Shown: piece after piece, positions 1 through 64,000 of the stretch
Position numbering within the stretch: position 1 is the first letter of the stretch
Layout of the letters: each line of letters starts with the position of its first letter
Assembly (NCBI GenBank): GCA_030651475.1
Contig: JAUSEW010000027.1
Coordinates: forward strand, 41,553 to 105,552
Direction: 5' to 3'
Origin: Candidatus Levyibacteriota bacterium
GTDB taxonomy: Bacteria; Patescibacteriota; Microgenomatia; Levybacterales; UBA12049
Length of the DNA stretch: 64,000 nt
Notes under the pieces: generated by a model
What the model was told of the DNA's origin: nothing
Databases searched by the model: none
The model's input: only the letters and a program-made list of their open reading frames with translations
Program-made: the position numbers and the translations under genes

Positions 1-933
1 ATACCCGCTATATTTGAGAAACAATATGTTATCGGTCTTGAAATTTTTAATTTGAATACTAATTTCCCGGATTTATATCAATTAATTTTTCCTTCATGGG
101 GATCAGGTTTTTTTGGAACAAATATGGCTACAGAAATGTCTATCCAAATAGGAGTAGCCAATATTTTTGCGGTATTTATAAGCCTATACGTTGGATACAT
201 GTTTTTTAGAAAGAAAAAAATAGAATATAGAATAATTTTCTTTTTTATAATATCTTTTATAATTCTTTTATTTTTAATGCAAAAAATTTCCTATCCGATT
301 TGGGCCAACATTCCGCTCGTAAATTATTTTCAATTTCCATGGAGACTTTTAAGCCTTGTTATATTAATCGCTTCATTTCTAGCAGGGAGTATTGTTTTTT
401 ATTGGAAGTCATGGGTTTTGACAATCATTATGATTGCTTTTACTTTTCTTTTGGGAATTGAATACGCAAAACCAGCGTATTATCACTATAGAGATGATTC
501 TTACTATATAACGCGATCTAATTTTATAGATGGAACTAATAGTCCTGGAAACGCGTTCAATACGATTTTTTTTAATGAGAATTTAAAGAAACAAACAAAT
601 AAGGCATTTTTTCTAAAAGGGGATGGCGTTATAACGTCCAAGAAAATTACCAGCAGCTTTTACAATTTTAACATAGAGACTAAATACGAATCGGAAATAG
701 GTATAAATACGGCATATTTTCCAGGATGGTCGGTGTTTGTTGATAGTAAAAAGGTTAAGGTAAATGTAACCCCTAATGGACTTTTTTCTTTCAAGCTTAA
801 TTCGGGAAATCATGACGTAAAAATAGAGTTTGGATCTACAAGTCCAAGAACGATTGGCACAATTTCATCCCTTGTTTTTATATTATTGAGTTTATTTTTC
901 TTAACTAAAGATTTTTTCGCTAGGAACAAATAA
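1..933 (+). CDS. YfhO-like GT-C membrane protein, C-terminal ~310 aa. The gene is 5'-truncated by the window edge (the frame is open from nt 1; the listed TTG 'start' at 52 is artificial).
   Basis: Several predicted TM helices. The C-terminal motif ...AYFPGWSVFVDSKKV...GNHDVKIEFGS... followed by a final TM helix is shared with the C-termini of 46713..50111 and 50482..52401. This matches my memory of the YfhO-family C-terminus. Confidence 0.45.
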   Translation: MPAIFEKQYVIGLEIFNLNTNFPDLYQLIFPSWGSGFFGTNMATEMSIQIGVANIFAVFISLYVGYMFFRKKKIEYRIIFFFIISFIILLFLMQKISYPIWANIPLVNYFQFPWRLLSLVILIASFLAGSIVFYWKSWVLTIIMIAFTFLLGIEYAKPAYYHYRDDSYYITRSNFIDGTNSPGNAFNTIFFNENLKKQTNKAFFLKGDGVITSKKITSSFYNFNIETKYESEIGINTAYFPGWSVFVDSKKVKVNVTPNGLFSFKLNSGNHDVKIEFGSTSPRTIGTISSLVFILLSLFFLTKDFFARNK

Positions 934-985
934 GCTAGAATATGCACTTTTTGATTTGGAATAAGAGCTCTATATTGCTGGGGGT

Positions 986-1927
986 CTATTTAGACGTATA
1001 CTTAATTATGCTTTTTACAATATATTTTGGTCGTTGTTTAACTTCTTCAAAGATTTTTCCTATATACTGTCCCAAAACACTAATTCCCAGGAGTTGAATC
1101 GCGCCGATGAATAAGACGATAACAAGAATAGTAGTTGTTCCTTGAGGAGTATTTGGCAGTAGAAATCTTAAAATTATTTGTACTATCATTGCGACAAGAG
1201 CGATAATAAAAACAGCGAACGAGACAAGAGTCATAATTTCTAAAGGAACATAGGAAAAAGAAAAAATTCCTTTTGATGCCCAATTAAGATTTTTAAGGAA
1301 ATTGTTAGTAGTTTTTCCAAACATTCTTTCAGGACGCATATAAGGAACACCTATTTGCTTAAATCCTACCCATGCGCGTATTCCTCTTAGAAATCTATCT
1401 CTTTCAGGAAACGTTTTGATTATCTTTACTACTTTTTCATCAATCAAGGAGAAATCTCCAGCATCAAGAGGAATACGAATGTAAGACATCATATGAAATA
1501 TTCTGTAGAACAATTTATACAGAATTGACATATAGAGAGGTGCGTCTCTTTCTGTTCTTACTCCATATACAACATCATATCCTTCTTGCCATTTTTTATA
1601 GAATTTTTCTATAATTTCCGGAGGATCTTGGAGATCTCCATCTAGAAGCACAACCGCATCCCCGGATGCAATCTCCATCCCGCTTGTAAATGCCATTTGA
1701 GAATTGAAGTTTCTTGAATGATTTACCCCAATTACATGTTTGTCTTTTTTAGCTAATTGTTCTAGTACTTTTTCTGTATTATCCGGGCTACCATCATTTA
1801 CGAAAATTATTTCGTAATCCACTCCTATTTTTGTGAATACAAAGGACAGCCTTTTATGCATAATAGGAATTGCCTGTTCGTCTTTGTAGCAGGCAATAAT
1901 TGCAGATATTTTCTTTTTCACAGCCAT
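986..1927 (-). CDS. GT2 polyprenyl-phosphate sugar synthase (GtrB/CsbB/ArnC/DPM1-like) with C-terminal TM helices
   Basis: N-terminal GT-A motifs: ISAIIACYKDEQ...EIIFVNDGSPDNT...LLDGDLQDPPE. Two C-terminal hydrophobic helices. Confidence 0.8.
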   Translation of the reverse strand: MAVKKKISAIIACYKDEQAIPIMHKRLSFVFTKIGVDYEIIFVNDGSPDNTEKVLEQLAKKDKHVIGVNHSRNFNSQMAFTSGMEIASGDAVVLLDGDLQDPPEIIEKFYKKWQEGYDVVYGVRTERDAPLYMSILYKLFYRIFHMMSYIRIPLDAGDFSLIDEKVVKIIKTFPERDRFLRGIRAWVGFKQIGVPYMRPERMFGKTTNNFLKNLNWASKGIFSFSYVPLEIMTLVSFAVFIIALVAMIVQIILRFLLPNTPQGTTTILVIVLFIGAIQLLGISVLGQYIGKIFEEVKQRPKYIVKSIIKYTSK

Positions 1928-1931
1928 AATT

Positions 1932-2444
1932 TTATCTTCTTAAATTAATATACCACGGATCTTTACTTTTTATCATCTTTTTAACTACTTCCGGAATTTC
2001 TTGTAAGGTTTTTGGCCATTCCGCCTGAATGTTTTTAAATATTTTCATTATCTGTTTGTCTTCTTCCGCCCAATGACAAAGGGCATGGTCCAGATAATCT
2101 TTATTTCTTCCAGATCCTACTAATTTGACTGGAATTTGTTCATAATCAATATAGTTTCTAATTGTTTCAAATGGACGATAGAGAAGAAATGAACTCATTG
2201 AATAAACAATAGGTATTTTACCTTCTAAGGCGAGGCCTACTGCAATTCCCATCATAGCTTGTTCTGCGGCTCCGCAATTTATAAACCTCTTGGGGAAGTC
2301 CTGTCGTATGCGATCAAATACCTTATATCCTAAGTCGCCAACAACTAACCATATTTTAGGATTTTTCACCATGTTTTTATAAAGCTCATAAGCGAACCAT
2401 CCCCGCATGCTTTCGTGTCTGTATTTTATATCAAATCCCATCAT
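1932..2444 (-). CDS. Transketolase, C-terminal subunit (split transketolase)
   Basis: Pyrimidine-binding/C-terminal transketolase-like sequence (GIAVGLALEGKIPIVYSMSSFL...). A 4-nt ATGA overlap with the upstream N-terminal subunit gene. Confidence 0.7.
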   Translation of the reverse strand: MMGFDIKYRHESMRGWFAYELYKNMVKNPKIWLVVGDLGYKVFDRIRQDFPKRFINCGAAEQAMMGIAVGLALEGKIPIVYSMSSFLLYRPFETIRNYIDYEQIPVKLVGSGRNKDYLDHALCHWAEEDKQIMKIFKNIQAEWPKTLQEIPEVVKKMIKSKDPWYINLRR

Positions 2445-3103
2445 TTTAATAATTCTAAAGCTTTTTCATAATCCTGATTTGTCATAATGTAGTAATGAGC
2501 ATCTTGACCTTTTAAGAAAGGCAGCTGCTGAACATCTGTTCGTTTAATGATGATGTCTGGGCAAAATGCTTTTAGTCTTTTTATTAATTCCATAGAATTA
2601 ATTTTACCGTAAGCTCCATATCCGTTAAGGTTTACGTACACCTTTAAATTATCTAAATTGTTGTCTGTTTTTATTCTCAATGCTTCCCAAATAGATCCTT
2701 CAGCTGCCTCTCCGTCGCTTATCATGCAATAAACATTCTTTGTCTTATTAGCCATTGCCATGCCTAAGGCAATCGGTAAGCCTTGTCCAAGACTTCCAGT
2801 CGTGCACCATATGCCATTTTTTTCATCTCTGCCGGCATGTATCCCATGTTTTTTTAGCAGATATTCTGGATTTCGTCTTTCATGTTTTTCCAAAACACAA
2901 TAGAGAGCAATAGCAGCGTGTCCCTCGGATAATATAAATTTTTCACCTTTTCTTTTCAAATTATATATTTCTTCTATAATATCCAGAGCGGTTAAGCAAC
3001 TCCCTATGTGAGTTTTTTTATATTTATAGGATATTTCAATTATTCTTTTTTTTAAGTCTTTATTTTTCATATAATTTAAGGTACCATTTATAAGTTTCCT
3101 CAA
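2441..3103 (-). CDS. Transketolase, N-terminal TPP-binding subunit (split transketolase)
   Basis: GHAAIALYCVLEKH...GSLGQGLPIALGMAMA thiamine-diphosphate binding motifs. The real start may be the internal Met (MKNKDL...), which would reduce the 44-nt overlap with the downstream gene. Confidence 0.7.
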   Translation of the reverse strand: MRKLINGTLNYMKNKDLKKRIIEISYKYKKTHIGSCLTALDIIEEIYNLKRKGEKFILSEGHAAIALYCVLEKHERRNPEYLLKKHGIHAGRDEKNGIWCTTGSLGQGLPIALGMAMANKTKNVYCMISDGEAAEGSIWEALRIKTDNNLDNLKVYVNLNGYGAYGKINSMELIKRLKAFCPDIIIKRTDVQQLPFLKGQDAHYYIMTNQDYEKALELLK

Positions 3104-4010
3104 GACCTTTTTCTAGACTAAACTTAGGTTTCCATTTTAGGAGTGTTTTGGTTTTTGAGATATCGGCAACCCAGTGTTGAGTGTCCCATATTCTTGTTGG
3201 ATATGCGCCTTTTTCTATTTTAACTTTCTTTTCAGTTATTTGAAAAAGCATTTTTATTACCTCATCATTGGTATATTCAATTCCAGTTCCCATATTTAAT
3301 ATCTGACCTGACAATTTTTTTCCATAGGATAAAGTTTTAATATACATATCAACAACATCTTTTATGTAGATAAAATCTCTGCGTTGTTTTCCTGGAGTAA
3401 GATTTATCGATTTGTCTTCAATTGCAGCTTTGATAATAGTGGGGATGAACCTGTCTTTCTCTTCATATTGTCCGTAAACGGAAAACGGTCTAAGGGTTAC
3501 GATTGGTTTTTTATATTCCCTTGCAAACACCTGACATAGAAGCGTAGCTGATGCTTTAGTAGCGGCATAAAAGCTTATGGGTTCAAGCAAGTCCTTTTCG
3601 TTCATTGGCTTATTTTTAAATCCGTATTCGGAAGAGGAACCTGTATTTATAAATATTGCATAATCAATATCCTTACTTGCCATAAGAAGATTAAGAGTGC
3701 CTTGGATATTAAGATTAATCATTTGTTTTATTGCCTGTTGGTTTCTGTAATTGCTATAAGTTGCTAGATGAATTATGATATCCGGTTTAATTTTACTTAC
3801 TGTTTTGGAAAGCCTTAGGCTGTCAAGAAGATCTATTTTGTATACTCTAATTTTAGAAACTATGTTTTCTAACCTCCAAAGGTCTGTATTTTTTCTTACG
3901 ATAAGATTAATATTATAACCTGTCTTCAGAAGCCGCCTAATCAAATTTGCTCCTATAAAACCAGCTCCTCCGGTAACAAGAACAGTTTTATTTGCTATAA
4001 TACTTTTCAT
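3060..4010 (-). CDS. NAD-dependent sugar-nucleotide epimerase/dehydratase (extended SDR)
   Basis: N-terminal VLVTGGAGFIGANL Rossmann motif and YAATK (YxxxK) catalytic motif. Confidence 0.75.
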   Translation of the reverse strand: MKSIIANKTVLVTGGAGFIGANLIRRLLKTGYNINLIVRKNTDLWRLENIVSKIRVYKIDLLDSLRLSKTVSKIKPDIIIHLATYSNYRNQQAIKQMINLNIQGTLNLLMASKDIDYAIFINTGSSSEYGFKNKPMNEKDLLEPISFYAATKASATLLCQVFAREYKKPIVTLRPFSVYGQYEEKDRFIPTIIKAAIEDKSINLTPGKQRRDFIYIKDVVDMYIKTLSYGKKLSGQILNMGTGIEYTNDEVIKMLFQITEKKVKIEKGAYPTRIWDTQHWVADISKTKTLLKWKPKFSLEKGLEETYKWYLKLYEK

Positions 4011-4905
4011 GGTTGATATTATATGTGCTTTGTGCGGTAAAAATCAACGTACAGAAGTTTTATACAAATCTACATTTAACAAAAGGCAGATAACTAGCGT
4101 TACTTACTCGGCGCGCAGACCTCCAGACAGAATTCATTATAAGATACTTAAATGCCAGAAATGCGGATTAATTTTCTCATCCCCTGTTCTTGAGCCTTCA
4201 AAAATAACAGAATTCTACAGAGAGAGCGTTTGCAGCTACGATGAACAAATCCCTTATCTTATTAAGGCATACATGAGAGAATTTCAGCGGATAGAACCTT
4301 TCTTACCCCAAAATCCAAAAATTTTAGAGATAGGATGCGGAAACGGATTTTTTCTTGAAGCGCTAAAGAAAAGGGGGATAAAAGATTTGTTTGGGGTAGA
4401 ACCTAGTCCGAAAATGGTTTCCGAGGCGCCTTCATATCTCAAAAAGAGGATTACTAGCGATGTTTTTAAGCAAAAACAATTTCCGAATAATAATTTTGAT
4501 GCTGTTTTATGTTTTCACACTCTAGATCATGTTGTCAATCTAAATAAATTCATTAAATCGGTTCGAGAAATTCTTAAACCCGGAGGATTTATTTTTTTTG
4601 TTGTACACAATACAGATAGTATATTTGCAAAACTCTTTGGAGAAAAATGGCCCATTTTTGATATTGAACACATAGTCCTTTTTAACAAGAAAACCCTACG
4701 CACTTTATTTTCTAAACACCAATTTATAAATATTCAGACACTTGATGTTAGAAACTTTTACCCTCTTTCTTATTACGTGAACATGAGTCCAATATCTTTA
4801 AAAATCAAGAATATTTTATTAAATATATTGAATAAATTTAAACTGCAAAATATTAGTTTCCCTTTGGTCGGGAGCAACATTGGAATTATTGCGCAAAAAA
4901 AGTAA
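4009..4905 (+). CDS. Class I SAM-dependent methyltransferase with N-terminal CxxC...CxxC zinc ribbon (short paralog of the TylC3-like C-methyltransferase at 23820..25055)
   Basis: CALCGKN...CQKCG zinc ribbon, then LEIGCGNGFF motif I. The ATG start overlaps the start codon of the divergent gene at 4008-4010. Confidence 0.6.
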   Translation: MVDIICALCGKNQRTEVLYKSTFNKRQITSVTYSARRPPDRIHYKILKCQKCGLIFSSPVLEPSKITEFYRESVCSYDEQIPYLIKAYMREFQRIEPFLPQNPKILEIGCGNGFFLEALKKRGIKDLFGVEPSPKMVSEAPSYLKKRITSDVFKQKQFPNNNFDAVLCFHTLDHVVNLNKFIKSVREILKPGGFIFFVVHNTDSIFAKLFGEKWPIFDIEHIVLFNKKTLRTLFSKHQFINIQTLDVRNFYPLSYYVNMSPISLKIKNILLNILNKFKLQNISFPLVGSNIGIIAQKK

Positions 4906-4943
4906 ATTTTGCTTAAAAAATCCTGCTTTGCTAGAATAAAGAT

Positions 4944-6017
4944 ATGGATATAGCTATTGACGTATCCCCGCTGATTGACGCTCGTAATCTTGCGCATAGA
5001 GTCCGGGGCACAGGATTTTATATAGAAAATCTTAAAAAATCCTTATTGCAATATTATCCACGCAATAAGTATACTTTTTTTACTCGAGGTGAAAATTTAC
5101 CCAAAGATACGGATTTGGTGCATTATCCTTATTTTGAACCATTCTTCTTAACATTACCAATTTACAAAAAATATAAGACAATAGTAACCGTTCACGACTT
5201 AACGCCTTTAGTTTTTCCGAAATTTTTTCCAAGAGGTATAAAAGGAGAACTGAAATGGCAGTTGCAGAAAATCGCCTTACGTAGGGCGGATGCTATAATT
5301 ACAGATTCGCAATCCTCGAAGAAAGATATCGTTAAGAAAGCTGGCATCTCGGACAGTAAAATAAATGTAGTATATTTAGCAGCAACAGAGAGCTTTAGGA
5401 AATTTAATCCTTTCGATCGTAGAATAGCTAAGGTAAAAAAGAAATTTGGTTTACCCGATAAGTTTATATTATACGTTGGAGATGTGACATGGAATAAGAA
5501 CTTGCCTAGGCTGGTAGAAGCGGTAAATAAAATAAACCTACCTCTTGTTATGGCGGGCAAAGCTTTAGTCGATAAATATTTCGATAAGACCAATCCATGG
5601 AATCAAGATCTGATTAAAGTTCAAGAGTTAGCTAAAGGAAGAAATAATATTTTTAGTTTGGGTTTCGTTGAGACGGAGGATTTAGTATCTTTATATAACT
5701 CAGCTACACTTTTCACTATGCCTTCGATATATGAAGGATTTGGTTTGCCAATTCTTGAAGCAATGCAATGCGGATGCCCGGTTGTTACTACGAAAGAAGG
5801 ATCAATACGAGAAGTTACAGGAGAAGCAGGTTTTTACGTTGACGCTTACGATATTAACGATATTTCTAATGGTATAAAAAAAGTGTTTACGAGCGATACT
5901 CTTGGGGAGGAGTTATCTAAAAAAGGGATCATTCAAGCAAAAAAGTTCTCCTGGGAAAAAACCGCAGAAGAAACCCTTAATGTATACAAAAAAGTAGTAA
6001 TGGATGCCACAATTTGA
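4944..6017 (+). CDS. Glycosyltransferase, GT4 family (GT-B fold)
   Basis: C-terminal EGFGLPILEAMQCGCPVVTT E-x7-E region and the typical GT4 two-domain layout. Confidence 0.8.
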   Translation: MDIAIDVSPLIDARNLAHRVRGTGFYIENLKKSLLQYYPRNKYTFFTRGENLPKDTDLVHYPYFEPFFLTLPIYKKYKTIVTVHDLTPLVFPKFFPRGIKGELKWQLQKIALRRADAIITDSQSSKKDIVKKAGISDSKINVVYLAATESFRKFNPFDRRIAKVKKKFGLPDKFILYVGDVTWNKNLPRLVEAVNKINLPLVMAGKALVDKYFDKTNPWNQDLIKVQELAKGRNNIFSLGFVETEDLVSLYNSATLFTMPSIYEGFGLPILEAMQCGCPVVTTKEGSIREVTGEAGFYVDAYDINDISNGIKKVFTSDTLGEELSKKGIIQAKKFSWEKTAEETLNVYKKVVMDATI

Positions 6018-6571
6018 TATCATATCTTAAGATGGAATTTATTAATATTTTAAATAAGGACAAATCCACGATCATTCAAGATGTCATTATGCACCCCTTA
6101 AAGATTAATAAGGATGAATCCGGGATATTGGTTGAGACTCTTAGAACGGATTGGTCTGATATTTACGGTAAAGGTAGAGAATTTGCGATGCAGTATTACT
6201 CTGTTACTCCAAGTGGAATCGCAAGGGATGAAAAAGTATGGCATTATCATCCGACAGTTCAGGAAGACAGATTTTTGGTTATCCAGGGATCAATAATGGT
6301 GGCAATAGCAGATAATCGTGAAGATTCTTCAACTTACGGATTACTCAATCTTTTCCATATGAAGGTTGATGATAATCCTTATGTTCTGTTAATTCCCAAA
6401 AAGGTTTTTCACGGTTTTATGGTAGTTTCTAAAGAACCAGCCGTTCTTCTTAATTTTCCAACTTCTCTTTATAGTCCAAAAGAGGAAGGCAGGATTTCCC
6501 ACAAAGAAGCCCAAATAAAGCTTCCTGATGGATCCTTATTCTCATGGGATAGCGTGCGAAAAAATCTATGA
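6014..6571 (+). CDS. RmlC-like cupin (sugar-nucleotide 3,5-epimerase or 3,4-ketoisomerase-like)
   Basis: ~185 aa. KDESGILVETLR and WHYHP motifs resemble dTDP-4-dehydrorhamnose 3,5-epimerase/cupin sugar isomerases. I cannot tell epimerase from ketoisomerase by eye. Confidence 0.45.
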   Translation: MISYLKMEFINILNKDKSTIIQDVIMHPLKINKDESGILVETLRTDWSDIYGKGREFAMQYYSVTPSGIARDEKVWHYHPTVQEDRFLVIQGSIMVAIADNREDSSTYGLLNLFHMKVDDNPYVLLIPKKVFHGFMVVSKEPAVLLNFPTSLYSPKEEGRISHKEAQIKLPDGSLFSWDSVRKNL

Positions 6572-7830
6572 GAAAAAAAATCCATCAGGTTATCGCGCAT
6601 CCCCTTATTTCAGGAAGTATAATAATTTTTCTTGGTTCATTATCGGCAAATATATTTAATTTTCTTTTTAACATTTTCATGAGTAGAAATCTTACGTTCT
6701 CCGATTATGGGGCATTGGCCAGCCTTATATCGATAATTACGCTTTTTGGTTTTTCGGCGGCAGGAATTGTTCCAACCATTGTTCGGTTTACAGGATCGTA
6801 TTTTGCTAAGGGAAATCTAGCATCAGTGAGGGGATTGTTCTTAAGAATGAACAAAATACTTTTTCTGGTTGGAGCAGTAATTTTCGCCATTTTTGTCTTA
6901 TATAGTCGCAATATAGGAGAGTTTTTTAGGATTAGTGATGAGTTTTTAATTATTCTTGTGGGGCTGAATGTTTTCGCGGGTTTTATCTTTATCATAAATC
7001 AAGCATTGCTTCAGGCAAAGCTGGATTTTATTTTTCTTTCAATAGTAATTTTTATAGGAGCTTTTTTAAAGTTTGTTGTTGGTGTTTCGCTGGTTTTTAC
7101 TGGATTTGCAGTGGGTGGCGCAATGTTGGCATTTTTCGTTGCAGGCTTGATTCCTTATTGTTTAACGTTTCTGCGCTTGCCTTTTTTGCTTCATCGAAGC
7201 GAAAAAAAAACTGTTATTAATTTCGTAACGATGTTCAAATATGCGGGTCCTGCAACATTGGCGTTTTTAGGACTTACTTCATTTATCTCAACAGACATTA
7301 TATTGGTAAAGCACTTTTTTGATCCGATACAGGCAGGAATATATGCGACCCTCTCTCTAATTGGAAGAGTCATTTTCTTTTTCTCGGCTCCTATTGGAAC
7401 GGTTATGTTTCCTCTTATTGTGCAGAAACATACGAAAAAAGAAAGTTATCATTCAATATTCGTCTTGTCTCTACTGCTGGTTTTTGTTGCTTCGGCACTT
7501 TTAACAATTTTCTATTTCTTATTCCCAGAGTTCATGCTATATGTTTTTAGCAAAAAAGAGGAAACAATTCTTGCTGCTCCGCTTGTTGGCTTTTTTGGAA
7601 TGTACGTAACTACGTATTCAATGCTTTTCATATGCACTAATTTCTATTTATCTATTAAAAAAACAAAAGTGTTTATTCCTGTACTTTTTGGGGCTATCCT
7701 TCAAGGAATATTAATATGGTTTTTCCATGAAACTTTTTTTCACATAATCGCTATTTCGCTTGGCATTACGGGTTTACTTCTTATTTTGCTTTTGCTATAT
7801 TACCTAAAGCTTTATGGCGAAACAAAATAA
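6568..7830 (+). CDS. Wzx-like polysaccharide/oligosaccharide flippase (MOP superfamily)
   Basis: 420 aa with about 12 hydrophobic helices and no soluble domain. The N-terminus is typical of polysaccharide biosynthesis (Wzx) proteins. Confidence 0.6.
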   Translation: MRKKIHQVIAHPLISGSIIIFLGSLSANIFNFLFNIFMSRNLTFSDYGALASLISIITLFGFSAAGIVPTIVRFTGSYFAKGNLASVRGLFLRMNKILFLVGAVIFAIFVLYSRNIGEFFRISDEFLIILVGLNVFAGFIFIINQALLQAKLDFIFLSIVIFIGAFLKFVVGVSLVFTGFAVGGAMLAFFVAGLIPYCLTFLRLPFLLHRSEKKTVINFVTMFKYAGPATLAFLGLTSFISTDIILVKHFFDPIQAGIYATLSLIGRVIFFFSAPIGTVMFPLIVQKHTKKESYHSIFVLSLLLVFVASALLTIFYFLFPEFMLYVFSKKEETILAAPLVGFFGMYVTTYSMLFICTNFYLSIKKTKVFIPVLFGAILQGILIWFFHETFFHIIAISLGITGLLLILLLLYYLKLYGETK

Positions 7831-8623
7831 AAGACAACATTTGGTATCCGTTATTATTCCCGCGTTCAAGCAGGAAAAAACGATTCGTGAAGATATACTG
7901 CGCATCAAAAATGTCATGGACGAATTACGGTATGATTATGAAATTATAGTTGTGGTCGATGGACAAGCGGACAAAACATTAGAAAATGCAAAAAAAGCGA
8001 GTTCTAATAAAGTCATAGTTGTAGGTTATGAGCATAATCATGGAAAGGGTTACGCTGTTAGGTATGGGATCGTGCATTCGAAAGGAGACATAGTTGGTTT
8101 TATTGATTCAGGAATGGATCTTAATCCAAATGGGCTTTCGATTATGCTTGAGCAATTTGAATGGCATAATGCGGATATTATAGTGGGCAGCAAACGCCAT
8201 CCAGCTTCTAGAGTTAAATATCCTTTAAGCAGGAAAATAATAAGTTTTCTGTCTCAAATTTTCATTAGATTACTTTTTGGCCTTAATGTACGAGATACGC
8301 AAGTTGGGATGAAATTTTTCAAAAGGGAGGTCATAGGGGATGTTTTCCCTAGATTGTTAGTTAAGGAATTCGCTTTTGATATAGAAATTTTGGTAGTAGC
8401 TTACAATCTGGGTTATAAAAAAATATTTGAGGCTCCCGTTGAAATCAAATATAACTTTGAGACAAGTTTGATTTCTCAAAGCTTAATGTCGGCATTATTT
8501 AAGACTTTTTGGGATTCTTTGGCGATTTTTTACCGGCTAAAAATCTTAAGATATTACGATAGTGCTAATAAAAGAAAATGGAGATATGATCCGGAATTGA
8601 ACCTTAGAGTTAACATAGGATGA
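7814..8623 (+). CDS. Glycosyltransferase, GT2 family
   Basis: VSVIIPAFKQEK...YEIIVVVDGQADKT GT-A N-terminal motifs. Confidence 0.75.
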   Translation: MAKQNKRQHLVSVIIPAFKQEKTIREDILRIKNVMDELRYDYEIIVVVDGQADKTLENAKKASSNKVIVVGYEHNHGKGYAVRYGIVHSKGDIVGFIDSGMDLNPNGLSIMLEQFEWHNADIIVGSKRHPASRVKYPLSRKIISFLSQIFIRLLFGLNVRDTQVGMKFFKREVIGDVFPRLLVKEFAFDIEILVVAYNLGYKKIFEAPVEIKYNFETSLISQSLMSALFKTFWDSLAIFYRLKILRYYDSANKRKWRYDPELNLRVNIG

Positions 8624-9738
8624 GAATATTAATATTTAATTGGCGCGATATTAAGAATCCTTCTTCAGGCGGGGCAGAAATTTTAACTCATGAGCTTGCA
8701 AAAAGATGGGTTAAGTGGGGGCATCATGTAACTTTGTTTGCTTCATTATTTGAAGGAGGATTTTCCAAAGAAAATGTTGATGGGGTAGAGATAATCAGGA
8801 AAGGAAATCCCGATGCTCGTCATCTTTTTAATTCAGTACACTTTTTAGCATATCGAGAATATGAAAAAAACTTCAAGGGTAAATTTGATATTGTTATTGA
8901 CGAGGTCCACGGTCTTCCATTTTTTACACCGTGGTATGTAAAAGAAAAGAAGATAGTTTTAATTTGTGAAGTTGCGGATGATATTTGGATAAAAATGTTC
9001 GGAGGATTTTTTGGCTATATCGGAAGGATTACTGAGATTTTCTATCTTAGACTAGTTTATAAAAAAATTCATTTTATCACAATCTCCAATTCTACTAAAA
9101 TTGATTTGGTTAAGAATGGGGTGGATCGTAAAAACATAAAAGTTTTACCGATGGGGATAAATAGGCCAAAAAATGTCAAGGTTTTGAAAAAAGAAAACAA
9201 TCCCACTATAATTTTCGTAGGACGTTTGGCAAAGACTAAGGGAGTAGAAGATGCTTTGCTTGCTCTATCTAAATTAAAAAGGTGGAATAACGATGTTAAG
9301 TTGTGGATCGTTGGTAGAGGAAATAGCGAATACGAACAACATTTAAGAGATATGGTTAAAAAACTTAGTCTTGAGAATGCGGTTACTTTTTTCGGTTTCG
9401 TGGTTGAGAATAAGAAATTTGAACTAATGTCAAGGGCACACGCATTGATTTCCCCATCGTTTAAGGAAGGATTCGGTTTAACTATTCCGGAAGCAGGAAT
9501 GGTAGGGACTCCGGCTGTTGTTTATAATTCTCCTGGGCTTTCTGAAGTAGTCATAAACCATAAGACTGGATTAGTCTGTAATAAAAATACCACGGAAGAA
9601 TTATTTAGAAATCTGGTTAAGCTTTTTGAAAATAAAAAGCAATATAGGACATTAAGGGATGGAGCGATTGAACAAAGCAGGCAATATGATTGGCAAAAAA
9701 CTGCAAATTATTTTGTGCGAATAATAGAAAACATATGA
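8620..9738 (+). CDS. Glycosyltransferase, GT4 family
   Basis: EGFGLTIPEAGMVGTPAVVYNSPGLSEVV C-terminal GT4 motif. Confidence 0.8.
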   Translation: MRILIFNWRDIKNPSSGGAEILTHELAKRWVKWGHHVTLFASLFEGGFSKENVDGVEIIRKGNPDARHLFNSVHFLAYREYEKNFKGKFDIVIDEVHGLPFFTPWYVKEKKIVLICEVADDIWIKMFGGFFGYIGRITEIFYLRLVYKKIHFITISNSTKIDLVKNGVDRKNIKVLPMGINRPKNVKVLKKENNPTIIFVGRLAKTKGVEDALLALSKLKRWNNDVKLWIVGRGNSEYEQHLRDMVKKLSLENAVTFFGFVVENKKFELMSRAHALISPSFKEGFGLTIPEAGMVGTPAVVYNSPGLSEVVINHKTGLVCNKNTTEELFRNLVKLFENKKQYRTLRDGAIEQSRQYDWQKTANYFVRIIENI

Positions 9739-11876
9739 AATTTTTAGTAAGAAAATATATTCTGCTTGGAATTATACTAACATTTTCCTACTTTCTTATT
9801 CTATTCTCCACAATGTCAGATTATGGAATGAATTGGGATGAGCCTCTGCATTTCTCAAGAGGTTTTGCATACCTTCACTATTTTCTTACTGGCAAAAAAG
9901 ATTTTTCCGGTTTATCTCAAGATAAACCCCATGTGGGAAACCCAGGGTATCCCAATATAAAAAAAGCTTTACAGGAATATGAGGAAAAACAGAAAAAGTT
10001 AACGTCAAACCTGAAAGCAAGCGGATACCAATATGAAGGGTGGACTCCTGAATATTTCCTTAAGAATGATAGCGGACATCCTCCCCTAAGCGACATTTTA
10101 GCAGCAGCTACAAACTATGTTTTTTACAGAAAGTTAGGAGTAATGGATGACTTAAACTCATACCATCTATTCGAAATTTTAACTGGCGGATTAATGCTTT
10201 TTGTAGTTTATATTTTTTCTGCCAGGTATTACGGAATTTTTGCAGGAATCGTTTCCTCTCTTTCTCTCTTTCTGTATCCTTTATTTTTTGGTGAAGTGCA
10301 TTTCAACATAAAAGATCCTCCTGAAGCAGCATTCTATACCCTTACAATCTTTGCTTTTTTTGAAGGAATAATAAGAAGGAAATGGAAATGGATTCTGGCG
10401 TCAAGTATTTCTTGTGGATTTGCGTTGGGCACAAAATTTAATATAGTTTTTCTGCCTTTTATAATTTCTCCCTGGTTCGTTGCTTATGTCTGGGGCAAGT
10501 TTAAATTTTCTAAGCTAATAGCGTTTGCTAAAAAGAATAAAACATTTTTATTCCATTTAGTATTTTATCCATTTATAGTATTTGCCATATTTTTTAGTAC
10601 ATGGCCTTACTTGTGGCAAGATCCATTTAAGAATTTATTGTCTGTAGTGTTATATTACAAAGGAATTGGTACCGGCGCAATTTATCAGTCAGGGTATTTA
10701 TTATTCGGATGGAATACATATGCAATACAATGGATTTTTTATACCACTCCTCCAATAGTAATCTTTTTATCTACAATAGGAATAATTTCTTCTATTTCTC
10801 TATTTAAAAAAGAAGAAAAAAAAACTTCCTTCCTATTTCTAATTTGGTTTATATTTCCAATTTTAAGGGTAAGCGTTCCCGGCTCATCTATATATGGTGG
10901 AGATAGACAAATAATGGAATTTCTTCCCGCAATGGCGCTTCTTTCAGGTTTGGGGGCGTTAATGCTTAAAAACTTTATTGTGAAGATTATTGTCCAATCT
11001 AAAATATTCGCAAAAAGTAGGCTTTACGTTATTAATGTTTCAGTAATGATATTTGTAATTATGTTATTTATGCAAGCAGGATTAAATATAATAAGCCTTC
11101 ATCCAAATGAAAATGTCTATTTTAATAGTTTTATTGGCGGGTTAAAAGGCGCTAAGGAAAGAAATATTTCAGGATGGGGTAACAGTTACGGAAATGCATA
11201 TCTTCAAGGCGTAGATTGGATGAATTCCAATGCTCCCCAAGATGCCAAGTTAGCTCTTATTTCCGCAACTCTTGGGAATATACCACGACCACGGCTAAGG
11301 ACAGATATTAGTTTGTACAATAACCATTGGAGCGGTACGGCAAGAAAAGGAGAATACTTAATGGATATGATCTCTCAAGGGTGGCCCCTGCAAGGATATC
11401 AGTATGAATACTTAGAGACTTTTCTTAATCCGGTTTATGATAAAAAAGTAGATGGGGTAACAATATTCAAGATTTGGAAAAATGACGCAGAGCATGCGAA
11501 AGAAGGTTTCTTAAACGAGGACAGTAATGTAGATATCGTATCAGCGGGGAGAGATGAAAACAACGGATTAAAAATTATTGTTAAGAACAATATTCTCCTA
11601 ACTAAACTTGATCTTTTTTACGATAATTCAGAGTGCGATTTATTGAAGGAAGGAACGGTTCATATTTCGGAAGATGGGATTATATGGCAAAGACAAGCAG
11701 ATAATGTTCCTATTTTGCAGGTTACTACAGATATAGAGCCAAAAGATAAACGTTTGGTTTATTTCTTTGCCGCTAAACCAGCAAAGTTTATATTGATTTA
11801 TCCTGATTCTAAAAATTCTTGCATATTCAATGTTGAAAAAGTTATTATTTCCAAATTGTCAGATATTACGCCATGA
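9735..11876 (+). CDS. GT-C membrane glycosyltransferase, PMT/ArnT-like (GT39/GT83-like), with a ~250 aa C-terminal soluble domain
   Basis: NWDEPLHFSRGF DE loop motif after the first TM helix. About 11-13 TM helices, then a non-membrane C-terminal domain. The start is set at the ATGA overlap (9735); an in-frame upstream ATG at 9690 overlaps the previous gene by 49 nt. Confidence 0.55.
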   Translation: MKFLVRKYILLGIILTFSYFLILFSTMSDYGMNWDEPLHFSRGFAYLHYFLTGKKDFSGLSQDKPHVGNPGYPNIKKALQEYEEKQKKLTSNLKASGYQYEGWTPEYFLKNDSGHPPLSDILAAATNYVFYRKLGVMDDLNSYHLFEILTGGLMLFVVYIFSARYYGIFAGIVSSLSLFLYPLFFGEVHFNIKDPPEAAFYTLTIFAFFEGIIRRKWKWILASSISCGFALGTKFNIVFLPFIISPWFVAYVWGKFKFSKLIAFAKKNKTFLFHLVFYPFIVFAIFFSTWPYLWQDPFKNLLSVVLYYKGIGTGAIYQSGYLLFGWNTYAIQWIFYTTPPIVIFLSTIGIISSISLFKKEEKKTSFLFLIWFIFPILRVSVPGSSIYGGDRQIMEFLPAMALLSGLGALMLKNFIVKIIVQSKIFAKSRLYVINVSVMIFVIMLFMQAGLNIISLHPNENVYFNSFIGGLKGAKERNISGWGNSYGNAYLQGVDWMNSNAPQDAKLALISATLGNIPRPRLRTDISLYNNHWSGTARKGEYLMDMISQGWPLQGYQYEYLETFLNPVYDKKVDGVTIFKIWKNDAEHAKEGFLNEDSNVDIVSAGRDENNGLKIIVKNNILLTKLDLFYDNSECDLLKEGTVHISEDGIIWQRQADNVPILQVTTDIEPKDKRLVYFFAAKPAKFILIYPDSKNSCIFNVEKVIISKLSDITP

Positions 11877-13030
11877 GAATAGCATTTATAACCCACAACT
11901 ATCCTTTATCTTCAAAAGAGAGAGGCAATGCTGGAATTTTCGTTTCAGATATGGCACGGGAGTTCGCAGAAAGAGGGCACAATATTCAGGTTTTCGTTGT
12001 TAACGCATCAGTTACGAAAACAACAGTTTGTTTAGATGGTAGACTTAAAATCCACTTTTTGGGTAAGGGAAGTCTTAGGAAAAGTCTCGGTGAAGTTAAA
12101 TTCTACGATATATTCGATCTGATCAGGCTTTGTATATTATTTATTCAGTCAAAAAATGATATAGAAGCAATCGTTAAGAAAAACCCGGTTGATTTATGTT
12201 TGGCGTTTTGGGCAATTCCGGCTGGTATATTGGCATACCAGATCAAGAAGTCCTTAAAAGTTCCATACGGCATATGGGCTCTTGGTTCAGACATATATGT
12301 TTATCAAAAGTTGCCCATCGTAGGATATTTGATTAAAAAATCTGTTGATAATTCAAATTTTCTTCTTGCAGATGGTATTGATTTGGCCAATAAAATTACT
12401 AAATTTAGCAACAAGATTTGCGCATTTCTTCCTTCAGCGACATCGTTTGGAAATATAAAGAAAATAAAAGTTTCTATAGATGAAAGATTGGTAAATTTTA
12501 TTTTTTTGGGACGTCTCGAAAAGGTGAAAGGTCCCGATATACTTTTATCTTCGCTCGCGATGCTACCAAAAGAGATAAATTACCATGTTTATTTTTTGGG
12601 CGGAGGAGTGCTGCTTGAGAGATTAATCCAAAAAAGCGTAGAATATGGACTAAGAGAAAAAGTTTCGTTTTTGGGAAACGTAGATGATAAAAATATTATA
12701 TTTTCATATCTTGCGAAATCGGATTTATTAGTTATTCCATCGAGAAGCGATAGTATTCCTTTGACTCTGACAGAGGGTGCAAAAGCAGGAATTCCCGTTA
12801 TTGTTTCAGATGCCGGAGATATGCATTTTTTAGTAAAAAAATACAAAATAGGATATACGTTCCCAGCGGGAGATATTAAAAATCTATCAGCGACGTTGGA
12901 AGCATTTATTAAGAACGGAAAAAATAAAAGAAAAAGTTTTGAAAATAATCTAAACGTTTTCGCAAAAGACTTTAATGTATCGCAAATAGCATCAAATTTA
13001 ATAAAAAATATAGAATTATCCAAAAATTGA
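11873..13030 (+). CDS. Glycosyltransferase, GT4 family
   Basis: GT-B layout. FIFLGRLEKVKGPD and SRSDSIPLTLTEG...GIPVIVSD motifs. Confidence 0.7.
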   Translation: MRIAFITHNYPLSSKERGNAGIFVSDMAREFAERGHNIQVFVVNASVTKTTVCLDGRLKIHFLGKGSLRKSLGEVKFYDIFDLIRLCILFIQSKNDIEAIVKKNPVDLCLAFWAIPAGILAYQIKKSLKVPYGIWALGSDIYVYQKLPIVGYLIKKSVDNSNFLLADGIDLANKITKFSNKICAFLPSATSFGNIKKIKVSIDERLVNFIFLGRLEKVKGPDILLSSLAMLPKEINYHVYFLGGGVLLERLIQKSVEYGLREKVSFLGNVDDKNIIFSYLAKSDLLVIPSRSDSIPLTLTEGAKAGIPVIVSDAGDMHFLVKKYKIGYTFPAGDIKNLSATLEAFIKNGKNKRKSFENNLNVFAKDFNVSQIASNLIKNIELSKN

Positions 13031-13031
13031 T

Positions 13032-14438
13032 ATGACTAAAGCATTAATAATTGGAGCTGGGGTAGCGGGAAAGGAGCTTCTTGAAGAGCTTAGGAAACAT
13101 AAAAGCATCAAGGTTGAGGTTGTTGGATTCATAGATGATGATTTGAGAAAGATTGGCAAAAGAGTTTTAGGAGTGCAAGTTTTGGGTCAAATAAATGGTC
13201 TCCGTATGGCGATAAAAAAATATAAGGTTAGTGAGGTGTTTATCGCTATTCCTTCTGCGAAAGGAGGAATAATCAGAAAAATTATAGAAAAATGTAAAGA
13301 TCTAAATATAGCTTTTAAAGTTATCCCAAGAACGCTAGATATTATACAAGGAAAAGTTGCGATTAGTCAGATCAGGGACGTAGATGTTTCCGATCTGATA
13401 GGCAGAGAAATGGTTCAAATGGAGCAAAATGCCCTAATAAATTTTTTTAAGGGGAAAAAGATTCTTATTACAGGAGCATGCGGATCGATTGGACACGAAA
13501 TATGCAGGCAATTGGCGCTTTTTTCTCCAAAAAAACTTATTTTTTATGATTGGTGGGAAAATGGAATGTTTGATCTGGATTTAGAATTTAAATCAAAATT
13601 TACGAATATAAGCACAAAAAGCATAATCGGAGACATAAAGGATGAGGTGAAGGTAGATAGAGTTTTTAAAGAAGAAAAGCCTGATATAATTTTTCATGCC
13701 GCTGCGTATAAGCATGTGCCATTGATGGAAGATAATCCAAGTGAGGCGGTTAAGAATAACGTATTCGGAACGATGGTTATAGCAAAAATTGCCAAAAAAT
13801 ATACATCATCGCATTTCGTATTAATATCGACAGATAAAGCAGTTTATCCAAAAAATGTAATGGGCGCCACAAAACGGATTGCAGAAAGCATTGTATCTGA
13901 ATTTTCAAAAAAATCTTTTACAAAATTTATATCTGTTCGTTTTGGTAATGTTTTAGATAGCTTTGGCAGCGTTTTGCCTTTGTTTAAAAAACAAATAAGT
14001 GAGGGTGGTCCCGTAACAGTTACTCATAAGAATATGCAAAGATTCTTTATGTCCATACCTGAAGCTGTACAGCTTATTTTTCAGGCAACCGTATTTGGAA
14101 AAGGCGGAGAAATTTTCATACTCGATATGGGAGAGCAGATAAGAATAGTAGATTTAGCAAAACTTTTGATAAAACTTTCAGGTCTTGTTCCTCAAAAAGA
14201 TATTAAAATAGTTTATACGGGATTAAGACCTGGGGAAAAGTTTAGCGAGGAACTTTTTACAGAAAAAGAAAATCTAACGAAAACTTTAAATAAAAAGATT
14301 TTTATTGCAGAAAATTCAAATTTGGAATTGAAAGATTCTGAAGGAATAATTAAAACACTCCTGCAGCACGCGAATCATTTTAGTGACGAGATGGTAAGGG
14401 AAGATCTGTCAAAAATTTTTACATCTTTTAAAAACTAA
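13032..14438 (+). CDS. PglF/CapD/WbpM-family UDP-HexNAc 4,6-dehydratase (soluble form, no TM region)
   Basis: N-terminal CoA-binding-like Rossmann region (ALIIGAGVAGKEL), a second Rossmann motif (ILITGACGSIGHEI), and AAAYKHVPLMEDNP / RFGNVLDSFGSVLP motifs typical of CapD/FlaA1/PglF. Confidence 0.8.
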   Translation: MTKALIIGAGVAGKELLEELRKHKSIKVEVVGFIDDDLRKIGKRVLGVQVLGQINGLRMAIKKYKVSEVFIAIPSAKGGIIRKIIEKCKDLNIAFKVIPRTLDIIQGKVAISQIRDVDVSDLIGREMVQMEQNALINFFKGKKILITGACGSIGHEICRQLALFSPKKLIFYDWWENGMFDLDLEFKSKFTNISTKSIIGDIKDEVKVDRVFKEEKPDIIFHAAAYKHVPLMEDNPSEAVKNNVFGTMVIAKIAKKYTSSHFVLISTDKAVYPKNVMGATKRIAESIVSEFSKKSFTKFISVRFGNVLDSFGSVLPLFKKQISEGGPVTVTHKNMQRFFMSIPEAVQLIFQATVFGKGGEIFILDMGEQIRIVDLAKLLIKLSGLVPQKDIKIVYTGLRPGEKFSEELFTEKENLTKTLNKKIFIAENSNLELKDSEGIIKTLLQHANHFSDEMVREDLSKIFTSFKN

Positions 14439-14441
14439 ATT

Positions 14442-15494
14442 ATGATCTCATTTTCAAAAACCGTAATAGGAAAAGAAGAAATAGAAAGCGTTGTAAAAGT
14501 TCTTAAAAGCGGGTGGTTGACTATGGGAGAGGAAACTTTAGCCTTTGAAGAAGAATTTGCAAATTATGTTGGAACTAAATTTGCCGTCGCTTTGAATAGC
14601 TGCACGGCAGGACTTTTTTTAAGTCTCAAAGCTCTAGGTATTGGCATAGGAGATGAAGTAATTGTCCCTTCTTTTACATTTGCATCGACAGTTAACGTAG
14701 TTGTTCATTCTGGAGCAATTCCAGTTTTTGCAGATATAAAAAAAGATGATTTTACTCTTGATCCCAAAAGCGTTGAGAGACTTATAACAAAAAAAACTAA
14801 AGCAATTATGCCTGTTCATTATGCGGGAAGGAAAGCTTTTATAAATTACGAATTACCCGTCGTTGAAGATAGTGCCCATCTTATTCCAAAAAGCGAGGCT
14901 TCAAAAAATCTAACAGCTTACTCATTTTATGCAACCAAAAATATGACAACGGGAGAGGGTGGTATGATAACAACAGACGATGAGAAATTGGCTATTTGGC
15001 TTAGGAAGGCTAGGCTTCACGGTATGTCTAAAGATGCATGGAAAAGATACGATAATCAAGGCAAGTGGAGATACGATATAGAATTTCCTGGTTATAAATT
15101 AAATACCACCGATTTAAATTCCTCTCTTGGGAGAGTTCAGCTTAGAAGGCTTCCTGTTCTGCAGACAAAAAGAACAGATTTAGTTCATTACTACAATAAA
15201 CTTTTGGGATTGAGTAATACGGGAAATCATCTCTATCCCATTCTTGTTGAGAATAGGGATGAATTCATTGAAGATATGGCAAACCATGGTGTTCAGTGCT
15301 CCGTGCATTTCATCCCGGTGCATACGATGACCGCATACAAAAACTGTAAGGTAAGTTTACCCAATACGGAGTATATAGGAGATCGAGTCGTAACTCTTCC
15401 TCTCCATCCTCTTTTGTCTCAAAAAGATATAGAGTATGTTTCTAAATTAGTGATTAAATTTGCAAAAGGATCAAAGTTTGAAAATAAGGCTTGA
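14442..15494 (+). CDS. DegT/DnrJ/EryC1-family PLP-dependent sugar aminotransferase (PglE-like)
   Basis: SFYATKNMTTGEGGMITT motif with the PLP-binding Lys present. Directly downstream of the PglF-like dehydratase. Confidence 0.8.
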   Translation: MISFSKTVIGKEEIESVVKVLKSGWLTMGEETLAFEEEFANYVGTKFAVALNSCTAGLFLSLKALGIGIGDEVIVPSFTFASTVNVVVHSGAIPVFADIKKDDFTLDPKSVERLITKKTKAIMPVHYAGRKAFINYELPVVEDSAHLIPKSEASKNLTAYSFYATKNMTTGEGGMITTDDEKLAIWLRKARLHGMSKDAWKRYDNQGKWRYDIEFPGYKLNTTDLNSSLGRVQLRRLPVLQTKRTDLVHYYNKLLGLSNTGNHLYPILVENRDEFIEDMANHGVQCSVHFIPVHTMTAYKNCKVSLPNTEYIGDRVVTLPLHPLLSQKDIEYVSKLVIKFAKGSKFENKA

Positions 15495-15512
15495 TCAAGC
15501 TTACGGAAGATT

Positions 15513-16100
15513 CTATTGTTTTATCCTATACTCCTCTATTGTTTCAAGATTTCTTTGTGAGAAATAAATAATATTTGTAAAGGCTTGTTTATTTTTTTCG
15601 GGAACTCTTTTAATTAACGATGCGAGCACTTCCTGGTGTTTTAACGAAGCTGTTTTTAATTTTTTAAAAAAATTAGCATTTGGTTTTTGGCGAAACTTAT
15701 ATAATTGCTGAGTTAATAAAGTGTAGTTATTTTCTGCTTTTAAAGCTGTTTGTAGGGCAAGGTCAACCTTATTATTGTCAATAAGCATTGCTGTCGCTAG
15801 AATTCCTTTATCTGTTTGGAGTAGGTAAAATTCGATTTTCTTATTAGGATCTGATATTAAAGATGCAACTATTTTATCCCTAACAACCTTCAGTTTATAT
15901 AAGGGATTATCTGGAAGAATACCTGGATAAGCAAGGTCATATTTAATTATGGTAGATTGAGTTGATTCCTCTGCAAATGAAGTCTGTACAATAGGAAAAA
16001 TAAATAACGAAAATAATATTATAAGTATATGCAATGCGCTTTTTTTTATTTGAGTATTATTAATATAATCGATTATGAATCTAGGCAATAGCATTGTCAA
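15513..16100 (-). CDS. Hypothetical secreted/membrane-anchored protein, DUF5667-like
   Basis: N-terminal hydrophobic helix, then AYPGILPDNPLYKLK, which resembles the LPGDPLY motif of DUF5667 proteins. Otherwise low complexity and Lys-rich. Confidence 0.3.
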   Translation of the reverse strand: MTMLLPRFIIDYINNTQIKKSALHILIILFSLFIFPIVQTSFAEESTQSTIIKYDLAYPGILPDNPLYKLKVVRDKIVASLISDPNKKIEFYLLQTDKGILATAMLIDNNKVDLALQTALKAENNYTLLTQQLYKFRQKPNANFFKKLKTASLKHQEVLASLIKRVPEKNKQAFTNIIYFSQRNLETIEEYRIKQ

Positions 16101-18343
16101 GGTCCAAAAAATTGGAGATTATCAAAATAAAATGACCCTGATGATTTTGTCGCAGTAACATTTAGGGAGACGATAGCGAAGCTTGTGCCATTTGGAGCAA
16201 TTGCAGAAACTGATACTTTTTTCCATTCCGGGTCACCATAAATTCTTGGGGAAAGAGCAACCGCATTACCTGGCAAAATAATTTTGCTTTCCGGGTCTTT
16301 ATAAAAGTCTATTCTTAAAAATCCATCCCTTTCATTCGATTTAAGAATTTGATTGGATTTTATCCAACCCGAAAATGTATATATCTTTCCACCTGTAACG
16401 TTGATTCTTTGAGAAACTATTTTTGGCGCAGTAAAAAAAATATTTTCCCATCTATACTCTAATGCACCTTTTTCAATGCCTTCATTTTTGGCATATAACA
16501 TCTCTACTTTCTTGGAAGGAATTGAATAGGTCTGAAGATGCCAAAAATTCGTGTCATTTATAGTTTCAAATGAAAAGTTTTTAATTAAGTTTTTAGATTC
16601 GGGTAGCAGAGGAGGAAGTTTATAAAATAAAAGATTATCTTGAGCGCACATATCTGGTTTTGACAGTTCTTTTAGCAGCGTTGCTCTTGTTTCGTACTCA
16701 TATAAAGACAAGAGAACGAAATTATTTTCATAGATATCTGATGGGGGAATAAAAAAATCAGTGTCAAATCTATAAGCGTAATATCCCAATGCGTTACTTT
16801 TATTTATAAATGCGTAGTCAGAGTGCGTATCGCGTACTTCTTCGAGGGAAAAATTTTCAGTAGGCTTAATCTCTATCAGTTTATCAAAGTCTTTCGAAGG
16901 AAAAGAAATATATGTTTTGTATGCAACCCTTGGATTATAAGGCATATTATCGGCAATCCACTCTTGGCTTTGCTGATAAACTGTTTTTTGTCCGCAAGCC
17001 CAGCTTGAGCTGAAAGATTGAGTAAAGGGATAATAAAAAACAGAAAGACAAACTATTCCGAAAATAACTTTTGCTTTAACAGTATTAAACTGTTTTATCC
17101 GATTCCAGAAAGTATGGATGAAAACGCCAATAAATAAAGCTAAAAATGGCGTGATGGGTATTGCCAGTCTTTCATATTGCGCGTGCATATAAGAGCTAAT
17201 GTAAATAAAAGTAATAAATGGGATTATTGATAAAAATATAAATTGTTTTGGAAACTTTAGTAAAGTTATTCCTAAGCCGATCAAGGAAGCAATTGTTGGT
17301 ATTTGTCCTAAGCCCTTGAAGAAAATAAAACTCGCATAATAGGGAAGGAATTCATTCGGCGTAAGAGTTGTAATGTTTGGCAATATGCCTTGTCCGTTAG
17401 ACAGAACAAAAGATGCAAGGGACGAGACATAAGTTGATATAGTCGTGCTATACCATGGCAAAACCCATTTTTCCATATCTTGCTGAAAGATGATATGACT
17501 TTGGGAGTTTAGGAAAAGATAGGGTAAGCCGACGAAGATTCCAATGGGCACTGCAATAAAACCAAGTATAATTCTTAACGGCCACATTTTGTTTTTCTGT
17601 TTATCAAGAAGAATTGCAATGGGATAAACAAGTAAAGCAACAGGAAAATACCTAACAGCAGTTGAAAATCCGATCATAAAACCTGAAAGAAGATACCATT
17701 TTAACTTACCTGTTTTAAAAAGATTGACCATAAAAAGAATAGCTAACAAGATAAAGAATGTTGCGGGCACATCTGTTGTGAGATAATGCGAATCGCGAAC
17801 GTGAAACGGAAAAATAGCAAAGGAAAAAGCAGCTAAAAGCGCAATCGGTTTATTTAAAAGCTTCTTAGCTATTAAATAAAGAATAAGCACGCTTGCTGTT
17901 CCTAAAAGCATAACTAATGCTCTTTGAGACCAGAATATCAGCGTTTGGTGTTGACTATATCCAATCTTTGCAACGTATTCGATAAATGAAGGCATCGAAT
18001 AGGTTATGTTAAAAGGTAAAAATACACTCTGTATTCCTTCCATCAGATAGGAGATAAATATAATTGGGAAATACGGAATGGCCGCAAGATAAAAAATGAA
18101 TGACCCGTATTTATATGTATAAGAATTAAAATCGCCTTTTGCAATAATGTTGTAGAATAATTTTTCCGAATATGTTTGCACCCATCCTTCATCAGGGTGA
18201 TTTATGAAGTTGGGATAAAGTCCAAGTATCCGAACAAAGAAAGCAATAAAAAGAATTAATGTTAAAATTTTGTTTCTGCTCATTAATTCCAATATGGGTT
18301 TAACTACATTGCTTAATATCTGTTGAATTTTTTTCTTCTTCAT
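16097..18343 (-). CDS. GT-C membrane glycosyltransferase (PMT/ArnT-like) with a C-terminal beta-sandwich domain that may be carbohydrate-binding (CBM-like)
   Basis: HPDEGWVQTYSE DE motif after TM1. About 12 TM helices in the first ~450 aa. The C-terminal ~180 aa are beta-rich (…GKIYTFSGWIKS…GFLRIDFYKD…) and reminiscent of CBM4/9-type modules. The module family is a guess. Confidence 0.5.
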   Translation of the reverse strand: MKKKKIQQILSNVVKPILELMSRNKILTLILFIAFFVRILGLYPNFINHPDEGWVQTYSEKLFYNIIAKGDFNSYTYKYGSFIFYLAAIPYFPIIFISYLMEGIQSVFLPFNITYSMPSFIEYVAKIGYSQHQTLIFWSQRALVMLLGTASVLILYLIAKKLLNKPIALLAAFSFAIFPFHVRDSHYLTTDVPATFFILLAILFMVNLFKTGKLKWYLLSGFMIGFSTAVRYFPVALLVYPIAILLDKQKNKMWPLRIILGFIAVPIGIFVGLPYLFLNSQSHIIFQQDMEKWVLPWYSTTISTYVSSLASFVLSNGQGILPNITTLTPNEFLPYYASFIFFKGLGQIPTIASLIGLGITLLKFPKQFIFLSIIPFITFIYISSYMHAQYERLAIPITPFLALFIGVFIHTFWNRIKQFNTVKAKVIFGIVCLSVFYYPFTQSFSSSWACGQKTVYQQSQEWIADNMPYNPRVAYKTYISFPSKDFDKLIEIKPTENFSLEEVRDTHSDYAFINKSNALGYYAYRFDTDFFIPPSDIYENNFVLLSLYEYETRATLLKELSKPDMCAQDNLLFYKLPPLLPESKNLIKNFSFETINDTNFWHLQTYSIPSKKVEMLYAKNEGIEKGALEYRWENIFFTAPKIVSQRINVTGGKIYTFSGWIKSNQILKSNERDGFLRIDFYKDPESKIILPGNAVALSPRIYGDPEWKKVSVSAIAPNGTSFAIVSLNVTATKSSGSFYFDNLQFFGP

Positions 18344-18422
18344 CCTTTCAATATTAACAGAATATTTTTGATAATTCCATTACGGGAGAATATTATTATG
18401 TTATAATTCTACTTAAGTTTCA
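18344..18422. promoter_or_regulatory. AT-rich divergent intergenic region with a TATAAT-like element (gttataatt); candidate bidirectional promoter
   Basis: One of the few non-coding gaps. Lies between the divergently transcribed 16097..18343(-) and 18423..19550(+). Confidence 0.3.
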
Positions 18423-19550
18423 ATGAAGTTTTTAGATAATAAAGAATTCGATGTGGTGATAATTGGAGGGGGTTTTTATGGCTGTATGCTGGCATTATTT
18501 TTGCGTGCACATTTTGACAAAGTCCTCATTATTGAAAAAGAAGAAGATCTTTTAACAAAGGCTTCGTATAATAATCAGGCGCGAGTACATAATGGTTATC
18601 ATTATCCGAGAAGCTTTATTACCGCATTAAGGTCTCATGTAAATTTCGCTCAATTTAGTGCGAATTTTAAAGAGGCAATAGAAGATAATTTTACGATGGC
18701 TTATGCTATAGCCTCCAATAATTCAAAAGTGACAAGTTCTCAATTTCTAAAATTTTGCAATCAAGTAGGTTCTCCTATTAAGCCAGCTCCCGAAAAAATA
18801 AAAAGGCTGTTTGATCAAAGATTAATAGAGGAGGTTTTTGCCGTTGAGGAAGTCGTATATAATGCGAGAATATTAAGAGAGCTGTTGAAAGATAAACTGC
18901 AAAAGGCGAGCGTAAAAATTTCATACAATACGGAAGTTACGAAGATAAGTAAACAAAAAGACGGAAACATAAGTATTGTCACTAAAAACAATAATTACAT
19001 AACAGGGAAGCATGTTTTTAATTGCACTTACTCGCAAATAAATACGGTACTTAATAATTCTAATTTACCGTTTCTTCCTTTTAAACATGAATTTACAGAG
19101 ATGCCTTTAATTAGAATGCCAAAAGAATTAAAAAATTTCGGGGTAACGATAATGGACGGTCCATTTTTTTCTATAATGCCTTTTCCTGATAAAAAATTAC
19201 ATACCTTGCATCATGTTCGTTATACTCCACGTTTTGCATGGTCAGATCTAGATAATAAACGTAGAGGTAAAAAAAGAATTGAGCTATCAAGTTTTAAAAA
19301 AGACTCGCATTTTGCATTTATGATGAAAGATGCTCAAAGATATATACCATCCCTGAAAGGGCTTAAGCATTTAGGTTCGATATGGGAGACAAAGACTCTT
19401 TTGATTGAAAATGAGGATAATGATAGGCGGCCGATTTTATATAGAAAAGACTACGGGATAAAAAATTTTCATATTGTCATGGGCGGTAAAATAGACAATA
19501 TCTATGATGCTATAAATGAGATTAAAAGACAGAATCCGGATTTTAACTAA
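18423..19550 (+). CDS. FAD/NAD(P)-binding oxidoreductase
   Basis: N-terminal DVVIIGGGFYGCMLALFL dinucleotide-binding motif. Confidence 0.55.
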   Translation: MKFLDNKEFDVVIIGGGFYGCMLALFLRAHFDKVLIIEKEEDLLTKASYNNQARVHNGYHYPRSFITALRSHVNFAQFSANFKEAIEDNFTMAYAIASNNSKVTSSQFLKFCNQVGSPIKPAPEKIKRLFDQRLIEEVFAVEEVVYNARILRELLKDKLQKASVKISYNTEVTKISKQKDGNISIVTKNNNYITGKHVFNCTYSQINTVLNNSNLPFLPFKHEFTEMPLIRMPKELKNFGVTIMDGPFFSIMPFPDKKLHTLHHVRYTPRFAWSDLDNKRRGKKRIELSSFKKDSHFAFMMKDAQRYIPSLKGLKHLGSIWETKTLLIENEDNDRRPILYRKDYGIKNFHIVMGGKIDNIYDAINEIKRQNPDFN

Positions 19551-20329
19551 GGATTATAAGCATTTGCAAGAATTTTTAATACAGTAAATAGCAAATCCAT
19601 GTTTCCCCTTATGCCTGTAATTTTTGTAGGAATTTCTCCTTTTGGGTAAATTCTGCTAACAGGAATCTCTTTAGTCTTAAGCCCAAGCTGATTGGCTCTT
19701 GCTGTAAGATAGAATATTAATTCATATCTATCGAAAATTTTCCTAAATGGTTTAACTTTTGGGTGAAGCAGATACTTTTTGCTATATGCCCTAAAGCCGT
19801 TAGTGGTATCAGTATACCAATAACGCGCTGCAAGACTTAAAAGAGGCGCATGAAGAAAACGTATTCCAATAGCTCGAAGAAGAGGGGTGTTTACCCATAC
19901 GCCGCCTTTAATAAAGCGGGATCCTTGAACATAATCAAATCCTTCATCTAGGGCGCGAACGAAATCGGGTATGGCATCTATACCGTCTTTTCCGTTGCCG
20001 TCTATGGTAATCACGCCTTCGTATCCTTGTTCTAAAGCGTATGCGAATCCCATCCGAAGTTGTGCGCTTTGTCTTCCTTTTTCTTTTAGCACCAATAAGC
20101 TTCTGACCTTATTCTTTTTTAAAAAATTAGCGTCTGTTGACCCATCGGTACTGCCTTTGTCAAGGATGATAATATCAACCAGAGAAGCATATTTGTTCAT
20201 TGCTATCAATTGCTGTTTGAATTTTTCTCCTTCGTTTACAACAGGAATACAAATGCAGTATTTTGTTTCTTTTGGCTTAAACTCAAGCAAAGCGTAGGGT
20301 GGTATTTCCCAGTTAGTTTGCCTTAACAT
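19547..20329 (-). CDS. Glycosyltransferase, GT2 family (DPM1-like, soluble)
   Basis: CICIPVVNEGEKF...IIILDKGSTDGSTD...GSRF...TNGFRAY motifs. Confidence 0.7.
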   Translation of the reverse strand: MLRQTNWEIPPYALLEFKPKETKYCICIPVVNEGEKFKQQLIAMNKYASLVDIIILDKGSTDGSTDANFLKKNKVRSLLVLKEKGRQSAQLRMGFAYALEQGYEGVITIDGNGKDGIDAIPDFVRALDEGFDYVQGSRFIKGGVWVNTPLLRAIGIRFLHAPLLSLAARYWYTDTTNGFRAYSKKYLLHPKVKPFRKIFDRYELIFYLTARANQLGLKTKEIPVSRIYPKGEIPTKITGIRGNMDLLFTVLKILANAYNP

Positions 20330-20346
20330 AATTTTTCCTATTTGTA

Positions 20347-21168
20347 TTATCTGTAAATTCCAGTTACTAATGCAAGTGCTTTATCAACGCGTTCTATGTT
20401 AGAATCATTATCGGATGAGCGCATCTCTATAGAAATCCATTTATTATCGTTATAATTCAGTTTTTTTAAAACTGCGGCAATTTTTCCATTATCAACTTTC
20501 CCTTCTTTTTCTATGGGTTCAAGGTATGGTTCGCTAATATGAAAATGCTTAAGGATGCTTAAGCCATTTTTTATAGAGTCTTCGTAGGATTCTCTATTTA
20601 TCGTCATAGTGCTTGTGTCAAGATGAAGTCTGAAATGGGGATGATTAACTGCTGTTACCAGTTTTATTGCGTCATTGGTATTGAGGATAAAATCCGCACC
20701 GTACTGCGGAGGATTTGGCTCAATGCAGAAAAATATATTATATGGTCGGCAAATTTCTGCGATTTTGTAAAAAAATTCACAGGCGATTCCTAAAGCTTTA
20801 TTATGTTCTAACCCATTAACTTTTCTATTCTTGGGAGATCCAAATACCATTATTCTGGAGTCTAAAAGAAATGATAAGTGGATAATACGAGAAATGTAGT
20901 CTATGGTTTTTGCCCTTGTTTCTTTAGAATCAAATATGGTTAATTCCGGATGACCAAATAAAAGAGATTGCATAGCGATAATACGAATGCCATTATCTAG
21001 CCAATAATTTTTATATCTTTTTACCTCTTTATCGTTTGCCTCAAGGGGATTTTTCCAAATTTTTGTTGGGGCAACTTCTATTCCGGAAATTTTGTATTTT
21101 TTCAATATCTTTGCAATTTCCCCATCTTCTTCTTTGTTCCAGGCGATATTTGAGATTGCTATATTCAT
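20347..21168 (-). CDS. Xylose-isomerase-like TIM-barrel protein (sugar phosphate isomerase/epimerase family)
   Basis: Overall resemblance to the AP-endonuclease-2/xylose-isomerase-like TIM-barrel family (IAISNIAWNKEED...GIEVAP...). Moderate certainty only. Confidence 0.45.
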   Translation of the reverse strand: MNIAISNIAWNKEEDGEIAKILKKYKISGIEVAPTKIWKNPLEANDKEVKRYKNYWLDNGIRIIAMQSLLFGHPELTIFDSKETRAKTIDYISRIIHLSFLLDSRIMVFGSPKNRKVNGLEHNKALGIACEFFYKIAEICRPYNIFFCIEPNPPQYGADFILNTNDAIKLVTAVNHPHFRLHLDTSTMTINRESYEDSIKNGLSILKHFHISEPYLEPIEKEGKVDNGKIAAVLKKLNYNDNKWISIEMRSSDNDSNIERVDKALALVTGIYR

Positions 21169-21932
21169 TTTATTTTGCTTTTTATAAATTCCTTAAGTTC
21201 ACTTAATGTTACTTCTTTATCGTATAGGTATTTAGTTTTTGACCCATATAAATAACCGTATTTGGTGAGCATGTTATAGTTTACAGGCGGATTTTTCGTA
21301 ACATTAGTAAAATCCAAATCAAGCGTATATTTAGCAACCTCTTTTACGGAAAGAGGCTCTACGGCTAGATGAACTAACTTAAGGGAATTTTTTATAGCGA
21401 GCTGTATGTCTTTCCAGATATTTTCCAAATTGTACCACTGAAACTTGTTTTCTTTATGAATTAAATCCCAGCGGTTATTGTATATTAAGTCAAAAACAGC
21501 ATTTTTTTTAAGGCCTTCGCCAAAAGTTTGCGGCAATCTGATAATAATTGCATTAGGAAACGTTTTTGCTATGAATTTTTCAAGGTTATATCGATTACGT
21601 CCATACCCTTGAGTGAGTTTTGCAGGATTAATCAGAGTATCTTCGTCTACGTTATAGGGGTTTGGATATACATCCACTGTCGATATTAGGATAAAAAGCT
21701 TTGTTTTAATATGTTTCAAGCAATCAATAAATTTCTCAATTTTTTCCCAGTCTTTTTTCGGTTCGAGATTTGCTTGCCATTTCAAAGACGCAGTTGCGGC
21801 GCTTACTACCAAATCGTAGTTTTTACCCCCTATATCTTTAATGTTTTTGGAATTATATAAATCGTCAAATTTTGTTTGTTGGATAAGATTTCCACCAATA
21901 AAACCACTATAGCCTATTAAAGCAGATAACAT
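21165..21932 (-). CDS. Rossmann-fold NAD(P)-binding protein, divergent epimerase/reductase-like (RmlD-like?)
   Basis: N-terminal ALIGYSGFIGGNL glycine-rich motif. Short (255 aa). No clear YxxxK, so the catalytic class is uncertain. Confidence 0.35.
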   Translation of the reverse strand: MLSALIGYSGFIGGNLIQQTKFDDLYNSKNIKDIGGKNYDLVVSAATASLKWQANLEPKKDWEKIEKFIDCLKHIKTKLFILISTVDVYPNPYNVDEDTLINPAKLTQGYGRNRYNLEKFIAKTFPNAIIIRLPQTFGEGLKKNAVFDLIYNNRWDLIHKENKFQWYNLENIWKDIQLAIKNSLKLVHLAVEPLSVKEVAKYTLDLDFTNVTKNPPVNYNMLTKYGYLYGSKTKYLYDKEVTLSELKEFIKSKIK

Positions 21933-21935
21933 AAG

Positions 21936-22931
21936 CTAAACCACATTTACGTTTCGTTTTTTTCTAAGAATTACTGATTTGTCTATCTCATCAGCTATAA
22001 AATAAAGCGGTTCATTTCGGGACTCATTCATTATTCTTATAATGTATTCGGAAATTAGAGTTAATAAGGAAAATAATAGAAAAAACATAGTGCCTAAAAC
22101 CGTAGCGACGCTAATCCAGCCCTGCGGAGCAATATTTTTCCCAAAAAATAATTCAAGTAAAACTATAATAAAGATATAGATTATAAAAAGTAAGCTAAAT
22201 AGCATTCCCAAAAAGCTAAATATTCTCATTGGCCTAAATGAGTTTGAAATAATTATGTCAGCTACATTGAGAAGAAGTACGGGAAAGCTTTCTTTCTTTA
22301 GTTTGTAACGGAAGGTCTTTAAAGGTTTATAATCAACTGCGCACTTTTTAAACCCAATTAGATAGTTGATATAGCTAAAATTTCTGCTTTTTCTTCGTGT
22401 GCGAGTTATAGAATTGATTGCTTTTCTATTCAACGCAATTAAATAATTTTGGCTGTAATAAAATTCGTGGGTGGAGATTTTTTTTACGATTCTCAAAAAA
22501 AGACTGCTTAAGAATCCGTATCTTGTGATATCTTTTGACGGTTTTCCGATTACAACGTCGTAATCTTCCAAAAGCTTATTTGTCAAAACAGCAAGCATTT
22601 CCGGCGGATCCAAATATATATTAAATAAAATAGCGTAATCTCCGATGCAGTTATCAAGTCCCGCTGTTAGAGCGATTTCTTTATCGTATTGTTTAGACAG
22701 CCTTAAAGTTCTAATATAGGGAATAGTTTTTCCTATTTTTCTTATTTCCTGTATTGTGTTATCCAAAGAATTATTATCAACGACCAAAATTTCGTAATCT
22801 ACATCAAGTTTCAAAAGTTCTTTATTTATCTCTTTTAACCTATTTCCCACAATGTCTTCGTCGTTTTCTGTGACGACGATTACGGAAACTATCGCATCTT
22901 GCAGTAATAATTCTCTGTGTTGCTTCTTCAT
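21936..22931 (-). CDS. GT2 polyprenyl-phosphate sugar synthase (GtrB/CsbB-like) with C-terminal TM helices
   Basis: VSVIVVTENDED...YEILVVDNNSLDNT GT-A domain and two C-terminal TM helices (FLGMLFSLLFIIYIFIIVLL... and VATVLGTMFFLLFSLLTLI). Confidence 0.75.
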   Translation of the reverse strand: MKKQHRELLLQDAIVSVIVVTENDEDIVGNRLKEINKELLKLDVDYEILVVDNNSLDNTIQEIRKIGKTIPYIRTLRLSKQYDKEIALTAGLDNCIGDYAILFNIYLDPPEMLAVLTNKLLEDYDVVIGKPSKDITRYGFLSSLFLRIVKKISTHEFYYSQNYLIALNRKAINSITRTRRKSRNFSYINYLIGFKKCAVDYKPLKTFRYKLKKESFPVLLLNVADIIISNSFRPMRIFSFLGMLFSLLFIIYIFIIVLLELFFGKNIAPQGWISVATVLGTMFFLLFSLLTLISEYIIRIMNESRNEPLYFIADEIDKSVILRKKRNVNVV

Positions 22932-23068
22932 TCGCTTTAAATTATATAATATCTGGTTATGTTATGTCTAATTAGATGTGGTGGGAAAGCAAAACCGTTT
23001 CCTCCCAATAGCGGTAGACTAAAAATCTTTGATACATTTGTTTAAAAGAAAGCTGTATAATTGAAGTA
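22932..23068. promoter_or_regulatory. Divergent intergenic region (137 bp) with multiple TATAAT-like boxes and a GGGAAAgcaaaaccgTTTCCtCCC imperfect inverted repeat
   Basis: Lies between 21936..22931(-) and 23069..23827(+). Read directly. Confidence 0.3.
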
Positions 23069-23827
23069 ATGAAGACTACTATCAAAAGCCCAAAAGTAAT
23101 CGGGATTATCTTGACATACAAACACGCATCTTTTTTGGAAGACCTCTATCACAGTTTACCGGAAGGGGTTTTCGATAGCATCATTGTTTCCAATGACGAG
23201 AGTGGAGATAACATTGGCGTTATTGCCGAAAAGCTTGGTATTCCATATTTTTCCCACCCGCGCTTAGGATACGGAGGTAACATTAAATATGGATTACAAA
23301 AAGCTCTTGAAATGGGTGGGGAATATATGGTGGAAATCCACGGAGACGGACAGTATGGTACTTTGGGTATCATCCCGGGAATTCAAAAAATGAAAAAAGG
23401 TTATGATTTTATCTTAGGTTCGAGATTTACAGATTTAAATCTTCCCTTAAAAGATAAAATGCCGTTTCTTAAGTATTTGGCGAATATCGGCTTGAGTTTT
23501 CTTGATCGTCTAATCCTGCGGTTGCCGCTTTCCGAATTCCACACAGGCTTTCGCATCTACAGCCGGCGGCTTTTGACCAAAGCTGACTTAAAACATACAT
23601 CCAATGATCACTTATTTAGTTTTCAGATAATCGCTCTTGCCGCATACCATAATTTAAAAGTAGGGGAGATTCCTGTGAGAGGTGATTATGCTCACGAACA
23701 TAGTTCGATTAGCATTAGGGAGTCTGTTAAATATACCTTTCAGACATTTGACGTTTTAGCGCAGTATCTTTGGACTCGTTTGGGATTTGAGACCAAGCTT
23801 TTTAAACGTAGCAAACACTCTATATAA
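23069..23827 (+). CDS. Glycosyltransferase, GT2 family (DPM1-like)
   Basis: IGIILTYKHASF...SNDESGDN...GSRF...TGFRIY motifs. Confidence 0.7.
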   Translation: MKTTIKSPKVIGIILTYKHASFLEDLYHSLPEGVFDSIIVSNDESGDNIGVIAEKLGIPYFSHPRLGYGGNIKYGLQKALEMGGEYMVEIHGDGQYGTLGIIPGIQKMKKGYDFILGSRFTDLNLPLKDKMPFLKYLANIGLSFLDRLILRLPLSEFHTGFRIYSRRLLTKADLKHTSNDHLFSFQIIALAAYHNLKVGEIPVRGDYAHEHSSISIRESVKYTFQTFDVLAQYLWTRLGFETKLFKRSKHSI

Positions 23828-25055
23828 TTGTTACCTTCGGAATCGGCACTATAAATTTAACGTTTTTGTTTTTTAGCCACGACTCATTTTTCATAATTGA
23901 GGAAGCGTAATTCCATGCCAAAATTAAAACATAATCGGGAAGATTTTTTTTGATGTGTTCAGGCGGTAATATAGGAATGTGTGTGCCTGGAGTAAATTTT
24001 CCCTGTTTAAATGCGGTCGTGTCTGCAATATAGTCAATTATCTCTGTTCCAATCCCGCAATATTGAAGTAAGGTATTGCCCTTGGCAGCTGCGCCATAAC
24101 CTACTATTTTTTTATTTTGTTTTTTTAGACCGATCAACAGTTTCAATAGTTTTTTCTTGATTTTTTGCGGAACAGTGCCGAACTTCTTGTATGTCTTAAG
24201 ATTATGGAGGCCGTTTTCTTCTTCAAGGTTTTGCATTTTCAGGACTCTTTTGTTAACAGGGAACAATAAGGGCTTATGTCCGGCGAATACGCGTATAGAT
24301 CCGCCTTGAGTATCAACACGCTCAACATCAAATATTTGTAATCCCCAGATATCCAAAAGCTTTACCAAGGGGAAAAGTGAAAAATAACAGATATGCTCAT
24401 GGTAGGTGTTATCGAATTCATTTTTCTTAATTAAATCGCCTAAATATTGCACTTCGAATATAAAAATGCCTTTTTCGTCAAGCAATTTTTTCACGCCTGC
24501 AATTATTCCATGCAAGTTGTTTGTATGGGCTAGAATATTATTGGCGGTGATTATACCGGCATGACCGTATTCTTTCACAATATTTTTGGCAACGTTTAGA
24601 TTAAAAAACAGAGCTTTGGTTTCAATACCATTTCTTCTGGCTATTCTAGCAACATTTTTTGCCGGATCAACGCCTAATACCTTAGCGCCTAATTTTTGAA
24701 AATGCTTAAGAAGTATGCCGTCATTGCTGCCAATATCCAGAATGAACTGTTTTGTTTGGGTAGGAAATTTTCTGTAAACATCTTCAGCGTACTTTCTAAA
24801 ATGCTCATGTAACGGTTGTGATGCCCCGGTAAAATAAGCATAGTCTTCAAACAGCATTTTCCTATCGACCCAATCTTTAAGCTGCGCCAGATGACACGCT
24901 GGGCAATAATAAACCCGTAGCGGGAATTTAAGCTCCGGGCGTTTTAGACCCGCCTTATTTAGGCAAGAATTGGCAAGCGCGATTTTACCAAGATCCAAGT
25001 ATTTAATAAGACGTGGATTACTACAGATAATACATTTTTTATTCTTCTTAAGCAT
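23820..25055 (-). CDS. Zinc-ribbon SAM-dependent C-methyltransferase, TylC3/NDP-hexose C-methyltransferase-like (three-domain architecture)
   Basis: N-terminal CIICSN...CPACH zinc ribbon. Central ILDIGSNDGILL motif I. About 150 aa C-terminal extension as in the C-methyltransferase C-terminal domain family. Confidence 0.6.
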   Translation of the reverse strand: MLKKNKKCIICSNPRLIKYLDLGKIALANSCLNKAGLKRPELKFPLRVYYCPACHLAQLKDWVDRKMLFEDYAYFTGASQPLHEHFRKYAEDVYRKFPTQTKQFILDIGSNDGILLKHFQKLGAKVLGVDPAKNVARIARRNGIETKALFFNLNVAKNIVKEYGHAGIITANNILAHTNNLHGIIAGVKKLLDEKGIFIFEVQYLGDLIKKNEFDNTYHEHICYFSLFPLVKLLDIWGLQIFDVERVDTQGGSIRVFAGHKPLLFPVNKRVLKMQNLEEENGLHNLKTYKKFGTVPQKIKKKLLKLLIGLKKQNKKIVGYGAAAKGNTLLQYCGIGTEIIDYIADTTAFKQGKFTPGTHIPILPPEHIKKNLPDYVLILAWNYASSIMKNESWLKNKNVKFIVPIPKVTII

Positions 25056-25108
25056 TAATGTGCATTTTCACATACAATGGGCAAAGAAGTCAAGACGATA
25101 CTTAAGCC

Positions 25109-26740
25109 CTAGTTGGGGTATATAATTTTATATAATTGCTCATCTTGTTCCCCGTTAATTAATTTAAGTCCGGGATAATCTTTGGGGTTAGTTGAAAGAA
25201 ATAAAACAGCAGGATGCAATTCGCCTGGAGTTGCAATAATGTAGTCGGCTTTTTGCAAATGAGCATAAGTCAATAATTCGTTTAAATCCGAAACAACAGG
25301 CGTATATATAATAAGACTTTTGCTGTAAAAGCCATATGCTTCATGCTTTGACATAAGTCTTTTCCCTGGATCATTTTTCATTAACCATTCATCCTGACTA
25401 ATAATGGTAGATTTTTTAATTGATGTATTTTTTATCTCCTTTAGGATCGATGGCGTGTAAAAAGCATTTGATGATAAAAACACAATAAAAAACAATATTA
25501 GACTTACAATATTAAATTTCATTATTTTTTTTTGTATGTAAGACAACTTGATTGATCCAAAAGCTATGCCTAAAGGTATAAGCGGGTATAGCCAGTATAT
25601 ATATCTTTCATCCCCATTGGGAGCAAAAAACATGACAATTTCAAAGAAAATCAAAGGAACCAGGAATAGAAATGTAAATGTATTATAATCGCGAGTTTTA
25701 AAAAGCATCCATATCGCTCCAAAGAAAAAGGCAAGCATGCCAACCGCAGAAAAGTTTTTATATAGATAGGTTTGTGAGAAATAGTCGAATCTGGTATTGG
25801 CATCTCGGAACCACGCTTCATGAGTTTTTGTTAAAATAGAGAAAAATCCTTTGCCAAATTCAGATTTGACATTAAATGTCTCTGTGCTAAAAAAATCCTG
25901 CGCCCAAGTAGAAGTTTTTGCAGTATTAAAATTAAAAGGACTGTGTAGTTGTGCAGCCGCAGACGCTTTTGCGAGAGGAACAGATTGTTTATATTTATTT
26001 TGCATTGCTATTTGATAAGGTAAATATATAATGGAAAATCCTAAAAGTATAAAAATAGAGATTAAGGCAATTTGTTTATGTAATACCTTATTTTTTAGAA
26101 AGAAAAATACAAGATACATTGCTGATGTGAAAAGAAAACTCGTAAATATAAAAATCCCTTCAGCTTTAGTAAGCGCTGCAAAGCTTAAAAATATTCCGGA
26201 AAAGAAAGCAAAAATATTTCTTTTTGTTTGAAAGCACTTTAAATATAAATAAATCCCCATCCATATTAGAAAAACAAGTAATGCTTCCGTAAGTGCTTGG
26301 GTAGAACTATACGCAAGAGATTTAAAGAATATGACAAAAAAGCATATTAAGATTGTGGTAATTCGGCCAAAATAAACCCTTGAGATTAGATATATTGGTA
26401 GAATAAGTAGAGATCCAAAAACCAAAGATACAATTCGACCAGTCAATCCCCAATCCTGTACAAAGAAATGGAAAAGAGCAGATACTATTGGGAAAAACGG
26501 ACTCCACCACGGATGAAAAATTTTTGCAAAATCCCCATCAAGCAAGCTTCTTGCAATGTCCATATAGATAGCATCATCGGAATATAAACCGTAGGATGGT
26601 TGGCTAAAGAGCACAATATACCTAACACTGAAGCTAAGGAAAACAAGAAATAACAAAAGCAATAAGTCAAAATTAAGAAAAATCTTCTTTGATAAAAATT
26701 TGAGAATATGACTTATGCTATTAATTATCTTAATTAACAT
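25109..26740 (-). CDS. GT-C membrane glycosyltransferase, PMT/ArnT-like (GT39/GT83-like)
   Basis: LYSDDAIYMDIARSLLDG DD motif after TM1. Multi-TM N-terminal half and a C-terminal soluble domain. Confidence 0.55.
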   Translation of the reverse strand: MLIKIINSISHILKFLSKKIFLNFDLLLLLFLVFLSFSVRYIVLFSQPSYGLYSDDAIYMDIARSLLDGDFAKIFHPWWSPFFPIVSALFHFFVQDWGLTGRIVSLVFGSLLILPIYLISRVYFGRITTILICFFVIFFKSLAYSSTQALTEALLVFLIWMGIYLYLKCFQTKRNIFAFFSGIFLSFAALTKAEGIFIFTSFLFTSAMYLVFFFLKNKVLHKQIALISIFILLGFSIIYLPYQIAMQNKYKQSVPLAKASAAAQLHSPFNFNTAKTSTWAQDFFSTETFNVKSEFGKGFFSILTKTHEAWFRDANTRFDYFSQTYLYKNFSAVGMLAFFFGAIWMLFKTRDYNTFTFLFLVPLIFFEIVMFFAPNGDERYIYWLYPLIPLGIAFGSIKLSYIQKKIMKFNIVSLILFFIVFLSSNAFYTPSILKEIKNTSIKKSTIISQDEWLMKNDPGKRLMSKHEAYGFYSKSLIIYTPVVSDLNELLTYAHLQKADYIIATPGELHPAVLFLSTNPKDYPGLKLINGEQDEQLYKIIYPN

Positions 26741-26848
26741 TTAATATATATTTATTTACACGTAATTATAGCATACGCAGTAAGGGGATCAAGCGTTAGT
26801 TTATGTATTTTCATTCAGTTTAATAGTATAATGTTTACTTAGGATCTA
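26741..26848. promoter_or_regulatory. Divergent intergenic region with a TATAAT box (agtataatg) about 20 nt upstream of 26849
   Basis: Lies between 25109..26740(-) and 26849..27679(+). Confidence 0.3.
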
Positions 26849-27679
26849 ATGAAAAATATTTTAGTTTCTGCAATTATATCAACGAAGAATGAAGAATCTG
26901 TTATCGAAAAACTTCTTTTAAGCTTGAAAAGGCAAGCATATAAATTTGTTGAAATTATTGTAGTTGATAATAATTCTTCGGATAAGACAAAGATTATCTC
27001 GAAAAAATACGCAGATTTTGTATTTAATAAAGGTCCGGAAAGAAGCGCTCAAAGAAACTTCGGCGCGCAAAAAGGTAAGGGAGAATATTTATTGTTTTTG
27101 GACGCGGATATGGAGTTAACGCCGACAGTAATCGAAGAATGCGTTAAAATAGCTCAAAGTTCATCTTTTGGGGGAGTAATTATTCCGGAAGAATCATTTG
27201 GGAAAGGTTTTTGGGCGAAGGTTAAGGCTTTTGAACGCAGCTTTTATGTAGGAGATACTGCTATGGAAGCAGCGCGTTTTTATTCAAAAAAAGTTTTTAA
27301 TGAATTAGGAAAATTTGACGAAACCATTACGGGGCCAGAAGATTGGGATCTGTCAGACAGAGTAAGTAAAAAGTTTGATATTGGAAGAATAAAAAGTTTC
27401 ATATTGCATAACGAAGGAACGTTGTCCTTATGGAAACTTTTGAAAAAAAAATATTACTATGCAAAAGGAGCAAGAAACTATATATCCAAGAATAAAATTA
27501 GCACTTTTTCTCCAAAGACGATATCCTTTTTAAGGTCGTCATTCTATAGAAATCCCGAAAAGATTATATTTCATCCTATTCTATTTTGTGCTATGATGGT
27601 AATGCTTTTTGCAGAGCTAGTTGCCGGTGGAATCGGTTATTGTAGCACTGCATTTTTTGGTAAAAAAAACAACTTATGA
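26849..27679 (+). CDS. Glycosyltransferase, GT2 family
   Basis: VSAIISTKNEES...EIIVVDNNSSDKT...FLDADMEL motifs. Confidence 0.7.
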   Translation: MKNILVSAIISTKNEESVIEKLLLSLKRQAYKFVEIIVVDNNSSDKTKIISKKYADFVFNKGPERSAQRNFGAQKGKGEYLLFLDADMELTPTVIEECVKIAQSSSFGGVIIPEESFGKGFWAKVKAFERSFYVGDTAMEAARFYSKKVFNELGKFDETITGPEDWDLSDRVSKKFDIGRIKSFILHNEGTLSLWKLLKKKYYYAKGARNYISKNKISTFSPKTISFLRSSFYRNPEKIIFHPILFCAMMVMLFAELVAGGIGYCSTAFFGKKNNL

Positions 27680-28665
27680 AAAAAATCTTAGTAACTGGCG
27701 GAGCAGGCTATATAGGTTCCGTATTGACTGCAGATTTACTGGATAAGGGATTTAAAGTTAGAGTATTTGATAGATTTATGTTTGGGGGAGAAAGTCTGCT
27801 TTCTTTCGTAAACAACAAGAATCTCGAGATTTTGAAGGGAGACGTGAGGGATAGCGATAGGCTTAAAATTGCAGTTAACGGTGTAGATAGCATAATTCAT
27901 TTAGCTGCATTGGTCGGGGAACCTGCCTGCAGGGAAAATCCAAAGGTTACGAAAGAAATTAACCATAAAGCAGCAGGGGAATTAGCGAGTCTTGCTAGAG
28001 AAAACGGCGTAGAACGCTTCATTTTCGTATCCACATGCAGTAATTATGGAATTTCTAAAGCAAATGAAAAGGCTACGGAAGAATCGGAGCTTAACCCGCT
28101 TTCTTTATACGCGGAGACAAAAATTGAAGCGGAGAAGTTTATTTTAGGGTTAACTTCTGATAATTTTCATCCAACCGTTCTTAGACTTGCTACCATATTC
28201 GGATTATCTCCAAGAATGAGATTTAATCTAATGGTAAATGAAGTAGCAAGAGAGACTGCAGTGAGTGGTAAATTTTCCATATATAATAAAAACGCGTGGA
28301 GGCCATTTCTTCACGTCCAAGATGTAAGCAATGCATTCCTAACGGTTTTACAGTCAAGTAATAATCAAATAAGTGGGAAGATTTTTAATGTTGTCGGAGA
28401 GAATATCCAAAAGGCTTATCTTATAGAACTTGCCAAGAAATTTAATCCGCAGTTTGAGATTGAAGTAAATGAAAGCGGGAAAGACGACAAGAGGGACTAT
28501 AGAGTATCAGCAAATAAAATTATGGATAAACTAGGCTGGAAACCAAGAATAACTGTTAAGGATGGATTTTTGGAAATATTTAATGCCGTAAGAAATGGTT
28601 TATTTTTAGATCCGTATGAGTTCAGATATAATGCTTGGTTTGATAATAAAGTATTTAAAAGATGA
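27676..28665 (+). CDS. NAD-dependent sugar-nucleotide epimerase/dehydratase (extended SDR)
   Basis: ILVTGGAGYIGSVL and YAETK motifs. Confidence 0.75.
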   Translation: MKKILVTGGAGYIGSVLTADLLDKGFKVRVFDRFMFGGESLLSFVNNKNLEILKGDVRDSDRLKIAVNGVDSIIHLAALVGEPACRENPKVTKEINHKAAGELASLARENGVERFIFVSTCSNYGISKANEKATEESELNPLSLYAETKIEAEKFILGLTSDNFHPTVLRLATIFGLSPRMRFNLMVNEVARETAVSGKFSIYNKNAWRPFLHVQDVSNAFLTVLQSSNNQISGKIFNVVGENIQKAYLIELAKKFNPQFEIEVNESGKDDKRDYRVSANKIMDKLGWKPRITVKDGFLEIFNAVRNGLFLDPYEFRYNAWFDNKVFKR

Positions 28666-29390
28666 AAAATATTATCGAAAAATTAAAGATTTACGGTCCC
28701 AAAACTTTTTTTTCATTCGCTATAAGCGAATTAAGAAATAAATTATTAATGCAATTAATAAAAGGATCTTATAGCCAGAAGGGCGAAGATTTGATAATCG
28801 ATAAGCTTCTCGAAAATAAAAAAAGAGGTTTCTATGTAGACGTAGGAGCTTATGATCCGAAACGCTTTAGCAATACCTATCGTTTTTACCAAAAGGGATG
28901 GCGCGGAATAAATATAGAACCAGATACACTTAATTACGAAAAGTTTTTAGCTGAAAGGAATAGAGATACAAATCTTAATATTGGAGTGGGAAATGGGGAA
29001 TCGAGTTTGGTTTTTTATAAATTTGTTCCGGATACGCTTTCTACATTTTCGAAAAAAGAGGCAGGGGAGTACAAAAAACAAGGATACAGATTGGTAGACA
29101 CAATAAAAGTTAAAATAGAGAGTCTTTCTAGTATATTTTCAAAATATTGCAAAAACAAAAAGATTGATTTTATTTCTGTGGATACAGAGGGTTATGATTT
29201 GGAAGTGCTTAAAAGCAACGATTGGGATAAATTTAGGCCGACTCTAATATGTGTCGAATCATTTGAACACCATAAAGGCGGGGGAAAAGCTATAGAATAC
29301 GATTACATAGAGCCTTTTTTGTCTAAAGTTGGATATAAGAAAGTTTTTGAAAACGGACTAAACTGTATCTACACGCTTAAAAGCGTTTAA
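28662..29390 (+). CDS. FkbM-family methyltransferase
   Basis: FYVDVGAYDPKRFSNTYRF (DVGAxxG-type) motif typical of FkbM methyltransferases. Confidence 0.65.
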   Translation: MKNIIEKLKIYGPKTFFSFAISELRNKLLMQLIKGSYSQKGEDLIIDKLLENKKRGFYVDVGAYDPKRFSNTYRFYQKGWRGINIEPDTLNYEKFLAERNRDTNLNIGVGNGESSLVFYKFVPDTLSTFSKKEAGEYKKQGYRLVDTIKVKIESLSSIFSKYCKNKKIDFISVDTEGYDLEVLKSNDWDKFRPTLICVESFEHHKGGGKAIEYDYIEPFLSKVGYKKVFENGLNCIYTLKSV

Positions 29391-29393
29391 TGT

Positions 29394-30476
29394 ATGAAGA
29401 TTATTAGACAGATGGATCCCTGGATTGACAGGGAAGAAGAAAAAGAAGTAATTAAGGTGATGCGATCCGGATGGATAACTGAGGCTGACGAGACAAAAAG
29501 ATTTGAAAAGATGATCGCAGATTTTACAGGGAGTAAGTATTGTTCTGTCGTAACTAATGGAACCGTAAGTCTCTATCTCGCACTTAAAGCATTAGGAATT
29601 GGGGAGGGGGATGAGGTCATCGTGCCGGACATGACAATGGTAGCTTCTCCAAATGCGGTTATTATGGCGAATGCAAAACCTGTTTTTGTAGACATTGAGA
29701 AAGACACATTATGTCTTTCCTTAGATGAGGTTGAAAAAAAGATTTCTAAAAAAACTAAAGCAATTATGATTGTTGCTCTTAACGGTAGAGCGCCTGATAT
29801 GCATAGAGCTCTTAAAATCGCAAAAGACAATAATCTATTTGTTGTTGAGGATGCAGCGCAAGCTCTTGGCTCTTACTTTCATGGAAAACATTTGGGAACG
29901 TTTGGGGATATCGGAAGTTTCTCATTCAGTACCCCAAAAGTGATTACAACAGCCCAAGGAGGAGCGCTTGTTACCGACAGAAAAGACCTTTACGATAAGA
30001 TAATCCGACTGAAAGATTTTGGGAGAGTTAATAGATCATCCCAAAATCACGATGAAATTGGTTTTAATTTTAAGTTTACAGATATTCTCGCAGCAATAGG
30101 AGTCGTACAGATGAAAAAGCTGCCAACGAGGCTTAATAGAAAAAAAGAGATGTACAATAGCTACAAGCAAGAGCTTAAGAATCTAAAGCAAATACAATTT
30201 ATAGCTACAGATCTTTCTCAAACATCTCCTTGGTTTATGGATATTTTTGTTTCCGATCCAAAGGCTCTTCAAGGTTTTCTGAAAAACAAAAATATAGGAA
30301 CCAGACTTTTTTATCCTGCTATTCATACAACCGAACCGTATAAATCAGAAAATCAATATAAAAATTCTTTATGGGCATCGGAGCATGGATTATGGCTTCC
30401 ATCATCAGCTTTCTTAACAGATTCTGATATAATGCATATCTGCAAAGAAATAAAAAGTTTTTATGAAAAAAACTGA
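29394..30476 (+). CDS. DegT/DnrJ/EryC1-family PLP-dependent sugar aminotransferase
   Basis: SFSFSTPKVITTAQGGALVT with Lys present. N-terminal small-domain motifs. Confidence 0.8.
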   Translation: MKIIRQMDPWIDREEEKEVIKVMRSGWITEADETKRFEKMIADFTGSKYCSVVTNGTVSLYLALKALGIGEGDEVIVPDMTMVASPNAVIMANAKPVFVDIEKDTLCLSLDEVEKKISKKTKAIMIVALNGRAPDMHRALKIAKDNNLFVVEDAAQALGSYFHGKHLGTFGDIGSFSFSTPKVITTAQGGALVTDRKDLYDKIIRLKDFGRVNRSSQNHDEIGFNFKFTDILAAIGVVQMKKLPTRLNRKKEMYNSYKQELKNLKQIQFIATDLSQTSPWFMDIFVSDPKALQGFLKNKNIGTRLFYPAIHTTEPYKSENQYKNSLWASEHGLWLPSSAFLTDSDIMHICKEIKSFYEKN

Positions 30477-31545
30477 ACAAGATATCAAAAAAATTCTTAA
30501 CAACAGAACAGTTCTTATAACAGGAGCAGATGGTTTTGTTGCCTCACATCTGACGGAAAAGTTAGTGGAGTACGGATCGAATGTTCACATATTAATTCGA
30601 GCAACTTCTTCCGGAATGCTGCATAATCTTCCCCATCTCAGGGGGAAAATGGTTGTTCATCATGGAGACTTAACAGACAAGCAGGCAATAAAGGAAGTAT
30701 TGAAGATAATAAAAAACGAGGGACCAAAACCGATCATATTTCACTTAGGGGCGCAGGCCCATGTTGGCGAATCTTGGAAAAGATCGTATGAGACATTTAA
30801 CACAAATGCTCTTGGAACATTAAATCTTTTGCAAACAATTGTCGATTTAGATATTGATCTATTTAAGTTGGATACGGCTGGAACCTCTGAAGAATATGGC
30901 AATGTAAATCCTGAAGTTAAAGATCAATACAGATTTGATAAAAATGGTGGTCTTATCTTGGATGAGAAATCACCTTTAAATCCACAGAGTATCTATGCCA
31001 CATCCAAAGTAGCGGCAGATTTTCTAACTCGAAATTTTTATGGTGGATATGGAATTCCTACAGTCGTAACAAGAATGTTCAATAACTATGGTCCTAGACA
31101 GAATCCAAGATTTATAACTGGAACAATCATAACGCAAGCTTTAGATAAGGATTCAGTTGAATTGGGTACTCTAACCCCAAAAAGAGATTTTTGCTTTGTA
31201 GAGGATGGAGCGATGGGACATATAAATGTTGCGCTTTTTGGTAATCCTGGAGAAGTGTATGTTTATGGTTATGGAGAAACGATCTCAATTGGAGATTGGT
31301 ACAACCTGATTATAGAGGTGGGGCGTGAAGAAGGATATTGGAAAGACAAAAAATTAATAAATCGAGCAAGCGGAAAAAGAGGTAGGCTTGGGAAAAGCGA
31401 AGTTGAAGAATTGAGAGTTGACTATACGAAATTAAATAAGCTTACGGGTTGGACTCCAAAATTTTCATGGAAAGAAGGACTTGCAGAAACCATCAAATGG
31501 TATGCTGAAAATAAGGATAAGTGGATAGGGAGGATAGATTGGTAA
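30463..31545 (+). CDS. Gmd-like NDP-hexose 4,6-dehydratase (GDP-mannose 4,6-dehydratase family)
   Basis: Matches remembered E. coli Gmd along its length: VLITGADGFVASHL, IRATSSG, HHGDLTD, HLGAQAHV, TSEEYG, YATSKV...FNNYGPRQ. Contains an unusual ~40 aa insertion. Confidence 0.6.
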   Translation: MKKTEQDIKKILNNRTVLITGADGFVASHLTEKLVEYGSNVHILIRATSSGMLHNLPHLRGKMVVHHGDLTDKQAIKEVLKIIKNEGPKPIIFHLGAQAHVGESWKRSYETFNTNALGTLNLLQTIVDLDIDLFKLDTAGTSEEYGNVNPEVKDQYRFDKNGGLILDEKSPLNPQSIYATSKVAADFLTRNFYGGYGIPTVVTRMFNNYGPRQNPRFITGTIITQALDKDSVELGTLTPKRDFCFVEDGAMGHINVALFGNPGEVYVYGYGETISIGDWYNLIIEVGREEGYWKDKKLINRASGKRGRLGKSEVEELRVDYTKLNKLTGWTPKFSWKEGLAETIKWYAENKDKWIGRIDW

Positions 31546-31546
31546 A

Positions 31547-32479
31547 ATGATTAATGTTGGATTTTGGAAAAACAAAAAGATTCTCGTAACAGGCGGGAAA
31601 GGGTTTGTTGGTAGTCACGTAATTGATAATCTTATAAAAAAGCGTAAAGTTAATCCCTCTGATATCGTGGTTCCGGACAGTAGTAAATTTGACCTTCGTT
31701 TATTTGATAGCGCAAAAAGAGTTGTTAGGGGAATTGACATAGTGTTGCATCTTGCTGCTGACGTTGGAGGTATTGGATACAGCAGCAGTCATCCTGCGAC
31801 CCAAATGAGGAATTGTTTTTTGATGGATGCGAATATATTTGAAGCCGCAGCGAAAGAAAAAGTGCAAAAGTTCGTTTGCGTATCTTCTGCGGTAGCGTAT
31901 CCTGTTGATGCCATATCACCTCTTAATGAAAAAGATTTATTCAAAGGTGAGCCGGCTAAAGGTGGATATGGCTACGGTTTTGCTAAAAGGATGTCAGTTG
32001 TTATGACTAGGGCTTATAAGGAAGAAAAAGGATTAAATGCCTGCGTTTTGCTTTCAGCAAATAGTTATGGACCAAGACAGGATTTTGATTTGGAAAGCGG
32101 TCATGTTATACCTTCATTAATACGGAAATGCTTTACGTTTGAAAGGCTTGAGGTTTGGGGAGACGGAAGTCAAATTAGAGATTTTTTCTACGTCAAAGAT
32201 TTCGCAGAGGGTATTGTCTTAGCAGCTGAAAAACTCGAAGGTTCGGAACCCGTGAATATAGGTTCAGGATCAGGAACAAGCATAAAAGAACTAGTAAAAT
32301 TGATTGTTAGACTAACGGGTTTTAAAGATGAAGTATATTTTGATACAACAAAACCACAAGGGCAAAAAATAAGGGTTGTAGATATTAATAGGGCACGAAA
32401 ATTAATGGGTTTTAAACCCAAATACTCGTTAGAAAAAGGTCTTTTAGAAACGATTAGTTGGTACAAAAAGAGTTTATGA
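31547..32479 (+). CDS. GDP-4-keto-6-deoxymannose 3,5-epimerase/4-reductase family (GDP-L-fucose synthase Fcl/ColC-like)
   Basis: Collinear with remembered E. coli Fcl: [31 protein letters not shown] (cf. [24 protein letters not shown]), [24 protein letters not shown]. Confidence 0.7.
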
Positions 32480-33036
32480 ATATTGTTAGCATTTATTACA
32501 AGCTTAGCGCTCTGCTTGGTAATTTTAAAAAATTACTTTTCATTAATAGCTATCAGGCCGGCAAAAATTTTAAACTGGGTTTTAGCGGAGGAATAATAGG
32601 GGATAAAGAGAAGATAATTATTGGCAATAATGTAGGTTTATCGGGTTGGTTAATAAGCGACGGAGGAAAAATTATAGTAGGAGATAATACGATAATAAAT
32701 AAAAATACCATTATAAGATCAATGAGGTTGGTCAAAATTGGAAAATATTGTGATATTGCCAGTGATTGTGCGATTCAGGATCACAACAGCAGATCCTTAG
32801 ATTATAGGGAGAGGAGAAAATATATGCTGACTGGTAATTTCGACGAGAAAGTTTTAAACTCTCCCGTTATTATAGGAGATGACGTCTGGATTGGTCGTAG
32901 GGTAACTATTCTGAAGGGAGTTACCGTAGGAAATGGAGCAATTTTAGCAACAAATGCTGTTGTTACGAAAGATGTTCCTTCATTATCTATCGTCGCCGGC
33001 AATCCCGCTAAAATAGTTAAGAAACTAGATTATTAA
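32476..33036 (+). CDS. Hexapeptide-repeat (left-handed beta-helix) acetyltransferase
   Basis: [37 protein letters not shown] hexapeptide repeats. The start is set at the ATGA overlap (32476); an in-frame upstream ATG at 32458 overlaps the previous gene by 22 nt. Confidence 0.7.
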
Positions 33037-33044
33037 CTTTAAGT

Positions 33045-33989
33045 TTATGTATTTATTAGGGATTTGTATTTGTTGACAATTCGTTTTATTCCCTTCTTAT
33101 AGTCTATTGTAGGCTTCCAGCCAAGTCGTGAAATTTTTGATGTATTAGCAACGAAGTTTGTGATTCCCACTGCTTTATGAAATTCCGGTGGCTCAATTTC
33201 GACAATTTCTGATTTTTTTTCTGTTATTTCGTGTAAGCAACTAATCATATCTTTAAAAAGAACAGATTTTCCAAAACCTATCAGAAAAGTATCATTATCT
33301 ATATTTTTATTTTCCAAAAAATTTAAAGCAGAAATTATATCGTCAACATGAATATAATCTCTGCAAAAATTTCCACCCCTATAGACTGAAAGAGTTTCTC
33401 CTTTTACTGCCTGCATTATAATATAATTAAGTACGCCCTTTTTTTTATTATCATAATCTTCATTTTCACTATATACATTGGTCAATCTACATATTAAATA
33501 TGGTATGTCATAAAGACGGGAATATAGCTTAATTATGCTTTCAGCGCAGAGTTTTGTTGCAGGATAAATTGCAAGAGGATTTGTTTTGGACTCTTCGTTA
33601 ATTGGAATTTTAGTTTGGTCATATACATTCCCGTAAACGAAAAAAGTTGAGAGAAAAACTATTTTCGGTTTCTTTTTTAAGTCTCTACACGTTTCCAAAA
33701 GCCTAATAGTGCCATTAATATTTGTTTCGACATCAAGATAGGGATTGGTGAGTACGTTGTAATTATCAACAGTGCTTGCGAGATGATAAATAATGTCAAT
33801 TCCTTCAAGGTCTTGTCTCTGTATGTTCGCGAGATCCTTCAGGATTATTTTTGTATTCTTTCTAGCTAATCTCTCCTTGTGTTTTTCAGAGCGTGTCAAT
33901 ATCGTAACGCTTCCCTCAAGAGAATTGGCCAGAGCAGATCCTATAAGGCCATAGCCTCCCGTAATAAGATAAGAAGTATTTTTCGTCAT
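33045..33989 (-). CDS. NAD-dependent sugar-nucleotide epimerase/dehydratase (extended SDR)
   Basis: YLITGGYGLIGSAL Rossmann motif and YPATK catalytic motif. Confidence 0.7.
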   Translation of the reverse strand: MTKNTSYLITGGYGLIGSALANSLEGSVTILTRSEKHKERLARKNTKIILKDLANIQRQDLEGIDIIYHLASTVDNYNVLTNPYLDVETNINGTIRLLETCRDLKKKPKIVFLSTFFVYGNVYDQTKIPINEESKTNPLAIYPATKLCAESIIKLYSRLYDIPYLICRLTNVYSENEDYDNKKKGVLNYIIMQAVKGETLSVYRGGNFCRDYIHVDDIISALNFLENKNIDNDTFLIGFGKSVLFKDMISCLHEITEKKSEIVEIEPPEFHKAVGITNFVANTSKISRLGWKPTIDYKKGIKRIVNKYKSLINT

Positions 33990-34062
33990 GTTAGTATTGT
34001 AACAAATTGAACGCTCGTGGTCTATTGCAAACTAGTTGTTATTGCATTAAAATAAAGCCTAC
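33990..34062. promoter_or_regulatory. Divergent intergenic region; candidate promoters for 33045..33989(-) and 34063..35274(+)
   Basis: 73-bp AT-rich gap between divergent genes. Confidence 0.25.
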
Positions 34063-35274
34063 ATGCTTAAAAGCAATCAGGGAACAATAAATAAAAAAAT
34101 ATTGTATGCAGAGGCAGTATATGGAGATGAAGAAAAACAGGCGGTAATGCGTTCAATGGACAACAAATGGTTGGCTTCAGGTCCTTTGGTTAAAGAATTC
34201 GAAGAAAAGGTAGCTAAACTTTTTGGGAAAAAATATGGAATTGCCGTAAATTCCGGTTCTTCGGCAGATCTTCTTGCGATTCAAAGTCTCCGTCTTCCGA
34301 AAGGCGCTGAAGTAATTACTCCGGCGTGCACATTTTCAACTACTGTTTCCTCCATTGTTCACAATAATCTAGTCCCTGTTTTTATAGATACTGTGATTGG
34401 CAGATATACCATTAATGAAGATTTGGTAGAAAAAGCTATTACAAAAAAAACCAAAATTATTTTTGTTCCTCAATTAGTTGGTGGCGTTTGCGATATGGCT
34501 AGGCTTAGAAAAATAGCTAACAAACATAATCTTATTTTAATAGACGATTCTTGTGATACATTCGCTCCTTATTTTAATTCCAAAACTGCGGCTTCATATA
34601 GCGATTTAACAACGACCTCATTCTATGGATCACACATAATTACGGCTCTTGGATTTGGCGGAATGGTTTTGGTCGATGACGAAAAACTAAGGGACAGAAT
34701 TTATACTCTTCGTGATTGGGGTAGAGTAGGAAACGATAAAGAAGCATTCGAAAATAGATTTAATTTTTCTATAGACGAAATTCCATATGATGCAAAATTT
34801 CTTTATTCGGAGCTTGGATATAACTTAAAAATGAATGAGGCAGCTGCGGCATTTGGTCTTGTGCAGTTAAGAAGGTTGGATGGTTTTCTAAAGAAACGTA
34901 CCTATAACTTTAAAAAACTTAAAAAATTCTTTAGTAAATATGAGAAGTGGTTTGTTCTTCCTTATCTTCTGGAAGGAGCGCAAACAAATTGGCTTGCTTT
35001 TCCTTTGACGGTTAAAAAAGATGCGCCTTTTTCCCGTTATGATTTTTTGAAACATATGGAATCTAAAGGGATTCAAACAAGAGTACTTTTTTCAGGAAAT
35101 ATCGTTAGGCACCCGGTCTATAAAGATATTAAATTTAAGGTTAGTGGATCGTTAAAAAATGCAGATACCATTATGGCATCCTCTTTATTATTGGGTTGCC
35201 ATCAAGCTCTTACAGACACAGACATAGATTACATTGCCAAATCTGCAGACGAATTCTTCAAGAGATATGCTTAA
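34063..35274 (+). CDS. DegT-family PLP/PMP enzyme with His replacing the active-site Lys: candidate NDP-4-keto-6-deoxyhexose 3-dehydratase (ColD/E1-like)
   Basis: Aligns with the DegT fold but reads SFYGSHIITALGFGG where the paralogs have SFxxxK. His-for-Lys is the known hallmark of ColD and E1 dehydratases. Confidence 0.55.
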   Translation: MLKSNQGTINKKILYAEAVYGDEEKQAVMRSMDNKWLASGPLVKEFEEKVAKLFGKKYGIAVNSGSSADLLAIQSLRLPKGAEVITPACTFSTTVSSIVHNNLVPVFIDTVIGRYTINEDLVEKAITKKTKIIFVPQLVGGVCDMARLRKIANKHNLILIDDSCDTFAPYFNSKTAASYSDLTTTSFYGSHIITALGFGGMVLVDDEKLRDRIYTLRDWGRVGNDKEAFENRFNFSIDEIPYDAKFLYSELGYNLKMNEAAAAFGLVQLRRLDGFLKKRTYNFKKLKKFFSKYEKWFVLPYLLEGAQTNWLAFPLTVKKDAPFSRYDFLKHMESKGIQTRVLFSGNIVRHPVYKDIKFKVSGSLKNADTIMASSLLLGCHQALTDTDIDYIAKSADEFFKRYA

Positions 35275-36286
35275 TCCTCTGGTCACAATAATAATTGTAA
35301 ATTGGAACGGTAGAGCTCTTTTGGAAGATTGCCTTTCTTCCTTGTTGAAAATTTCTTACAAAAATAAAGAAGTTACCTTTGTAGATAATGCATCAACTGA
35401 TGGTTCTTTGGAATACGCCAAAAAAATGTACCCGGGGATGAAAATTATCCAAAATTCAAAAAATTTAGGTTATGCCGAAGGCCATGAAGAGGCAATAAAA
35501 AAAGCAAAAGGAGAATTAGTTTTGCTTTTAAGTACAGACACTATTGTCAAAGAAAATATGCTGTCTGCCATGGTTTCAGCTATTTACAAGGAAAAAAATA
35601 TTGGAGCGGTTATGCCAAAACTGCTTATGCATCCTAATACGAATTTAATAGATTCCATTGGATCTTTTTTTGTCCGAAGCGGAGTTTCGTATCACTATGG
35701 TCGGGAAAAAGACTCAAAACTCCCAATTTATAATAAAAAAATGGAGATTTATTCCGCCAAAGGAGCATGCCTTCTTTTTAGAAAAGAAGTTCTTGAGAAA
35801 ACTGGATTATTCGATAAAGATTATTTCGCATATTTTGAGGAGACTGATTTGTGCCACAGGATATGGCTCTCCGGCTATAAAGTTATATATACTCCGGACA
35901 CCGAGGTTTACCATAAGGGAGCAGGAACTTCAAAAAAAATTGCAAGAGCATACATACAATTTCACTCATTTAAAAATAGACTTATGACTTATCTTAAAAA
36001 TTTATCAGCAGTAAATATAATAAAAGTATTGCCTCTAACTCTTTTGGTTTATCAGGCTATTTTTCTCCTTTTCTTATTAACCGGAAAATTTAGAATTGCT
36101 TTTGCTATCCAGGGGGCAATTATCTGGAATTTTTTGAATATTGGAAAAACTTTGAAAAAAAGAAAATACGTCCAGGAGGAAATTAGAAAGGTAAGAGATG
36201 AGGACTTTTTACCTAACATTACAAGGAAAGTAAGACTTAGCTATTATTATTATATGTTTAGAGGCTTAAACTTGTATAAGGATTAA
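35267..36286 (+). CDS. Glycosyltransferase, GT2 family, with C-terminal TM helices
   Basis: VTIIIVNWNGRALL...VTFVDNASTDGS...LLSTDTIV motifs. The start is set at the ATGCTTAA overlap (35267) rather than the upstream ATG (35234). Confidence 0.7.
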   Translation: MLNPLVTIIIVNWNGRALLEDCLSSLLKISYKNKEVTFVDNASTDGSLEYAKKMYPGMKIIQNSKNLGYAEGHEEAIKKAKGELVLLLSTDTIVKENMLSAMVSAIYKEKNIGAVMPKLLMHPNTNLIDSIGSFFVRSGVSYHYGREKDSKLPIYNKKMEIYSAKGACLLFRKEVLEKTGLFDKDYFAYFEETDLCHRIWLSGYKVIYTPDTEVYHKGAGTSKKIARAYIQFHSFKNRLMTYLKNLSAVNIIKVLPLTLLVYQAIFLLFLLTGKFRIAFAIQGAIIWNFLNIGKTLKKRKYVQEEIRKVRDEDFLPNITRKVRLSYYYYMFRGLNLYKD

Positions 36287-37453
36287 ATGAAGAATAATAG
36301 GAAAATTAGAATTGTAATTTCGCTTCACGAATTCTATGAGGCAGGTTCTGCATATGAGCTTAGGAATTTTTTGCTAGAAAATTATAAGGCGGACATGCTT
36401 TTCATCTCCCACCCCCTCCTTCTAAGAAAGGAGTCCTACAATTTTAGTTCGAGATATGAATATTTTAAAGACAGCATATTGATAAAAAAAAACAATGCTT
36501 TTCATTGGGTTTTGCCGGAACCTTTCTTGTATATTAAGGATTTTCTATACACACTGATATGGACAATTTTTATTGGTCAAAAATATGATCTATTCTTTGG
36601 TTACAACCCTCTAGACGCATTTTGTGGCATTCTGTTAAGAAGTATTGGAAGAGTTAAAAAAGTTGTTTATTACAATATAGACTTCACCCCAATTCGTTTT
36701 CAGAACAAAATCCTTGACTACATTTATCATCTGTTCGATAAGTACGCTGCTTACTACGCTGATCTTAATTGGGTTGGGACAAAGAGAACTATAAAAGCAA
36801 GAATAAATTATGGGTTATCTCTAAAAAGAATGGCGAAAACAATTATAGTTCCAGACGGCAATCATTCCCTCAGGATAAAACAAAAAAAGTCCTCGCAAGT
36901 AAAAAAAGAAAACATAGTTTACTTGGGAGGTATATACAAAAAGCAGGGAATAGATCTCATTATTGAGGCTCTCCCAAAGCTCAATAAATTGATTAAAGGT
37001 TTGGAGTTCACAGTCATAGGAGATGGTGAATATCTAGACACACTCAAAGAAAAGGTAAAGAGTTTAAAACTTAATAACGTAAGATTTCTAGGATACATAG
37101 AAGATTTATTTAAAGTAGAAGATATCTTAACGAGTTCGGGAATAGCGGTCGCACCCTACCTTCCCGATAAGAATAGTTTTACTTACTATTCCGATCCGGG
37201 GAAACCAAAATGGTATCTTGCCTGTGGCTTGCCAGTTATTATAACGAATGTTCCGGCGATTGCCGAGGTAATAGAACGAAGAAAGGCGGGAAAAATGATA
37301 AACTACGATAAAGAGGAATTAATAAAAGCGGTTTTAGAAATAATGCATAAAGGAAATTATGAGGAATACAGAAAAAATTCAAGGAAAATGGGACTTTCTT
37401 TTGATTGGTCGATTATTTTTAAAAAGGCATTATCGCAAACTTTGAGAATATAA
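36287..37453 (+). CDS. Glycosyltransferase, GT-B fold (GT4-like, divergent)
   Basis: C-terminal domain with IVYLGGIYKKQGIDLIIEA...FTVIGDGEY and ACGLPVIITNVPAIAEVI, typical of GT-B C-domains. Confidence 0.55.
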   Translation: MKNNRKIRIVISLHEFYEAGSAYELRNFLLENYKADMLFISHPLLLRKESYNFSSRYEYFKDSILIKKNNAFHWVLPEPFLYIKDFLYTLIWTIFIGQKYDLFFGYNPLDAFCGILLRSIGRVKKVVYYNIDFTPIRFQNKILDYIYHLFDKYAAYYADLNWVGTKRTIKARINYGLSLKRMAKTIIVPDGNHSLRIKQKKSSQVKKENIVYLGGIYKKQGIDLIIEALPKLNKLIKGLEFTVIGDGEYLDTLKEKVKSLKLNNVRFLGYIEDLFKVEDILTSSGIAVAPYLPDKNSFTYYSDPGKPKWYLACGLPVIITNVPAIAEVIERRKAGKMINYDKEELIKAVLEIMHKGNYEEYRKNSRKMGLSFDWSIIFKKALSQTLRI

Positions 37454-37457
37454 ACGC

Positions 37458-39092
37458 ATGAAAATTAACAGACTGATTATCTTTTCGATAATTTTATTTG
37501 CTATTATTTTAGCAACTTATCATCAGCTATTTCAAACTTTCTATCAGCAGGATGAATGGATAGCTTTGGGTCATATAATGACTCAAACATTCCCCAAATA
37601 TTTTGAACAGTTTAGTAAAACAGCTCTCTTAGGTGGTGGAGGAAGACCGTTATCAGTTCCCTTGCAATATTTTTTGTTTAGCAACTTTCCTTTTCAGGCT
37701 GCCCCATTTGTAGTATTTGCTTTAGTGTTCCATTTTCTGAATAGCTTATTGGTCTTTCTTTTGGCTAAAAAAATAACAAGAAATTTCTTAATTGCTTCTA
37801 TTTCAGCTATTTTTTTTGCTACCTCTTCGGTTTCCCATCAGGCAGTGTCTTGGATTGGGGCAAGTCCAACAACCTTGCCTTCAGCCTTTTTTGCCTTGTT
37901 TTCTATTTTACTTTACTTTCATTTTCTGGAAAATGAGAAGCGAAAGTTTTTTTATCTATCTTTATTTTTCGCTTTGATTTCTTTCTTTTTCAAAGAAAGC
38001 GGTATATTTATTTTTATTCTCCTGCCCTTAATTTATAGGATCTATAAGAAGGTCTCTTTTTATAATTCGCTCAAAAAACATTTTGTAATAATAATTTATT
38101 TATGCGTTGCTGTTTTATCAAGAGTTTACGACCTTTTTTTTGTAAATACTGGCTTAACAACAACCTTCGTGACACGAAACAGCAATACGGTAGAAAGGAT
38201 AATCCTGCATTCTTTTGTCTACCCTTTTGAGTCTCTCTCTCAAGTATTTATATTCCCCTCAATTATGTGGAAATTTTCCCATTTTTTTCTTTCCGTTGTT
38301 TTTCCTTTCGTACTGCACAGTCCTTCAGGAGTCCTAGCGACGGAAACAATGGGGGCCGAAGTTATTTCAATAGCGCTTTCCTCTATTATCTTAATTCTCA
38401 TATTTTTAGTTTACAGAAACGATAAGAAAAACAGGAAAATCATTTTGTTTACTTTACTATTTTTCTTCTTAAGTTTTCTTCCCTATGTTTTTCTTGAAAG
38501 AGGAAATGCATATCTTGACTCGCGCTATTTCTATCTTGGTGTTGTTCCCGCATCTATTATTTTCTCTTTGTTGGTTAATTCAATAAAAAATAGATTAAGT
38601 AAAAACTATTTTTTTCCAATTGCGCTTTTGATAATTATATTTTTTTATAGTCAGATAAAATTTATAAATAATGAACTTGGCTATCAAGTAAATCTTGCGA
38701 GGGAAAGGAAAAATTTTCTGATGTCTTTGAAAAAACTTTATCCAGCGGTACCTACAAATTCCGTTTTTTATATAACTGGTAATCGTGACTTTTATGTTCC
38801 CGATCATAAGATTCCTTTTCAACAGGGAATGGGATATACCCTTATGGTTTGGTATTATAAAACCGGAATTATACCAAAAGAATTTATGAATTCCTTTCTC
38901 TGGGATATTAAAGAGGAGGGCTACAGAGAAAAAGAGAATAAAGGATTTGGTTACTATTGGAACCTAGGTCATCTTTCAACTGATTTAAAAAGAAACGAAA
39001 TAAATAAAAATCGAGTCATAGCTCTTTTTTATGACGCTGACAAAGAAAAACTCGTAGATATAACTAAAAGCGTGAGAGAGGAGCTGAAATAG
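37458..39092 (+). CDS. Polytopic membrane protein, GT-C-like. Paralog of the C-terminal half of 56712..59870.
   Basis: YQQDEWIALGHIM DE motif after TM1. About 12 TM helices. Collinear similarity to residues ~560-1052 of the fusion protein (FFKESGIFIFILLPLIY vs LFHELGIMAPFLVILYD). Confidence 0.45.
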   Translation: MKINRLIIFSIILFAIILATYHQLFQTFYQQDEWIALGHIMTQTFPKYFEQFSKTALLGGGGRPLSVPLQYFLFSNFPFQAAPFVVFALVFHFLNSLLVFLLAKKITRNFLIASISAIFFATSSVSHQAVSWIGASPTTLPSAFFALFSILLYFHFLENEKRKFFYLSLFFALISFFFKESGIFIFILLPLIYRIYKKVSFYNSLKKHFVIIIYLCVAVLSRVYDLFFVNTGLTTTFVTRNSNTVERIILHSFVYPFESLSQVFIFPSIMWKFSHFFLSVVFPFVLHSPSGVLATETMGAEVISIALSSIILILIFLVYRNDKKNRKIILFTLLFFFLSFLPYVFLERGNAYLDSRYFYLGVVPASIIFSLLVNSIKNRLSKNYFFPIALLIIIFFYSQIKFINNELGYQVNLARERKNFLMSLKKLYPAVPTNSVFYITGNRDFYVPDHKIPFQQGMGYTLMVWYYKTGIIPKEFMNSFLWDIKEEGYREKENKGFGYYWNLGHLSTDLKRNEINKNRVIALFYDADKEKLVDITKSVREELK

Positions 39093-40165
39093 TGTCAAAA
39101 AAACCTCTAGTTAATATAATTATAGTTACCTACAATCAGTTTAAGTTTATAAGAGAATGTATTAGTTCAGTAATAAATTCGGATTATTCAAATATAAAAA
39201 TATATCTAGTAGATAACAATTCGAATGAAAAAGATTACAAAAAGCTTTACGAAGATTTTAAAAAAAACAGAAAAATTACTTTCTTCAGGTTAAGTGAGAA
39301 TAGAGGTTTCGGAGCGGGGTGCAATTATGTTTTAAAGCTAATAAAAAACGGCTATATAGTTTTTCTAAATGATGACGCCATAGTTACGAAAAATTGGTTA
39401 AATCCAATTATTGACTATATGGAAAATCATCCCGATGTTGGAGCGGCTCAGCCAAAAATTAAAGATATGAAAAGAAAAAAATATTTTCAGCATGCTGGAG
39501 CGGCGGGAGGTTTTATGGATGTTTATGGATATCCTTTCTGCCGAGGGAGAATTTTCTACGACGTCGAGGAGGATAATGGTCAATACGACAACGTAATTGA
39601 CGTTGTATGGTGTTCGGGGAATTGTTTGGTAACTAGATTGGAAGTGCTAAAAAAAGTGGGTTTTTTTGATGAAATATTCTTTATGTATGCGGAAGAAGCG
39701 GATCTATGTTGGAGAATGAATAAAGCAGGTTACAGATTAGTCTTCATTCCTTCGTCTGTTGTTTATCACTATGGCATTGGTGGCCCCAATAGGCAGTCTT
39801 ATAAAAAAATATTCTGGCATCACAGAAATGGCTTAATAATGTTAATGAAAAATTATTCAATAACGGAAATTATAAGATACCTTCCCGTAAGATTTTTTTT
39901 GGACTTTGTAACTTTTTGGTATTATCTTCTCGCAAACAGAATAATGTCAAATGCGCTTGCTTTAGCTGTTGCATATTTGAGCTTTCTTTATTTACTTCCA
40001 AAAGTTACATACGGGAGATTTAAAAAATTCCCACAAAAAAAAATTAACAAAACCCTATCTTATCCACTGTATAACGGTAGTATTGTTTTTGATTATTTTT
40101 TATTGGGTAAGAAAAAATTTACGGATTTAAATAAGATACATATGGAAGATAAAATTTTGCAATGA
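39092..40165 (+). CDS. Glycosyltransferase, GT2 family (WbbL/rhamnosyltransferase-like), GTG start, C-terminal TM helices
   Basis: NIIIVTYNQFKFI...YLVDNNSNE...GFGAGCN...FLNDDAIV motifs. Confidence 0.75.
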   Translation: MSKKPLVNIIIVTYNQFKFIRECISSVINSDYSNIKIYLVDNNSNEKDYKKLYEDFKKNRKITFFRLSENRGFGAGCNYVLKLIKNGYIVFLNDDAIVTKNWLNPIIDYMENHPDVGAAQPKIKDMKRKKYFQHAGAAGGFMDVYGYPFCRGRIFYDVEEDNGQYDNVIDVVWCSGNCLVTRLEVLKKVGFFDEIFFMYAEEADLCWRMNKAGYRLVFIPSSVVYHYGIGGPNRQSYKKIFWHHRNGLIMLMKNYSITEIIRYLPVRFFLDFVTFWYYLLANRIMSNALALAVAYLSFLYLLPKVTYGRFKKFPQKKINKTLSYPLYNGSIVFDYFLLGKKKFTDLNKIHMEDKILQ

Positions 40166-40231
40166 AGATTCCTGGTATTCAGTAAACCACTTTTTTGTCT
40201 TCTTTAGCGATAAAGATTAAGATTACGTTTT

Positions 40232-40870
40232 TCATCTCCTCACCCCTTTTTTATTATAATTATCTATATCGGCTTGTTTAAAAAATTTAACTCCCACATA
40301 ATATTTATTACCTTTATCTACAAAATAACCATAGGAGCGATCTTTAAAAGTACAAGCCCGTAATCTGTATATGGTCTCCTTATCAAATTCCTGAAAGCTA
40401 GTTATTTCTTTTTTCCAATGATAAGTACCTTTTCCAATCTGTGGCTTACTCTCGATTTTACCCATCTTAATTTTTGGCCAGACATCAATGAATAATTTAA
40501 ACATTTCTTTATTGATTCTCTCTTCCAGGTCGCTTGCTATATCCGTAGGATAAACCTTGACCTCCTTTTGGGCGATAACTTCTCCTTTGTCAACCTGTTC
40601 ATTCACATAATGGATTGTTACCCCCGCTGGTGTACCGTCAATTAAAGGCCAAATATGAGTATGCACACCCCTATTGTATGGGAGATAGCCTGGGTGCAGA
40701 TTTATTGTTGGTACCCTTAACTGATCTTTGGTTAATATTTTATCGTAGTATGCCACGATACGAAAATCAGGATCTTTACTGACAATAGTTTCTCCCTGTT
40801 GTTTTAAATAATCTTTAACCTGCTGACCTATTGGTTTGATTGATAAAACTTGAATTTTCATAATGAGCAC
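40232..40870 (-). CDS. Sugar N-formyltransferase (Fmt/PurN/ArnA-N-terminal-domain family)
   Basis: INLHPGYLPYNRGVHTHIWPLIDGTPAGVTIHYVNEQVDKGEVIAQ carries the Asn/His/Asp formyltransferase catalytic signature. No tRNA-binding C-terminal domain (212 aa), as in sugar N-formyltransferases. Confidence 0.7.
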   Translation of the reverse strand: MLIMKIQVLSIKPIGQQVKDYLKQQGETIVSKDPDFRIVAYYDKILTKDQLRVPTINLHPGYLPYNRGVHTHIWPLIDGTPAGVTIHYVNEQVDKGEVIAQKEVKVYPTDIASDLEERINKEMFKLFIDVWPKIKMGKIESKPQIGKGTYHWKKEITSFQEFDKETIYRLRACTFKDRSYGYFVDKGNKYYVGVKFFKQADIDNYNKKGVRR

Positions 40871-41415
40871 AAAATTGATGGTCCCGGTTGGGTCTCTATG
40901 AATTCTAATTTAATACTCCCAAACATCTCCTGAGTATATAGTTTTTTACCTCCCGGAAGATTAACATAGGTATTCCCACTCAATGCTTTTATAATATCTT
41001 TAATTCCATCCACGAATTTACCGTGTGGAATTTCTGATGATAAATAAATAGGCGTCTTAATTTTTAAGACTTGACATATGGCCTTAATAGTTAGATAAAT
41101 ATTATGACTTAATGTATATTTTTGATCCATTATGTCTACAAAAAGGGAATATATATGATAATTAAATCTAGGGGTAAATAGGCGAAACCTTTTTTTATCC
41201 GCCTCAATGTCTTTAAAATAACATTCATTAATTTTGGCATAATCTGAATGTTTTCTTAACCGAAAAGTAAATAGTTTAGGAAAATAATTTCGATTAATCC
41301 AACCGCCTTTTATATATTTAGCGTCATCATATAAAACAAATTTATCAACACTTTTAATGAGCTTAAAAAATCCAGGATACGGAAATAAATAGGGTTGCAT
41401 AACAGCAATTTTCAT
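40858..41415 (-). CDS. WbqC-like family protein (function unknown; recurrently linked to amino-sugar/formyltransferase genes)
   Basis: N-terminus MKIAVMQPYLFPYPGFFKLIKSVDKFVLYDD matches my memory of the WbqC-like family N-terminus. Confidence 0.5.
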   Translation of the reverse strand: MKIAVMQPYLFPYPGFFKLIKSVDKFVLYDDAKYIKGGWINRNYFPKLFTFRLRKHSDYAKINECYFKDIEADKKRFRLFTPRFNYHIYSLFVDIMDQKYTLSHNIYLTIKAICQVLKIKTPIYLSSEIPHGKFVDGIKDIIKALSGNTYVNLPGGKKLYTQEMFGSIKLEFIETQPGPSILCSL

Positions 41416-42077
41416 TATTCACAAACGAAAAAAATACTGGAACATAAATCTGGATATTTCTTGCCCAATTGATAACAACCTTCCATATATTCTGGGGAGA
41501 CAATTTTCCCTAATTGATCTATCTGAAAATTAGCTAAGGCTTTAAAAAAGACCCCTCCTCTATGGACAACCTTCAGTCCTGCTTTTTTAATATCCCGTTC
41601 CATTGTGTCTAACGTATATGTTCTGTAATGCCCATGTTTTATCTCGTCTTTAGTAACTGCTGCATTATGGTCAATTAACCCCATATGAACAGCTATTTGT
41701 CTAGATGGAGCATTGGCGTTGGGACAGGCTATGAATGCTCTGCCTTTGAGATATTCCTTGACTTGTTTTAAAGCCAATACTGCATCCTTAATGTGTTCTA
41801 AGGTATGAACCATCACGATATTATCGTATTTTTCAGGCAATTGAGCCTTTTCAATGGTTGTTTTATAAAACTTAACTTTTACTTCAGGCTCAAATTCAGG
41901 ATCAACGCACGTCACGTTACTAAATCGCATCATCAGTTTTTTAGTCATTACATTTTTCCAACTTCCCACTTCCAATAAATTCCCCTTTTTGAAGAAGGGT
42001 TCGAAAGACCTGATCATATATTCGTGCATCAATGCGTCGAAATTATAGAAGTATAAGCCCGAAACCATATTTCCCAT
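41415..42077 (-). CDS. Class I SAM-dependent methyltransferase
   Basis: GNLLEVGSWKN motif I-like and IVMVHTLEHI motif. Confidence 0.5.
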   Translation of the reverse strand: MGNMVSGLYFYNFDALMHEYMIRSFEPFFKKGNLLEVGSWKNVMTKKLMMRFSNVTCVDPEFEPEVKVKFYKTTIEKAQLPEKYDNIVMVHTLEHIKDAVLALKQVKEYLKGRAFIACPNANAPSRQIAVHMGLIDHNAAVTKDEIKHGHYRTYTLDTMERDIKKAGLKVVHRGGVFFKALANFQIDQLGKIVSPEYMEGCYQLGKKYPDLCSSIFFVCE

Positions 42078-42879
42078 AGGTATTGCCCAAATAAATCATG
42101 TAGTCACCAAACACTGTTGGGTAGTGCTGCATTTCCGAATCCCATCCTTTTTTAGAAAGTGGAATTTTAAAATCAGTCCTAGTCCAGTTTTCTAAGTCAG
42201 TTGAGTATGCGTATCCAATTCTATAGTTGGCCTTATCCCAATCCCTATAAGTAAAATACATGTGGTACTTTCCATCTCTGTAATGGACATCTGGTCCTGC
42301 CTGACACTCGTTTTCTGGTCCTTCAATTAATAGTTTGCCATTAAGAGCAATTTTGTAAACTGGTTTATGGGTGTTTTTGTACTTTAACCACTTTGTACCG
42401 CTTATGTAAAACAAATACCATTTATTATTAAAATGTCTAATCTTTGGTCCACCTTTAAGATATGGCGAATCAATGCTATCTGTTAAAATGGGTCCTTCGC
42501 CAACTTTTGTGAAATGTTCTCCATCTCCTATAGCTTTGCCAATAGCGATGGTAAAAGGGATTGAACCGTGCGGACGTGTCCAACCAGCATAGTACATTAA
42601 ATAATCTTTACCATCTTTGATGACTGACACTGGATAAGTACCATACTCATCAAAGGTTCCAGGCTTACCTAGTGGCAGAAGCGGTCCTTTATTAACCCTT
42701 AGAATCTTCCAATCTTCATCAAAATCAGCATAGCCCGCTACACTTACCGGATCGTTATCTTTTTGGTGTCTGTGGGTAAAATAGACTCTAACAAAACCAT
42801 CCATCTGTATGACAGAAGGGGCTTGAGCATAATCCAAACCATAATCTTGTGGTCTAAAAATTCTCCCTAATTTTTTCAT
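42043..42879 (-). CDS. Five-bladed beta-propeller protein of the GH43/GH32/GH130 superfamily (glycosidase or glycoside-phosphorylase-like)
   Basis: FRPQDY...APSVIQMDGFVRVYFTHR and repeated aromatic/Gly-rich blade-like segments (YLMYYAGW, WYLFYISG, YHMYFTY). The family assignment is tentative. Confidence 0.4.
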   Translation of the reverse strand: MKKLGRIFRPQDYGLDYAQAPSVIQMDGFVRVYFTHRHQKDNDPVSVAGYADFDEDWKILRVNKGPLLPLGKPGTFDEYGTYPVSVIKDGKDYLMYYAGWTRPHGSIPFTIAIGKAIGDGEHFTKVGEGPILTDSIDSPYLKGGPKIRHFNNKWYLFYISGTKWLKYKNTHKPVYKIALNGKLLIEGPENECQAGPDVHYRDGKYHMYFTYRDWDKANYRIGYAYSTDLENWTRTDFKIPLSKKGWDSEMQHYPTVFGDYMIYLGNTYGKYGFGLILL

Positions 42880-43835
42880 GTTGTCACCCCTTTAACAATT
42901 TTAATTATTGAATCCTGTTCCTTATTGGCTAGTTCATAATATAAAGGTAAGCACAAGGCCAGCTTGGCCATATTTTCTGCCAGCGGACAGCTTTGGTTTC
43001 CAAAGATATTGTTTAATGATGGATAAAAGTATCTTCTTGGGAAGATGCCATGCTTATTAAGCGCTTCAATAATCCTTGTGGGATCGGAAGTACACATTAA
43101 AGGATAATAACTCACATCCTTATAATTTGTGCCAAATGCATCATTGTATCTATCAACTAGCTTTTGATACTTTGCAACCACCTTGTCTATATCTTGTAAA
43201 TTACATAGTCCCATTGCCGCGTGGAATTCAGACATTTTAGCGTTTATTCCTACCCCCTGAAAAGCATATTCACTCTTATAGCCAAAATTTCTCATCCATC
43301 TTGCTTTTTCAGCTATTTCATCGTTATTGGTTACAACCGCACCCCCTTCTGCTGTCTGAAATATCTTAGTTGCGTGGAATGAAACGATGGACACATCCCC
43401 ATAATTCATAATTGATTTACCTTTAACTTTGACTGCAAAGGCATGAGAAGCATCGTAAATAACAGGTCTTGCTTTAATCATTTGGGGTATGCCGTAGGTG
43501 TGGGTTACTAAGGCCGGACCCTTGAATTCCTCGTCTAAATCAACAAACTTGGGCGTTATACCTAGCCACATTGGAGCAGAAATAGTTGCAATAAAACTAA
43601 AGGGGGAAACATATATCTCTTTTTTAACATCCAGTGCTTTTAGAGCGATTTCGATTGCCGAAGTGCCATTAGATACACAAACTACGTGTCTTACGCCCCA
43701 ATAGGCTTTTAATTTATTTTCCAACTCCTGAACGAGATTTCCATCATTGGTTAACCAATTAGTCTTCCATATCTTTTTAAGATATTTATTATACTCTATT
43801 AGAGGCGGTAAATAAGTCCTAGAAACAAAGATCAT
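42876..43835 (-). CDS. DegT/DnrJ/EryC1-family PLP-dependent sugar aminotransferase (compact, 319 aa)
   Basis: VSIVSFHATKIFQTAEGGAVVT with Lys present. Confidence 0.75.
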   Translation of the reverse strand: MIFVSRTYLPPLIEYNKYLKKIWKTNWLTNDGNLVQELENKLKAYWGVRHVVCVSNGTSAIEIALKALDVKKEIYVSPFSFIATISAPMWLGITPKFVDLDEEFKGPALVTHTYGIPQMIKARPVIYDASHAFAVKVKGKSIMNYGDVSIVSFHATKIFQTAEGGAVVTNNDEIAEKARWMRNFGYKSEYAFQGVGINAKMSEFHAAMGLCNLQDIDKVVAKYQKLVDRYNDAFGTNYKDVSYYPLMCTSDPTRIIEALNKHGIFPRRYFYPSLNNIFGNQSCPLAENMAKLALCLPLYYELANKEQDSIIKIVKGVTT

Positions 43836-44004
43836 ATTTATCTAAAAAATTTGAAATTCATTCGCTCTTTTATCACACAATCCTAACACACCGATTGTCC
43901 AATTGCAATTCAGTATTTATTAATATTATAATGTGAACTAACATTGCGTCGTAGTTTCGCAATTAAGTTAAAAATAAAAGCCCAAGCAAAATTGTACTAA
44001 TTTT
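43836..44004. promoter_or_regulatory. Largest intergenic gap (169 bp), divergent, with a TATTATAAT element; candidate promoters for the N-formyl-sugar operon (-) and the long + strand operon (44005..63432)
   Basis: attaatattataatgtga read directly. It sits at the head of about 19 kb of co-directional, mostly overlapping genes. Confidence 0.35.
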
Positions 44005-45009
44005 ATGATTAAATGGCCAAAAGTATCACTTGCCCTATTTACCTTAAATGGGGGTGAAGGCGTAAGGAGGTGCTTGGAATCAGTTAGAAAACAAGTATAC
44101 CCAAAAGATAAAATTGAAATTATCGTAATCGATAATAATTCTACAGATGACAGTGTAGACATAGCCAAAAAATATACAAATAAAATAGTTGTAAACAGTA
44201 GGGATGGTTATTTGAATCGAGCAGAGTCGATGAGAATGGCGACTGGCGACTTCGTTTTTATGATACTTGAACAGGATATTGAACTTAGAAGTAAGTATTT
44301 TCTTCAAAAGATGATTAGTCCATTAATTGAAGACGAAAGATTGGTTGCAAGTTTTACAAGGGAGTATCCCAAAAAAGATCAGCCTTGGGTTACAAGATTT
44401 ATCTCTTATAATCCTGCTCAGTGCGATCCCCTTTTCGAATATTTAACACCATCAATTAAAAGCACAATTGTTGAAAAAAAACAAAATTATTTTATCTGTA
44501 AATTTATTGAAGGTAAAATTCCTCCAGTAACGCATATGTTTTTTAGGATTTCTGCTCTTAAAAAATCTGGCGTTTGGAATCAGAAAAGAGATGCCGATCA
44601 CGATACTGTAATAAAACTTATAGAGTATGGATATAATTTATTTGCTTATGTTCCTGATGCAGGCGATTATCATTATCATGCCAAAAATTTAAAAGAACTC
44701 ATCGGGAAAAGAATAAGAAATTTAAATAGACATTATTTTATCTATCATGAAACTACCAAGTATAAATGGGTTGATGTAAACAATAAACAAGAAGTAATAA
44801 AAATGATAATATGGGTTCTTTACGCCAACTCATTAATTTTTCCAGCAATAAGAGGAATTATTAGATTTATAAAATATAAGGATTGGGCATTATTGCTCGA
44901 ACCTGTTATTGCTGTTTCCGTAACAGATGTGCTTATTTGGACATTTCTAAGAAACAAAGCGGGAAGAAAAATAATTATCGATTCACTAAGATCTCTTATG
45001 TTAAAATAA
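44005..45009 (+). CDS. Glycosyltransferase, GT2 family
   Basis: VSLALFTLNGGEG...IEIIVIDNNSTDDS motifs. Confidence 0.65.
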   Translation: MIKWPKVSLALFTLNGGEGVRRCLESVRKQVYPKDKIEIIVIDNNSTDDSVDIAKKYTNKIVVNSRDGYLNRAESMRMATGDFVFMILEQDIELRSKYFLQKMISPLIEDERLVASFTREYPKKDQPWVTRFISYNPAQCDPLFEYLTPSIKSTIVEKKQNYFICKFIEGKIPPVTHMFFRISALKKSGVWNQKRDADHDTVIKLIEYGYNLFAYVPDAGDYHYHAKNLKELIGKRIRNLNRHYFIYHETTKYKWVDVNNKQEVIKMIIWVLYANSLIFPAIRGIIRFIKYKDWALLLEPVIAVSVTDVLIWTFLRNKAGRKIIIDSLRSLMLK

Positions 45010-45010
45010 C

Positions 45011-46735
45011 ATGAAAGTACTAGGGATTCATTTTCAGAGTCATGATACGTCTGTTGCTCTAGTCGAAAATGGCAATATTCTTTACGCCGCTAGCAACGAG
45101 CGTTTTTCAAGAAGAAAAATGGATGCTAATCCTCCTTTGGATGCTTTGAAAGATTGTCTTTCATACTCAAAGACAAAGCCACAAGATATCGATAAGGTTG
45201 TTTTCGTTGGGGATCCGTTTCCGTATTCTTACGTGGGGAGATTAAAAGAATTATCATGGCCATTTATATATACAAAAGGACGTTATCTTTTATGGTGGAG
45301 AAAACCGCATCTTATTTTATGGGAGTTATTTATTGCAACAGGGATTCCTAGCTTTTTATACAGAGAGTTACTTCCACGCATTTTAATTAGGGGAAAACTT
45401 AATGGATTTAAAGGAAAATATTCATATGTGCATCACCATTTTGCTCACATGTATTCTGCTTATTACACATCCGGTTGGAAAGACTGTCTTGTTATGTGCA
45501 GTGAAGGTTCTGGATTTTCTGAAACAATGTCTATCTATCATGTAAGGAAGGGGGAATGGATAAAAGTGGTAGAAAATTATTTACCTCATTCGGCAGGCAA
45601 ATTTTATGAACTGGTTACTGTTATGTTAGGTTTTAATGTATTGAGGCACCCAGGGAAAATCACCGGACTAGCAGCATATGGTAATCCAAACACAGTATAT
45701 AATGCAGTAAAAGATCTTTTATCGGTTAACGGGTTAAAGCTTAAGCTCAATTACGAAAAGTATTTAAAGTGGGGAATTAACTATTCCCTTACGAAGACTT
45801 TACCGAAAGAGTTAAGGGGAAATAGAAGGGAAGATATTGCTGCTGCATTTCAAAAGAGACTTGAAGAATGCATAGTCGAAATTGTCAAAAAAGCAGTAGA
45901 AAAAACCGGAGAAAAGAAGCTTTCGTTTGCGGGTGGGGTGGCGGCCAATGTTAAGCTTAACCAAAGACTGCATGAAGAAGCGGGAATAAATGAAATTTAT
46001 ATACATCAGGCAATGGGGGACGATGGCTTAGCTCTGGGTGCAGCATTACACACAGCGTTTTTAAATGGATTTCAAATAAAGCAATCGGATAATGTTTATT
46101 TCGGACCGGATTTTAGCGAACAAGAAATTAAAAAGAGTTTAAATAAATTTAATTTAAAATTTAGTAAAGAAAATAACATAGAGATAAAAATAGCAAAGCT
46201 TTTAGCAGAAAGTAAAATTGTGGCCAGGTTTAATGGAAGAATGGAATATGGGCCCAGAGCATTGGGCAATAGATCCATTCTTTACAAAACGACAGACAGA
46301 GGGGTTAACAATTGGCTTAATAAACGTCTTAAAAAAAGATCGGATTTTATGCCTTTTGCGCCCGTGACTCTTGATTCGTTCGCAGATAAATGCTTCAAAA
46401 ACCTTAAAGGAGCTGAATATGCTGCTCGATTTATGACAATTACTTTCGATGTCACGTCTTATATGAAAAAGCTTTCCCCTGCTGTTGTTCATGTGGATGG
46501 TACCGCAAGACCGCAGATTATAAGAAGTAAAGATAACCCCAGTTATTATAAACTACTTGAGGAATACTACAAACTAACCGGTATACCGTCTCTTATTAAC
46601 ACAAGTTTCAATATGCATGAAGACCCAATAGTTTGTAGTCCGGATGATGCAATAGAATCATTTTTAAGCGGAAGTCTAGATTATTTGGCAATTGGCAATT
46701 ATTTAGTAAGTTATGAGCAAAATAATAAAAAATAG
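45011..46735 (+). CDS. Carbamoyltransferase (NodU/CmcH/NovN/TobZ family)
   Basis: N-terminus VLGIHFQSHDTSVALVENGNILYAASNERFSRRK is the canonical Carbam_trans_N signature. HHHFAHMYSAYY metal-binding His cluster. About 570 aa, typical for the family. Confidence 0.85.
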   Translation: MKVLGIHFQSHDTSVALVENGNILYAASNERFSRRKMDANPPLDALKDCLSYSKTKPQDIDKVVFVGDPFPYSYVGRLKELSWPFIYTKGRYLLWWRKPHLILWELFIATGIPSFLYRELLPRILIRGKLNGFKGKYSYVHHHFAHMYSAYYTSGWKDCLVMCSEGSGFSETMSIYHVRKGEWIKVVENYLPHSAGKFYELVTVMLGFNVLRHPGKITGLAAYGNPNTVYNAVKDLLSVNGLKLKLNYEKYLKWGINYSLTKTLPKELRGNRREDIAAAFQKRLEECIVEIVKKAVEKTGEKKLSFAGGVAANVKLNQRLHEEAGINEIYIHQAMGDDGLALGAALHTAFLNGFQIKQSDNVYFGPDFSEQEIKKSLNKFNLKFSKENNIEIKIAKLLAESKIVARFNGRMEYGPRALGNRSILYKTTDRGVNNWLNKRLKKRSDFMPFAPVTLDSFADKCFKNLKGAEYAARFMTITFDVTSYMKKLSPAVVHVDGTARPQIIRSKDNPSYYKLLEEYYKLTGIPSLINTSFNMHEDPIVCSPDDAIESFLSGSLDYLAIGNYLVSYEQNNKK

Positions 46736-49700
46736 CAAATTTTTTGAAATATTGTTTATTTTTTTAATATCCCTTACTCCTTTTCTTTGGCTTCGAAATG
46801 GGCAAGTGATACTGGGGCATGATTCGGGTTTTCGTTTAGACTCGTTTACATATTGGCTCAATCTTCTTTACTCTTGGAACCCAATTCCCAATTTTGGTTC
46901 TGATTGGTCAATATTCAAAGGATTTCTCATCACCCAGCTTCCTGAAGCTTTATTTACGACACTAACGGGATCATTAGGTGATGGTCAACTGCTAACGTTT
47001 ATTTTCTGGTTTTTCGCTATAGGACTTTCTATGTATATTTTCGTTAACTCCTTCCATAAAGACAGTAAATTTTGGTTTTTAAGAATATTTGCAAGTACGT
47101 TTTATATGTATAATTTTTTTCTTTTGCAGGCGTGGTTTATCGCGGAGAGAGCGAAATTTTCGATTTACATAGCATTACCATTATGTGTGCTTTTATTATA
47201 TAAAACATTAACAAAGCAGATATCCTTATGGAAGGGTCTTTTCTTCTTTTCTCTACTTTTATTCTTCTTTAATGCCGGAGGCGCGCCAACATTCCTTGGC
47301 TCCTTTTTTGTTTCTTTTGCTGCAACGCTTATATATTTTGCTATAAGAAACTTTCAAAAAGGCGGTATACGTGAGCTTACATATGCTCTTAAGGTTGGTA
47401 TTTTGTTTCTTGTGGGATTCATTATAGTAAATGCCTATTGGATTCTTCCCCAAGCCTATTTGATGTTTCATAATTATAGTTCTTCGTTGGTTGCAAGCGG
47501 AGGGATAAACGGAATTATAGGATGGGAAGCAACAATAAGTAAAAACGCGAGTTTAATAAATTTGCTGCGCTTACAGGGAATACCTGATTGGTACAAAAAT
47601 CCAATCCATCCTTATTCATCATTTTATCTAGAAAATGTTTTTCTTATTGGGTTTAGTTTTTTATTCCCGATCATATTGGTAGGATCACTTATTTTGATTG
47701 CTGCTAAGGGATGGAAAAATCACAATAGGCAACTTCTACTGTTAATATTGGCTTTGTTTCTTATCGGCATTATTTTTACAGCAGGTTCGCATCCGCCAAC
47801 TGGTTTCTTATACGTATTACTCATTAAATATATACCGGTTTTTCCTATTTTCAGATCTTCATTCTACAAATTTGGTGTTACTTTTTGGTTTCCAGCTATT
47901 TTTCTTATTTCGTATGGACTTTATGCTATCCTTACGAATTACATAAAGAATAAAAAATTGTACTTTTTATGTTCAGCCTTAGCTGTTGTTGCTATTCTTG
48001 CTTTTCACTTTCCTTACTTTAGCGCCAATTTCTTTACATGGAATAAGCCATATTCTACGAGAGTAAAAATTCCAAGCTATGTAGCCACGATGTCTAATTA
48101 CATAAATACTCTTCCTTCATCCACGCGAATACTTTTGCTGCCAAGCCTTGATCCGGTTTTTCATGCAGATATAACTGATTGGAATTTCTGGAGCTTGGAT
48201 TTGCTGCCTCGTTTAACAACAAATAAATCTATAGTTGCCGATAGTGCCGGGGCTCCTCCGATTATAGGAAATATGTATAGAGCGATTGAGCTTGGAAACG
48301 AAGAACAGTTTTTACGTTTAGCATACATAAGCGGTGTTAATAAGATACTCTGGAGAGATGATGCCGTTTATAGCAACGGAACGAAAGTCAATGCGCAACT
48401 GCATTATAGAGAAAATACAATTAAAAGCTTTCATTCCCTACGACTTTTAAAGCAAGAGGGAAAGTGGAGATTATACGATATTGCGTTTGCCAAATTGCCT
48501 ATGGATTTTTTTGTTCCTGATAATATTAGCGTAAATTCAAAATACAATTCATACCAAGGACAGCTTATGGCAGAAAAATCAACAACAGGCTCTGCTTTAT
48601 TAGAAGACGCGAAATTTTCCTTGGGTAATGTTGTTAATAAGCAATATATTCAGGCGAATTGCGTATTGTGCGAAATGCACGCTTTCGAAAATATTGCAGC
48701 ACGGATTGATGTTCCTCAATTACGCCTTTTGCCGAATTCAAAACTCTATTTTTTAGTGAAGGCTAAAGAATATATAGGTCTACTAAGGACTAAGGGTTAC
48801 GAAGCTAGGGCGTTAACGGACATGATTTATTCATACAGAAGAATAGCTGAAATAAATAATTTATTAAGGAAAAACAATGATGATCATAATTTTAACCAAG
48901 AAGTTTTTTCAAACATTTCTCGTTTCAAAAAAAATATAAATAATGCTCTGGCAGAGGCGAATCTATTGTCTGTAGAGAAACGAAACGATCTTCTTATAAG
49001 AATATATGCATACCTTTACCACGAAAATAGCAGTACTAATTCATTTATCCATAATAGTCAGGCTAACGCAGCCATTGACAATCTTGAGTTATTTATTGTC
49101 CAAAAAATGAACATGTTGGAGAATACAATATGGATGACTAAAGATAAAACAGATAAGAAATATTTTGTTGATATTCCATTCGCCGGAAATTACTCTTTAG
49201 TATTTACTAACATAGGTCAAGTAACGCCAAGCGAAATATATCTTGACGGAGAGAGAATAAATGCTCAAGACGCCCGTATGGAAAAGGGGACCCATAAATT
49301 AGAAGTTATATATTCTCCGCTTGAAAATATGTTAGTTAAGCCAGCCGATGGGGAACTCTCTTTCAATATTCCCAACGGGGAGAAGGAGAGATTTACTCTT
49401 AAGCCGCTTTCCCGCGCAAATTTATACACAGTGTCATTTGATTATCGTTTTAATAGCGGTATTCCGCCAAATATAAAAATTACTCAAGATGCGATTGAAA
49501 GCGATAATAAGTACGAGCTTACACGGAAAGACGGAGAGCTATTGAGCGCAGAAGGAACATGGAATAGATATGAATATATTGTGGGTGGCGATCCTAATTC
49601 GAAAAATTTCTCCTTAGATTTCCTTATTTGCTGCAAGAACGGAAAAAATTCTAACTTTACAATTAAAAATTTAAATGTGGCTCAATTGTTCGAACCGGGA

Positions 49701-50111
49701 GTTAATTTTGTCAGTACGAATACAAATGTTCAAGATACTCGGGTTGGGAATATCTCCTATAGACAGCTTGACCCTACGAAATATATTGTTTCCGTTCATA
49801 ACGCAGCTACTCCATATGTCTTGTCGTCTAGGATCGGATACGATGCTGGTTGGAAAGCTCTTGTTCTTGATTCATCCAAATCGCAAAATAATAGCAGTTT
49901 TGCTACTGCTTTATTCCAGAATGGGCTACAACAAATTACTCCTTATAAGACAAACACTTTTGCCAACGCTTGGTATATAAATAAAAAAGGGAGTTATGAT
50001 GTGCTTATAGAATATGAGCCGCAGCGATTCTTTTACATTGGCGGGTTAATTTCTCTGATTTCTTTCCCGCTTTTGGCATCACTATTTATTTTTAAAGGAA
50101 AAAAACAATGA
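46713..50111 (+). CDS. Large (1132 aa) YfhO-like GT-C membrane protein: N-terminal multi-TM domain, ~600 aa extracytoplasmic beta-rich domain, C-terminal TM anchor
   Basis: About 13 TM helices in the first ~470 aa. The C-terminal GYDAGWKALVLDSS...KGSYDVLIEYEP...TM motif is shared with 1..933 and 50482..52401. Confidence 0.45.
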   Translation: MSKIIKNSKFFEILFIFLISLTPFLWLRNGQVILGHDSGFRLDSFTYWLNLLYSWNPIPNFGSDWSIFKGFLITQLPEALFTTLTGSLGDGQLLTFIFWFFAIGLSMYIFVNSFHKDSKFWFLRIFASTFYMYNFFLLQAWFIAERAKFSIYIALPLCVLLLYKTLTKQISLWKGLFFFSLLLFFFNAGGAPTFLGSFFVSFAATLIYFAIRNFQKGGIRELTYALKVGILFLVGFIIVNAYWILPQAYLMFHNYSSSLVASGGINGIIGWEATISKNASLINLLRLQGIPDWYKNPIHPYSSFYLENVFLIGFSFLFPIILVGSLILIAAKGWKNHNRQLLLLILALFLIGIIFTAGSHPPTGFLYVLLIKYIPVFPIFRSSFYKFGVTFWFPAIFLISYGLYAILTNYIKNKKLYFLCSALAVVAILAFHFPYFSANFFTWNKPYSTRVKIPSYVATMSNYINTLPSSTRILLLPSLDPVFHADITDWNFWSLDLLPRLTTNKSIVADSAGAPPIIGNMYRAIELGNEEQFLRLAYISGVNKILWRDDAVYSNGTKVNAQLHYRENTIKSFHSLRLLKQEGKWRLYDIAFAKLPMDFFVPDNISVNSKYNSYQGQLMAEKSTTGSALLEDAKFSLGNVVNKQYIQANCVLCEMHAFENIAARIDVPQLRLLPNSKLYFLVKAKEYIGLLRTKGYEARALTDMIYSYRRIAEINNLLRKNNDDHNFNQEVFSNISRFKKNINNALAEANLLSVEKRNDLLIRIYAYLYHENSSTNSFIHNSQANAAIDNLELFIVQKMNMLENTIWMTKDKTDKKYFVDIPFAGNYSLVFTNIGQVTPSEIYLDGERINAQDARMEKGTHKLEVIYSPLENMLVKPADGELSFNIPNGEKERFTLKPLSRANLYTVSFDYRFNSGIPPNIKITQDAIESDNKYELTRKDGELLSAEGTWNRYEYIVGGDPNSKNFSLDFLICCKNGKNSNFTIKNLNVAQLFEPGVNFVSTNTNVQDTRVGNISYRQLDPTKYIVSVHNAATPYVLSSRIGYDAGWKALVLDSSKSQNNSSFATALFQNGLQQITPYKTNTFANAWYINKKGSYDVLIEYEPQRFFYIGGLISLISFPLLASLFIFKGKKQ

Positions 50112-50485
50112 AAAGATTACTAAATTTATTTTTAAATTTGTCTAAGAAAACGGAAAAAGTTACTTCTGAATATCAGGGGAGACTTTTATTCTTGATGATT
50201 ATCCTTTTAACTCTAACTGTTTTTGCAAATTTACCTTATTTTAATATTCTACTAACAATCTCTAACATTATATGGATTATGATTTTGGTTTCTTTATTCA
50301 TTTTTCGAATACGGATGAAAAATTTATTATTGATAGCGATTATTCTTATTGGAACTGCTCTAATCAGCGTTTTAGCTGATAATCGAGAAGTGGCGGAAAT
50401 TTTAGGAAATTCGATTTACCTTATCTTAATCATAGTTTTTACTTCCAATTTCGTTGAATATTTAAAAGAAATTAAAAAATCATGA
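50108..50485 (+). CDS. Small polytopic membrane protein (3-4 TM), unknown function
   Basis: 125 aa, mostly hydrophobic. ATGA-coupled between the two YfhO-like genes. Confidence 0.35.
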   Translation: MKRLLNLFLNLSKKTEKVTSEYQGRLLFLMIILLTLTVFANLPYFNILLTISNIIWIMILVSLFIFRIRMKNLLLIAIILIGTALISVLADNREVAEILGNSIYLILIIVFTSNFVEYLKEIKKS

Positions 50486-52401
50486 TGTTTAATTTTCCTT
50501 TCCTTGATTGGTTTTCTCAGAAAATAATCGTGGGCGGAGATTGGCGGTTTTTTTGGCCGGAAAACATTGGTGACTTCGTTACCTTTCCGACCGCCTGGGA
50601 TGCAAGTCTAAATACAGGTTTAGGTTCTCCATCTTTTAGCCTCATGTGGATAAATACTTATCTCAATTTTACTGCCGTATTTAGCAAGCTTGGTCTATCA
50701 TGGAATTTAATCGGTTTGTTATTTTGGATGCTGCCTGCCATAGCTCTGTCCTTTTTTTCCGCTTTTTATTGTTTCAAATATCTTTTTCCAAAAAGAACAA
50801 AATATGGGATTCTGGCTGGGATTATTTATCTCTTTAACACGTATTTCCTGATGGTATTTACCGGAGGCCAATTGGGTATCTCTCTGGCTTATTCCATCGC
50901 TCCTTTTGTATTTTTAACTTTCACAAAAAGCATAGATAATCCGACTTTTAGAAAAAGTTTGTTTTCTTCTTTGGTACTCGGATTACAAATGCTTTTTGAT
51001 CCAAGGTTGGTATATATAACCTTCATAGCAATATTCATTTATTGGCTATTTAACATAAAAAATATGAAACAGGTAATTTTTGCTTTCGTTCTTCCTTTTC
51101 TAATAGGATTCATGCTCCATAGCTATTGGATTGTTCCTCTAATCTTGACAAGATCATCTTCCATACAGGCGGGCTTTACTAGCTTGTTGGGGTTAAGATT
51201 TTTTAGTTTTTCTGATTTCTCACACTCTTTATCTTTTCTTCATCCAAATTGGCCGGAAAATATATTCGGTAAAGTATATTTCCTGAAACCTGAATTTTTA
51301 TTACTTCCAATACTGGCTTTTTCATCATTACTTTTTATTAAGAAAGAGACTAAGGAAAAGAAAAAAAATATATTATTTTTTGCAATTTTAGGATTACTTG
51401 GAGCATTTTTGGCAAAGGGAGCAAGCGATCCATTTGGTATAACATATGAGTTTGCGTTTCGATATATTCCTGGATTTGTTGCGTTTAGGGATCCTACGAA
51501 ATTCTATTTGCTGATATCTTTGTCTTACTCAATGCTTATACCCTTTGCGATCTTGTCTTTATCTAATTGGATTTCTTTACGATTCAAAATGAAAGGTTAT
51601 ATATCAAACGTCCTGTTAGTGGTTTCCATTTCTTACGTTTTGGTTTTGGCAAGTCCTGTTCTCGTGAGGCAATTTAATCGAATAGCTACGCCCCATATGA
51701 TACCTAATGACTACGTAGAATTAAAGAATTTCTTAGGCATCCAGCCTCAATTCTTTCGCACCCTTTGGATTCCTTCCATGCAAAGATTTGGTTTTTTTTC
51801 CAATAATCATCCTGCAATTTCGGGCATTAATAATTTTAACGCAAACGCACCTAAGGATTTTGATACATTTCTTAGTGAGGCCGCGGTTCAATACGTAATA
51901 GTACCGTACGATTCGGAAAAGGAGTTATTCTTAAAAGACAGGAAATATGATGAGAAGCAGTATGATCAAACGGTAAAGTCGTTAAGAAATATAGAATGGC
52001 TAAAGAAAATAGAGGGTTTTGGGAAAATTGCGGTTTTTGAAAACTCAAATTATAAAGATCATTTTTGGAGCCGTAACTCAAACCTTAAAATTAATTATAA
52101 GTATATTAATTCCACAAAATATTATGTTGATATTGAAAATTCCAAAAAAGGAGATGTTTTGGTATTTTCGGAGGGGTTTGATAAAAATTGGCAAGCGCAA
52201 ATTGACAGTAGTTTGATAAATTCAAAGCCCTATGATAAGCTCTATAATAGCTTTGTTTTGTCAAAGGGCGGAAGCTACACGGTTGAAGTTGTTTATTCTG
52301 TCCAGAAGTGGGTAAATATGGGATTAATTGTGAGTTTTGCTACCTTAACGATTTTGATAGGCAGTTTGCTATATATACAAATTAAAAATAAATATGATTA
52401 G
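50482..52401 (+). CDS. YfhO-like GT-C membrane protein (639 aa)
   Basis: Multi-TM N-terminal domain. C-terminal FSEGFDKNWQAQIDSS...KGGSYTVEVVYS...TM motif paralogous to 46713..50111 and 1..933. Confidence 0.45.
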   Translation: MMFNFPFLDWFSQKIIVGGDWRFFWPENIGDFVTFPTAWDASLNTGLGSPSFSLMWINTYLNFTAVFSKLGLSWNLIGLLFWMLPAIALSFFSAFYCFKYLFPKRTKYGILAGIIYLFNTYFLMVFTGGQLGISLAYSIAPFVFLTFTKSIDNPTFRKSLFSSLVLGLQMLFDPRLVYITFIAIFIYWLFNIKNMKQVIFAFVLPFLIGFMLHSYWIVPLILTRSSSIQAGFTSLLGLRFFSFSDFSHSLSFLHPNWPENIFGKVYFLKPEFLLLPILAFSSLLFIKKETKEKKKNILFFAILGLLGAFLAKGASDPFGITYEFAFRYIPGFVAFRDPTKFYLLISLSYSMLIPFAILSLSNWISLRFKMKGYISNVLLVVSISYVLVLASPVLVRQFNRIATPHMIPNDYVELKNFLGIQPQFFRTLWIPSMQRFGFFSNNHPAISGINNFNANAPKDFDTFLSEAAVQYVIVPYDSEKELFLKDRKYDEKQYDQTVKSLRNIEWLKKIEGFGKIAVFENSNYKDHFWSRNSNLKINYKYINSTKYYVDIENSKKGDVLVFSEGFDKNWQAQIDSSLINSKPYDKLYNSFVLSKGGSYTVEVVYSVQKWVNMGLIVSFATLTILIGSLLYIQIKNKYD

Positions 52402-53320
52402 TTTTGTTATTCCGGTTTTTAATGAGGAGGAAAGTCTTACCCCTTTTTATGAAGATTTAAAGTCTTCCCTTAAGGACAGGAAGGAATATGAGATTGTTTT
52501 TATTGACGATGGGTCAACTGATAAATCATTGCGAATATTAAAAGATCTGCATAGCAAGAATTCGAATATAAGAATTTTTTCGTTTAGAAAAAATCAAGGT
52601 AAGTCAGAAGCTTTAACATTAGGTTTTGGTAAAGCAAAAGGAGATTGTATAGTTACACTGGATGCGGATTTGCAGGATAGGCCTTCCGAAGCCCCAAAAC
52701 TTATAGAAAAGCTTAAAGAAGAAGATTTTGATCTTGCTTGCGGATGGAGAAAGAATAGGAAAGATCCATTGCGTAAAGTTATCTCTTCCAAATTCTTTAA
52801 CTTTCTTGCTTCGTTTTTCTGGGGATTAAAACTTCATGATTACAATTGCGGACTGAAGGCATACGCAAAAGATGCTGCCAAAAGCTTAAGGCTTTATGGC
52901 GGGATGCACAGATTTATTCCTCTTCTTGTCCACGAGCAGGGATTTAAGGTTTGTGAAATGCCAGTTAACCATGACGAAAGGAAATACGGTAAGTCAAAAT
53001 ACGGTTTTTCCAAGCTTTGGAATGATTTACCGGATATATTCACTATGTTGTTTCTAACAAGATATAGTAAAAGACCCCTTCATTTTTTTGGTCCAATAGG
53101 ATTCATCTTTCTGACAATAGGAGGAGCGATTTTAGCATATCTCTTTGCGATTAAAATCATGGGTCAAGGCATCGGAGACAGACCATTATTGTTTCTCGGG
53201 ATGATTCTTGTTCTAAGCGGTTTCCAAGTTTTATTTACAGGATTTTTGGCAGATATAATAATAAATACTTCAAGTAAGGAAACTAAAGACTTTCCCATTA
53301 AGTATTCAAGCGAAAAATAG
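52394..53320 (+). CDS. GT2 polyprenyl-phosphate sugar synthase (GtrB/CsbB/ArnC-like) with C-terminal TM helices
   Basis: ISFVIPVFNEEESL...EIVFIDDGSTDKS...LDADLQDRPSE GT-A domain, with two C-terminal TM helices. Confidence 0.8.
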   Translation: MISFVIPVFNEEESLTPFYEDLKSSLKDRKEYEIVFIDDGSTDKSLRILKDLHSKNSNIRIFSFRKNQGKSEALTLGFGKAKGDCIVTLDADLQDRPSEAPKLIEKLKEEDFDLACGWRKNRKDPLRKVISSKFFNFLASFFWGLKLHDYNCGLKAYAKDAAKSLRLYGGMHRFIPLLVHEQGFKVCEMPVNHDERKYGKSKYGFSKLWNDLPDIFTMLFLTRYSKRPLHFFGPIGFIFLTIGGAILAYLFAIKIMGQGIGDRPLLFLGMILVLSGFQVLFTGFLADIIINTSSKETKDFPIKYSSEK

Positions 53321-53334
53321 AATTGGCATAGCAT

Positions 53335-53565
53335 ATGAAGCCGCAAGATATTGTTTTTTTTATAATTCTGGCAGTTTTGATTTGGAAAAAAGACCCTAGG
53401 CGGGCAGCTTTCGCAGGAATAATTTCTCTTATTGCCTCAATTCCGCTTTTTTCTTTTTGGGTATTTTTTACAGCAGAAAGACTTACTTGGTACGCAGCCG
53501 CATTTTTCCTCCTCTCAATCGTACTTATTGTTTTTAATTCTAAAAGCCTAAAGAATAAAGAATAA
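53335..53565 (+). CDS. Small membrane protein (2-3 TM), unknown function; GtrA-position accessory?
   Basis: 76 aa, hydrophobic. Sits immediately downstream of the GtrB-like gene. Confidence 0.3.
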   Translation: MKPQDIVFFIILAVLIWKKDPRRAAFAGIISLIASIPLFSFWVFFTAERLTWYAAAFFLLSIVLIVFNSKSLKNKE

Positions 53566-53566
53566 T

Positions 53567-54124
53567 ATGAAAATAGGAATTGACGTTTCACAGCTTGCTT
53601 TTGAGGATACTGGAGTAGCGAATTATCTTTCGAATTTAATTAAGCATTTATTAGCTACAGATAAGAAAAATCAGTATATACTGTTTTATTCATCATTGAG
53701 GAGAAAATTTCCCCACTTCGCCAAGGCTTCCCTCGACTACGCTCGGGACAAGTCGGCGGGCAAGCAAAATTTCAAAATAAAGAGTTTTAGATTTCCGCCT
53801 ATGCTTTTGGATTTACTTTGGAATAAACTTCATATGGTGCCGATAGAGTGGCTGATTGGGGATGTTGATATTTTTATAACTTCTGACTGGACAGAACCGC
53901 CAACTAGAAAAGCGAAGAAAGCTACGATTCTATACGACTTAATTGTCTATAAATATCCGAACGAAACTGATAATAAAATTGTTGAGACACAAAAAAGAAA
54001 GCTTAAGTGGGTTAAAAAAGAGTCTGACATGGTTTTTTGCATATCTGAATCAACTGCAAAAGACGCGGAAGAGGTTTTAGGCATTGATAAAAATAAATTA
54101 AGGATTATTTATCCGGGAATTTAA
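53567..54124 (+). CDS. GT4 N-terminal-domain-only ORF: truncated paralog of the downstream GT4 (possible pseudogene or split GT-B)
   Basis: MKIGIDVSQLAFEDTGVANYL... parallels MIIGIDGNEANVEKRVGIGEY... of the next gene. Ends ...RIIYPGI* exactly where the paralog continues ...VTYPGIKEEL... into its C-domain. Confidence 0.4.
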   Translation: MKIGIDVSQLAFEDTGVANYLSNLIKHLLATDKKNQYILFYSSLRRKFPHFAKASLDYARDKSAGKQNFKIKSFRFPPMLLDLLWNKLHMVPIEWLIGDVDIFITSDWTEPPTRKAKKATILYDLIVYKYPNETDNKIVETQKRKLKWVKKESDMVFCISESTAKDAEEVLGIDKNKLRIIYPGI

Positions 54125-54128
54125 CATT

Positions 54129-55268
54129 ATGATTATTGGAATAGATGGTAATGAGGCGAATGTTGAGAAAAGAGTGGGGATTGGGGAATATGCGTTCGAA
54201 CTGCTTGAGCAATTCGAGAAATTTAGAATTCAGAATTTAGAATTCAGAATTTATTTGAAAAATGAGTCAATAAACGATATGCCGAAAGAAAGAAAGGGAT
54301 GGCAATATCGTGTAATCGGGCCAAGAAAGCTTTGGACTCAATTTGGTTTACCTCTGGATTTATTTTTTCATAAACCAAGACCTGATGTTTTTTTTACGCC
54401 TACTCATTACGCGCCTCGTTTTTCTCCGGTACCAACCGTAATATCCATAATGGATTTGTCTTACGTTCACTTTCCAAAACTTTTTAAAAAATCAGACTTG
54501 TATCAGCTGAAAAATTGGACAGCTTATTCGGCAAAAAATGCGAAAAAAATCTTAACTATCAGTAAATTCAGCAAAGATGATATAATCAAAACATATCAAA
54601 TACCAGGAGATAGGGTTGTGGTTACGTATCCTGGAATTAAAGAAGAATTAGGAATTATGAATCAAGTTTACCCTGAGCAAAGTCGAAGGGAATCAAGCGA
54701 ACTTCAAAGCAAGTATGGAATTAAGGGGAAATATATTTTGTTTGTAGGAACGTTACAACCAAGAAAGAACATTATTCGTTTGATCGAAGCATTTAGTAAA
54801 ATTTCCTTAATCCTTAATCCTTTATCATTAATCATTATCGGTAAGAAGGGGTGGATGTATGAAGAAATTTTGGAAGCGCCAAAAAAGTTTAACATTGTAA
54901 ATAGAGTCAAATTCTTGGAATTCGTGTCCAACGAAGACCTTCCGTTTTTATACCAAAACGCAGAGTGTTTTGTCTTGCCTTCGCTTTATGAAGGATTTGG
55001 TCTGCCGGTTTTGGAAGCAATGAGATATGGGTGCCCTTGCGTTATTAGCAACATTAGCAGTTTGCCTGAAGCAGGCGGAGATGCGGCTTTTTATTTTGAT
55101 CCAAGTAACGCATCAGATATTGCTGCGAAAATAGAAATGGTTTTAAATGACGAAAAATTAAGAAAAGAAATGATAGAAAAAGGTTATAAACAGGTTAAAA
55201 AGTTTAGCTGGGAAAAAACAGCACAAGAGACGCTGAAGGTCTTGGAGGAAGTAGCAAGAAATGGATAG
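54129..55268 (+). CDS. Glycosyltransferase, GT4 family
   Basis: EGFGLPVLEAMRYGCPCVISN motif and full two-domain GT-B layout. Confidence 0.8.
   Translation: MIIGIDGNEANVEKRVGIGEYAFELLEQFEKFRIQNLEFRIYLKNESINDMPKERKGWQYRVIGPRKLWTQFGLPLDLFFHKPRPDVFFTPTHYAPRFSPVPTVISIMDLSYVHFPKLFKKSDLYQLKNWTAYSAKNAKKILTISKFSKDDIIKTYQIPGDRVVVTYPGIKEELGIMNQVYPEQSRRESSELQSKYGIKGKYILFVGTLQPRKNIIRLIEAFSKISLILNPLSLIIIGKKGWMYEEILEAPKKFNIVNRVKFLEFVSNEDLPFLYQNAECFVLPSLYEGFGLPVLEAMRYGCPCVISNISSLPEAGGDAAFYFDPSNASDIAAKIEMVLNDEKLRKEMIEKGYKQVKKFSWEKTAQETLKVLEEVARNG
54219..54254. repeat. About 2.5 copies of a 14-bp tandem repeat (AATTTAGAATTCAG-like) inside the GT4 CDS
   Basis: aaatttagaattca gaatttagaattca gaatttat read directly from the sequence. 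Encodes FRIQNLEFRIY. Confidence 0.7.
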
Positions 55269-55812
55269 AATAATCAGAAGAATAAATACGGTTTTACTGG
55301 AATTTGAAATTATGCTGCTTCATATCGTTGGGATTATTCCTTCGCATTGTATACGCAGATTTTTTTATAGGCTGGCGGGAATTAAAATAGGTCGTGGATC
55401 TACCATCCATACAGGAGCAAGATTTTATAATCCTGCCAACATTGAAATAGGGGAAGATTCGATAATTGGGGAAGGAGCGGTTTTGGATGGCCGTGATAAG
55501 CTAATTATAGGTAATCATGTTGATATAGCCTCGGAAGTTATGATTTACAATTCGGAACATGATTTGGCAAGCAATGATTTTCACGCCATAACAGGAAAAG
55601 TTGCGATAGGTGACTACGTTTTTATCGGGCCAAGAGCGATTATTCTTCCGGGGGTAACTATTGGTAAAGGAGCGGTTGTTGGCGCAGGAGCGGTTGTGAC
55701 GAAAAATGTTGACGAAGGCTCAATAGTTGGCGGAGTTCCGGCAAAGCCCATTGGCCTAAGAAATATAAAGGATTTAAATTATAAACTTGGCAGGGCTGCT
55801 TGGTTTAGATAA
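55261..55812 (+). CDS. Hexapeptide-repeat (LbH) acetyltransferase (WcaF/maltose O-acetyltransferase-like)
   Basis: IGNHVDIASEVMIYNSEHD...IGDYVFIGPRAIILPGVTIGKGAVVGAGAVVTKNV repeats. Confidence 0.75.
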   Translation: MDRIIRRINTVLLEFEIMLLHIVGIIPSHCIRRFFYRLAGIKIGRGSTIHTGARFYNPANIEIGEDSIIGEGAVLDGRDKLIIGNHVDIASEVMIYNSEHDLASNDFHAITGKVAIGDYVFIGPRAIILPGVTIGKGAVVGAGAVVTKNVDEGSIVGGVPAKPIGLRNIKDLNYKLGRAAWFR

Positions 55813-55827
55813 AAGATAACAAAGTAA

Positions 55828-56715
55828 ATGGTGGAATTATCAATAATTATACTTAATTACAAGACTTCAGACTTAACAATTGCCTGTCTTAAATCTATAA
55901 TTTCCAAATTCAACAAAGAGCTGGAGTTCGGTAGATTCGAAATAATAGTCGCGGATAATGGCTCCAAGGACGCTTCGGTAGAAAGTATTAAGTATTATGT
56001 ATCAAGTATTAAGTATAAAAATATTAAAATTTTAGAAAATAAAGAAAACTTGGGTTTTGCCAAAGGAATGAATAAGGCATCGCAAAACGCAAAAGGAAAA
56101 TATCTGCTATTTCTAAATTCCGACACTGAAATGCTTGATAAAGGACTTACGGACATGATTGAATTTTTGGATTCTAACAAAAAAGTTGCCATTTTAGGCG
56201 GAAAGTTTATGAATAAAGATGGTTCGCTCCAGCCATCCTGCGGAAAATTCTATACGCTTTTTAATCTTTTTCTAATGCTTATCGGCACAGAAAGGCTTGG
56301 GTTTCTGCGTGAGAGCCCATCTATTGTTAAAAAAGTTGATTGGGTAAGCGGGGGATTTATGATGGTAAAACGCGATATATTCAAAAAATTGGGTTGTTTT
56401 GACGAGAATTTCTTTATGTATATGGAAGATATGGATATTTGCTATAGAGCGAAAAAAGAAGGTTGGGATACGTATTTTTTCCCCAGAGCTTGCGTAGTTC
56501 ATAATGGGCATGGAAGCAGCAGCAGGACATTTGCTATAATTAATATATATAAGGGTATTTTGTATTTTTACAAAAAACACAACAGCTATTGGCAGTATAT
56601 TTTAGCCAGGACGTTACTTACTGCGAAGGCAATAACTGCAATCTTTTTTGGGTTCCTAACTAACAATATCTATCTTAAAAATACCTACAAAAGCGTTATA
56701 AGAATCGAGCTATGA
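55828..56715 (+). CDS. Glycosyltransferase, GT2 family
   Basis: LSIIILNYKTSDLT...EIIVADNGSKD...GFAKGMN...FLNSDTEM motifs. Confidence 0.75.
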   Translation: MVELSIIILNYKTSDLTIACLKSIISKFNKELEFGRFEIIVADNGSKDASVESIKYYVSSIKYKNIKILENKENLGFAKGMNKASQNAKGKYLLFLNSDTEMLDKGLTDMIEFLDSNKKVAILGGKFMNKDGSLQPSCGKFYTLFNLFLMLIGTERLGFLRESPSIVKKVDWVSGGFMMVKRDIFKKLGCFDENFFMYMEDMDICYRAKKEGWDTYFFPRACVVHNGHGSSSRTFAIINIYKGILYFYKKHNSYWQYILARTLLTAKAITAIFFGFLTNNIYLKNTYKSVIRIEL

Positions 56716-59700
56716 AAATATTACGTTTCATTTCGAATAATTTTTTGTTTCTGATTACTCTTTTTCTGCTGGCGTTTATTCCTCTTTATCCCAAACTGCC
56801 TATTGTTAATGTACAGCATACCTGGGTTTATATCCGCGCAGAAGACTTTATCGTTACGCTTGTTGTTATTCTATGGATTTTCTTACTCTTGCTTAAGAAA
56901 GTTACGCTAAAAACCCCGCTTACCTTACCTATAATATTATTTTGGCTTGCTGGCGGAATAGCAACTCTTCATGGGGTGCTTTTCATTTTCCCAACACTTT
57001 CGGACGTTTTTTCCAACGTAGCATTTTTAAGCTTTCTAAGAAGGATAGAATATATATTTTTATTCTTCATTGCTTTTACAAGCATAAAAGAAAAAAAGTT
57101 TATATCTTACGTTACTATTGGGTTGGCGGTTACGCTCCTTCTAGTTGTAGGATACGGTTTGGGGCAGAAATTTTTAGGATTTCCTGCGTATTTGACAATG
57201 AATGAAGAATTTGCCAAAGGAGTTCCTATTCAGCTGTCAGAGCTTTCTCGAATTCCATCTACATTTGCAGGTCATTATGATTTGGCAGCCTATTTGGTTT
57301 TGATAGTTCCTTTAATCACAAGTATGGTTTTCGGATTTAAAAACTGGTTTGTAAAGATGTTCTTATTGGGTACGGCAGCTTTGGGTTTTGTATTGCTTGC
57401 TATGACGGTATCTAGGGTTTCCTTTTTCGTACTCTTAATTTCTATGGTCGTGATGCTTATCTTGCAAAAAAAAAGACTGCTTATTATATCTTTATTTTTA
57501 ATAGTTATTGTATTTTTAAGCTTTTCTTCAAGTCTTCTGCAGCGGTTCGGAAATACTCTCAAAGAAGTAAACGTATTGGTTGACGTAAACACAGGGGGAG
57601 CGATAGGCGAAGTAAAAGAAGTTCCTGCTAAATATTTTGAAAATAAAATTGTCAAAAGACAATTTATCTCAAATGAAGAAGCTAAACTATCTAGTGCATC
57701 TGCAATTCTGCCTTTCTCATTAATTCCTCCTGTGGCATCTCTTATAGTAGAACCAAATAGTCCGACCGGAGAAAATTTGCCGCAAGGAACAAGCTACGTA
57801 AACCTTCCTCTTTCTCCCATTACCAAAAAAGTACAGCAGTTCTTTTATCAAAAATCTAATAATAGGGGGGGAATAATAGCAGAGGAAATAACTGTTTCCT
57901 ACGGAGACTTTGTGATGAAGAAAGCTTTGGCCTATGATCTTTCATTTACGACCAGATTTCAGGGAGAATGGCCAAAAACGCTACTGGCTTTTACTCGAAG
58001 CATTTTTTTAGGAAGCGGTTATGGATCAGTTAGCCTTGCCGTAGATAATAATTACTTGCGAATTTTGGGAGAAACGGGAGCATTTGGATTTATCTCTTTC
58101 TTATCGATTTTCTTAATTGCAGGCATATATATAAAAAAAATACTTCCAAACGTAGATTCCCCTATTGTCCGAAGCTTCATCTTAGGTTTTATCGCCGGTA
58201 CATTCGGATTATTATTAAATGCACTTCTTATCGATGTCTTTGAGGCATCGAAAATTGCTTTTACATACTGGCTTCTAATGGGAGTAACGCTTGGAACCTT
58301 AGAGCTATATAGAAAAGAAGAAATAGATCTTTATCAAAATTTCAAAAAAGTAGTAATTTCCACGTACGCAATTATTATTTATCTATTTACAATTATGATA
58401 GGATTATTCTCTTCTGCTTTCGGTTATTATTTTGTTGGCGATGACTTTACCTGGTTTAGATGGATTGTGGATTGCTATAGCGGAGCCATTAAAAATGGGT
58501 TACAACAATGTCAGCCTTTTGCCATAACGATTATTCAGTACTTTACGCAGGCTGATGGATTTTTTTACCGCCCGGGAGCAAAATTGTACTTTGATTTGAT
58601 GTATTCAGTATTTTGGCTTAATCAATCAATGTATCATTTCGTTTCATTTTTTCTTCATTTTTCCGTTGCAGTATTGGTATTCTTGATTTCTAAAAGGATT
58701 TTAAAAAATTATTTCTTGGCTATTGTTAGCGGCGTATTTTTTCTTATACTTAGCGGAGGATCTGAAGCGATTTTTTGGATTTCTTCTACGGGTTTTCTTT
58801 TTAACGCAATGTTCGCTCTTCTTGGATTACTCTTTTTTATTTATTGGAAGGAAAGAGGAAAAATAATTTACCTTGTTATTTCCTGCGTCTCCATTGCCTT
58901 AAGCTTATTATTTCACGAACTTGGAATTATGGCGCCATTTCTCGTAATTCTTTACGATACTGTTTTTGGAGAAAAATCCGCAGCAAATAAATTATCTAGG
59001 AAATCATCCTATCTATTTTTACTATCCCCAATTTTGCCCTATCTGATTTTACGCCTCGTAGCGGGAAGTCATTGGTTCAATGGTGACTATAGCTATAACT
59101 TACTTAAGCTTCCGTACAATATTATCGGCAATGCAATTGGATATATAATGCTTACTTTTTTTGGACCCGCATCCTTATCTTTTTATGAGGGGTTAAGGAA
59201 TTTCTCAAGAGCGCATTCAATATTTGCAATAGTAGCGTCACTTATTATGATTTTCCTTATTATTAAATTTTATCGACTGGTGGTTAAAAACATAGATTTG
59301 GAAGAGGAAAAAATTGTGACCTTTGGATTTTTGTTTTTCATATTAGCGCTATTACCGTTTCTAGGACTAGGCAACATTGCCTCTCGCTATAGTTATCTGT
59401 CTTCCTTTGGACTTATGATTCTTTTTGTATTCTTTCTCAAAAAAGCATATGGTTATTTACTTTTTAACGGTAAATATATCGCCATGTCAAGCGTAGTTTT
59501 AATAGCGATTATCTTTAGTATGGCGCAACTTTTTCAATTGCAAAAATTAAGTTCAGATTGGCGAGTAGCCGGTGAAAAGTCACAAAATTTTCTTATATCT
59601 CTTAATAAAGTTTATACGGAGGATTGGGCAAAGGAACACGTTCAATTGTATTTTGTTGATACCCCAATTCGAAACGGAGAAGCATGGATATTCCCCGTTG

Positions 59701-59870
59701 GGCTTCCCGATGCAATATGGCTTACTGTAAAAAACAATAATCTTTCAATTTTCCAGCCTTCAAATTTACAGCAAGCTTTAGATCAGGCGGGAACATCATC
59801 GAATGCAAAAGTTTTAAAGTTTGATAGCGATGGAAATATTACAGAAGTATTTAGAGTAAAAACACAATGA
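56712..59870 (+). CDS. Fusion membrane protein: N-terminal O-antigen polymerase/ligase-like (Wzy_C/WaaL-like) domain plus C-terminal GT-C-like multi-TM domain (1052 aa)
   Basis: Residues ~1-520: about 10 TM helices, a large extracytoplasmic loop, then VDNNYLRILGETGAFGFISFL (cf. the HNxYL..L.E.G..G Wzy_C signature). Residues ~540-1052: a second ~12-TM domain beginning FGYYFVGDDFTWFRW (DD motif), paralogous to 37458..39092. Confidence 0.5.
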   Translation: MKILRFISNNFLFLITLFLLAFIPLYPKLPIVNVQHTWVYIRAEDFIVTLVVILWIFLLLLKKVTLKTPLTLPIILFWLAGGIATLHGVLFIFPTLSDVFSNVAFLSFLRRIEYIFLFFIAFTSIKEKKFISYVTIGLAVTLLLVVGYGLGQKFLGFPAYLTMNEEFAKGVPIQLSELSRIPSTFAGHYDLAAYLVLIVPLITSMVFGFKNWFVKMFLLGTAALGFVLLAMTVSRVSFFVLLISMVVMLILQKKRLLIISLFLIVIVFLSFSSSLLQRFGNTLKEVNVLVDVNTGGAIGEVKEVPAKYFENKIVKRQFISNEEAKLSSASAILPFSLIPPVASLIVEPNSPTGENLPQGTSYVNLPLSPITKKVQQFFYQKSNNRGGIIAEEITVSYGDFVMKKALAYDLSFTTRFQGEWPKTLLAFTRSIFLGSGYGSVSLAVDNNYLRILGETGAFGFISFLSIFLIAGIYIKKILPNVDSPIVRSFILGFIAGTFGLLLNALLIDVFEASKIAFTYWLLMGVTLGTLELYRKEEIDLYQNFKKVVISTYAIIIYLFTIMIGLFSSAFGYYFVGDDFTWFRWIVDCYSGAIKNGLQQCQPFAITIIQYFTQADGFFYRPGAKLYFDLMYSVFWLNQSMYHFVSFFLHFSVAVLVFLISKRILKNYFLAIVSGVFFLILSGGSEAIFWISSTGFLFNAMFALLGLLFFIYWKERGKIIYLVISCVSIALSLLFHELGIMAPFLVILYDTVFGEKSAANKLSRKSSYLFLLSPILPYLILRLVAGSHWFNGDYSYNLLKLPYNIIGNAIGYIMLTFFGPASLSFYEGLRNFSRAHSIFAIVASLIMIFLIIKFYRLVVKNIDLEEEKIVTFGFLFFILALLPFLGLGNIASRYSYLSSFGLMILFVFFLKKAYGYLLFNGKYIAMSSVVLIAIIFSMAQLFQLQKLSSDWRVAGEKSQNFLISLNKVYTEDWAKEHVQLYFVDTPIRNGEAWIFPVGLPDAIWLTVKNNNLSIFQPSNLQQALDQAGTSSNAKVLKFDSDGNITEVFRVKTQ

Positions 59871-61339
59871 AAAAGCTTGAGACTCTTATTTTATTTTTAA
59901 TTCTCATAGGCGGATTTATAGTAAGATTTTATAATTTCAGTAGTCCTGTTGCGGATTGGCATTCGTGGCGTCAGAGCGACACGTCGGCAGTTTCCAGAAA
60001 TTTTATCAAGTTTGGTTTTGATATTCTGCATCCGCGCTTTGACGATTTATCAAATGGAGTTTCTTTAATAGATAATCCTAATGGACATAGATTTGTGGAA
60101 TTTCCTATTTATAATGTTTTTCAGGCAGGACTGTTTAAATTTTCTGCACATTGGACTTTGGAGGAATGGGGAAGAATTGTTACTATATTTTCTTCATTAA
60201 CTGCAGTTGTCTTTCTCTATTTATTGCTTAAGAAACATATCTCCGCTCGTGCAGGTTTGATAGGAGCATTCTTTTATGCTTTTGTTCCATATAACATTTA
60301 TTTCAGCCGAACTATTCTTCCGGATCCTTTGATGATCGCATTTTTCTTAGGAGGTTTATTCTTCTTTGACCAGTATCTGGATGGAAAATCTACCGGAGGC
60401 AAGTATACATATTATCTATTGGCAATAATACTAACCGCAGCAGCACTTCTTATGAAACCATTCGTGGTTTTTTTCTTTTTGGCATATTTGTATCTAATCT
60501 TTATGGAAAGGGGATTAGCGGGTTTTAAGAGGTTGGATGTATGGTTATTTTTTATTATTTCTATAGCGCCGTTTATTCTTTGGAGAGTGTGGATGCAGCA
60601 ATATCCGGAGGGAATTCCGCAGAGTAATTGGCTATTTAACGGAACAGGAATAAGATTTAAGGGAGCGTGGTTTTGGTGGATTTTTGCAGAAAGAATAGCG
60701 CGTGAGATGCTTGGATTTTGGGGATTGCCATTTGTCGTATTGGGAATGATAGCAAAGACAGGGAAGAAAGAAGGATGGTTCTTTTTAACCTTTGCTGCAT
60801 CATCTTTGGCTTATCTTACGGTTTTTGCCACAGGCAATGTTCAGCATGATTACTACCAAATTCTTATAGTTCCTGCTCTTGCTATATTTTTCGCAAAGGG
60901 AATTGACTGGGCGCTTTCTTTAGCTAGCGATCGTATGCAGTATTTAATTACATTATCCGTTATTACCGTAACTACATTATTTATGTTAATGTTTGGGTGG
61001 TTTGTGGTAAGAGATTTTTATTCGATACAGCATCCTTCTATAATTGAGGCCGGTCAGGCAGTTGATATGCTTACTCCAAAAGACGCAAAAGTTATCGCTC
61101 CGTACAATGGAGATACGACATTTTTATATTTCACAAAAAGACAGGGATGGCCTGTTTTTGAGAGGACGCTTAAAGAGTTTAAGAAAGCAGGAGCATCTCA
61201 TATCGCATTTGCCGATCCAACCAAAGAAGAATTAAATTTCCAAACGTTATTTAAACCGGTAGCTATAACAGCAACGTACGCAATATTCGATCTCAATAAG
61301 CCAACCCCGCAAGGCTTACTGGAACAGAAAAAGAACTAA
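59867..61339 (+). CDS. GT-C membrane glycosyltransferase, PMT_2/ArnT-like (GT39/GT83-like)
   Basis: VADWHSWRQSDTSAVSRNF after TM1 matches the D..HsWRQ.DT..iaRnf consensus of the PMT_2/ArnT-like family as I remember it. About 12 TM helices. Confidence 0.6.
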   Translation: MKKLETLILFLILIGGFIVRFYNFSSPVADWHSWRQSDTSAVSRNFIKFGFDILHPRFDDLSNGVSLIDNPNGHRFVEFPIYNVFQAGLFKFSAHWTLEEWGRIVTIFSSLTAVVFLYLLLKKHISARAGLIGAFFYAFVPYNIYFSRTILPDPLMIAFFLGGLFFFDQYLDGKSTGGKYTYYLLAIILTAAALLMKPFVVFFFLAYLYLIFMERGLAGFKRLDVWLFFIISIAPFILWRVWMQQYPEGIPQSNWLFNGTGIRFKGAWFWWIFAERIAREMLGFWGLPFVVLGMIAKTGKKEGWFFLTFAASSLAYLTVFATGNVQHDYYQILIVPALAIFFAKGIDWALSLASDRMQYLITLSVITVTTLFMLMFGWFVVRDFYSIQHPSIIEAGQAVDMLTPKDAKVIAPYNGDTTFLYFTKRQGWPVFERTLKEFKKAGASHIAFADPTKEELNFQTLFKPVAITATYAIFDLNKPTPQGLLEQKKN

Positions 61340-61340
61340 G

Positions 61341-62534
61341 ATGAAAATATTGCTCGTATCATCATTTTTGCCCTATCCTCTTTATTCCGGCGGGCACATC
61401 CGTTTATACAATCTCATAAAAGGTTTATCCGGAAAACACAAGATAACTCTTGTCTGCGAAAAAAGAGATTATCAAACAGAAAAGGATGTTTTGGAGGTAG
61501 AAAAAATTTGTGAAAAGGTAATAACGGTTGATAGAAGAAAACAGTGGTCTTGGCAAAATATAGCAGTATCAGGTTTCTCTATAAATCCATTTTTAGCAGT
61601 TGGCCACACGAATAATGATATGAGAAACAAAATTGGCGAATTATTAAGCAATACGGATTTTGATTTAATTCACGTTGAAACTTTTTACGTTTTGCAAAAT
61701 GTACCCCAGACTAAAATCCCTATTGTTCTAGCAGAGCATAATATAGAGCATTTAGTTTATGAGCGTTTTGCCAAAAATGCGCCCTTTTTTATAAAGCCGT
61801 TTCTGTATGTAGATATCGCTAAGATGAAATATCAAGAACAAAAGGCTTGGGATAGAGCAGGAAAGTTAATTGCGGTATCAAGTCAGGATAAAGAAATGAT
61901 GGGAAAAAGAAACGTTGAGATCGTATCAAACGGAGTAGACATTAATAAGTTTAAAGTTAGAAGTGAGAAGTCAGAAGTTGAAGGTTCTGAGAAGAGAATT
62001 TTGTTTATTGGCGATTTTAAATGGATAGAGAATAGAGATGCGGTCAAATGGATATTAAAGGAGATATGGCCTGAAATAAAATCAAAAATCAAAAATCAAA
62101 AATCAAAATTAATACTTTGGATAGTTGGGAGAAGGATTCCGCAAGAGATTAGAAATTTAGGAGGAGAAAATGTTATTTTTGATGAGAATGCTCCGGAAAA
62201 TACTAATTTAATTTACCAGAAAGCAGATGTATTGTTAGCGCCAATTCGAGTTGGAGGAGGAACAAGCTTTAAAATTCTGGAGGCAATGGCAAGCGGAGTG
62301 CCTGTTGTCACAACAGATCTTGGAAATTCGGTTAATGCACAAGCGGGCAGGGAAATTATTATTGCAGAAAATTCATCGGATTTTGCAAAAAAGACAATAG
62401 AAATTTTAACCAATAACAAGGCTTATATAGATATTGCAAATAACGCAAGAAAATTCATAGAAGAAAATTATACTTGGGAAAAAATTATTAAAAAATTAGA
62501 AGCGGTTTATGAGGAGGCAGTTAAAAATGATTGA
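61341..62534 (+). CDS. Glycosyltransferase, GT4 family
   Basis: GGGTSFKILEAMASGVPVVTTDLGN motif and GT-B layout. Confidence 0.8.
   Translation: MKILLVSSFLPYPLYSGGHIRLYNLIKGLSGKHKITLVCEKRDYQTEKDVLEVEKICEKVITVDRRKQWSWQNIAVSGFSINPFLAVGHTNNDMRNKIGELLSNTDFDLIHVETFYVLQNVPQTKIPIVLAEHNIEHLVYERFAKNAPFFIKPFLYVDIAKMKYQEQKAWDRAGKLIAVSSQDKEMMGKRNVEIVSNGVDINKFKVRSEKSEVEGSEKRILFIGDFKWIENRDAVKWILKEIWPEIKSKIKNQKSKLILWIVGRRIPQEIRNLGGENVIFDENAPENTNLIYQKADVLLAPIRVGGGTSFKILEAMASGVPVVTTDLGNSVNAQAGREIIIAENSSDFAKKTIEILTNNKAYIDIANNARKFIEENYTWEKIIKKLEAVYEEAVKND
62078..62105. repeat. (AAAATCA)x4 heptanucleotide tandem repeat inside the GT4 CDS
   Basis: aaaatca aaaatca aaaatca aaaatca read directly. Encodes KSKIKNQKSKL. 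Confidence 0.9.
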
Positions 62535-63432
62535 TTTATCAATAATAATCGTTAATTACAATACGAAGGTTTTTCTAAAGAATTTATTAGATTCGATTGA
62601 GAAGTCTATTTCAAAAAAGATTACCTATGAAGTTATTGCTGTTGATAATGCATCAACTGATGCTTCGGCATCAGCAATTTCCAATTTCCAATTTCCAATT
62701 TCCAATTTACGACTGATTATAAACAAAAAGAATTTGGGGTTTGCGAAAGCGAATAATCAGGGAATAAGAGCTTCACAGGAAAGCCGTTACCTTTTATTTC
62801 TAAATCCCGATACTTTGATGCAGGAAAATACAATTGAAGAAATGATTAAGTTTATGGACACACATGAAGACGCAGGCGCAGCTACGTGCAAAATCGTAAT
62901 GCCAAATGGAGAGATTGATGATGCAAGCCATCGGGGTTTTCCAACGCCTTGGAACTCATTTTCGTATTTTTCCGGTTTTTCAAAAATATTCCCAAAATCA
63001 AAATTATTTAGCGGGTACAATTTGGGATGGATGGATTTTGGGAAAGCGCATGAAATAGATGCCTGCGCAGGAGCATTTATGGTAGTAAGACGTTCAGCTG
63101 GAGAAGCGATTGGCTGGTGGGACGAAGATTATTTTTTTTATGGAGAAGATTTGGATTTTTGCTATATGTTAAAACAAAAAGGCTGGAAGGTTTATTACGT
63201 CCCGCAAGTTTGGATATTGCATTACAAAGGGGTTGCCGGAGGAATTAAGAAAATTTCGCAGAATATTAGTACGGCAGATTTGGAAACCAAAAGAAGAGCA
63301 ACCAAAGCAAGATTTTCTGCCATGAAAATCTTCTACAAAAAACACTATGAAAAAAAATATCCCAAAATCACAACCTGGCTTGTTAAGCTGGCAATAAACC
63401 TAAAATTACGTTTAGCTATGAAGAATGCGTAG
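62527..63432 (+). CDS. Glycosyltransferase, GT2 family
   Basis: LSIIIVNYNTKVFL...VIAVDNASTDAS...GFAKANN...FLNPDTLM motifs. The start is set at the ATGATTGA overlap (62527) rather than 62509. Confidence 0.75.
   Translation: MIDLSIIIVNYNTKVFLKNLLDSIEKSISKKITYEVIAVDNASTDASASAISNFQFPISNLRLIINKKNLGFAKANNQGIRASQESRYLLFLNPDTLMQENTIEEMIKFMDTHEDAGAATCKIVMPNGEIDDASHRGFPTPWNSFSYFSGFSKIFPKSKLFSGYNLGWMDFGKAHEIDACAGAFMVVRRSAGEAIGWWDEDYFFYGEDLDFCYMLKQKGWKVYYVPQVWILHYKGVAGGIKKISQNISTADLETKRRATKARFSAMKIFYKKHYEKKYPKITTWLVKLAINLKLRLAMKNA
62677..62704. repeat. (ATTTCCA)x4 heptanucleotide tandem repeat inside the GT2 CDS
   Basis: atttcca x4 followed by attt, read directly. Encodes SNFQFPISNL. Confidence 0.9.
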
Positions 63433-63434
63433 GT

Positions 63435-63977
63435 TTAAAGAGCTTTTTTCCATGTTTTTGCGTGTCTACCTTTCCCAAATTTATCAGGTAAGAACCCGTA
63501 ACTTTCATCACATACCCTATCGTAGAAACCCCAACTTGCTTTATATCGTGGTCCGCTATTGAGCACTAATTGTTTTTTTCCTAATTTTTTGGCTTCATTA
63601 CAGACTGCGGTGAATAGTTTTCTGCCAATACCTCCTCCCCTAAAAACTTCGCCCGAAACAAAATTATTCAATAACTCTATAGACAACTCAGGAGTAGTGT
63701 TGAAATGTCTAAGCATATCCGGATCGGGTTGAGAATAAGCAGTGCATCCTAAAACTTTTCCCGTCTCATCTTTTGCAACAAAATAAGTACGAGTTCTTCC
63801 GTATTGGTCTTGTCCGCCTTTCATATAGCGTTTTATGTCATCTATTTCATTTAGCAATATTTCACCAGCATCGCTTCTTACATGTTGTATCAATATTGGT
63901 TCTAGCTGAGCTATATCATTTTCCCCCAGGGGATGAATCTCTACATTTATAATTTTAGCTTGTTCTTCATTAGCCAT
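63435..63977 (-). CDS. GNAT-family N-acetyltransferase
   Basis: RGGGIGRKLFTAVCNEAKKLGKKQLVL acetyl-CoA-binding motif A region. Confidence 0.65.
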   Translation of the reverse strand: MANEEQAKIINVEIHPLGENDIAQLEPILIQHVRSDAGEILLNEIDDIKRYMKGGQDQYGRTRTYFVAKDETGKVLGCTAYSQPDPDMLRHFNTTPELSIELLNNFVSGEVFRGGGIGRKLFTAVCNEAKKLGKKQLVLNSGPRYKASWGFYDRVCDESYGFLPDKFGKGRHAKTWKKAL

Positions 63978-64000
63978 AAATAAATTATATCATAGCTTAT

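Follow-up and report, generated by a model that had tools for sequence, protein, structure and literature searches.

The described kinds of glycan machinery that bear on the locus analysed here are Wzx/Wzy-ligase assembly and multi-component transmembrane glycosylation, the latter including ArnC/GtrB and GT-C enzymes, together with AftD-like enzymes. Two of the families involved also have members that act on proteins: the Wzy_C family includes protein O-OTases and WaaL-like modules can act on proteins (PglL, PilO, WsaB), while the PMT family includes protein O-mannosyltransferases. Pili and S-layers are known to be plentiful on CPR cells. We show here that all parts of the locus are of these known kinds. 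The proposal of the first-pass annotation that it may represent an undescribed glycosylation system thus holds only for the arrangement, a WaaL-GT-C fusion and the lineage, every component being of a known kind.

The window, the whole stretch of 64 kb that was analysed, comes from a MAG of an ultra-small groundwater bacterium, Candidatus Levybacteria (Microgenomates), in line with the CPR-type lineage suggested from the sequence. It holds 58 non-nested ORFs and is 98.2% coding, with a largest intergenic gap of 246 bp, seven gaps above 60 bp, several strand switches and a GC content of 0.32-0.37; neither tRNA nor Rfam matches were found in these 64 kb. By Pfam and NCBIfam, 55 of the 58 ORFs are glycan-related, as had been claimed for nearly every ORF. 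They comprise nine polytopic GT-C-type proteins (g01, g12, g17, g25, g37, g46, g48, g54, g55), exactly three ArnC/GtrB-like polyprenyl-phosphate sugar synthases (g02, g22, g49; the three GtrB/CsbB-like enzymes predicted earlier), 16 further, cytoplasmic GT2/GT4 glycosyltransferases, where 18 had been counted before, one Wzx-like flippase (g09) and 26 sugar-nucleotide tailoring enzymes. Three proteins have no assigned role (g16, g42, g47). The locus runs past both ends of the window, within which neither Wzz/PCP nor LCP ligase was found; a priming transferase is likewise absent from the window and seen only in sibling genomes.

The right end, g50-g57, is the start of a ~13-gene operon whose gene order is conserved across 80 Microgenomates genomes (80 loci):

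53567..54124, + strand: g50, stand-alone GT4 N-domain protein of 185 aa, first gene of the operon (Pfam Glyco_transf_4 only)
54129..56715, + strand: g51 GT4, g52 hexapeptide acetyltransferase, g53 GT2 (Pfam)
56712..59870, + strand: g54, fusion protein of two modules (fold)
59867..61339, + strand: g55, PMT_2 GT-C of 490 aa (Pfam)
61341..63432, + strand: g56 GT4, g57 GT2 (Pfam)
63435..63977, - strand: g58, GNAT acetyltransferase, an opposite-strand insert between g57 and the next core-operon GT4 (Pfam)

In sibling genomes g57 is followed by two GT4s, a ManC-like nucleotidyltransferase, a small Bac_transf priming phosphoglycosyl transferase and a DUF4012 protein. Each of g50-g57 and the two downstream GT4s occurs in 91-100% of eligible genomes (g51 66/66, g52 71/71, g53 68/73, g55 74/75, g56 71/71, g57 62/68), while the share is 78-92% for ManC, the priming transferase and DUF4012. 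The GT4 N-domain protein g50, counted among the 16 glycosyltransferases, stands as its own ORF in 60 of 63 genomes. In the source organism the operon extends beyond the window, since the N-terminus of the conserved GT4 lies next after g58; sibling loci examined had no g58 match after g57. In the fusion protein g54, residues 1 to ~540 make up a WaaL/Wzy_C-like module whose outer domain is beta-rich, and residues ~541-1052 a PMT/STT3-like GT-C module.

Directly upstream lies an AftD-like module, which many genomes likewise place beside the core operon (g48 in 39/48):

46713..50111, + strand: g46, AftD-like GT-C of 1132 aa (AF2 model, Foldseek, orthologue Pfam)
50108..50485, + strand: g47, small 4-TM protein of 125 aa (size, topology, position)
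50482..52401, + strand: g48, short AftD-like GT-C of 639 aa, paralogue of g46 (blastp, profile)
52394..53320, + strand: g49, ArnC/GtrB-like polyprenyl-phosphate sugar synthase (full-length matches)

The large enzyme g46 consists of an N-terminal GT-C domain, a helical DUF5667 segment, beta-sandwich (CBM-like) domains and a C-terminal TM. Its AF2 model (pLDDT 86.7) matches AftD 6wby along the whole length (Foldseek, E 1.4e-15), its orthologues carry PF11847 GT-C_AftD in 7/22 and DUF5667 in 11/22 cases, and D37 is invariant. Its paralogue g48 is recovered by blastp (E 1e-7), and the g48 family profile matches the g46 N-domain with a probability of 99.5% (E 7.6e-23). The synthase g49, with two predicted C-terminal TM, matches ArnC 9hwj (E 7e-43), GtrB 5eke (2e-26) and DPMS 5mlz (4e-18) over its full length. 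No family match to g47 was obtained in Pfam/NCBIfam-type searches; in 13 of 13 loci the g46-like and g48-like genes are separated by an ORF of 107-177 aa with 3-5 predicted TM. By size, topology and position only, g47 is a candidate GtrA-type lipid-sugar flippase.

The left part of the window is a dense series of transferases and tailoring enzymes, interspersed with further GT-Cs:

1..933, + strand: g01, YfhO/PTPS_related GT-C, C-terminal 293+ aa of 544 aa, truncated by the window start (Pfam)
986..1927, - strand: g02, GtrB/ArnC-like polyprenyl-phosphate sugar synthase, GT2 with C-terminal TMs (Pfam)
1932..3103, - strand: g03 and g04, split transketolase-like thiamine-diphosphate enzyme, pyrimidine-binding and TPP-binding halves (Pfam)
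3060..6571: g05 SDR epimerase/dehydratase (-), g06 SAM methyltransferase (+), g07 GT4 (+), g08 RmlC-like cupin (+) (Pfam)
6568..7830, + strand: g09, Wzx-type (MOP) flippase (Pfam)
7814..9738, + strand: g10 GT2, g11 GT4 (Pfam)
9690..11876, + strand: g12, GT-C of the PMT_2/PMT family, 728 aa (Pfam)
11873..15494, + strand: g13 GT4, g14 PseB/FnlA/CapD-like UDP-GlcNAc 4,6-dehydratase, g15 DegT aminotransferase (Pfam)
15513..16100, - strand: g16, signal-anchored DUF5667 protein (36.7 bits), adjoining the g17 GT-C (Pfam)
16097..18343, - strand: g17, GT39/PMT_2 GT-C of 748 aa with a large C-terminal extracytoplasmic part (Pfam)
18423..22931: g18 FAD oxidoreductase (+), g19 GT2 (-), g20 TIM-barrel sugar epimerase-like (-), g21 weak SDR (-), g22 GtrB-like synthase (-) (Pfam)
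23069..25055: g23 GT2 (+), g24 NDP-hexose C-methyltransferase type (-) (Pfam)
25109..26740, - strand: g25, GT-C of the PMT family, 543 aa (Pfam)
26849..35274: g26 GT2 and g27-g34, a sugar-nucleotide pathway block (Pfam)
35234..37453, + strand: g35 GT2, g36 GT4 (Pfam)
37458..39092, + strand: g37, GT-C of a PMT_2-related family (family profile)
39092..40165, + strand: g38 GT2 (Pfam)
40232..43835, - strand: g39 sugar N-formyltransferase, g40 WbqC-like, g41 methyltransferase, g42 (weak beta-propeller GH-like), g43 DegT (Pfam)
44005..46735, + strand: g44 GT2 with two C-terminal TMs, g45 NodU/CmcH-type carbamoyltransferase (Pfam)

The synthase g02 (Glycos_transf_2 E 1.3e-24, predicted TM at residues 221-267) is paralogous to g49 and g22 (E ~1e-19), and g22 matches GtrB 5eke over its full length (E 3.5e-27) and ArnC (2.8e-19). 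As a further GtrB-like synthase, g44 was rejected by sequence, its best PDB matches being to TarS/TarP N-domains only. The flippase g09, with 10 predicted TM, is identified by Polysacc_synt_3 (35 bits, cut-off 23) and MatE; this sole clear flippase lies 46 kb away from the core operon. Among the tailoring enzymes, g03/g04 match Transket_pyr, Transketolase_N, TPP_enzyme_C and, partially, NCBIfam transketolase, from which we infer a possible role in branched or higher-carbon sugar synthesis. The matches of g08 (TIGR01221 rmlC, E 8e-13), g14 (NCBIfam PseB, E 4e-54) and g34 (NCBIfam RfbH, 373 bits, cut-off 423) are below cut-off, g24 matches Methyltransf_13 and Methyltransf_14 (E 2e-56), and g42 has weak matches only. 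The block g27-g34 comprises three SDRs, an FkbM methyltransferase, a DegT aminotransferase, a 4,6-dehydratase, a hexapeptide acyltransferase and an RfbH-like 3-dehydrase, with g30 being LegB/RmlB-like.

All nine polytopic candidates of the first-pass annotation are GT-C-type and not transporters, contrary to the outcome that would have refuted it. Five have direct Pfam matches above cut-off (g12, g17, g25 and g55 to PMT/PMT_2; g01 to YfhO), the AftD-like pair is assigned by the AftD fold and orthologue Pfam matches, and the remaining two by PMT_2 orthologue matches, profile comparison and fold. An acidic motif stands right behind TM1 in 8 of 8 candidates whose N-terminus lies inside the window, g01 being left out because of its truncation. 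The g01 match is close to threshold (YfhO 29.4 bits, cut-off 28.5); its full-length version of 544 aa on an identical contig (L001) has PTPS_related and weak YfhO matches and 9 predicted TM. The other direct matches are those of g12 (PMT_2 37.4 bits, cut-off 26.1; PMT 26.4 bits; 9 predicted TM; WDE at residues 49-51 behind TM1), g25 (PMT 37.1 bits, cut-off 22.7; 9 predicted TM; SDD at residues 54-56; 92% against the g55 family in hhalign), g55 (PMT_2 40.3 bits) and g17 (PMT_2 63 bits, PMT 42 bits), named 'glycosyltransferase family 39' at NCBI. No direct Pfam match was found for g37 itself, which has 10 predicted TM; 14 of 41 family members match PMT_2, D32, E33 and W34 are near-invariant behind TM1, and, as a profile, the family aligns with the C-half of g54 (99.8%) and with the g55 family (90%). 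Some g37 relatives contain discoidin domains. In other Microgenomates, g17 orthologues occur as fusions with an ArnC/GtrB-like GT2 that resembles g49 most (E 5e-22), a Rosetta-stone link between synthase and GT-C. Synthases and GT-Cs are also paired within modules (g01-g02, g17...g22, g46-g47-g48-g49), and these pairings are preserved in L001, L083, L085 and L087.

The "super-locus" is a composite, in which the conserved Microgenomates core operon (g50-g57 onward) is joined to variable modules; it is not a single system. Of its two parts, g01-g49 form a module mosaic that differs between relatives, with the AftD-like pair (g46, g48) replaced in one close relative, and the core operon is conserved in 80 loci. 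In the sibling MAG GCA_964414015.1 identity is 59-95% for g08-g27 and 66-93% for g49-g57, but 39% for g46 and 49% for g48, with the g08-g27 block on one contig and the g46-g57 block on another. Some sub-modules are preserved among relatives: g16-g22 retain their synteny in L085 and L087, and the neighbourhood of g17 and DUF5667, a protein family whose presence had been correctly anticipated, is kept in L085, L086 and L087.

Given the families and folds assigned, the conserved gene order, the repeats described below and two frameshifted orthologues, we consider it reasonably probable that the window belongs to the main glycan factory of the cell envelope, built in two layers of core operon and extracytoplasmic elaboration, with repeats switching glycosyltransferases. 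The framework is that of a published review (PMC8035078). In the putative order of steps, the priming enzyme and GT2/GT4 enzymes would assemble a glycan on undecaprenyl pyrophosphate at the inner membrane face; the glycan would then be flipped to the outer face, where the WaaL-like module of g54 would transfer or polymerise it. In the second layer, g02, g22 and g49 would load single sugars onto polyprenyl phosphate, to be flipped possibly by g47 or g09, and the nine GT-Cs (PMT_2-, YfhO- and AftD-type, and the g54 C-half) would add these lipid-borne sugars to the growing polymer. The left 53 kb would supply the putative donors, which are unusual sugar nucleotides: amino, N-formyl, N-acetyl, C-/O-methyl, carbamoyl and 3,6-dideoxy-type sugars. 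As a counterpoint, genes can be neighbours in so compact a genome without belonging to one pathway.

The acceptor had been proposed to be a surface polymer or a protein, for example by O-glycosylation of S-layer or pilin. Under general protein O-glycosylation, the WaaL-like module of g54 would be an O-oligosaccharyltransferase resembling PglL, PilO or WsaB, and the PMT_2 enzymes would glycosylate proteins like actinobacterial Pmt. The protein-acting members of both families, the presence of both module types in g54, the abundant pili and S-layers of CPR and the name 'protein O-mannosyl-transferase' given by one source to a g54 orthologue agree with this, yet neither the 64 kb nor the +/-10 kb around 80 related loci contains a gene for an S-layer, pilin or other protein acceptor; the neighbours named in those flanks are glycosyltransferases, ManC, a priming transferase and DUF4012. 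We also know of no protein O-glycan that requires 16 cytoplasmic glycosyltransferases and nine GT-Cs. The CBM-like beta-sandwich matches in the modelled g46 ectodomain and the discoidin domains of g37 relatives point towards a glycan acceptor and suggest that this is favoured; a protein acceptor appears unlikely. Less probable still is that several unrelated pathways, such as wall polysaccharide, lipoglycan and capsule, are adjacent merely through a small, gene-dense genome and lack functional unity. Differing conservation (1466 matches in the g54 search, 54 in that for g17), the replaced AftD pair, the separate contigs of GCA_964414015.1, the strand switches and the wider gaps speak for such a patchwork; but with three synthases for nine GT-Cs, one Wzx flippase and no priming transferase in the window, the modules cannot all be self-sufficient, and the recurrent position of the g46-g48 module next to the core operon also speaks against it.

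The switching layer is suggested by six period-7 tracts in the window, all within g51, g53, g56 and g57, with none in the window at lags 4-6 or 8-11:

54219-54254 and 54802-54838: heptamer tracts in g51
55982-56019: heptamer tract in g53
61947-61978 and 62073-62117: heptamer tracts in g56
62669-62716: heptamer tract in g57

The tracts could instead be neutral by-products of replication slippage or of a local sequence bias in loop-coding stretches, with constitutive glycan genes. Copy numbers are low (3.4-5.7), several window tracts are degenerate and tract-bearing orthologues are nearly all in frame, all of which speaks for this explanation, which nevertheless appears rather unlikely. Against it, period 7 alone is enriched, accounting for 54 of the 56 perfect repeats across 1.51 Mb of related loci with nothing at neighbouring lags, the tracts come back at matching codon positions, but with different units, in proteins that share 50-85% identity, and they are restricted to glycosyltransferase genes of one operon. 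Moreover, two orthologues (of g50 in L016 and of g56 in L074) are frameshifted exactly at tracts that cover ~0.1% of the sequence, the other 8 of 10 frameshifts lying outside tracts and possibly being assembly errors, and three tracts are places where contigs from an independent assembly of the same run break off. The recurrent tracts and the two frameshifted orthologues make the core-operon glycosyltransferase genes candidate phase-variable loci, in which, judged from sequence, heptamer repeats probably switch single transferases on and off by slippage. If the repeats do switch, the surface glycan would vary within the population.

The locus is compact and almost entirely devoted to glycan synthesis. 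Its 58 non-nested open reading frames (g01 to g58, in order) cover 98.2% of the 64 kb, the largest gap is 246 bp and the GC content lies between 0.32 and 0.37 throughout. Scans of the window for tRNA genes, Rfam families and terminators found none, promoter-like matches upstream of g50 did not rise above chance level, and the direct and inverted repeats longer than 30 nt are merely conserved glycosyltransferase (GT) motifs common to paralogues. Run SRR13727527 has also been assembled independently, and the resulting contigs show no difference from the window. A Pfam scan of all ORFs and an NCBIfam scan of selected ORFs left only g16 (DUF5667), g42 and g47 without a glycan-related assignment. 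Hence, the first-pass annotation described the gene content accurately. Its inference of a CPR lineage was also correct: the exact proteins are on record from a Candidatus Levybacteria MAG.

Gene content of the window by family
GT2 proteins (12): g02, g10, g19, g22, g23, g26, g35, g38, g44, g49, g53, g57
GT4 proteins (7): g07, g11, g13, g36, g50 (N-domain only), g51, g56
Wzx-type flippase (1): g09
DegT-family enzymes (4): including the RfbH-like g34, at 373 bits below the cut-off of 423
SDR epimerases/dehydratases (7): including a PseB/FnlA-like and a LegB/RmlB-like 4,6-dehydratase
Methyltransferases (4): one of the NDP-hexose C-methyltransferase type
Sugar N-formyltransferase, WbqC-like protein, carbamoyltransferase: one each
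Acyltransferases: two of hexapeptide type, one GNAT
Others: split transketolase-like pair, RmlC-like cupin, DAO-family flavoprotein (g18), TIM-barrel epimerase-like protein

The split transketolase-like ThDP enzyme (g03-g04, 1932-3103) lies within a module that also holds a YfhO-like GT-C enzyme (g01), a GtrB-like synthase (g02) and an SDR protein (g05), a setting in which an unusual sugar, branched or extended in its chain, may be made.

Nine polytopic proteins had been proposed as GT-C-type membrane glycosyltransferases, and our searches bear this out for all nine. Five have direct Pfam matches above the curated cut-offs, namely PMT_2/PMT in g12, g17, g25 and g55, and YfhO in g01. The latter is truncated by the window start; Logan contig L001, which is identical in sequence, carries the full 544-aa gene, with a match to PTPS_related and a weak one to YfhO. 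The other four, g37, g46, g48 and g54, have no Pfam match of their own; neither single-sequence nor profile searches of the PDB returned anything useful for them, and structure prediction was therefore used. They are tied to curated GT-C families through their orthologues (g37 and g46) or through profile-profile comparison (g48 and the C-terminal half of g54), and the fold is that of the GT-C_A class (PMT/ArnT/STT3/AftD type). Predicted transmembrane helices (TM) number 7-11 per GT-C module in g12, g17, g25, g37, g46, g48 and g55, about 22 across the two modules of g54 and nine in the full g01, which we count as agreeing with the at least eight helices of the superfamily. An acidic motif directly follows TM1 in all eight candidates whose N-terminus lies inside the window, a count that leaves aside the truncated g01 (g12 WDE, g17 PDE, g25 SDD, g55 SD, g37 QDE, C-terminal half of g54 GDDFTW, g46 HDSG, g48 GGDW). 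QDE is near-invariant in the g37 family, GDDFTW is largely invariant in g54 with both Asp residues strictly so, and D37 of g46 is invariant. Judged from predicted topology, these motifs would sit in the first extracytoplasmic loop, as is typical of GT-C_A. That the proteins might be transporters had been named beforehand as the refuting outcome; it did not occur in the HMM, profile or fold searches. Just upstream of the window start, beyond g01, contig L001 (4707-5408) encodes a partial polytopic protein of 234 aa with at least eight predicted TM, whose profile comparison with the GT-C families of this analysis gave nothing significant; a tenth GT-C-type gene may thus lie beyond the window.

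In g54, a WaaL/Wzy_C-like module (residues 1 to ~540) is fused to a PMT/STT3-like GT-C module (~541-1052), since its C-terminal half is homologous to g37 (blastp 3e-14, profile 99.3-99.8%) and Wzy_C is matched by 10 of 17 orthologues (best E 7.8e-6). The g37 family (1927 cluster representatives) carries the connection to PMT_2, which 14 of 41 sampled members match, and its profile aligns with that of the g55 (PMT_2) family at 90%; a direct hhalign of the g54 C-terminal half with the g55 family was non-significant (9.7%), and the PMT_2 link was thus obtained via the larger g37 family. In addition, g54 shows a WaaL-type fold and a weak match to the NCBIfam IctB-family. Six of its Arg residues (R110, R180, R235, R278, R415, R450) are invariant. 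A scan with one genome per GTDB species returned 292 relatives of g54, and no fewer than 292 species-level genomes conserve the fusion.

The best 80 of these 292 relatives were examined with 10-kb flanks, and genes were counted as present among eligible loci when found in the same order and orientation; genes downstream of g57 were assigned by Pfam. The 80 loci come nearly all from Levybacteria, plus some Gottesman-, Roizman- and Woesebacteria.

Genes of the core operon around g54 relatives (present/eligible loci)
g50: 60/63
g51: 66/66
g52: 71/71
g53: 68/73
g55: 74/75
g56: 71/71
g57: 62/68
First downstream GT4: 64/65
Second downstream GT4: 59/61
ManC-like nucleotidyltransferase: 54/59
Small Bac_transf priming transferase: 50/57
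DUF4012 protein: 42/54

No priming phosphoglycosyl transferase is encoded within the window. In siblings, a Bac_transf protein (E 2e-62) follows about 10 kb downstream of the g54 start, and in this organism the gene after g58, the sole downstream gene visible, opens with a sequence 60% identical to the N-terminus of the GT4 that comes first downstream in siblings. The core operon therefore runs past the window end, and the priming enzyme of this organism probably lies there as well. The last gene of the conserved operon encodes the DUF4012 protein, of about 640 aa (e.g., L004 20903-22831; L036 21594-23162). At the other end of the operon, g50 (53567-54124) consists of nothing but a GT4 N-terminal domain (185 aa). 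It is kept as its own ORF in 60 of 63 Microgenomates genomes, is located directly upstream of the complete GT4 g51 and shares about 40% identity with the downstream GT4 at the N-terminus of the latter.

Upstream of the core operon, g48 (39/48) and g49 (35/58) are often present and g46 is rarer (9/44); the g49/g50 junction is an insertion site in other genomes. The left part, g01 to g49, is conserved among close relatives only. The sibling MAG GCA_964414015.1 is collinear over g08-g27 (59-95% amino acid identity) and g49-g57 (66-93%), while its counterparts of g46 and g48 are only 39% and 49% identical. One other relative keeps g36-g49, and a more distant one keeps no more than the sub-module g22-g21-g20-g19-g18 together with g17 and g16. 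Searches with the GT39 enzyme g17 gave 54 matches (about 27 full-length orthologues), compared to 1466 for g54, and a metagenome scan with g17 returned a single 3-kb locus. These conservation patterns show that the proposed single super-locus, although real as a dense glycan locus, is a composite in which a lineage-wide core operon is joined to mosaic, exchangeable modules.

A second property of the core operon emerged from a tandem-repeat search with Tandem Repeats Finder and our own scans. Six tracts with a period of 7 nt and 3.4-5.7 copies are present in the window, all inside glycosyltransferase genes of the core operon.

Heptanucleotide tracts in the window (period 7)
54219-54254: in g51 (GT4)
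54802-54838: in g51 (GT4)
55982-56019: in g53 (GT2)
61947-61978: in g56 (GT4)
62073-62117: in g56 (GT4)
62669-62716: in g57 (GT2)

Two of the six are perfect (AAAATCA x4.4 and CAATTTC x4.9). The other 54 kb of the window contain no period-7 tract, lags of 4-6 and 8-11 gave none, and fifty Markov shuffles produced zero tracts. Of the 56 perfect short tandem repeats found in 1.51 Mb of related loci (L003-L083), 54 show a period of 7 nt. Almost all of these lie within orthologues of g48, g50, g51, g53, g55, g56, g57 or the downstream GT4 genes, at recurrent codon positions and with differing units; in g57, for example, the unit of the window is CAATTTC, and an 84%-identical sibling has AAATCTC at the corresponding position. 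Two of ten frameshift junctions fall exactly at a tract (g50 of L016 and g56 of L074), with tracts making up ~0.1% of the sequence, and contigs of the independent SRR13727527 assembly end inside three of the window tracts. The g50 gene of the window has a GC-rich non-repeat insert where relatives carry a heptamer tract. One related contig (L018, 2-139) starts with 19.7 copies of ATAACGA, far longer than the intragenic tracts. Simple-sequence contingency loci are known from LOS, capsule and LPS glycosyltransferases of Haemophilus, Neisseria, Campylobacter and Helicobacter, where a change in copy number frameshifts the gene. The tracts described here match this pattern of short non-triplet tandem repeats inside glycosyltransferase reading frames, because seven is not a multiple of three, and they are thus candidate phase-variation switches. 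Differences are the unit of 7 nt compared to 1-5 nt in those genera, the low copy number of about 4-6 and the organisms, which are free-living or episymbiotic groundwater CPR bacteria.

Among the less conserved genes upstream, g46 and g48 are paralogues that resemble the mycobacterial arabinofuranosyltransferase AftD. GT-C_AftD (PF11847) is matched by 7 of 22 g46 orthologues (best E 7.6e-11), not by g46 itself. An AlphaFold model of g46 built with 89 homologues (pLDDT 86.7) matches AftD over its whole length (Foldseek E 1.4e-15; TMq 0.43-0.46 with 6wby/6w98), with STT3 subunits as the next-best matches. The beta-sandwiches towards the C-terminus resemble CBM-type domains and a C-terminal TM spans residues 1102-1131, so that g46 shares the overall AftD architecture of a GT-C domain, a large CBM-bearing ectodomain and a C-terminal TM. 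The g48 family profile matches the N-domain of g46 with 99.5% probability. Between the two lies g47 (50108-50485), a 125-aa protein with four TM. An ORF of 107-177 aa with 3-5 predicted TM occupies this position in all 13 loci with g46- and g48-like genes (L004, L007, L011-L013, L016, L020, L038, L051, L070, L073-L075). Its sequence is poorly conserved and g47 has no family match in Pfam or NCBIfam, however, its size, topology and conserved position make a GtrA-type flippase a plausible candidate function. The mycobacterial genes AftA-D, EmbA-C, Rv3789 and DprE1/E2 likewise form a dense GT-C cluster that elongates a wall glycan outside the membrane, using polyprenyl-phosphate sugar, and in this arabinogalactan/lipoarabinomannan assembly system, too, a small 4-TM protein adjoins the GT-Cs. 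In contrast to that cluster, identity to AftD is here about 10%, the host belongs to the CPR and not to the Actinobacteria, and the decaprenyl-phosphate arabinose pathway is missing from the window, with no UbiA and no FAD_binding_4 (DprE1-type) protein. We considered g18 and g21 as DprE1/DprE2-like epimerases of a lipid-linked sugar and found no support for this: g18 belongs to the DAO family of flavoproteins, g21 is a weak SDR match without family assignment, and UbiA is absent. The identity of g18 thus gives no sign of an arabinofuranose donor. Because this donor pathway is absent, we regard g46 and g48 as AftD-like by fold only and do not file them as arabinofuranosyltransferases. DUF5667 is found as a helical segment inside g46 (residues 672-750, ~48726-48962) and as the separate signal-anchored protein g16 (15513-16100), which always adjoins g17, likewise in L085, L086 and L087; this suggests that DUF5667 is an extracytoplasmic accessory module of GT-C enzymes.

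Exactly three GtrB-like donor synthases are encoded, as originally counted. The similarity of g49 to ArnC (E 7e-43) and GtrB (2e-26) covers residues 2-289, and is thus full-length, with DPMS also matched; g22 matches GtrB over residues 14-313 (E 3.5e-27) and also ArnC; and g02 is a paralogue of both. All three show the ArnC/GtrB/DPMS arrangement of a GT2 domain and a predicted C-terminal TM hairpin. A fourth, g44, was considered on account of two C-terminal TM; only TarS/TarP-type N-domains were matched and it does not qualify. In other Microgenomates, orthologues of g17 are fused to a GT2 domain that is closest to g49 (E 5e-22), which supports, as Rosetta-stone-type evidence, that donor synthase and GT-C may cooperate. 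The fused proteins P0403-P0411 (1113-1213 aa, from Daviesbacteria and other Microgenomates) place an N-terminal ArnC/GtrB-like GT2 domain before the GT39 enzyme, and some additionally contain a methyltransferase domain; donor synthase and GT-C are here on one polypeptide. The three synthases and the GT2-GT39 fusions serve as context for a putative use of lipid-phosphate-linked sugars by the GT-Cs on the outer face of the membrane.

Taken as a pathway, the gene set could combine two schemes. In a Wzx/Wzy-ligase-type route, a priming transferase would start a chain that cytoplasmic GT2 and GT4 enzymes extend, a flippase exports and the WaaL-like module transfers. In multi-component transmembrane glycosylation, a membrane GT2 would form a C55-P-sugar, a GtrA- or Wzx-type flippase would turn it over and a GT-C would add the sugar to a wall polymer, as reviewed for wall polymers (PMC8035078). 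We infer that both act together, with the identities of donors and acceptor and the order of steps equally inferred; flippase candidates are the Wzx-like g09 and g47. Regarding the acceptor, the first-pass annotation had suggested a surface polymer or protein, with S-layer or pilin O-glycosylation as an example. Protein O-glycosylation would be compatible with the enzymes, because the WaaL and PMT folds both include protein glycosylases, but neither the window nor the 80 related neighbourhoods contain a pilin or S-layer protein gene, and two domain types, the CBM-like part of the g46 ectodomain and discoidin in some g37 relatives, speak for a glycan as acceptor. Thus, a wall- or membrane-anchored heteropolysaccharide is the favoured product and protein O-glycosylation the less favoured one; the earlier interpretation is thus partly supported, with the GT-Cs, synthases, lineage and gene content standing.

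Candidates for all three component types of the Gram-positive CsbB/GtcA/YfhO, GtlA/GtlB, Csd and GacI/GacL systems and of enterobacterial GtrABC are also found here. In those systems the GT-C, a YfhO- or PMT_2-type enzyme whose loop bears an acidic motif, adds the sugar to a wall polymer outside the cell, and the bacteria reviewed have one to three scattered GT-A/GT-C pairs (PMC8035078), whereas here nine GT-Cs and three synthases lie within 64 kb and no GtrA-family member is recognisable by sequence. Compared to Wzx/Wzy O-antigen or S-layer-glycan pathways (WaaL, PglL, WsaB), the differences are that a single protein of 1052 aa joins the WaaL-like module to a PMT/STT3-like GT-C and that a chain-length regulator was not found. 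We know of no lipid A-core acceptor for a WaaL-type ligase in a CPR cell. The ArnC/ArnT pair is paralleled by the full-length ArnC match of g49 and the ArnT-type PMT_2 enzymes that follow in the operon, however, ArnA, ArnB and ArnD of the Ara4N pathway are not linked to g49 and lipid A is not expected. What is distinctive, then, is the density, 64 kb carrying nine GT-C proteins with ten GT-C-type modules, along with the WaaL-GT-C fusion and its conservation, the lineage and the absent arabinose donor pathway. The individual parts fit known schemes. In the full-text literature, with coverage that is incomplete and leaves most subscription journals outside, we came across neither this operon nor a Wzy_C-PMT_2 fusion, and CPR glycosyltransferases were not described there as carrying frameshifting repeats.

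A large share of the diversity of bacteria belongs to CPR/Patescibacteria, which live on other cells, have hardly been brought into culture and are known for next to nothing of their surface chemistry. The locus implies that such a cell, with a genome of probably less than 1 Mb (a complete Levybacteria chromosome has 762,565 bp), spends at least 64 kb on a complex surface glycan. More than the raw number of GT-Cs, it is the conserved Microgenomates core operon with its fusion, the exchangeable modules and the candidate heptanucleotide switches that merit attention. With its WaaL-GT-C fusion, the core pathway is common to Microgenomates, which makes it a candidate both for marking the lineage and for use as a labelling or enrichment target, and the surface glycan may vary inside a population via repeat slippage. 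At its widest, our proposal is tentative and held with more doubt than confidence: Microgenomates might share an undescribed core envelope-glycan machine in which a WaaL-like en-bloc transferase is fused to a PMT-like single-sugar GT-C and accessory glycosyltransferases are switched by heptamers. If this is true, ultra-small CPR cells would gain a stochastically variable sugar coat, for example for phage escape or altered host attachment.

Follow-up and report, generated by a model that had tools for sequence, protein, structure and literature searches.

The best-known branched-chain deoxysugars are those of actinomycete antibiotics and of a few lipopolysaccharides. TylC3, EryBIII and NovU are reported to carry the Pfam domains Methyltransf_13 and Methyltransf_14, which the 411-residue protein described here also has. 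The same family includes C-5 methyltransferases such as NovU. The best solved match to our protein is MtmC, from the mithramycin pathway of Streptomyces argillaceus (PDB 4RV9), which C-3-methylates a 3-hydroxy-4-keto-6-deoxy sugar (PMC10269268). The substrate of MtmC is a 2,6-dideoxy sugar of an actinomycete antibiotic pathway, and the enzyme is also an NADPH-dependent 4-ketoreductase. TcaB9 (PDB 3NDI) and KijD1 (PDB 5T64), which are similar to our protein over its full length, are the C-3'-methyltransferases of the tetronitrose and kijanose pathways, and act on 3-amino-2,3,6-trideoxy-4-keto sugars.

For the use of lipid-monophosphate sugars, a mycobacterial scheme involving PpgS, Rv3632 and Rv3779 has been described (PMC9671496). 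The locus studied here resembles that system, as well as GtrB/GtrA/GtrV and ArnC/ArnT, in combining a small GT2 with an adjacent GT-C, with GtrA-like genes present in orthologous loci. Unlike in the PpgS, GtrB and ArnC systems, the cargo would be a C-methyl-branched 6-deoxyhexose, and no GtrA homolog was detected by tblastn in the window (the whole 64-kb stretch of DNA analysed). We know of no reported example of a C-methyl-branched 6-deoxyhexose on a lipid-monophosphate carrier. Two points also set the locus apart from the MtmC pathway: it belongs to a cell-surface glycan island in a bacterium of the candidate phyla radiation (CPR), and the window shows no 2,3-dehydratase domain.

The open reading frame at 23820..25055 is real and encodes 411 residues on the minus strand, a strand that the original prediction had not given. 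The protein is identical (100%) to MDO8621186.1, from the metagenome-assembled genome of an uncultured Candidatus Levybacteria bacterium, which NCBI labels only as a "class I SAM-dependent methyltransferase". All three of its Pfam domains exceed their gathering scores. The zinc-ribbon domain (residues 8-69, 24849..25034) matches Methyltransf_13 (PF08421) at E 1.2e-15; the class I SAM-binding domain (residues 84-241, 24333..24806) matches Methyltransf_23 (PF13489) at E 1.5e-16; and the C-terminal domain (residues 249-406, 23838..24311) matches Methyltransf_14 (PF08484) at E 2e-56, over positions 2-160 of the 160 in the model. The ribbon and SAM motif on which the prediction rested are both present, as the CxxC pairs C8-I-I-C11 and C51-P-A-C54 and as ILDIGSNDG at residues 104-112. 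The prediction had also likened the C-terminal extension to that of NDP-hexose C-methyltransferases, and the Methyltransf_14 match identifies it as the C-methyltransferase C-terminal domain. NCBIfam offered no specific model for the protein, returning only sub-threshold UbiG and BioC matches.

Matches to all three solved enzymes run the full length of the protein, with E 2.6e-87 for MtmC (residues 8-411), 6.7e-76 for KijD1 and 4.5e-72 for TcaB9. With MtmC it has in common the three domains, the four zinc cysteines and a Tyr-His-Glu-His motif (residues 218-221), and the C-terminal motifs GYGA.AKG, D.T..KQ and AWN recur in all three solved enzymes. The zinc ligands C8, C11, C51 and C54 align with cysteines of TcaB9, MtmC and KijD1, and 117-119 of the 120 closest homologs retain them. 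Y72, H177, Y218, E220 and H221 align with TcaB9 Tyr76, His181, Tyr222, Glu224 and His225, which Bruender et al. (2010) reportedly assigned roles in sugar binding or catalysis. Two PDB mutant entries fall at these positions, one of them 4e2y, with Glu changed to Gln at the TcaB9 Glu224 position, and the other Y76F. Together, the cysteines and these five residues are kept in 117-120 of the 120 closest homologs and are invariant or nearly so in a 37-sequence alignment (A3), across which H177, Y218, H219, E220 and H221 do not vary at all.

On this sequence evidence, the 411-residue protein is very probably a zinc-containing, SAM-dependent NDP-hexose C-methyltransferase of the TylC3/MtmC/TcaB9 family. 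Its membership of the three-domain, TylC3-like family, as originally predicted, is borne out by the Pfam domains, the solved C-3 enzymes, the conserved residues and the RmlA-, RmlB- and RmlD-like neighbours of its orthologs. It can thus be named a sugar C-methyltransferase, beyond its public label.

By analogy with the solved enzymes, methylation would most likely occur at C-3, and the sugar most likely resembles that of MtmC and TylC3 in keeping its 3-hydroxyl instead of bearing a 3-amino group. The best PDB match, MtmC, is a 3-hydroxy-sugar enzyme. In addition, residue 219 is His in our protein, as in MtmC and in 120 of the 120 closest homologs, whereas the 3-amino-sugar enzymes TcaB9 and KijD1 have Asp at this position. 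A substrate of the latter kind could come from the divergent operon at 26849..33036, which encodes a GT2, an SDR, an FkbM protein, a DegT aminotransferase, a 4,6-dehydratase-like SDR, an Fcl-like SDR and a hexapeptide acyltransferase. There, the DegT aminotransferase would supply a 3-amino-4-keto sugar to a TcaB9/KijD1-type enzyme, which would turn it into a 3-amino-3-C-methyl deoxysugar for subsequent N-acetylation by the hexapeptide transferase (32458..33036). The strong full-length matches to TcaB9 and KijD1 are consistent with this, the arrangement of the operon relative to the C-methyltransferase is kept in the related locus L008, and the nearest 4,6-dehydratase-like SDRs, 2.6-6 kb away, belong to this operon and would suit an amino-sugar substrate. 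However, the operon does not lie beside the orthologs of 54-67% identity in L001, L003, L005, L006, L015 and L016, only 6 of the 49 related loci have a DegT gene within 3 kb, and both the His at residue 219 and the lack of a 2,3-dehydratase domain in the window argue against it. We therefore regard the amino-sugar substrate as unlikely.

A second alternative concerns the position of the methyl group. A NovU-type C-5 methyltransferase would act after 3,5-epimerisation and yield a 5,5-gem-dimethyl, noviose-like sugar. NovU-type enzymes are members of the same family, the window contains an RmlC-like cupin at 6014..6571, and a few related loci (L023, L044, L076 and L090) contain RmlC-like genes as well. 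The RmlC-like gene of the window, though, is 17 kb from the C-methyltransferase, in another module that travels with a shorter methyltransferase, and the close orthologs have no RmlC-like neighbour. The solved relatives at E<1e-70 are all C-3 enzymes, in a comparison that covered C-3 enzymes only. Methylation at C-5 appears very unlikely, and we retain C-3 as the most likely site.

The neighbourhoods of the family in other genomes bear on the source of the sugar. Neighbourhood statistics were taken from an alignment-based metagenome scan (a single-protein scan of genome contigs gave only 4 loci), and SDR and DegT genes were counted in 49 related loci, all of which have flanks of 1.5 kb or more on either side. 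An SDR lies within 200 bp of the C-methyltransferase in 30 of these loci and within 3 kb in 43. The close orthologs (54-67% identity) adjoin RmlA/RmlB and RmlD-like genes: that of L001 (65% identical) is flanked by an RmlA-like gene and by an RmlB scoring 377 bits against a curated cutoff of 365, and an RmlD-like gene comes after the orthologs in L005 (196 bits), L006 and L016. In the closest orthologous loci, the sugar would be made from dTDP-glucose via RmlA and RmlB. The window itself has no nucleotidyltransferase anywhere in its 64 kb and no clear RmlB beside the C-methyltransferase. No dehydratase adjoins that gene, and SDRs lie 1.9-6 kb from it. A tentative 4-ketoreductase candidate is the short SDR-like protein of 255 residues at 21165..21932 (minus strand). 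Its Pfam matches, to Epimerase (1.9e-4) and RmlD_sub_bind, are weak, and plain phmmer gave no PDB match; its translation shows GYSGFIG (GxxGxxG) and YNLEK (YxxxK), and it matches the RmlD-like gene of L005 by BLASTP at E 1e-4.

In the reaction that we propose, the C-methyltransferase would bind an NDP-4-keto-6-deoxyhexose, by analogy with the solved enzymes. The cluster of His177, Tyr218 and Glu220-His221 would take the proton adjacent to the 4-keto group, and the resulting enolate would then attack the methyl group of SAM. The product would be a branched-chain NDP-3-C-methyl-4-keto-6-deoxyhexose, which a short SDR may then reduce at C-4.

Two genes flank the C-methyltransferase closely. On one side, a small GT2 of 252 residues (23069..23827, plus strand) is a candidate polyprenyl-phosphate sugar synthase, judged from its orthologs, NCBIfam, a PDB profile search and its fold. 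The two genes are convergent, with an overlap of 8 bp at their 3' ends. On the other side, a PMT/ArnT-like GT-C membrane glycosyltransferase of 543 residues (25109..26740, minus strand; Pfam PMT 3.4e-9, PMT_2 1.3e-5) lies directly upstream on the same strand as the C-methyltransferase, with a gap of 53 bp, and 1.3 kb from the GT2. This GT-C/C-methyltransferase arrangement is kept in L008, where the GT-C is 91% identical. A promoter/terminator scan of 22800..27000 gave 20, against 16.1 ± 4.1 when shuffled, and so was not above background.

The pairing with the GT2 is conserved. GT2 orthologs adjoin the C-methyltransferase at 54-64% identity in L001, L003, L005, L006, L015 and L016 and at 92% in L008, making the GT2 a conserved, mostly convergent neighbour in seven independent loci. 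Sixteen contig sizes are common to the best-120 homolog lists of the two proteins. PpgS is the only NCBIfam match of the GT2 (E 3.7e-17), at 62.5 bits against a cutoff of 370, so the protein is a distant relative and can be rejected as a PpgS ortholog. A profile search of the PDB matched DPMS (1.1e-8) and GtrB (1.9e-4), and the best folds found by Foldseek for its AlphaFold model (pLDDT 90) were DPMS, GtrB and ArnC, with TMq 0.65-0.72; glucosyl-3-phosphoglycerate synthases were also good fold matches, with TMq of about 0.60-0.64. Plain phmmer against the PDB gave no match for either the GT2 or the GT-C, the GT2 matches having come by profile and fold search.

These observations suggest delivery by a lipid-monophosphate carrier, to which we give a nearly even chance. 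The GT2 would move the finished sugar onto polyprenyl monophosphate and, after flipping, the PMT/ArnT-like GT-C would join it to a cell-surface acceptor, following the logic of PpgS/Rv3779, GtrB/GtrV and ArnC/ArnT. A different and rather doubtful route would have cytoplasmic Leloir glycosyltransferases use the C-methyl NDP-sugar directly, for a Wzx-flipped, diphosphate-linked repeat unit, with the neighbouring GT2 being an ordinary transferase and not a lipid-monophosphate sugar synthase. Several features would fit such a route: the window is densely packed with GT2 and GT4 genes and also encodes a Wzx-like flippase (6568..7830), the GT2 falls under every curated family cutoff, and no GtrA was found in the window. 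Against it, polyprenyl-phosphate glycosyltransferases account for all the best matches of the GT2, in sequence as well as in fold, and a GT-C gene neighbours the GT2 in the window. In addition, the GT2 is accompanied by GtrA in L004 and L005, and by large multi-pass membrane proteins in L003, L005 and L006. The large membrane proteins, the 225-241-residue unknowns and the GtrA of L001, L003, L005 and L006 have no match in the window by BLASTP or tblastn; in the position of the large membrane proteins, the window has the PMT-like GT-C.

As a separate observation on gene arrangement, the C-methyltransferase and the GT2, being convergent, are not co-transcribed, which is a counterpoint to the delivery route. 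Taking enzyme and route together, we nevertheless consider it fairly probable that the 411-residue protein is a C-3 enzyme whose product is delivered on a lipid monophosphate, and this is our best reading of the locus.

The window contains a second zinc-ribbon methyltransferase, of 298 residues, at 4009..4905 (plus strand; identical to MDO8621168.1). It carries the pairs C6-A-L-C9 and C49-Q-K-C52 and the motif LEIGCGNG at residues 106-113. Chance occurrence of the CxxC pairs was considered and rejected: the four cysteines are kept in 104-120 of the 120 closest homologs, which marks the ribbon as a genuine conserved feature. Pfam gave only generic class I methyltransferase matches, with no Methyltransf_13 at E<=0.01 and no PF08484, and the protein ends about 50 residues past the methyltransferase core. 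In the precomputed domains of its 120 closest homologs, neither PF08484 nor PF08421 occurs once. Its relationship to the 411-residue protein is distant, at 21% identity (BLASTP E 4e-5), but is clear by hhalign, with a probability of 98.6% and E 9.4e-16 over residues 2-248 against 4-248. This alignment pairs C6/C9/C49/C52 with C8/C11/C51/C54, the SAM motifs with each other, and E220-H221 with E220-H221, a Glu-His dyad that is conserved in the homologs of the shorter protein. The highest Foldseek query coverage of its AlphaFold model (pLDDT 88.9) was obtained with MtmC, KijD1 and TcaB9, at TMq 0.58-0.63. The original prediction had called it a shorter paralog. The homology holds for ribbon, SAM motif and dyad, but 21% identity and the absent Methyltransf_14 domain rule out a recent duplicate; from its sequence, the 298-residue protein is best described as a distant two-domain relative of the C-methyltransferase family.

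Divergent from this gene runs an operon at 986..4010 (minus strand), made up of an SDR (3060..4010), a transketolase-N-like gene (2441..3103), a transketolase-pyr-like gene (1932..2444) and a GT2 (986..1927), all assigned by Pfam. The same gene order adjoins homologs of the short methyltransferase in L013 and L014. Two further methyltransferase genes are present, an FkbM-family member at 28662..29390 (plus strand; Methyltransf_21 E 2.1e-26, with a TIGR01444 match) and a class I methyltransferase of 220 residues at 41415..42077 (minus strand; Methyltransf_23 E 1.2e-14), the latter sharing a module with DegT, WbqC and N-formyltransferase genes. All four methyltransferase genes named in the original prediction are therefore real, but their assignment there to one glycan system is not upheld. 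The C-methyltransferase/GT2 pair and the module of short methyltransferase, SDR, split transketolase and GT2 occur separately in other CPR genomes, and the window holds at least four PMT-like GT-C genes and four DegT genes, which favours several distinct glycan modifications over a single one.

The 411-residue protein is a clear but ordinary member of a known enzyme family. An expected enzyme with an expected reaction makes for a useful annotation and not a surprise. The family is large: of the 8,000 candidates scored, at least 7,928 reach E<=1e-20. Named members among the closest matches come from CPR lineages only, which suggests that these ultra-small bacteria, most of them uncultured, commonly carry branched-chain deoxysugars on their surface. 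RmlA, RmlB, the C-methyltransferase, the RmlD-like protein and the GT2 form a compact gene set for glycoengineering, and the conserved pairing with a PpgS/DPMS-like GT2 provides a testable hypothesis for how the sugar reaches the surface.

More speculatively, the whole may be drawn together in a wider reading that we hold only tentatively. CPR surfaces would commonly bear a C-methyl-branched 6-deoxyhexose, placed there by the C-methyltransferase/GT2 pair, polyprenyl monophosphate and a GT-C; the sugar would not be part of a repeat unit, and the GT-C would transfer it outside the cell. As part of this reading, the 298-residue protein may define a two-domain offshoot of the family that has lost the C-terminal domain of the NDP-sugar enzymes, and it may work with the SDR and the split transketolase on another branched sugar. 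If the reading is true, the sugar of these CPR bacteria would be the first branched-chain sugar known on a route of the PpgS/GtrB/ArnC type.

The open reading frame at 23820–25055, on the minus strand, comprises 411 codons, and its translation contains two cysteine pairs (C8-x-x-C11 and C51-x-x-C54), the motif ILDIGSNDG at residues 104–112 and a long C-terminal extension. The original prediction had read these features, with no strand given, as a TylC3-like zinc-ribbon C-methyltransferase, and all of them are present. Pfam placed Methyltransf_13 at residues 8–69 (E = 1.2e-15), a class I SAM domain (Methyltransf_23) at residues 84–241 (E = 1.5e-16) and Methyltransf_14 at residues 249–406 (E = 2e-56). 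The extension, which might have proved to be something other than the C-methyltransferase C-terminal domain, thus matches that domain over model positions 2–160 of 160. Over its entire length the protein also aligned with three sugar C-3 methyltransferases of solved structure: MtmC (4RV9; E = 2.6e-87), KijD1 (5T64; E = 6.7e-76) and TcaB9 (3NDI; E = 4.5e-72). In these alignments the zinc ligands of the solved enzymes correspond to its four cysteines, and Tyr76, His181, Tyr222, Glu224 and His225 of TcaB9 to Y72, H177, Y218, E220 and H221. These TcaB9 residues are said to contact the sugar, reportedly in 2010 work by Bruender et al., and PDB mutant entries (Y76F and a Glu-to-Gln substitution) agree with that role. 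The cysteines and the five aligned residues are conserved in 117–120 of the 120 nearest homologs, and an alignment of 37 sequences shows them invariant or nearly so. Because of these domains, full-length alignments and conserved residues, the protein is, by every sequence-level measure, a member of the TylC3/MtmC/TcaB9 family.

The protein is identical to NCBI entry MDO8621186.1, and the 298-residue methyltransferase elsewhere in the window (the short methyltransferase) to MDO8621168.1. Both entries lie on one contig (252,992 bp) of a Candidatus Levybacteria MAG, and their public annotation goes no further than "class I SAM-dependent methyltransferase". The G+C content of the window is 34.5%, and the named close homologs belong to Levy-, Davies-, Pace- and Doudnabacteria and Parcubacteria, all of the candidate phyla radiation (CPR). 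One related locus, L008 (CAYPUE010000001.1, 80.6 kb), is syntenic with the window over ~20 kb, with 83–95% protein identity for most genes and two more diverged genes at 53% and 59%. That contig is labeled "uncultured Gammaproteobacteria" despite this synteny, probably through taxonomic mislabeling or a binning error.

What does the enzyme methylate? There is no nucleotidyltransferase in the 64-kb window, and no dehydratase adjoins the C-methyltransferase gene. The genes around the C-methyltransferase were compared in 49 related loci, metagenomic and genomic, that extend for at least 1.5 kb to either side: 30 have an SDR within 200 bp of it and 43 within 3 kb. In locus L001 the ortholog (65% identical) is divergent from an RmlA-like gene and RmlB, the latter scoring 377 bits and so passing the curated cutoff of 365; in L005, L006 and L016 an RmlD-like reductase gene follows the ortholog (196 bits in L005). 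Given these neighbors, the substrate in the nearest relatives would most simply be dTDP-4-keto-6-deoxyglucose, and the product dTDP-6-deoxy-3-C-methylhexose. Unlike these dTDP-type relatives, a Levybacteria subgroup (L007, L017 and L018) carries a GDP-type nucleotidyltransferase near the C-methyltransferase. L007/L009, L017 and L018 represent a second Levybacteria-type context, in which the C-methyltransferases are 55–56% identical, an overlapping SDR lies upstream and another SDR downstream, and the GDP-type nucleotidyltransferase and a homolog of the short methyltransferase (30–33% identity) lie within ~1–3 kb, so the two methyltransferase families sometimes co-localize.

At residue 219, MtmC and 120 of 120 homologs have His, whereas both 3-amino-sugar enzymes, TcaB9 and KijD1, have Asp. 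With MtmC as the best match, His219 weakly favors a 3-hydroxy sugar as substrate. A 255-residue SDR-like protein (21165–21932), with GxxGxxG and YxxxK motifs and weak RmlD-type similarity, is a tentative candidate for the 4-ketoreductase; alternatively, the 411-residue protein may itself be bifunctional, by analogy with MtmC. Between this SDR-like gene and a GT2, downstream of the C-methyltransferase region, lies a gene for a xylose-isomerase-like TIM-barrel protein (20347–21168; AP_endonuc_2, E = 2.7e-19).

The most constant neighbor of the close C-methyltransferase orthologs is no sugar-nucleotide enzyme, being instead a small, 252-residue GT2 (23069–23827). In the window the two genes are convergent, their 3′ ends overlapping by 8 bp. 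GT2 orthologs with 54–64% identity adjoin the C-methyltransferase in L001, L003/L004, L005, L006, L015 and L016 (92% in L008), in most of these loci on the opposite strand. Between the best 120 homologs of the C-methyltransferase and the best 120 of the GT2, "longest contig" sizes match for 16 entries. L018 has a second C-methyltransferase copy, convergent with a 42%-identical GT2.

The sole NCBIfam match of the GT2 was PpgS, a polyprenyl-phospho-GalNAc synthase (E = 3.7e-17, scoring far below the curated cutoff). Its family profile matched DPMS (1.1e-8) and GtrB (1.9e-4) in the PDB, and the best folds for its AlphaFold model (pLDDT 90) were DPMS, GtrB and ArnC (TMq 0.65–0.72). On the same, minus strand as the C-methyltransferase, and 53 bp upstream of it, is a PMT/ArnT-like GT-C gene (25109–26740); GtrA genes are present in L004 and L005, and large multi-pass membrane proteins come after the GT2 in L003, L005 and L006. 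The GT2 and GT-C of the window and the GtrA of L004 and L005 share the gene logic of the lipid-monophosphate sugar delivery scheme of PpgS/Rv3632/Rv3779 (PMC9671496). We therefore propose, with somewhat short of even confidence, an analogous route in which the C-methyl sugar would first be attached to polyprenyl phosphate and, once flipped, passed to an acceptor on the surface. Weighing against this route, the fold of the GT2 model also matches glucosyl-3-phosphoglycerate synthases well, no GtrA was found in the window, and the C-methyltransferase/GT2 pair is convergent and non-operonic.

The short methyltransferase (4009–4905, plus strand) had been called a paralog of the 411-residue protein. 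Its predicted zinc-ribbon and SAM motifs are there (C6-x-x-C9, C49-x-x-C52 and LEIGCGNG), and its four cysteines are conserved in 104–120 of 120 homologs. The two proteins are only 21% identical (BLASTP E = 4e-5), and Pfam found neither Methyltransf_13 nor Methyltransf_14 in the shorter one. Profile-profile comparison of the two families gave a probability of 98.6% (E = 9.4e-16; residues 2–248 against 4–248), superposing both CxxC knuckles, the SAM motif and the Glu220-His221 dyad. The AlphaFold model (pLDDT 88.9) was best covered by MtmC, KijD1 and TcaB9 (TMq 0.58–0.63), against 0.42–0.52 for other class I methyltransferases. Homology therefore holds, but as that of a distant two-domain relative lacking the third domain.

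In the window, L013 and L014, this gene is divergent from an operon in the same order, forming a conserved CPR module (986–4905): an SDR (3060–4010), a split transketolase-like ThDP enzyme (N-like, 2441–3103; pyr-like, 1932–2444) and a GT2 (986–1927). The proximity of a split ThDP enzyme to an NDP-sugar SDR suggests a sugar with a two-carbon branch or an extended chain; for comparison, PDH-E1-like enzymes make C-4 acetyl-branched octoses (PMC4753412).

The original prediction assigned four methylations to one glycan system. The FkbM gene (28662–29390, plus strand) and the class I methyltransferase (41415–42077, minus strand) were both recovered by Pfam; all four methyltransferase genes are real. 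The window, however, also holds at least four PMT-like GT-C genes, four DegT genes, an RfbH-like gene, a formyltransferase/WbqC module, a carbamoyltransferase and ~20 glycosyltransferases, and the C-methyltransferase and short-methyltransferase modules occur independently of each other in other genomes. A single glycan system is thus not supported, and several independent surface modifications are more likely.

Other parts of the island can be described individually. With four PMT/ArnT-like GT-C genes and one YfhO-like fragment (9690–11876, 16097–18343, 25109–26740, 59867–61339 and 52–933), this 64-kb stretch is unusually dense in extracytoplasmic glycosyltransferases that depend on a lipid carrier. 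The minus-strand module at 40232–43835 (DegT aminotransferase, marginal GH32-N protein, class I methyltransferase, WbqC, and an N-formyltransferase with the N_formyltrans_C dimerization domain) looks like a putative N-formyl or N-acyl amino-sugar pathway. A DegT-family protein (34063–35274) scores 373 bits against the RfbH model (CDP-6-deoxy-4-hexulose 3-dehydrase; cutoff 423), hinting at a possible 3,6-dideoxyhexose branch; no cytidylyltransferase was seen in the window. The NodU/CmcH-type carbamoyltransferase (45011–46735; Carbam_trans_N and Carbam_trans_C) lies within the island, and carbamoyltransferases also occur near a C-methyltransferase homolog in L011 (Arcobacter) and a short-methyltransferase homolog in L013. 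A plus-strand run (46713–53320) encodes a 1132-residue protein (weak DUF5667 match), a 125-residue protein and a 639-residue protein lacking Pfam matches, and closes with a GT2 (52394–53320). L001 has a look-alike order beside its C-methyltransferase (1142, 132 and 533 residues plus a PpgS-like GT2), whose proteins showed no BLASTP similarity to the window ORFs.

The original prediction is right on its main point. The 411-residue protein is ordinary in kind, adding to a well-characterized enzyme family a member that is new and had been under-annotated. The two more interesting aspects, as yet unproven, are the conserved pairing of the C-methyltransferase with a PpgS-like GT2 across CPR genomes and the zinc-ribbon offshoot of two domains whose gene accompanies a split transketolase.

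Follow-up and report, generated by a model that had tools for sequence, protein, structure and literature searches.

The genes at positions 29394-33036 are the four at the 3' end of an operon of seven (26849-33036), which belongs to a 64-kb island for glycan biosynthesis in a Candidatus Levybacteria genome (candidate phyla radiation, CPR), the whole analysed 64-kb stretch being called here the window, and the product of this operon is most likely a 4-amino-4,6-dideoxy sugar. The explanation that we favour combines a predicted dehydratase of a sister family of LegB, a DegT-family enzyme that would aminate C4, an Fcl-like SDR lacking a key cysteine, and accessory LbH and FkbM genes; taken as a whole, it has in our judgement about an even chance of being correct.

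Gene content and layout of the operon

The last four ORFs are all present on the + strand and, given their Pfam matches (from 1e-101 for DegT to 5e-12 for Hexapep), are genuine genes rather than chance ORFs. The operon comprises, in order:

26849..27679, + strand: GT2 glycosyltransferase, 276 aa, hydrophobic C-terminus (Pfam PF00535, 86 bits); first gene
27676..28665, + strand: SDR, 329 aa (PDB 6vo6, 216 bits, E 6e-63)
28662..29390, + strand: FkbM-family methyltransferase, 242 aa (Pfam PF05050, 93.5 bits)
29394..30476, + strand: DegT/DnrJ/EryC1-family PLP aminotransferase, 360 aa (Pfam PF01041, DegT_DnrJ_EryC1, 341 bits, E 1e-101)
30463..31545, + strand: extended SDR, predicted nucleotide-sugar 4,6-dehydratase, 360 aa (Pfam PF16363, 207 bits; GDP_Man_Dehyd 8e-61, Epimerase 2e-43)
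31547..32479, + strand: Fcl-related SDR, 310 aa (Pfam Epimerase, E 4e-47)
32476..33036, + strand: left-handed beta-helix (LbH) acyltransferase, 186 aa from ATG 32476 (Pfam Hexapep, E 5e-12)

The translational coupling proposed in the sequence-only reading is directly visible at the junctions: the dehydratase ATG (30463) and the DegT stop (30474-30476) lie in a 14-nt overlap, 1 nt separates the dehydratase TAA from the Fcl-like ATG (31547), and the Fcl-like TGA (32477-32479) overlaps the ATG at 32476 in an ATGA. Further upstream, 3 nt separate the FkbM stop from the DegT ATG. The mechanically called LbH ORF spans 32458-33036 from a TTG (192 aa), and the start is most likely the ATG at 32476 rather than this TTG. 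The gene preceding GT2 (25109-26740) is on the opposite strand. The same reading had named a PLP-Lys aminotransferase, a 4,6-dehydratase-type SDR, an Fcl-related SDR and an LbH acyltransferase, and these gene kinds agree with both Pfam and residues. None of the block's enzymes attains the curated cut-off of any named NCBIfam family, so that all functional labels are given by analogy.

The GT2 protein, which may be a polyprenyl-phosphate sugar transferase, keeps its position upstream of the module in the CPR loci L004-L006, L008, L009, L012 and L019. The FkbM methyltransferase is a variable accessory tailoring gene, inserted between the 329-aa SDR and DegT; beyond the window it is seen only in L005 and L008, the closest relatives. 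At NCBI, the 310-aa SDR of the window has one match at 100% identity, and Levyibacteriota/Patescibacteria genomes hold dehydratases at 93-96% identity to the 360-aa SDR.

The dehydratase and the aminotransferase

Sequence comparison places the 360-aa SDR in a large, uncharacterised family that is sister to LegB (GDP-GlcNAc 4,6-dehydratase) and numbers 7243 proteins at E<=1e-20. The NCBIfam scores, all under their cut-offs, are 184 bits for LegB, 142 for RmlB, 106 for Gmd and 83 for CDP-glucose dehydratase, and the BLAST identities are 36.6% to C. jejuni LegB, 26.8% to E. coli RfbB and 26.3% to E. coli Gmd. The protein carries the fingerprint [ST]SE...YxxxK (T141-S142-E143, Y178, K182) and the cofactor motif R46-x-T-S-S, and G[ST]SEE[YF]G is found in 203 of 204 family members. 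The [ST]SE motif is shared with Rmd reductases, and UDP-xylose synthases have it too. Since the [ST]SE and YxxxK motifs are invariant and match the GMD row of a published table (PMC8987622), the 360-aa SDR is predicted to be a nucleotide-sugar 4,6-dehydratase of the GMD/LegB mechanistic type (single-Glu, [ST]SE). In this scheme, [ST]SE...Yx3K is the GMD-type fingerprint, [ST]DE belongs to dTDP/UDP-Glc and retaining UDP-GlcNAc dehydratases, and [ST]DK to the CDP-Glc, PglF and PseB types (Table 1 of PMC8987622).

The label "Gmd-like" therefore stands for the fingerprint, which is neither [ST]DE nor [ST]DK, but not for the family: identity as Gmd itself is rejected, as its TIGR01472 score (106 bits) stays well under the cut-off (415) and LegB and RmlB both score higher. 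The best PDB match is a dTDP-glucose 4,6-dehydratase (8du1, 114 bits), followed by Rmd (2pk3, 107) and, at 86 bits, the best Gmd; together with the NCBIfam and BLAST results above, this counts in part against the Gmd assignment. An insertion of about 40 aa relative to E. coli Gmd had also been described; it shrinks to about 13 residues (152-164, VKDQYRFDKNGGL), about 15 being unmatched in LegB, and this loop is conserved throughout the family, whereas the wider stretch 128-174 includes the conserved catalytic GTSEEYG motif.

The adjoining DegT protein is predicted to aminate C4 of a nucleotide-linked 4-keto sugar. The Schiff-base (PLP) lysine K182 is present and is retained in all 24 orthologues drawn from related loci. 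Its best NCBIfam model is the LegC family (267 bits, cut-off 420), its identity to Rhizobium LegC is 32%, and its best PDB matches are a "sugar aminotransferase" (7b0m, 201 bits) and then GDP-perosamine synthase (3bn1/3dr4, about 183 bits). Moreover, orthologues at 48-70% identity adjoin the dehydratase in 20 related loci.

The closest known system is LegB/LegC of the legionaminic acid pathway (C. jejuni, T. forsythia), in which, as in the window, the dehydratase and aminotransferase genes adjoin and overlap. The 360-aa SDR has LegB as its nearest characterised relative and shares with it the motifs TGADGFxGSHL, TSE, NxYGPRQ and ITQ, and LegB and LegC are the top NCBIfam models for the two proteins. 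However, the scores fall well under the cut-offs (184 vs 475 and 267 vs 420), and the 360-aa SDR is extended at its N-terminus, has an extra loop of 15 aa (152-164 region) and carries WIGRxDW at its C-terminus, with RxTSS instead of the LegB cofactor motif QYNSF. Furthermore, the NeuB, NeuC, LegF and PtmE cassette of Leg clusters was not found in the window, while Leg clusters are without the Fcl-like partner that is obligatory in the module type of the window.

The Fcl-like partner and the loss of its cysteine

The 310-aa SDR keeps S114, Y143, K147 and H186, equivalent to Fcl S107, Y136, K140 and H179, but has V116 where Fcl has Cys109. Its identity to E. coli Fcl is 29%, its best PDB matches are GDP-L-fucose synthases (136 bits), and the NCBIfam GDP-L-fucose synthase model gives 199.6 bits (cut-off 500). 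In GDP-fucose synthase, Cys109 and His179 make up the epimerase dyad; its homologues DdahC and MlghC, which lack the cysteine, carry out only reduction (PMC7949155). With Val116 replacing this epimerisation base, Fcl/ColC chemistry (3,5- or 5-epimerisation plus reduction) is not expected, and the 3,5-epimerase/4-reductase or ColC role that had been assigned to the protein is unsupported. Instead, it may reduce the keto group at C4, or else serve as a remodelled epimerase or as a partner protein.

An Fcl-like homologue, co-directional with the dehydratase and at most 4.5 kb from it, is present in 73 of 80 genome loci, and the pairing of the two SDRs spans CPR, Chloroflexota, Acidobacteriota, Methylomirabilota, Actinomycetota and Halobacteria. 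DegT adjoins the pair in none of the 48 loci whose partner keeps Cys109, and in 20 of the 22 whose partner lacks it (Fisher p ~1e-15, a statistic that ignores shared ancestry). In those 48 loci, among the homologues of the window block that were looked for, the dehydratase is paired only with its canonical Fcl-like partner, as would be expected if dehydratase and epimerase/reductase together made up a complete pathway. The window has the SVYKH motif class; in sister lineages (NLIKH, CPFKH and AVFKH classes) Tyr136 and Ser107 are gone from the partner as well, and three AVFKH loci are without DegT. As the Ser-Tyr-Lys triad is kept in the window, the reductase and the aminotransferase may simply compete for one 4-keto sugar.

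A different arrangement is suggested by the 329-aa SDR, which gives 216 bits to 6vo6 (next match 111 bits) and shows, as judged by eye, some 45% identity to 6vo6/6vo8, structures that we take to be Cj1427 of C. jejuni. Cj1427 is a GDP-D-glycero-D-manno-heptose C4-dehydrogenase (PMC10680097). This SDR could thus, in place of the dehydratase, be the keto-sugar source of DegT, upstream of which it directly lies in eight of nine CPR-type module loci (six of the seven window-type SVYKH loci and both CPF/LKH loci). Two routes would then run side by side: in one, C4 of a GDP-sugar would be oxidised by the 329-aa SDR and aminated by DegT, giving a 4-amino-4-deoxy sugar with its C6 hydroxyl kept; in the other, the 360-aa dehydratase and the Cys-less reductase would make an unepimerised 6-deoxy sugar, for example of D-rhamnose, 6-deoxy-talose or 6-deoxy-heptose type. 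The reductase role rests here on the kept Ser-Tyr-Lys and on analogy with DdahC and MlghC.

The capsular GDP-heptose modification toolkit of C. jejuni offers a precedent, with a C4-dehydrogenase (Cj1427), a 4,6-dehydratase (DdahA), a C3-dehydratase (HS:5) and Fcl-like C4-reductases (DdahC, MlghC, Cj1428) (PMC10680097). Its Fcl-like SDRs are Cys-less and only reduce (PMC7949155), and the window shares with it the Cj1427-like SDR, a His-type 3-dehydratase 1 kb downstream of the operon and an RmlC-like cupin, which lies elsewhere in the window. By contrast, no heptose-synthesis genes were found in the 64-kb window, the GDP-heptose dehydratase 7us5 gives only 59 bits against the 360-aa SDR, and none of the C. 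jejuni heptose-modification enzymes is given as an aminotransferase (PMC10680097). Against two separate routes, ten NLIKH loci have an orthologous DegT (48-56% identity), the dehydratase and a redox-dead partner without the 329-aa SDR, so that there DegT must use the dehydratase product; moreover, the CPR sister lineages that have this SDR (CPF/LKH) lost Tyr136 of the partner, which misfits a conserved reductase role. We consider two routes unlikely, and still the likeliest of the alternatives to the favoured explanation.

Sugar precursor, nucleotide and tailoring

The sequence-only reading had proposed one pool of GDP-4-keto-6-deoxymannose, made from GDP-mannose by Gmd and split three ways: to fucose by Fcl, to N-acyl-perosamine by a Per-type DegT with a PerB-type LbH or the 40232 formyltransferase, and to colitose by ColD (34063) and ColC. 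Gmd and Fcl of the E. coli colanic acid cluster do resemble the window pair in their adjoining genes, in the [ST]SE...Yx3K fingerprint and Arg/Ser-Ser cofactor motif (Arg-x-Thr-Ser-Ser against RRASS of Gmd) and in the Ser/Tyr/Lys and His179 of Fcl, whose full catalytic set recurs in the partner of the 48 DegT-less relatives. The perosamine pathway (Gmd, Per, PerB/WbkC) likewise joins a 4,6-dehydratase to a Lys-type C4 aminotransferase, and among PDB relatives of DegT with a named function the Caulobacter perosamine synthetase ranks first (183 bits); for the 310-aa SDR, GDP-fucose synthases are the best relatives. In addition, the His-type PLP/PMP 3-dehydratase at 34063 is, like ColD, without the Fe-S cysteines of E1, and 40232 encodes a sugar N-formyltransferase domain.

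Nonetheless, the dehydratase and its partner remain far from Gmd (26% identity, 106 vs 415) and Fcl (29%, 199.6 vs 500), several PDB dTDP-glucose dehydratases also scoring above Gmd, and with Val for Cys109 neither fucose nor colitose epimerisation is expected. The 34063 enzyme gives 288 bits to the CDP-type E1 against 174 to ColD, and the formyltransferase belongs to a separate, opposite-strand operon 7 kb away. The LbH protein, expected to N-acetylate perosamine as PerB does, belongs by its matches to the WbbJ / maltose-galactoside / Vat O-acetyltransferase type rather than to PerB/PglD/NeuD: WbbJ is its best NCBIfam model (98.9 bits, cut-off 243; 38% identity to E. coli WbbJ), NeuD/PglB/VioB reaches 50 (cut-off 160.8) over the C-terminal repeats only, and in the PDB maltose transacetylase, Vat and polysialic acid O-acetyltransferase exceed VioB and QdtC (36-40 bits). 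It is accessory to the module, a homologue lying downstream only in L008 and L025 of the related loci compared. A search for manB, manC, gmm or any nucleotidyltransferase found none in the 64-kb window. Finally, DegT, embedded in the pair, co-occurs only with Cys-less partners, a pattern unexpected for three independent branches and favouring a co-evolved module. The split pool is thus quite improbable, the least probable of the readings considered, and mannose as the substrate sugar is unsupported.

A GDP-linked substrate is plausible by analogy, because every one of the enzymes has GDP-sugar enzymes as its nearest characterised relatives; the matches of DegT, the 310-aa SDR and the 329-aa SDR named above all hint at GDP. 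LegB and LegC are GDP-specific, LegB accepting only GDP-GlcNAc among five nucleotide-GlcNAc substrates (PMC5378307). GDP-heptose genes occur in three related loci; within the AVFKH class, L092 carries all four (GmhA, HddA, GmhB, HddC) in the same cluster, and L091 and L093 a nucleotidyltransferase-phosphatase fusion. A dTDP-/UDP-glucose or UDP-GlcNAc substrate, leading to a viosamine-, bacillosamine- or 4-amino-quinovose-type sugar and a 6-deoxyhexose, would suit the best PDB match of the dehydratase, the TIGR01181 score above that of the Gmd model, and the UDP-GlcNAc that CPR bacteria must make for peptidoglycan. In several haloarchaeal loci, moreover, the dehydratase pair adjoins RfbA/GalF-like glucose-1-phosphate nucleotidyltransferases (up to 38% identity to E. 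coli RfbA), so that different members of the family may use different nucleotides. Such a substrate is nevertheless doubtful for the window, since it sits poorly with [ST]SE, rather than [ST]DE or [ST]DK, in 203 of 204 members, with the choice made by LegB and with the GDP-heptose genes.

In the favoured pathway, the 360-aa SDR would convert a nucleotide-linked hexose, HexNAc or heptose, the nucleotide probably being GDP, into a 4-keto-6-deoxy sugar, which the Lys-type DegT would aminate at C4 to the 4-amino-4,6-dideoxy sugar. The 310-aa SDR would act either as a plain C4 ketoreductase, yielding a parallel 6-deoxy sugar, or as a remodelled non-reducing epimerase or partner protein between dehydratase and aminotransferase, and the WbbJ-like LbH acetyltransferase and the FkbM methyltransferase would provide accessory tailoring. 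The operon is of an ordinary type, and its core module, biochemically uncharacterised, is widely distributed.

Layout of the operon and of the surrounding island

The 64-kb window is a glycan-biosynthesis island (GC about 34%) in which Pfam searches found more than 20 glycosyltransferases, five PMT/PMT_2 membrane proteins, four DegT-family genes, a C-methyltransferase, a carbamoyltransferase and a PglF-like dehydratase, while tRNA and Rfam scans of the whole window gave no match. The four genes at issue exist as ORFs on the + strand, and Pfam, with a strong match for each, agreed with the sequence-only reading on the kinds of gene:

29394-30476, + strand: DegT aminotransferase (Pfam DegT_DnrJ_EryC1, E 1e-101)
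30463-31545, + strand: 360-aa SDR (Pfam GDP_Man_Dehyd, 8e-61; Epimerase, 2e-43)
31547-32479, + strand: 310-aa SDR (Pfam Epimerase, 4e-47)
32458-33036 as ORF, + strand: LbH protein (Pfam Hexapep, 5e-12)

They are the 3'-terminal members of a seven-gene co-directional run (26849-33036), whose first three genes are a GT2, a 329-aa SDR and an FkbM methyltransferase; the gene before the run is divergent, and a convergent gene follows 8 nt after its end. Read in the sequence, the junctions are a 3-nt gap between FkbM and DegT, a 14-nt overlap between DegT and the 360-aa SDR (the dehydratase), a 1-nt gap between the latter and the 310-aa SDR, and an ATGA stop/start overlap at 32476-32479, which makes ATG 32476, rather than TTG 32458, the likely start of the acetyltransferase. 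These overlapping or abutting stops and starts on one strand bear out, as far as the junctions indicate, the translational coupling proposed for the block. Between 26600 and 34100, scanning for promoters and terminators turned up no more of them than shuffled sequence does (23 vs 25.7; 5 vs 4.2), and no transcription signals are therefore claimed.

Other features of the island are:

52-933: YfhO-like protein
1932-3103 and 3060-4010, - strand: split transketolase-like (ThDP) pair, adjoining an SDR
9690-11876, 16097-18343, 25109-26740 and 59867-61339: PMT/PMT_2 proteins (ArnT/PMT-like GT-C)
13032-15494, + strand: PglF/CapD-like dehydratase (Polysacc_synt_2, 371 bits), then directly a DegT (319 bits)
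23820-25055, - strand: NDP-hexose C-methyltransferase (PF08421 zinc domain, methyltransferase domain, PF08484)
26849-27679: GT2
34063-35274, + strand: PMP-dependent sugar 3-dehydratase, E1/ColD type, His191 at the PLP-lysine position (SFYGSH)
40232-43835, - strand: separate operon of a DegT (319 aa), an unknown 278-aa protein, a methyltransferase, a WbqC-like protein and a sugar N-formyltransferase
46713-50111, 50482-52401 and 56712-59870, + strand: large ORFs (1132, 639 and 1052 aa) with no Pfam match at E<=1e-5

The PglF/CapD-like dehydratase and its DegT neighbour are predicted to be an independent bacillosamine-type UDP-GlcNAc route within the same island. The 34063-35274 protein matches CDP-type E1 (288 bits) better than ColD (174 bits) and the RfbH HMM at 373 bits (cut-off 423); the cysteine-rich segment of E1 (DCYCAPGCDNTC) is absent from it, which makes an Fe-S cluster unlikely and a ColD-like mode of action possible. 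The formyltransferase ORF at 40232 (212 aa, GTG start) aligns with the Pfam model from position 70 onwards only and thus looks N-terminally short, or its start is mis-set. Taken together, the GT-C proteins and the small GT2 suggest, by analogy, an ArnC/ArnT-like logic, in which a sugar would pass to polyprenyl phosphate and from there to an extracytoplasmic acceptor. One PMT-like gene adjoins a DUF5667 gene (15513-16100), an arrangement also present in the Gottesmanbacteria locus L004. The SDR beside the ThDP pair (PF16363, 165 bits) is 31% identical to Campylobacter jejuni LegB, and these three genes may provide a route to a branched-chain or two-carbon-extended sugar. The C-methyltransferase is 95% conserved in locus L008 (a contig considered below) and recurs near Fcl-like genes in loci L089 and L090.

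The dehydratase and its neighbours in the operon

The 360-aa SDR had been taken for a Gmd, to which its closest similarity does not lie. It reached no curated family threshold, with NCBIfam scores of 184 bits for LegB TIGR04180 (cut-off 475), 142 for RmlB (365), 106.1 for Gmd TIGR01472 (415) and 83 for CDP-glucose dehydratase (278). The best PDB matches were the dTDP-glucose 4,6-dehydratase 8du1 (114 bits) and then the GDP-sugar reductase Rmd 2pk3 (107 bits), Gmd entries giving at most 86 bits; by BLAST, C. jejuni LegB (36.6% identity, 177 bits) preceded Escherichia coli RfbB (26.8%, 110 bits) and Gmd (26.3%, 95 bits). These scores make the protein a sister of LegB. Membership of LegB itself is not indicated: the score stays well under the LegB cut-off, and Pfam found no NeuB, NeuC or cytidylyltransferase in the window, whereas the Rhizobium leg cluster has a NeuB/NeuC/CMP-transferase-type cassette.

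The catalytic motif is present as T141-S142-E143 ... Y178-x3-K182 ([ST]SE...Yx3K), and G[ST]SEE[YF]G is kept in 203 of 204 members of the dehydratase family, that is, the homologues of this protein. The [ST]SE triplet is the fingerprint of GDP-mannose dehydratases, with a single-Glu mechanism (PMC8987622, Table 1), while [ST]DE marks the dTDP/UDP-glucose and retaining UDP-GlcNAc enzymes and [ST]DK the CDP-glucose, PglF and PseB types (PMC8987622). Since TSE is shared with LegB in the alignment and [ST]SE is found also in Rmd, the motif is not exclusive to Gmd; LegB enzymes, for their part, accept only GDP-GlcNAc (PMC5378307). The sequence-only reading had named best matches to dTDP- or CDP-glucose dehydratases as evidence against a Gmd; this is what raw scores give, but on mechanism, that is, by [ST]SE, the protein parts from those enzymes. 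A CDP-glucose route was considered and rejected, the fingerprint being [ST]SE and not [ST]DK and the CDP-glucose dehydratase HMM scoring lowest. A fair description from the sequence would be a GMD/LegB-type 4,6-dehydratase, with no substrate assigned. The insertion of about 40 aa reported relative to Gmd disappears on alignment: the stretch contains the catalytic GTSEEYG, and only residues 152-164 are unmatched in Gmd. This loop is conserved across the dehydratase family. Relative to LegB, about 15 residues of the stretch are unmatched. An exact-sequence look-up of the window's protein found no database record.

In the DegT protein the PLP lysine is K182, in FSFSTPK (the SFxxxK position), which aligns with the lysine of PDB 7b0m and is kept in 24 of 24 orthologues. 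Its best model is the LegC family (TIGR04181, 267 bits against a cut-off of 420; 32% identity to a Rhizobium LegC); 7b0m leads its PDB matches, with GDP-perosamine synthase next. The best family for the LbH protein is WbbJ (98.9 bits, cut-off 243; 38% identity to E. coli WbbJ), and its top PDB matches are maltose transacetylase, Vat and a polysialic acid O-acetyltransferase; the acceptor atom may be O or N. The PerB-type acetyltransferase proposed earlier finds no backing in TIGR03570 (PerB/PglD/NeuD), which gives 50 bits against 160.8 and covers only the C-terminal repeats (residues 132-185), or in VioB, QdtC and WlbB, which give 30-40 bits in the PDB search. The protein is probably not a PerB analogue. 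As a homologue follows the module in only two other loci, it is seen as an accessory tailoring gene.

Two genes upstream of DegT, the 329-aa SDR scores 216 bits against PDB 6vo6/6vo8, which we take to be Cj1427, the GDP-heptose C4-dehydrogenase. On the strength of this likeness a two-route model is possible, in which the 329-aa SDR, by analogy, would be a second source of 4-keto sugar for DegT besides the dehydratase. The function of Cj1427 is described in PMC10680097, and a literature search on the PDB codes 7B0M, 6VO6 and 6VO8 returned nothing relevant.

The Fcl-like partner and its association with DegT

The closest relatives of the 310-aa SDR are GDP-fucose synthases (136 bits in the PDB; 29% identity to E. 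coli Fcl). Aligned to the E. coli enzyme, it keeps the redox triad (S114/Y143/K147 for Fcl S107/Y136/K140) and H179 (as H186), and carries Val116 in place of Cys109, a Val common to the 67 sequences of its motif class. Both epimerisations of GDP-fucose synthase, at C3 and C5, use Cys109 and His179 as their acid/base dyad, and the C. jejuni enzymes DdahC and MlghC, which are without that Cys, are reductases with no epimerase activity (PMC7949155). Considering these Cys-less precedents, the Fcl/ColC-type epimerase/reductase chemistry ascribed to the protein is not expected, and the GDP-L-fucose synthase model NF047922 likewise gives 199.6 bits against a cut-off of 500. With the Ser-Tyr-Lys triad retained in the window, the cautious interpretation is a plain C4 reductase.

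The dehydratase family comprises 7243 proteins at E<=1e-20; members across phyla are 57-96% identical to the window's protein, those of Levyibacteriota and Patescibacteria genomes 93-96%, and the 310-aa SDR has a 100% identical NCBI counterpart in a Candidatus Levybacteria genome. Among 80 genome loci from CPR, Chloroflexota, Acidobacteriota, Methylomirabilota, Omnitrophota, Actinomycetota (Gaiellales) and Halobacteria, a 310-aa SDR homologue (the partner) is co-directional with the dehydratase and within 4.5 kb of it in 73, and three of the other seven are contig ends. The pair is thus a conserved unit, which DegT joins in a subset of loci only. Automated annotation labels the family "GDP-mannose 4,6-dehydratase" or "dTDP-glucose 4,6-dehydratase", neither of which is justified, and no characterised member was found among these thousands of proteins from bacteria and haloarchaea.

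Thirteen loci from Halobacteria (L027, L030, L031, L035, L040, L043, L044, L048, L049, L053, L058, L083 and L086) have the dehydratase, 58-62% identical to that of the window, with a canonical Fcl-like partner and no DegT; two enzymes may suffice there to make a 6-deoxy-L-hexose for archaeal glycans, by a route that is as yet unstudied. In the RefSeq annotation of the L086 plasmid the dehydratase is called 'GDP-mannose 4,6-dehydratase', and the gene table of the Haloarcula plasmid is incomplete, which makes its gene context uninformative. Two contigs labelled 'uncultured Gammaproteobacteria' also carry the genes. L008 (CAYPUE010000001.1) has the same gene string as the window at 70-95% protein identity, with a DegT only 53% identical to the window's against 83-90% for its neighbours and an aldo/keto reductase gene (11132-12106) between the dehydratase and Fcl-like genes; L013 (CAZTEW010000007.1) has the string 329-aa SDR, DegT, dehydratase, 310-aa SDR at 59-69% identity. 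The likeness of L008 suggests mis-binning or mislabelling, transfer being less likely; for L013 the case is less compelling.

Partners were classed by their residues at Fcl positions 107/109/136/140/179 and scored for an adjacent DegT orthologue.

Residue classes of the Fcl-like partner and adjacent DegT
T/S-C-Y-K-H (canonical): 48 loci, DegT in 0
N-L-I-K-H: 10 loci, DegT in 10
S-V-Y-K-H (window type): 7 loci, DegT in 7, of which 6 also with the 329-aa SDR
C-P-F/L-K-H: 2 loci, DegT in 2
C-V-Y-K-H: 1 locus, DegT in 1
S-T-Y-K/R-H: 2 loci, DegT in 0

The association between Cys loss and DegT has a p of about 1e-15 by Fisher's exact test, uncorrected for shared ancestry. In a neighbour-joining tree the Cys-less classes nest inside the canonical one, Tyr136 having been lost at least three times. 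The sister classes NLIKH, CPFKH and AVFKH have lost the redox triad; every partner class retains the GxxGxxG cofactor motif, and Cys-less classes have gained a Tyr at position 134 or a His at 133. Five further loci were sampled independently of the table. Two have a canonical partner with neither DegT nor dehydratase nearby, and three metagenome contigs (L091, L092 and L093) have an A-V-F-K-H partner beside the dehydratase, with no DegT. These AVFKH partners have lost Ser107, Cys109 and Tyr136 and have a Tyr two residues earlier. The partner lies between the dehydratase and another SDR in L091 and L093, whose clusters hold a nucleotidyltransferase-phosphatase (GmhB-HddC-type) fusion; in L092 another SDR is just upstream of the dehydratase, and all four GDP-D-glycero-D-manno-heptose genes, GmhA, HddA, GmhB and HddC, are in the cluster.

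We interpret this pattern to mean that the partner derived from Fcl gives up its epimerase/reductase role when an aminotransferase or a second SDR takes over the 4-keto group. A further step, which we consider rather improbable, would make the 310-aa SDR and its relatives a new functional class, descended from GDP-fucose synthase, that no longer reduces the 4-keto group. Such proteins would be non-reducing epimerases or obligate partner subunits of the LegB-like dehydratase, and a reconfigured 4-keto-6-deoxy sugar would pass to the aminotransferase or to a separate reductase. Behind this proposal stand the active-site changes, namely the loss of Cys109, the repeated loss of Tyr136 and Ser107, and the new Tyr134 or His133.

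Substrate and standing among known systems

No NTP_transferase, phosphomannomutase or heptose-synthesis gene was found in the 64-kb window, either by Pfam on the ORFs scanned or by six-frame tblastn, in which ManC, ManB, RfbA, GalF and HddC queries had no match; tblastn of the window-type CPR loci likewise found no nucleotidyltransferase, phosphomannomutase or heptose gene. Clustering of the neighbours in about 80 loci revealed no conserved nucleotidyltransferase, only glycosyltransferases, a sugar transferase and unannotated ORFs. In locus L018 the gene right after the pair encodes a nucleotidyltransferase that has a C-terminal beta-helix domain, and tblastn placed RfbA/GalF-like genes scattered near the pair in several haloarchaea. 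The GDP-linked substrate assumed by the earlier reading is plausible, and we lean somewhat towards GDP as the substrate nucleotide, on account of the [ST]SE fingerprint, the nearest characterised relatives (LegB, LegC, Per, Fcl and Cj1427), the GDP-heptose genes of three related loci and the L018 nucleotidyltransferase; the haloarchaeal RfbA/GalF-like genes argue against GDP as a general rule. Mannose as the sugar has no specific support, and the division of one GDP-4-keto-6-deoxymannose pool among three products is judged wrong.

By analogy, the operon would work like the known dehydratase/aminotransferase routes LegB-LegC and Gmd-Per, and it resembles the GDP-heptose toolkit of C. jejuni, but by curated thresholds or defining residues it belongs to none of the three. 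As a genome feature it is ordinary, one more sugar-nucleotide operon and no new kind of system. What sets it apart, judging from the sequences, is its dehydratase, from an uncharacterised LegB-sister family, together with a partner derived from Fcl that lacks the Cys, in some classes the Tyr as well, and goes with an aminotransferase. The link between Cys loss and the aminotransferase is a testable rule for which operons make amino sugars and which 6-deoxy sugars, and it points to an Fcl-derived protein of uncharacterised chemistry, so that the operon is a reasonable target for enzymology. If the partner were indeed a new functional class, CPR bacteria, Chloroflexota, Acidobacteriota and Methylomirabilota would share an as yet undescribed way of making 4-amino-4,6-dideoxy sugars, whose configuration might be L or 3-epi. 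To our knowledge, the surface glycans of CPR bacteria are essentially unstudied, and for these organisms the operon offers a defined set of enzymes to express and assay.
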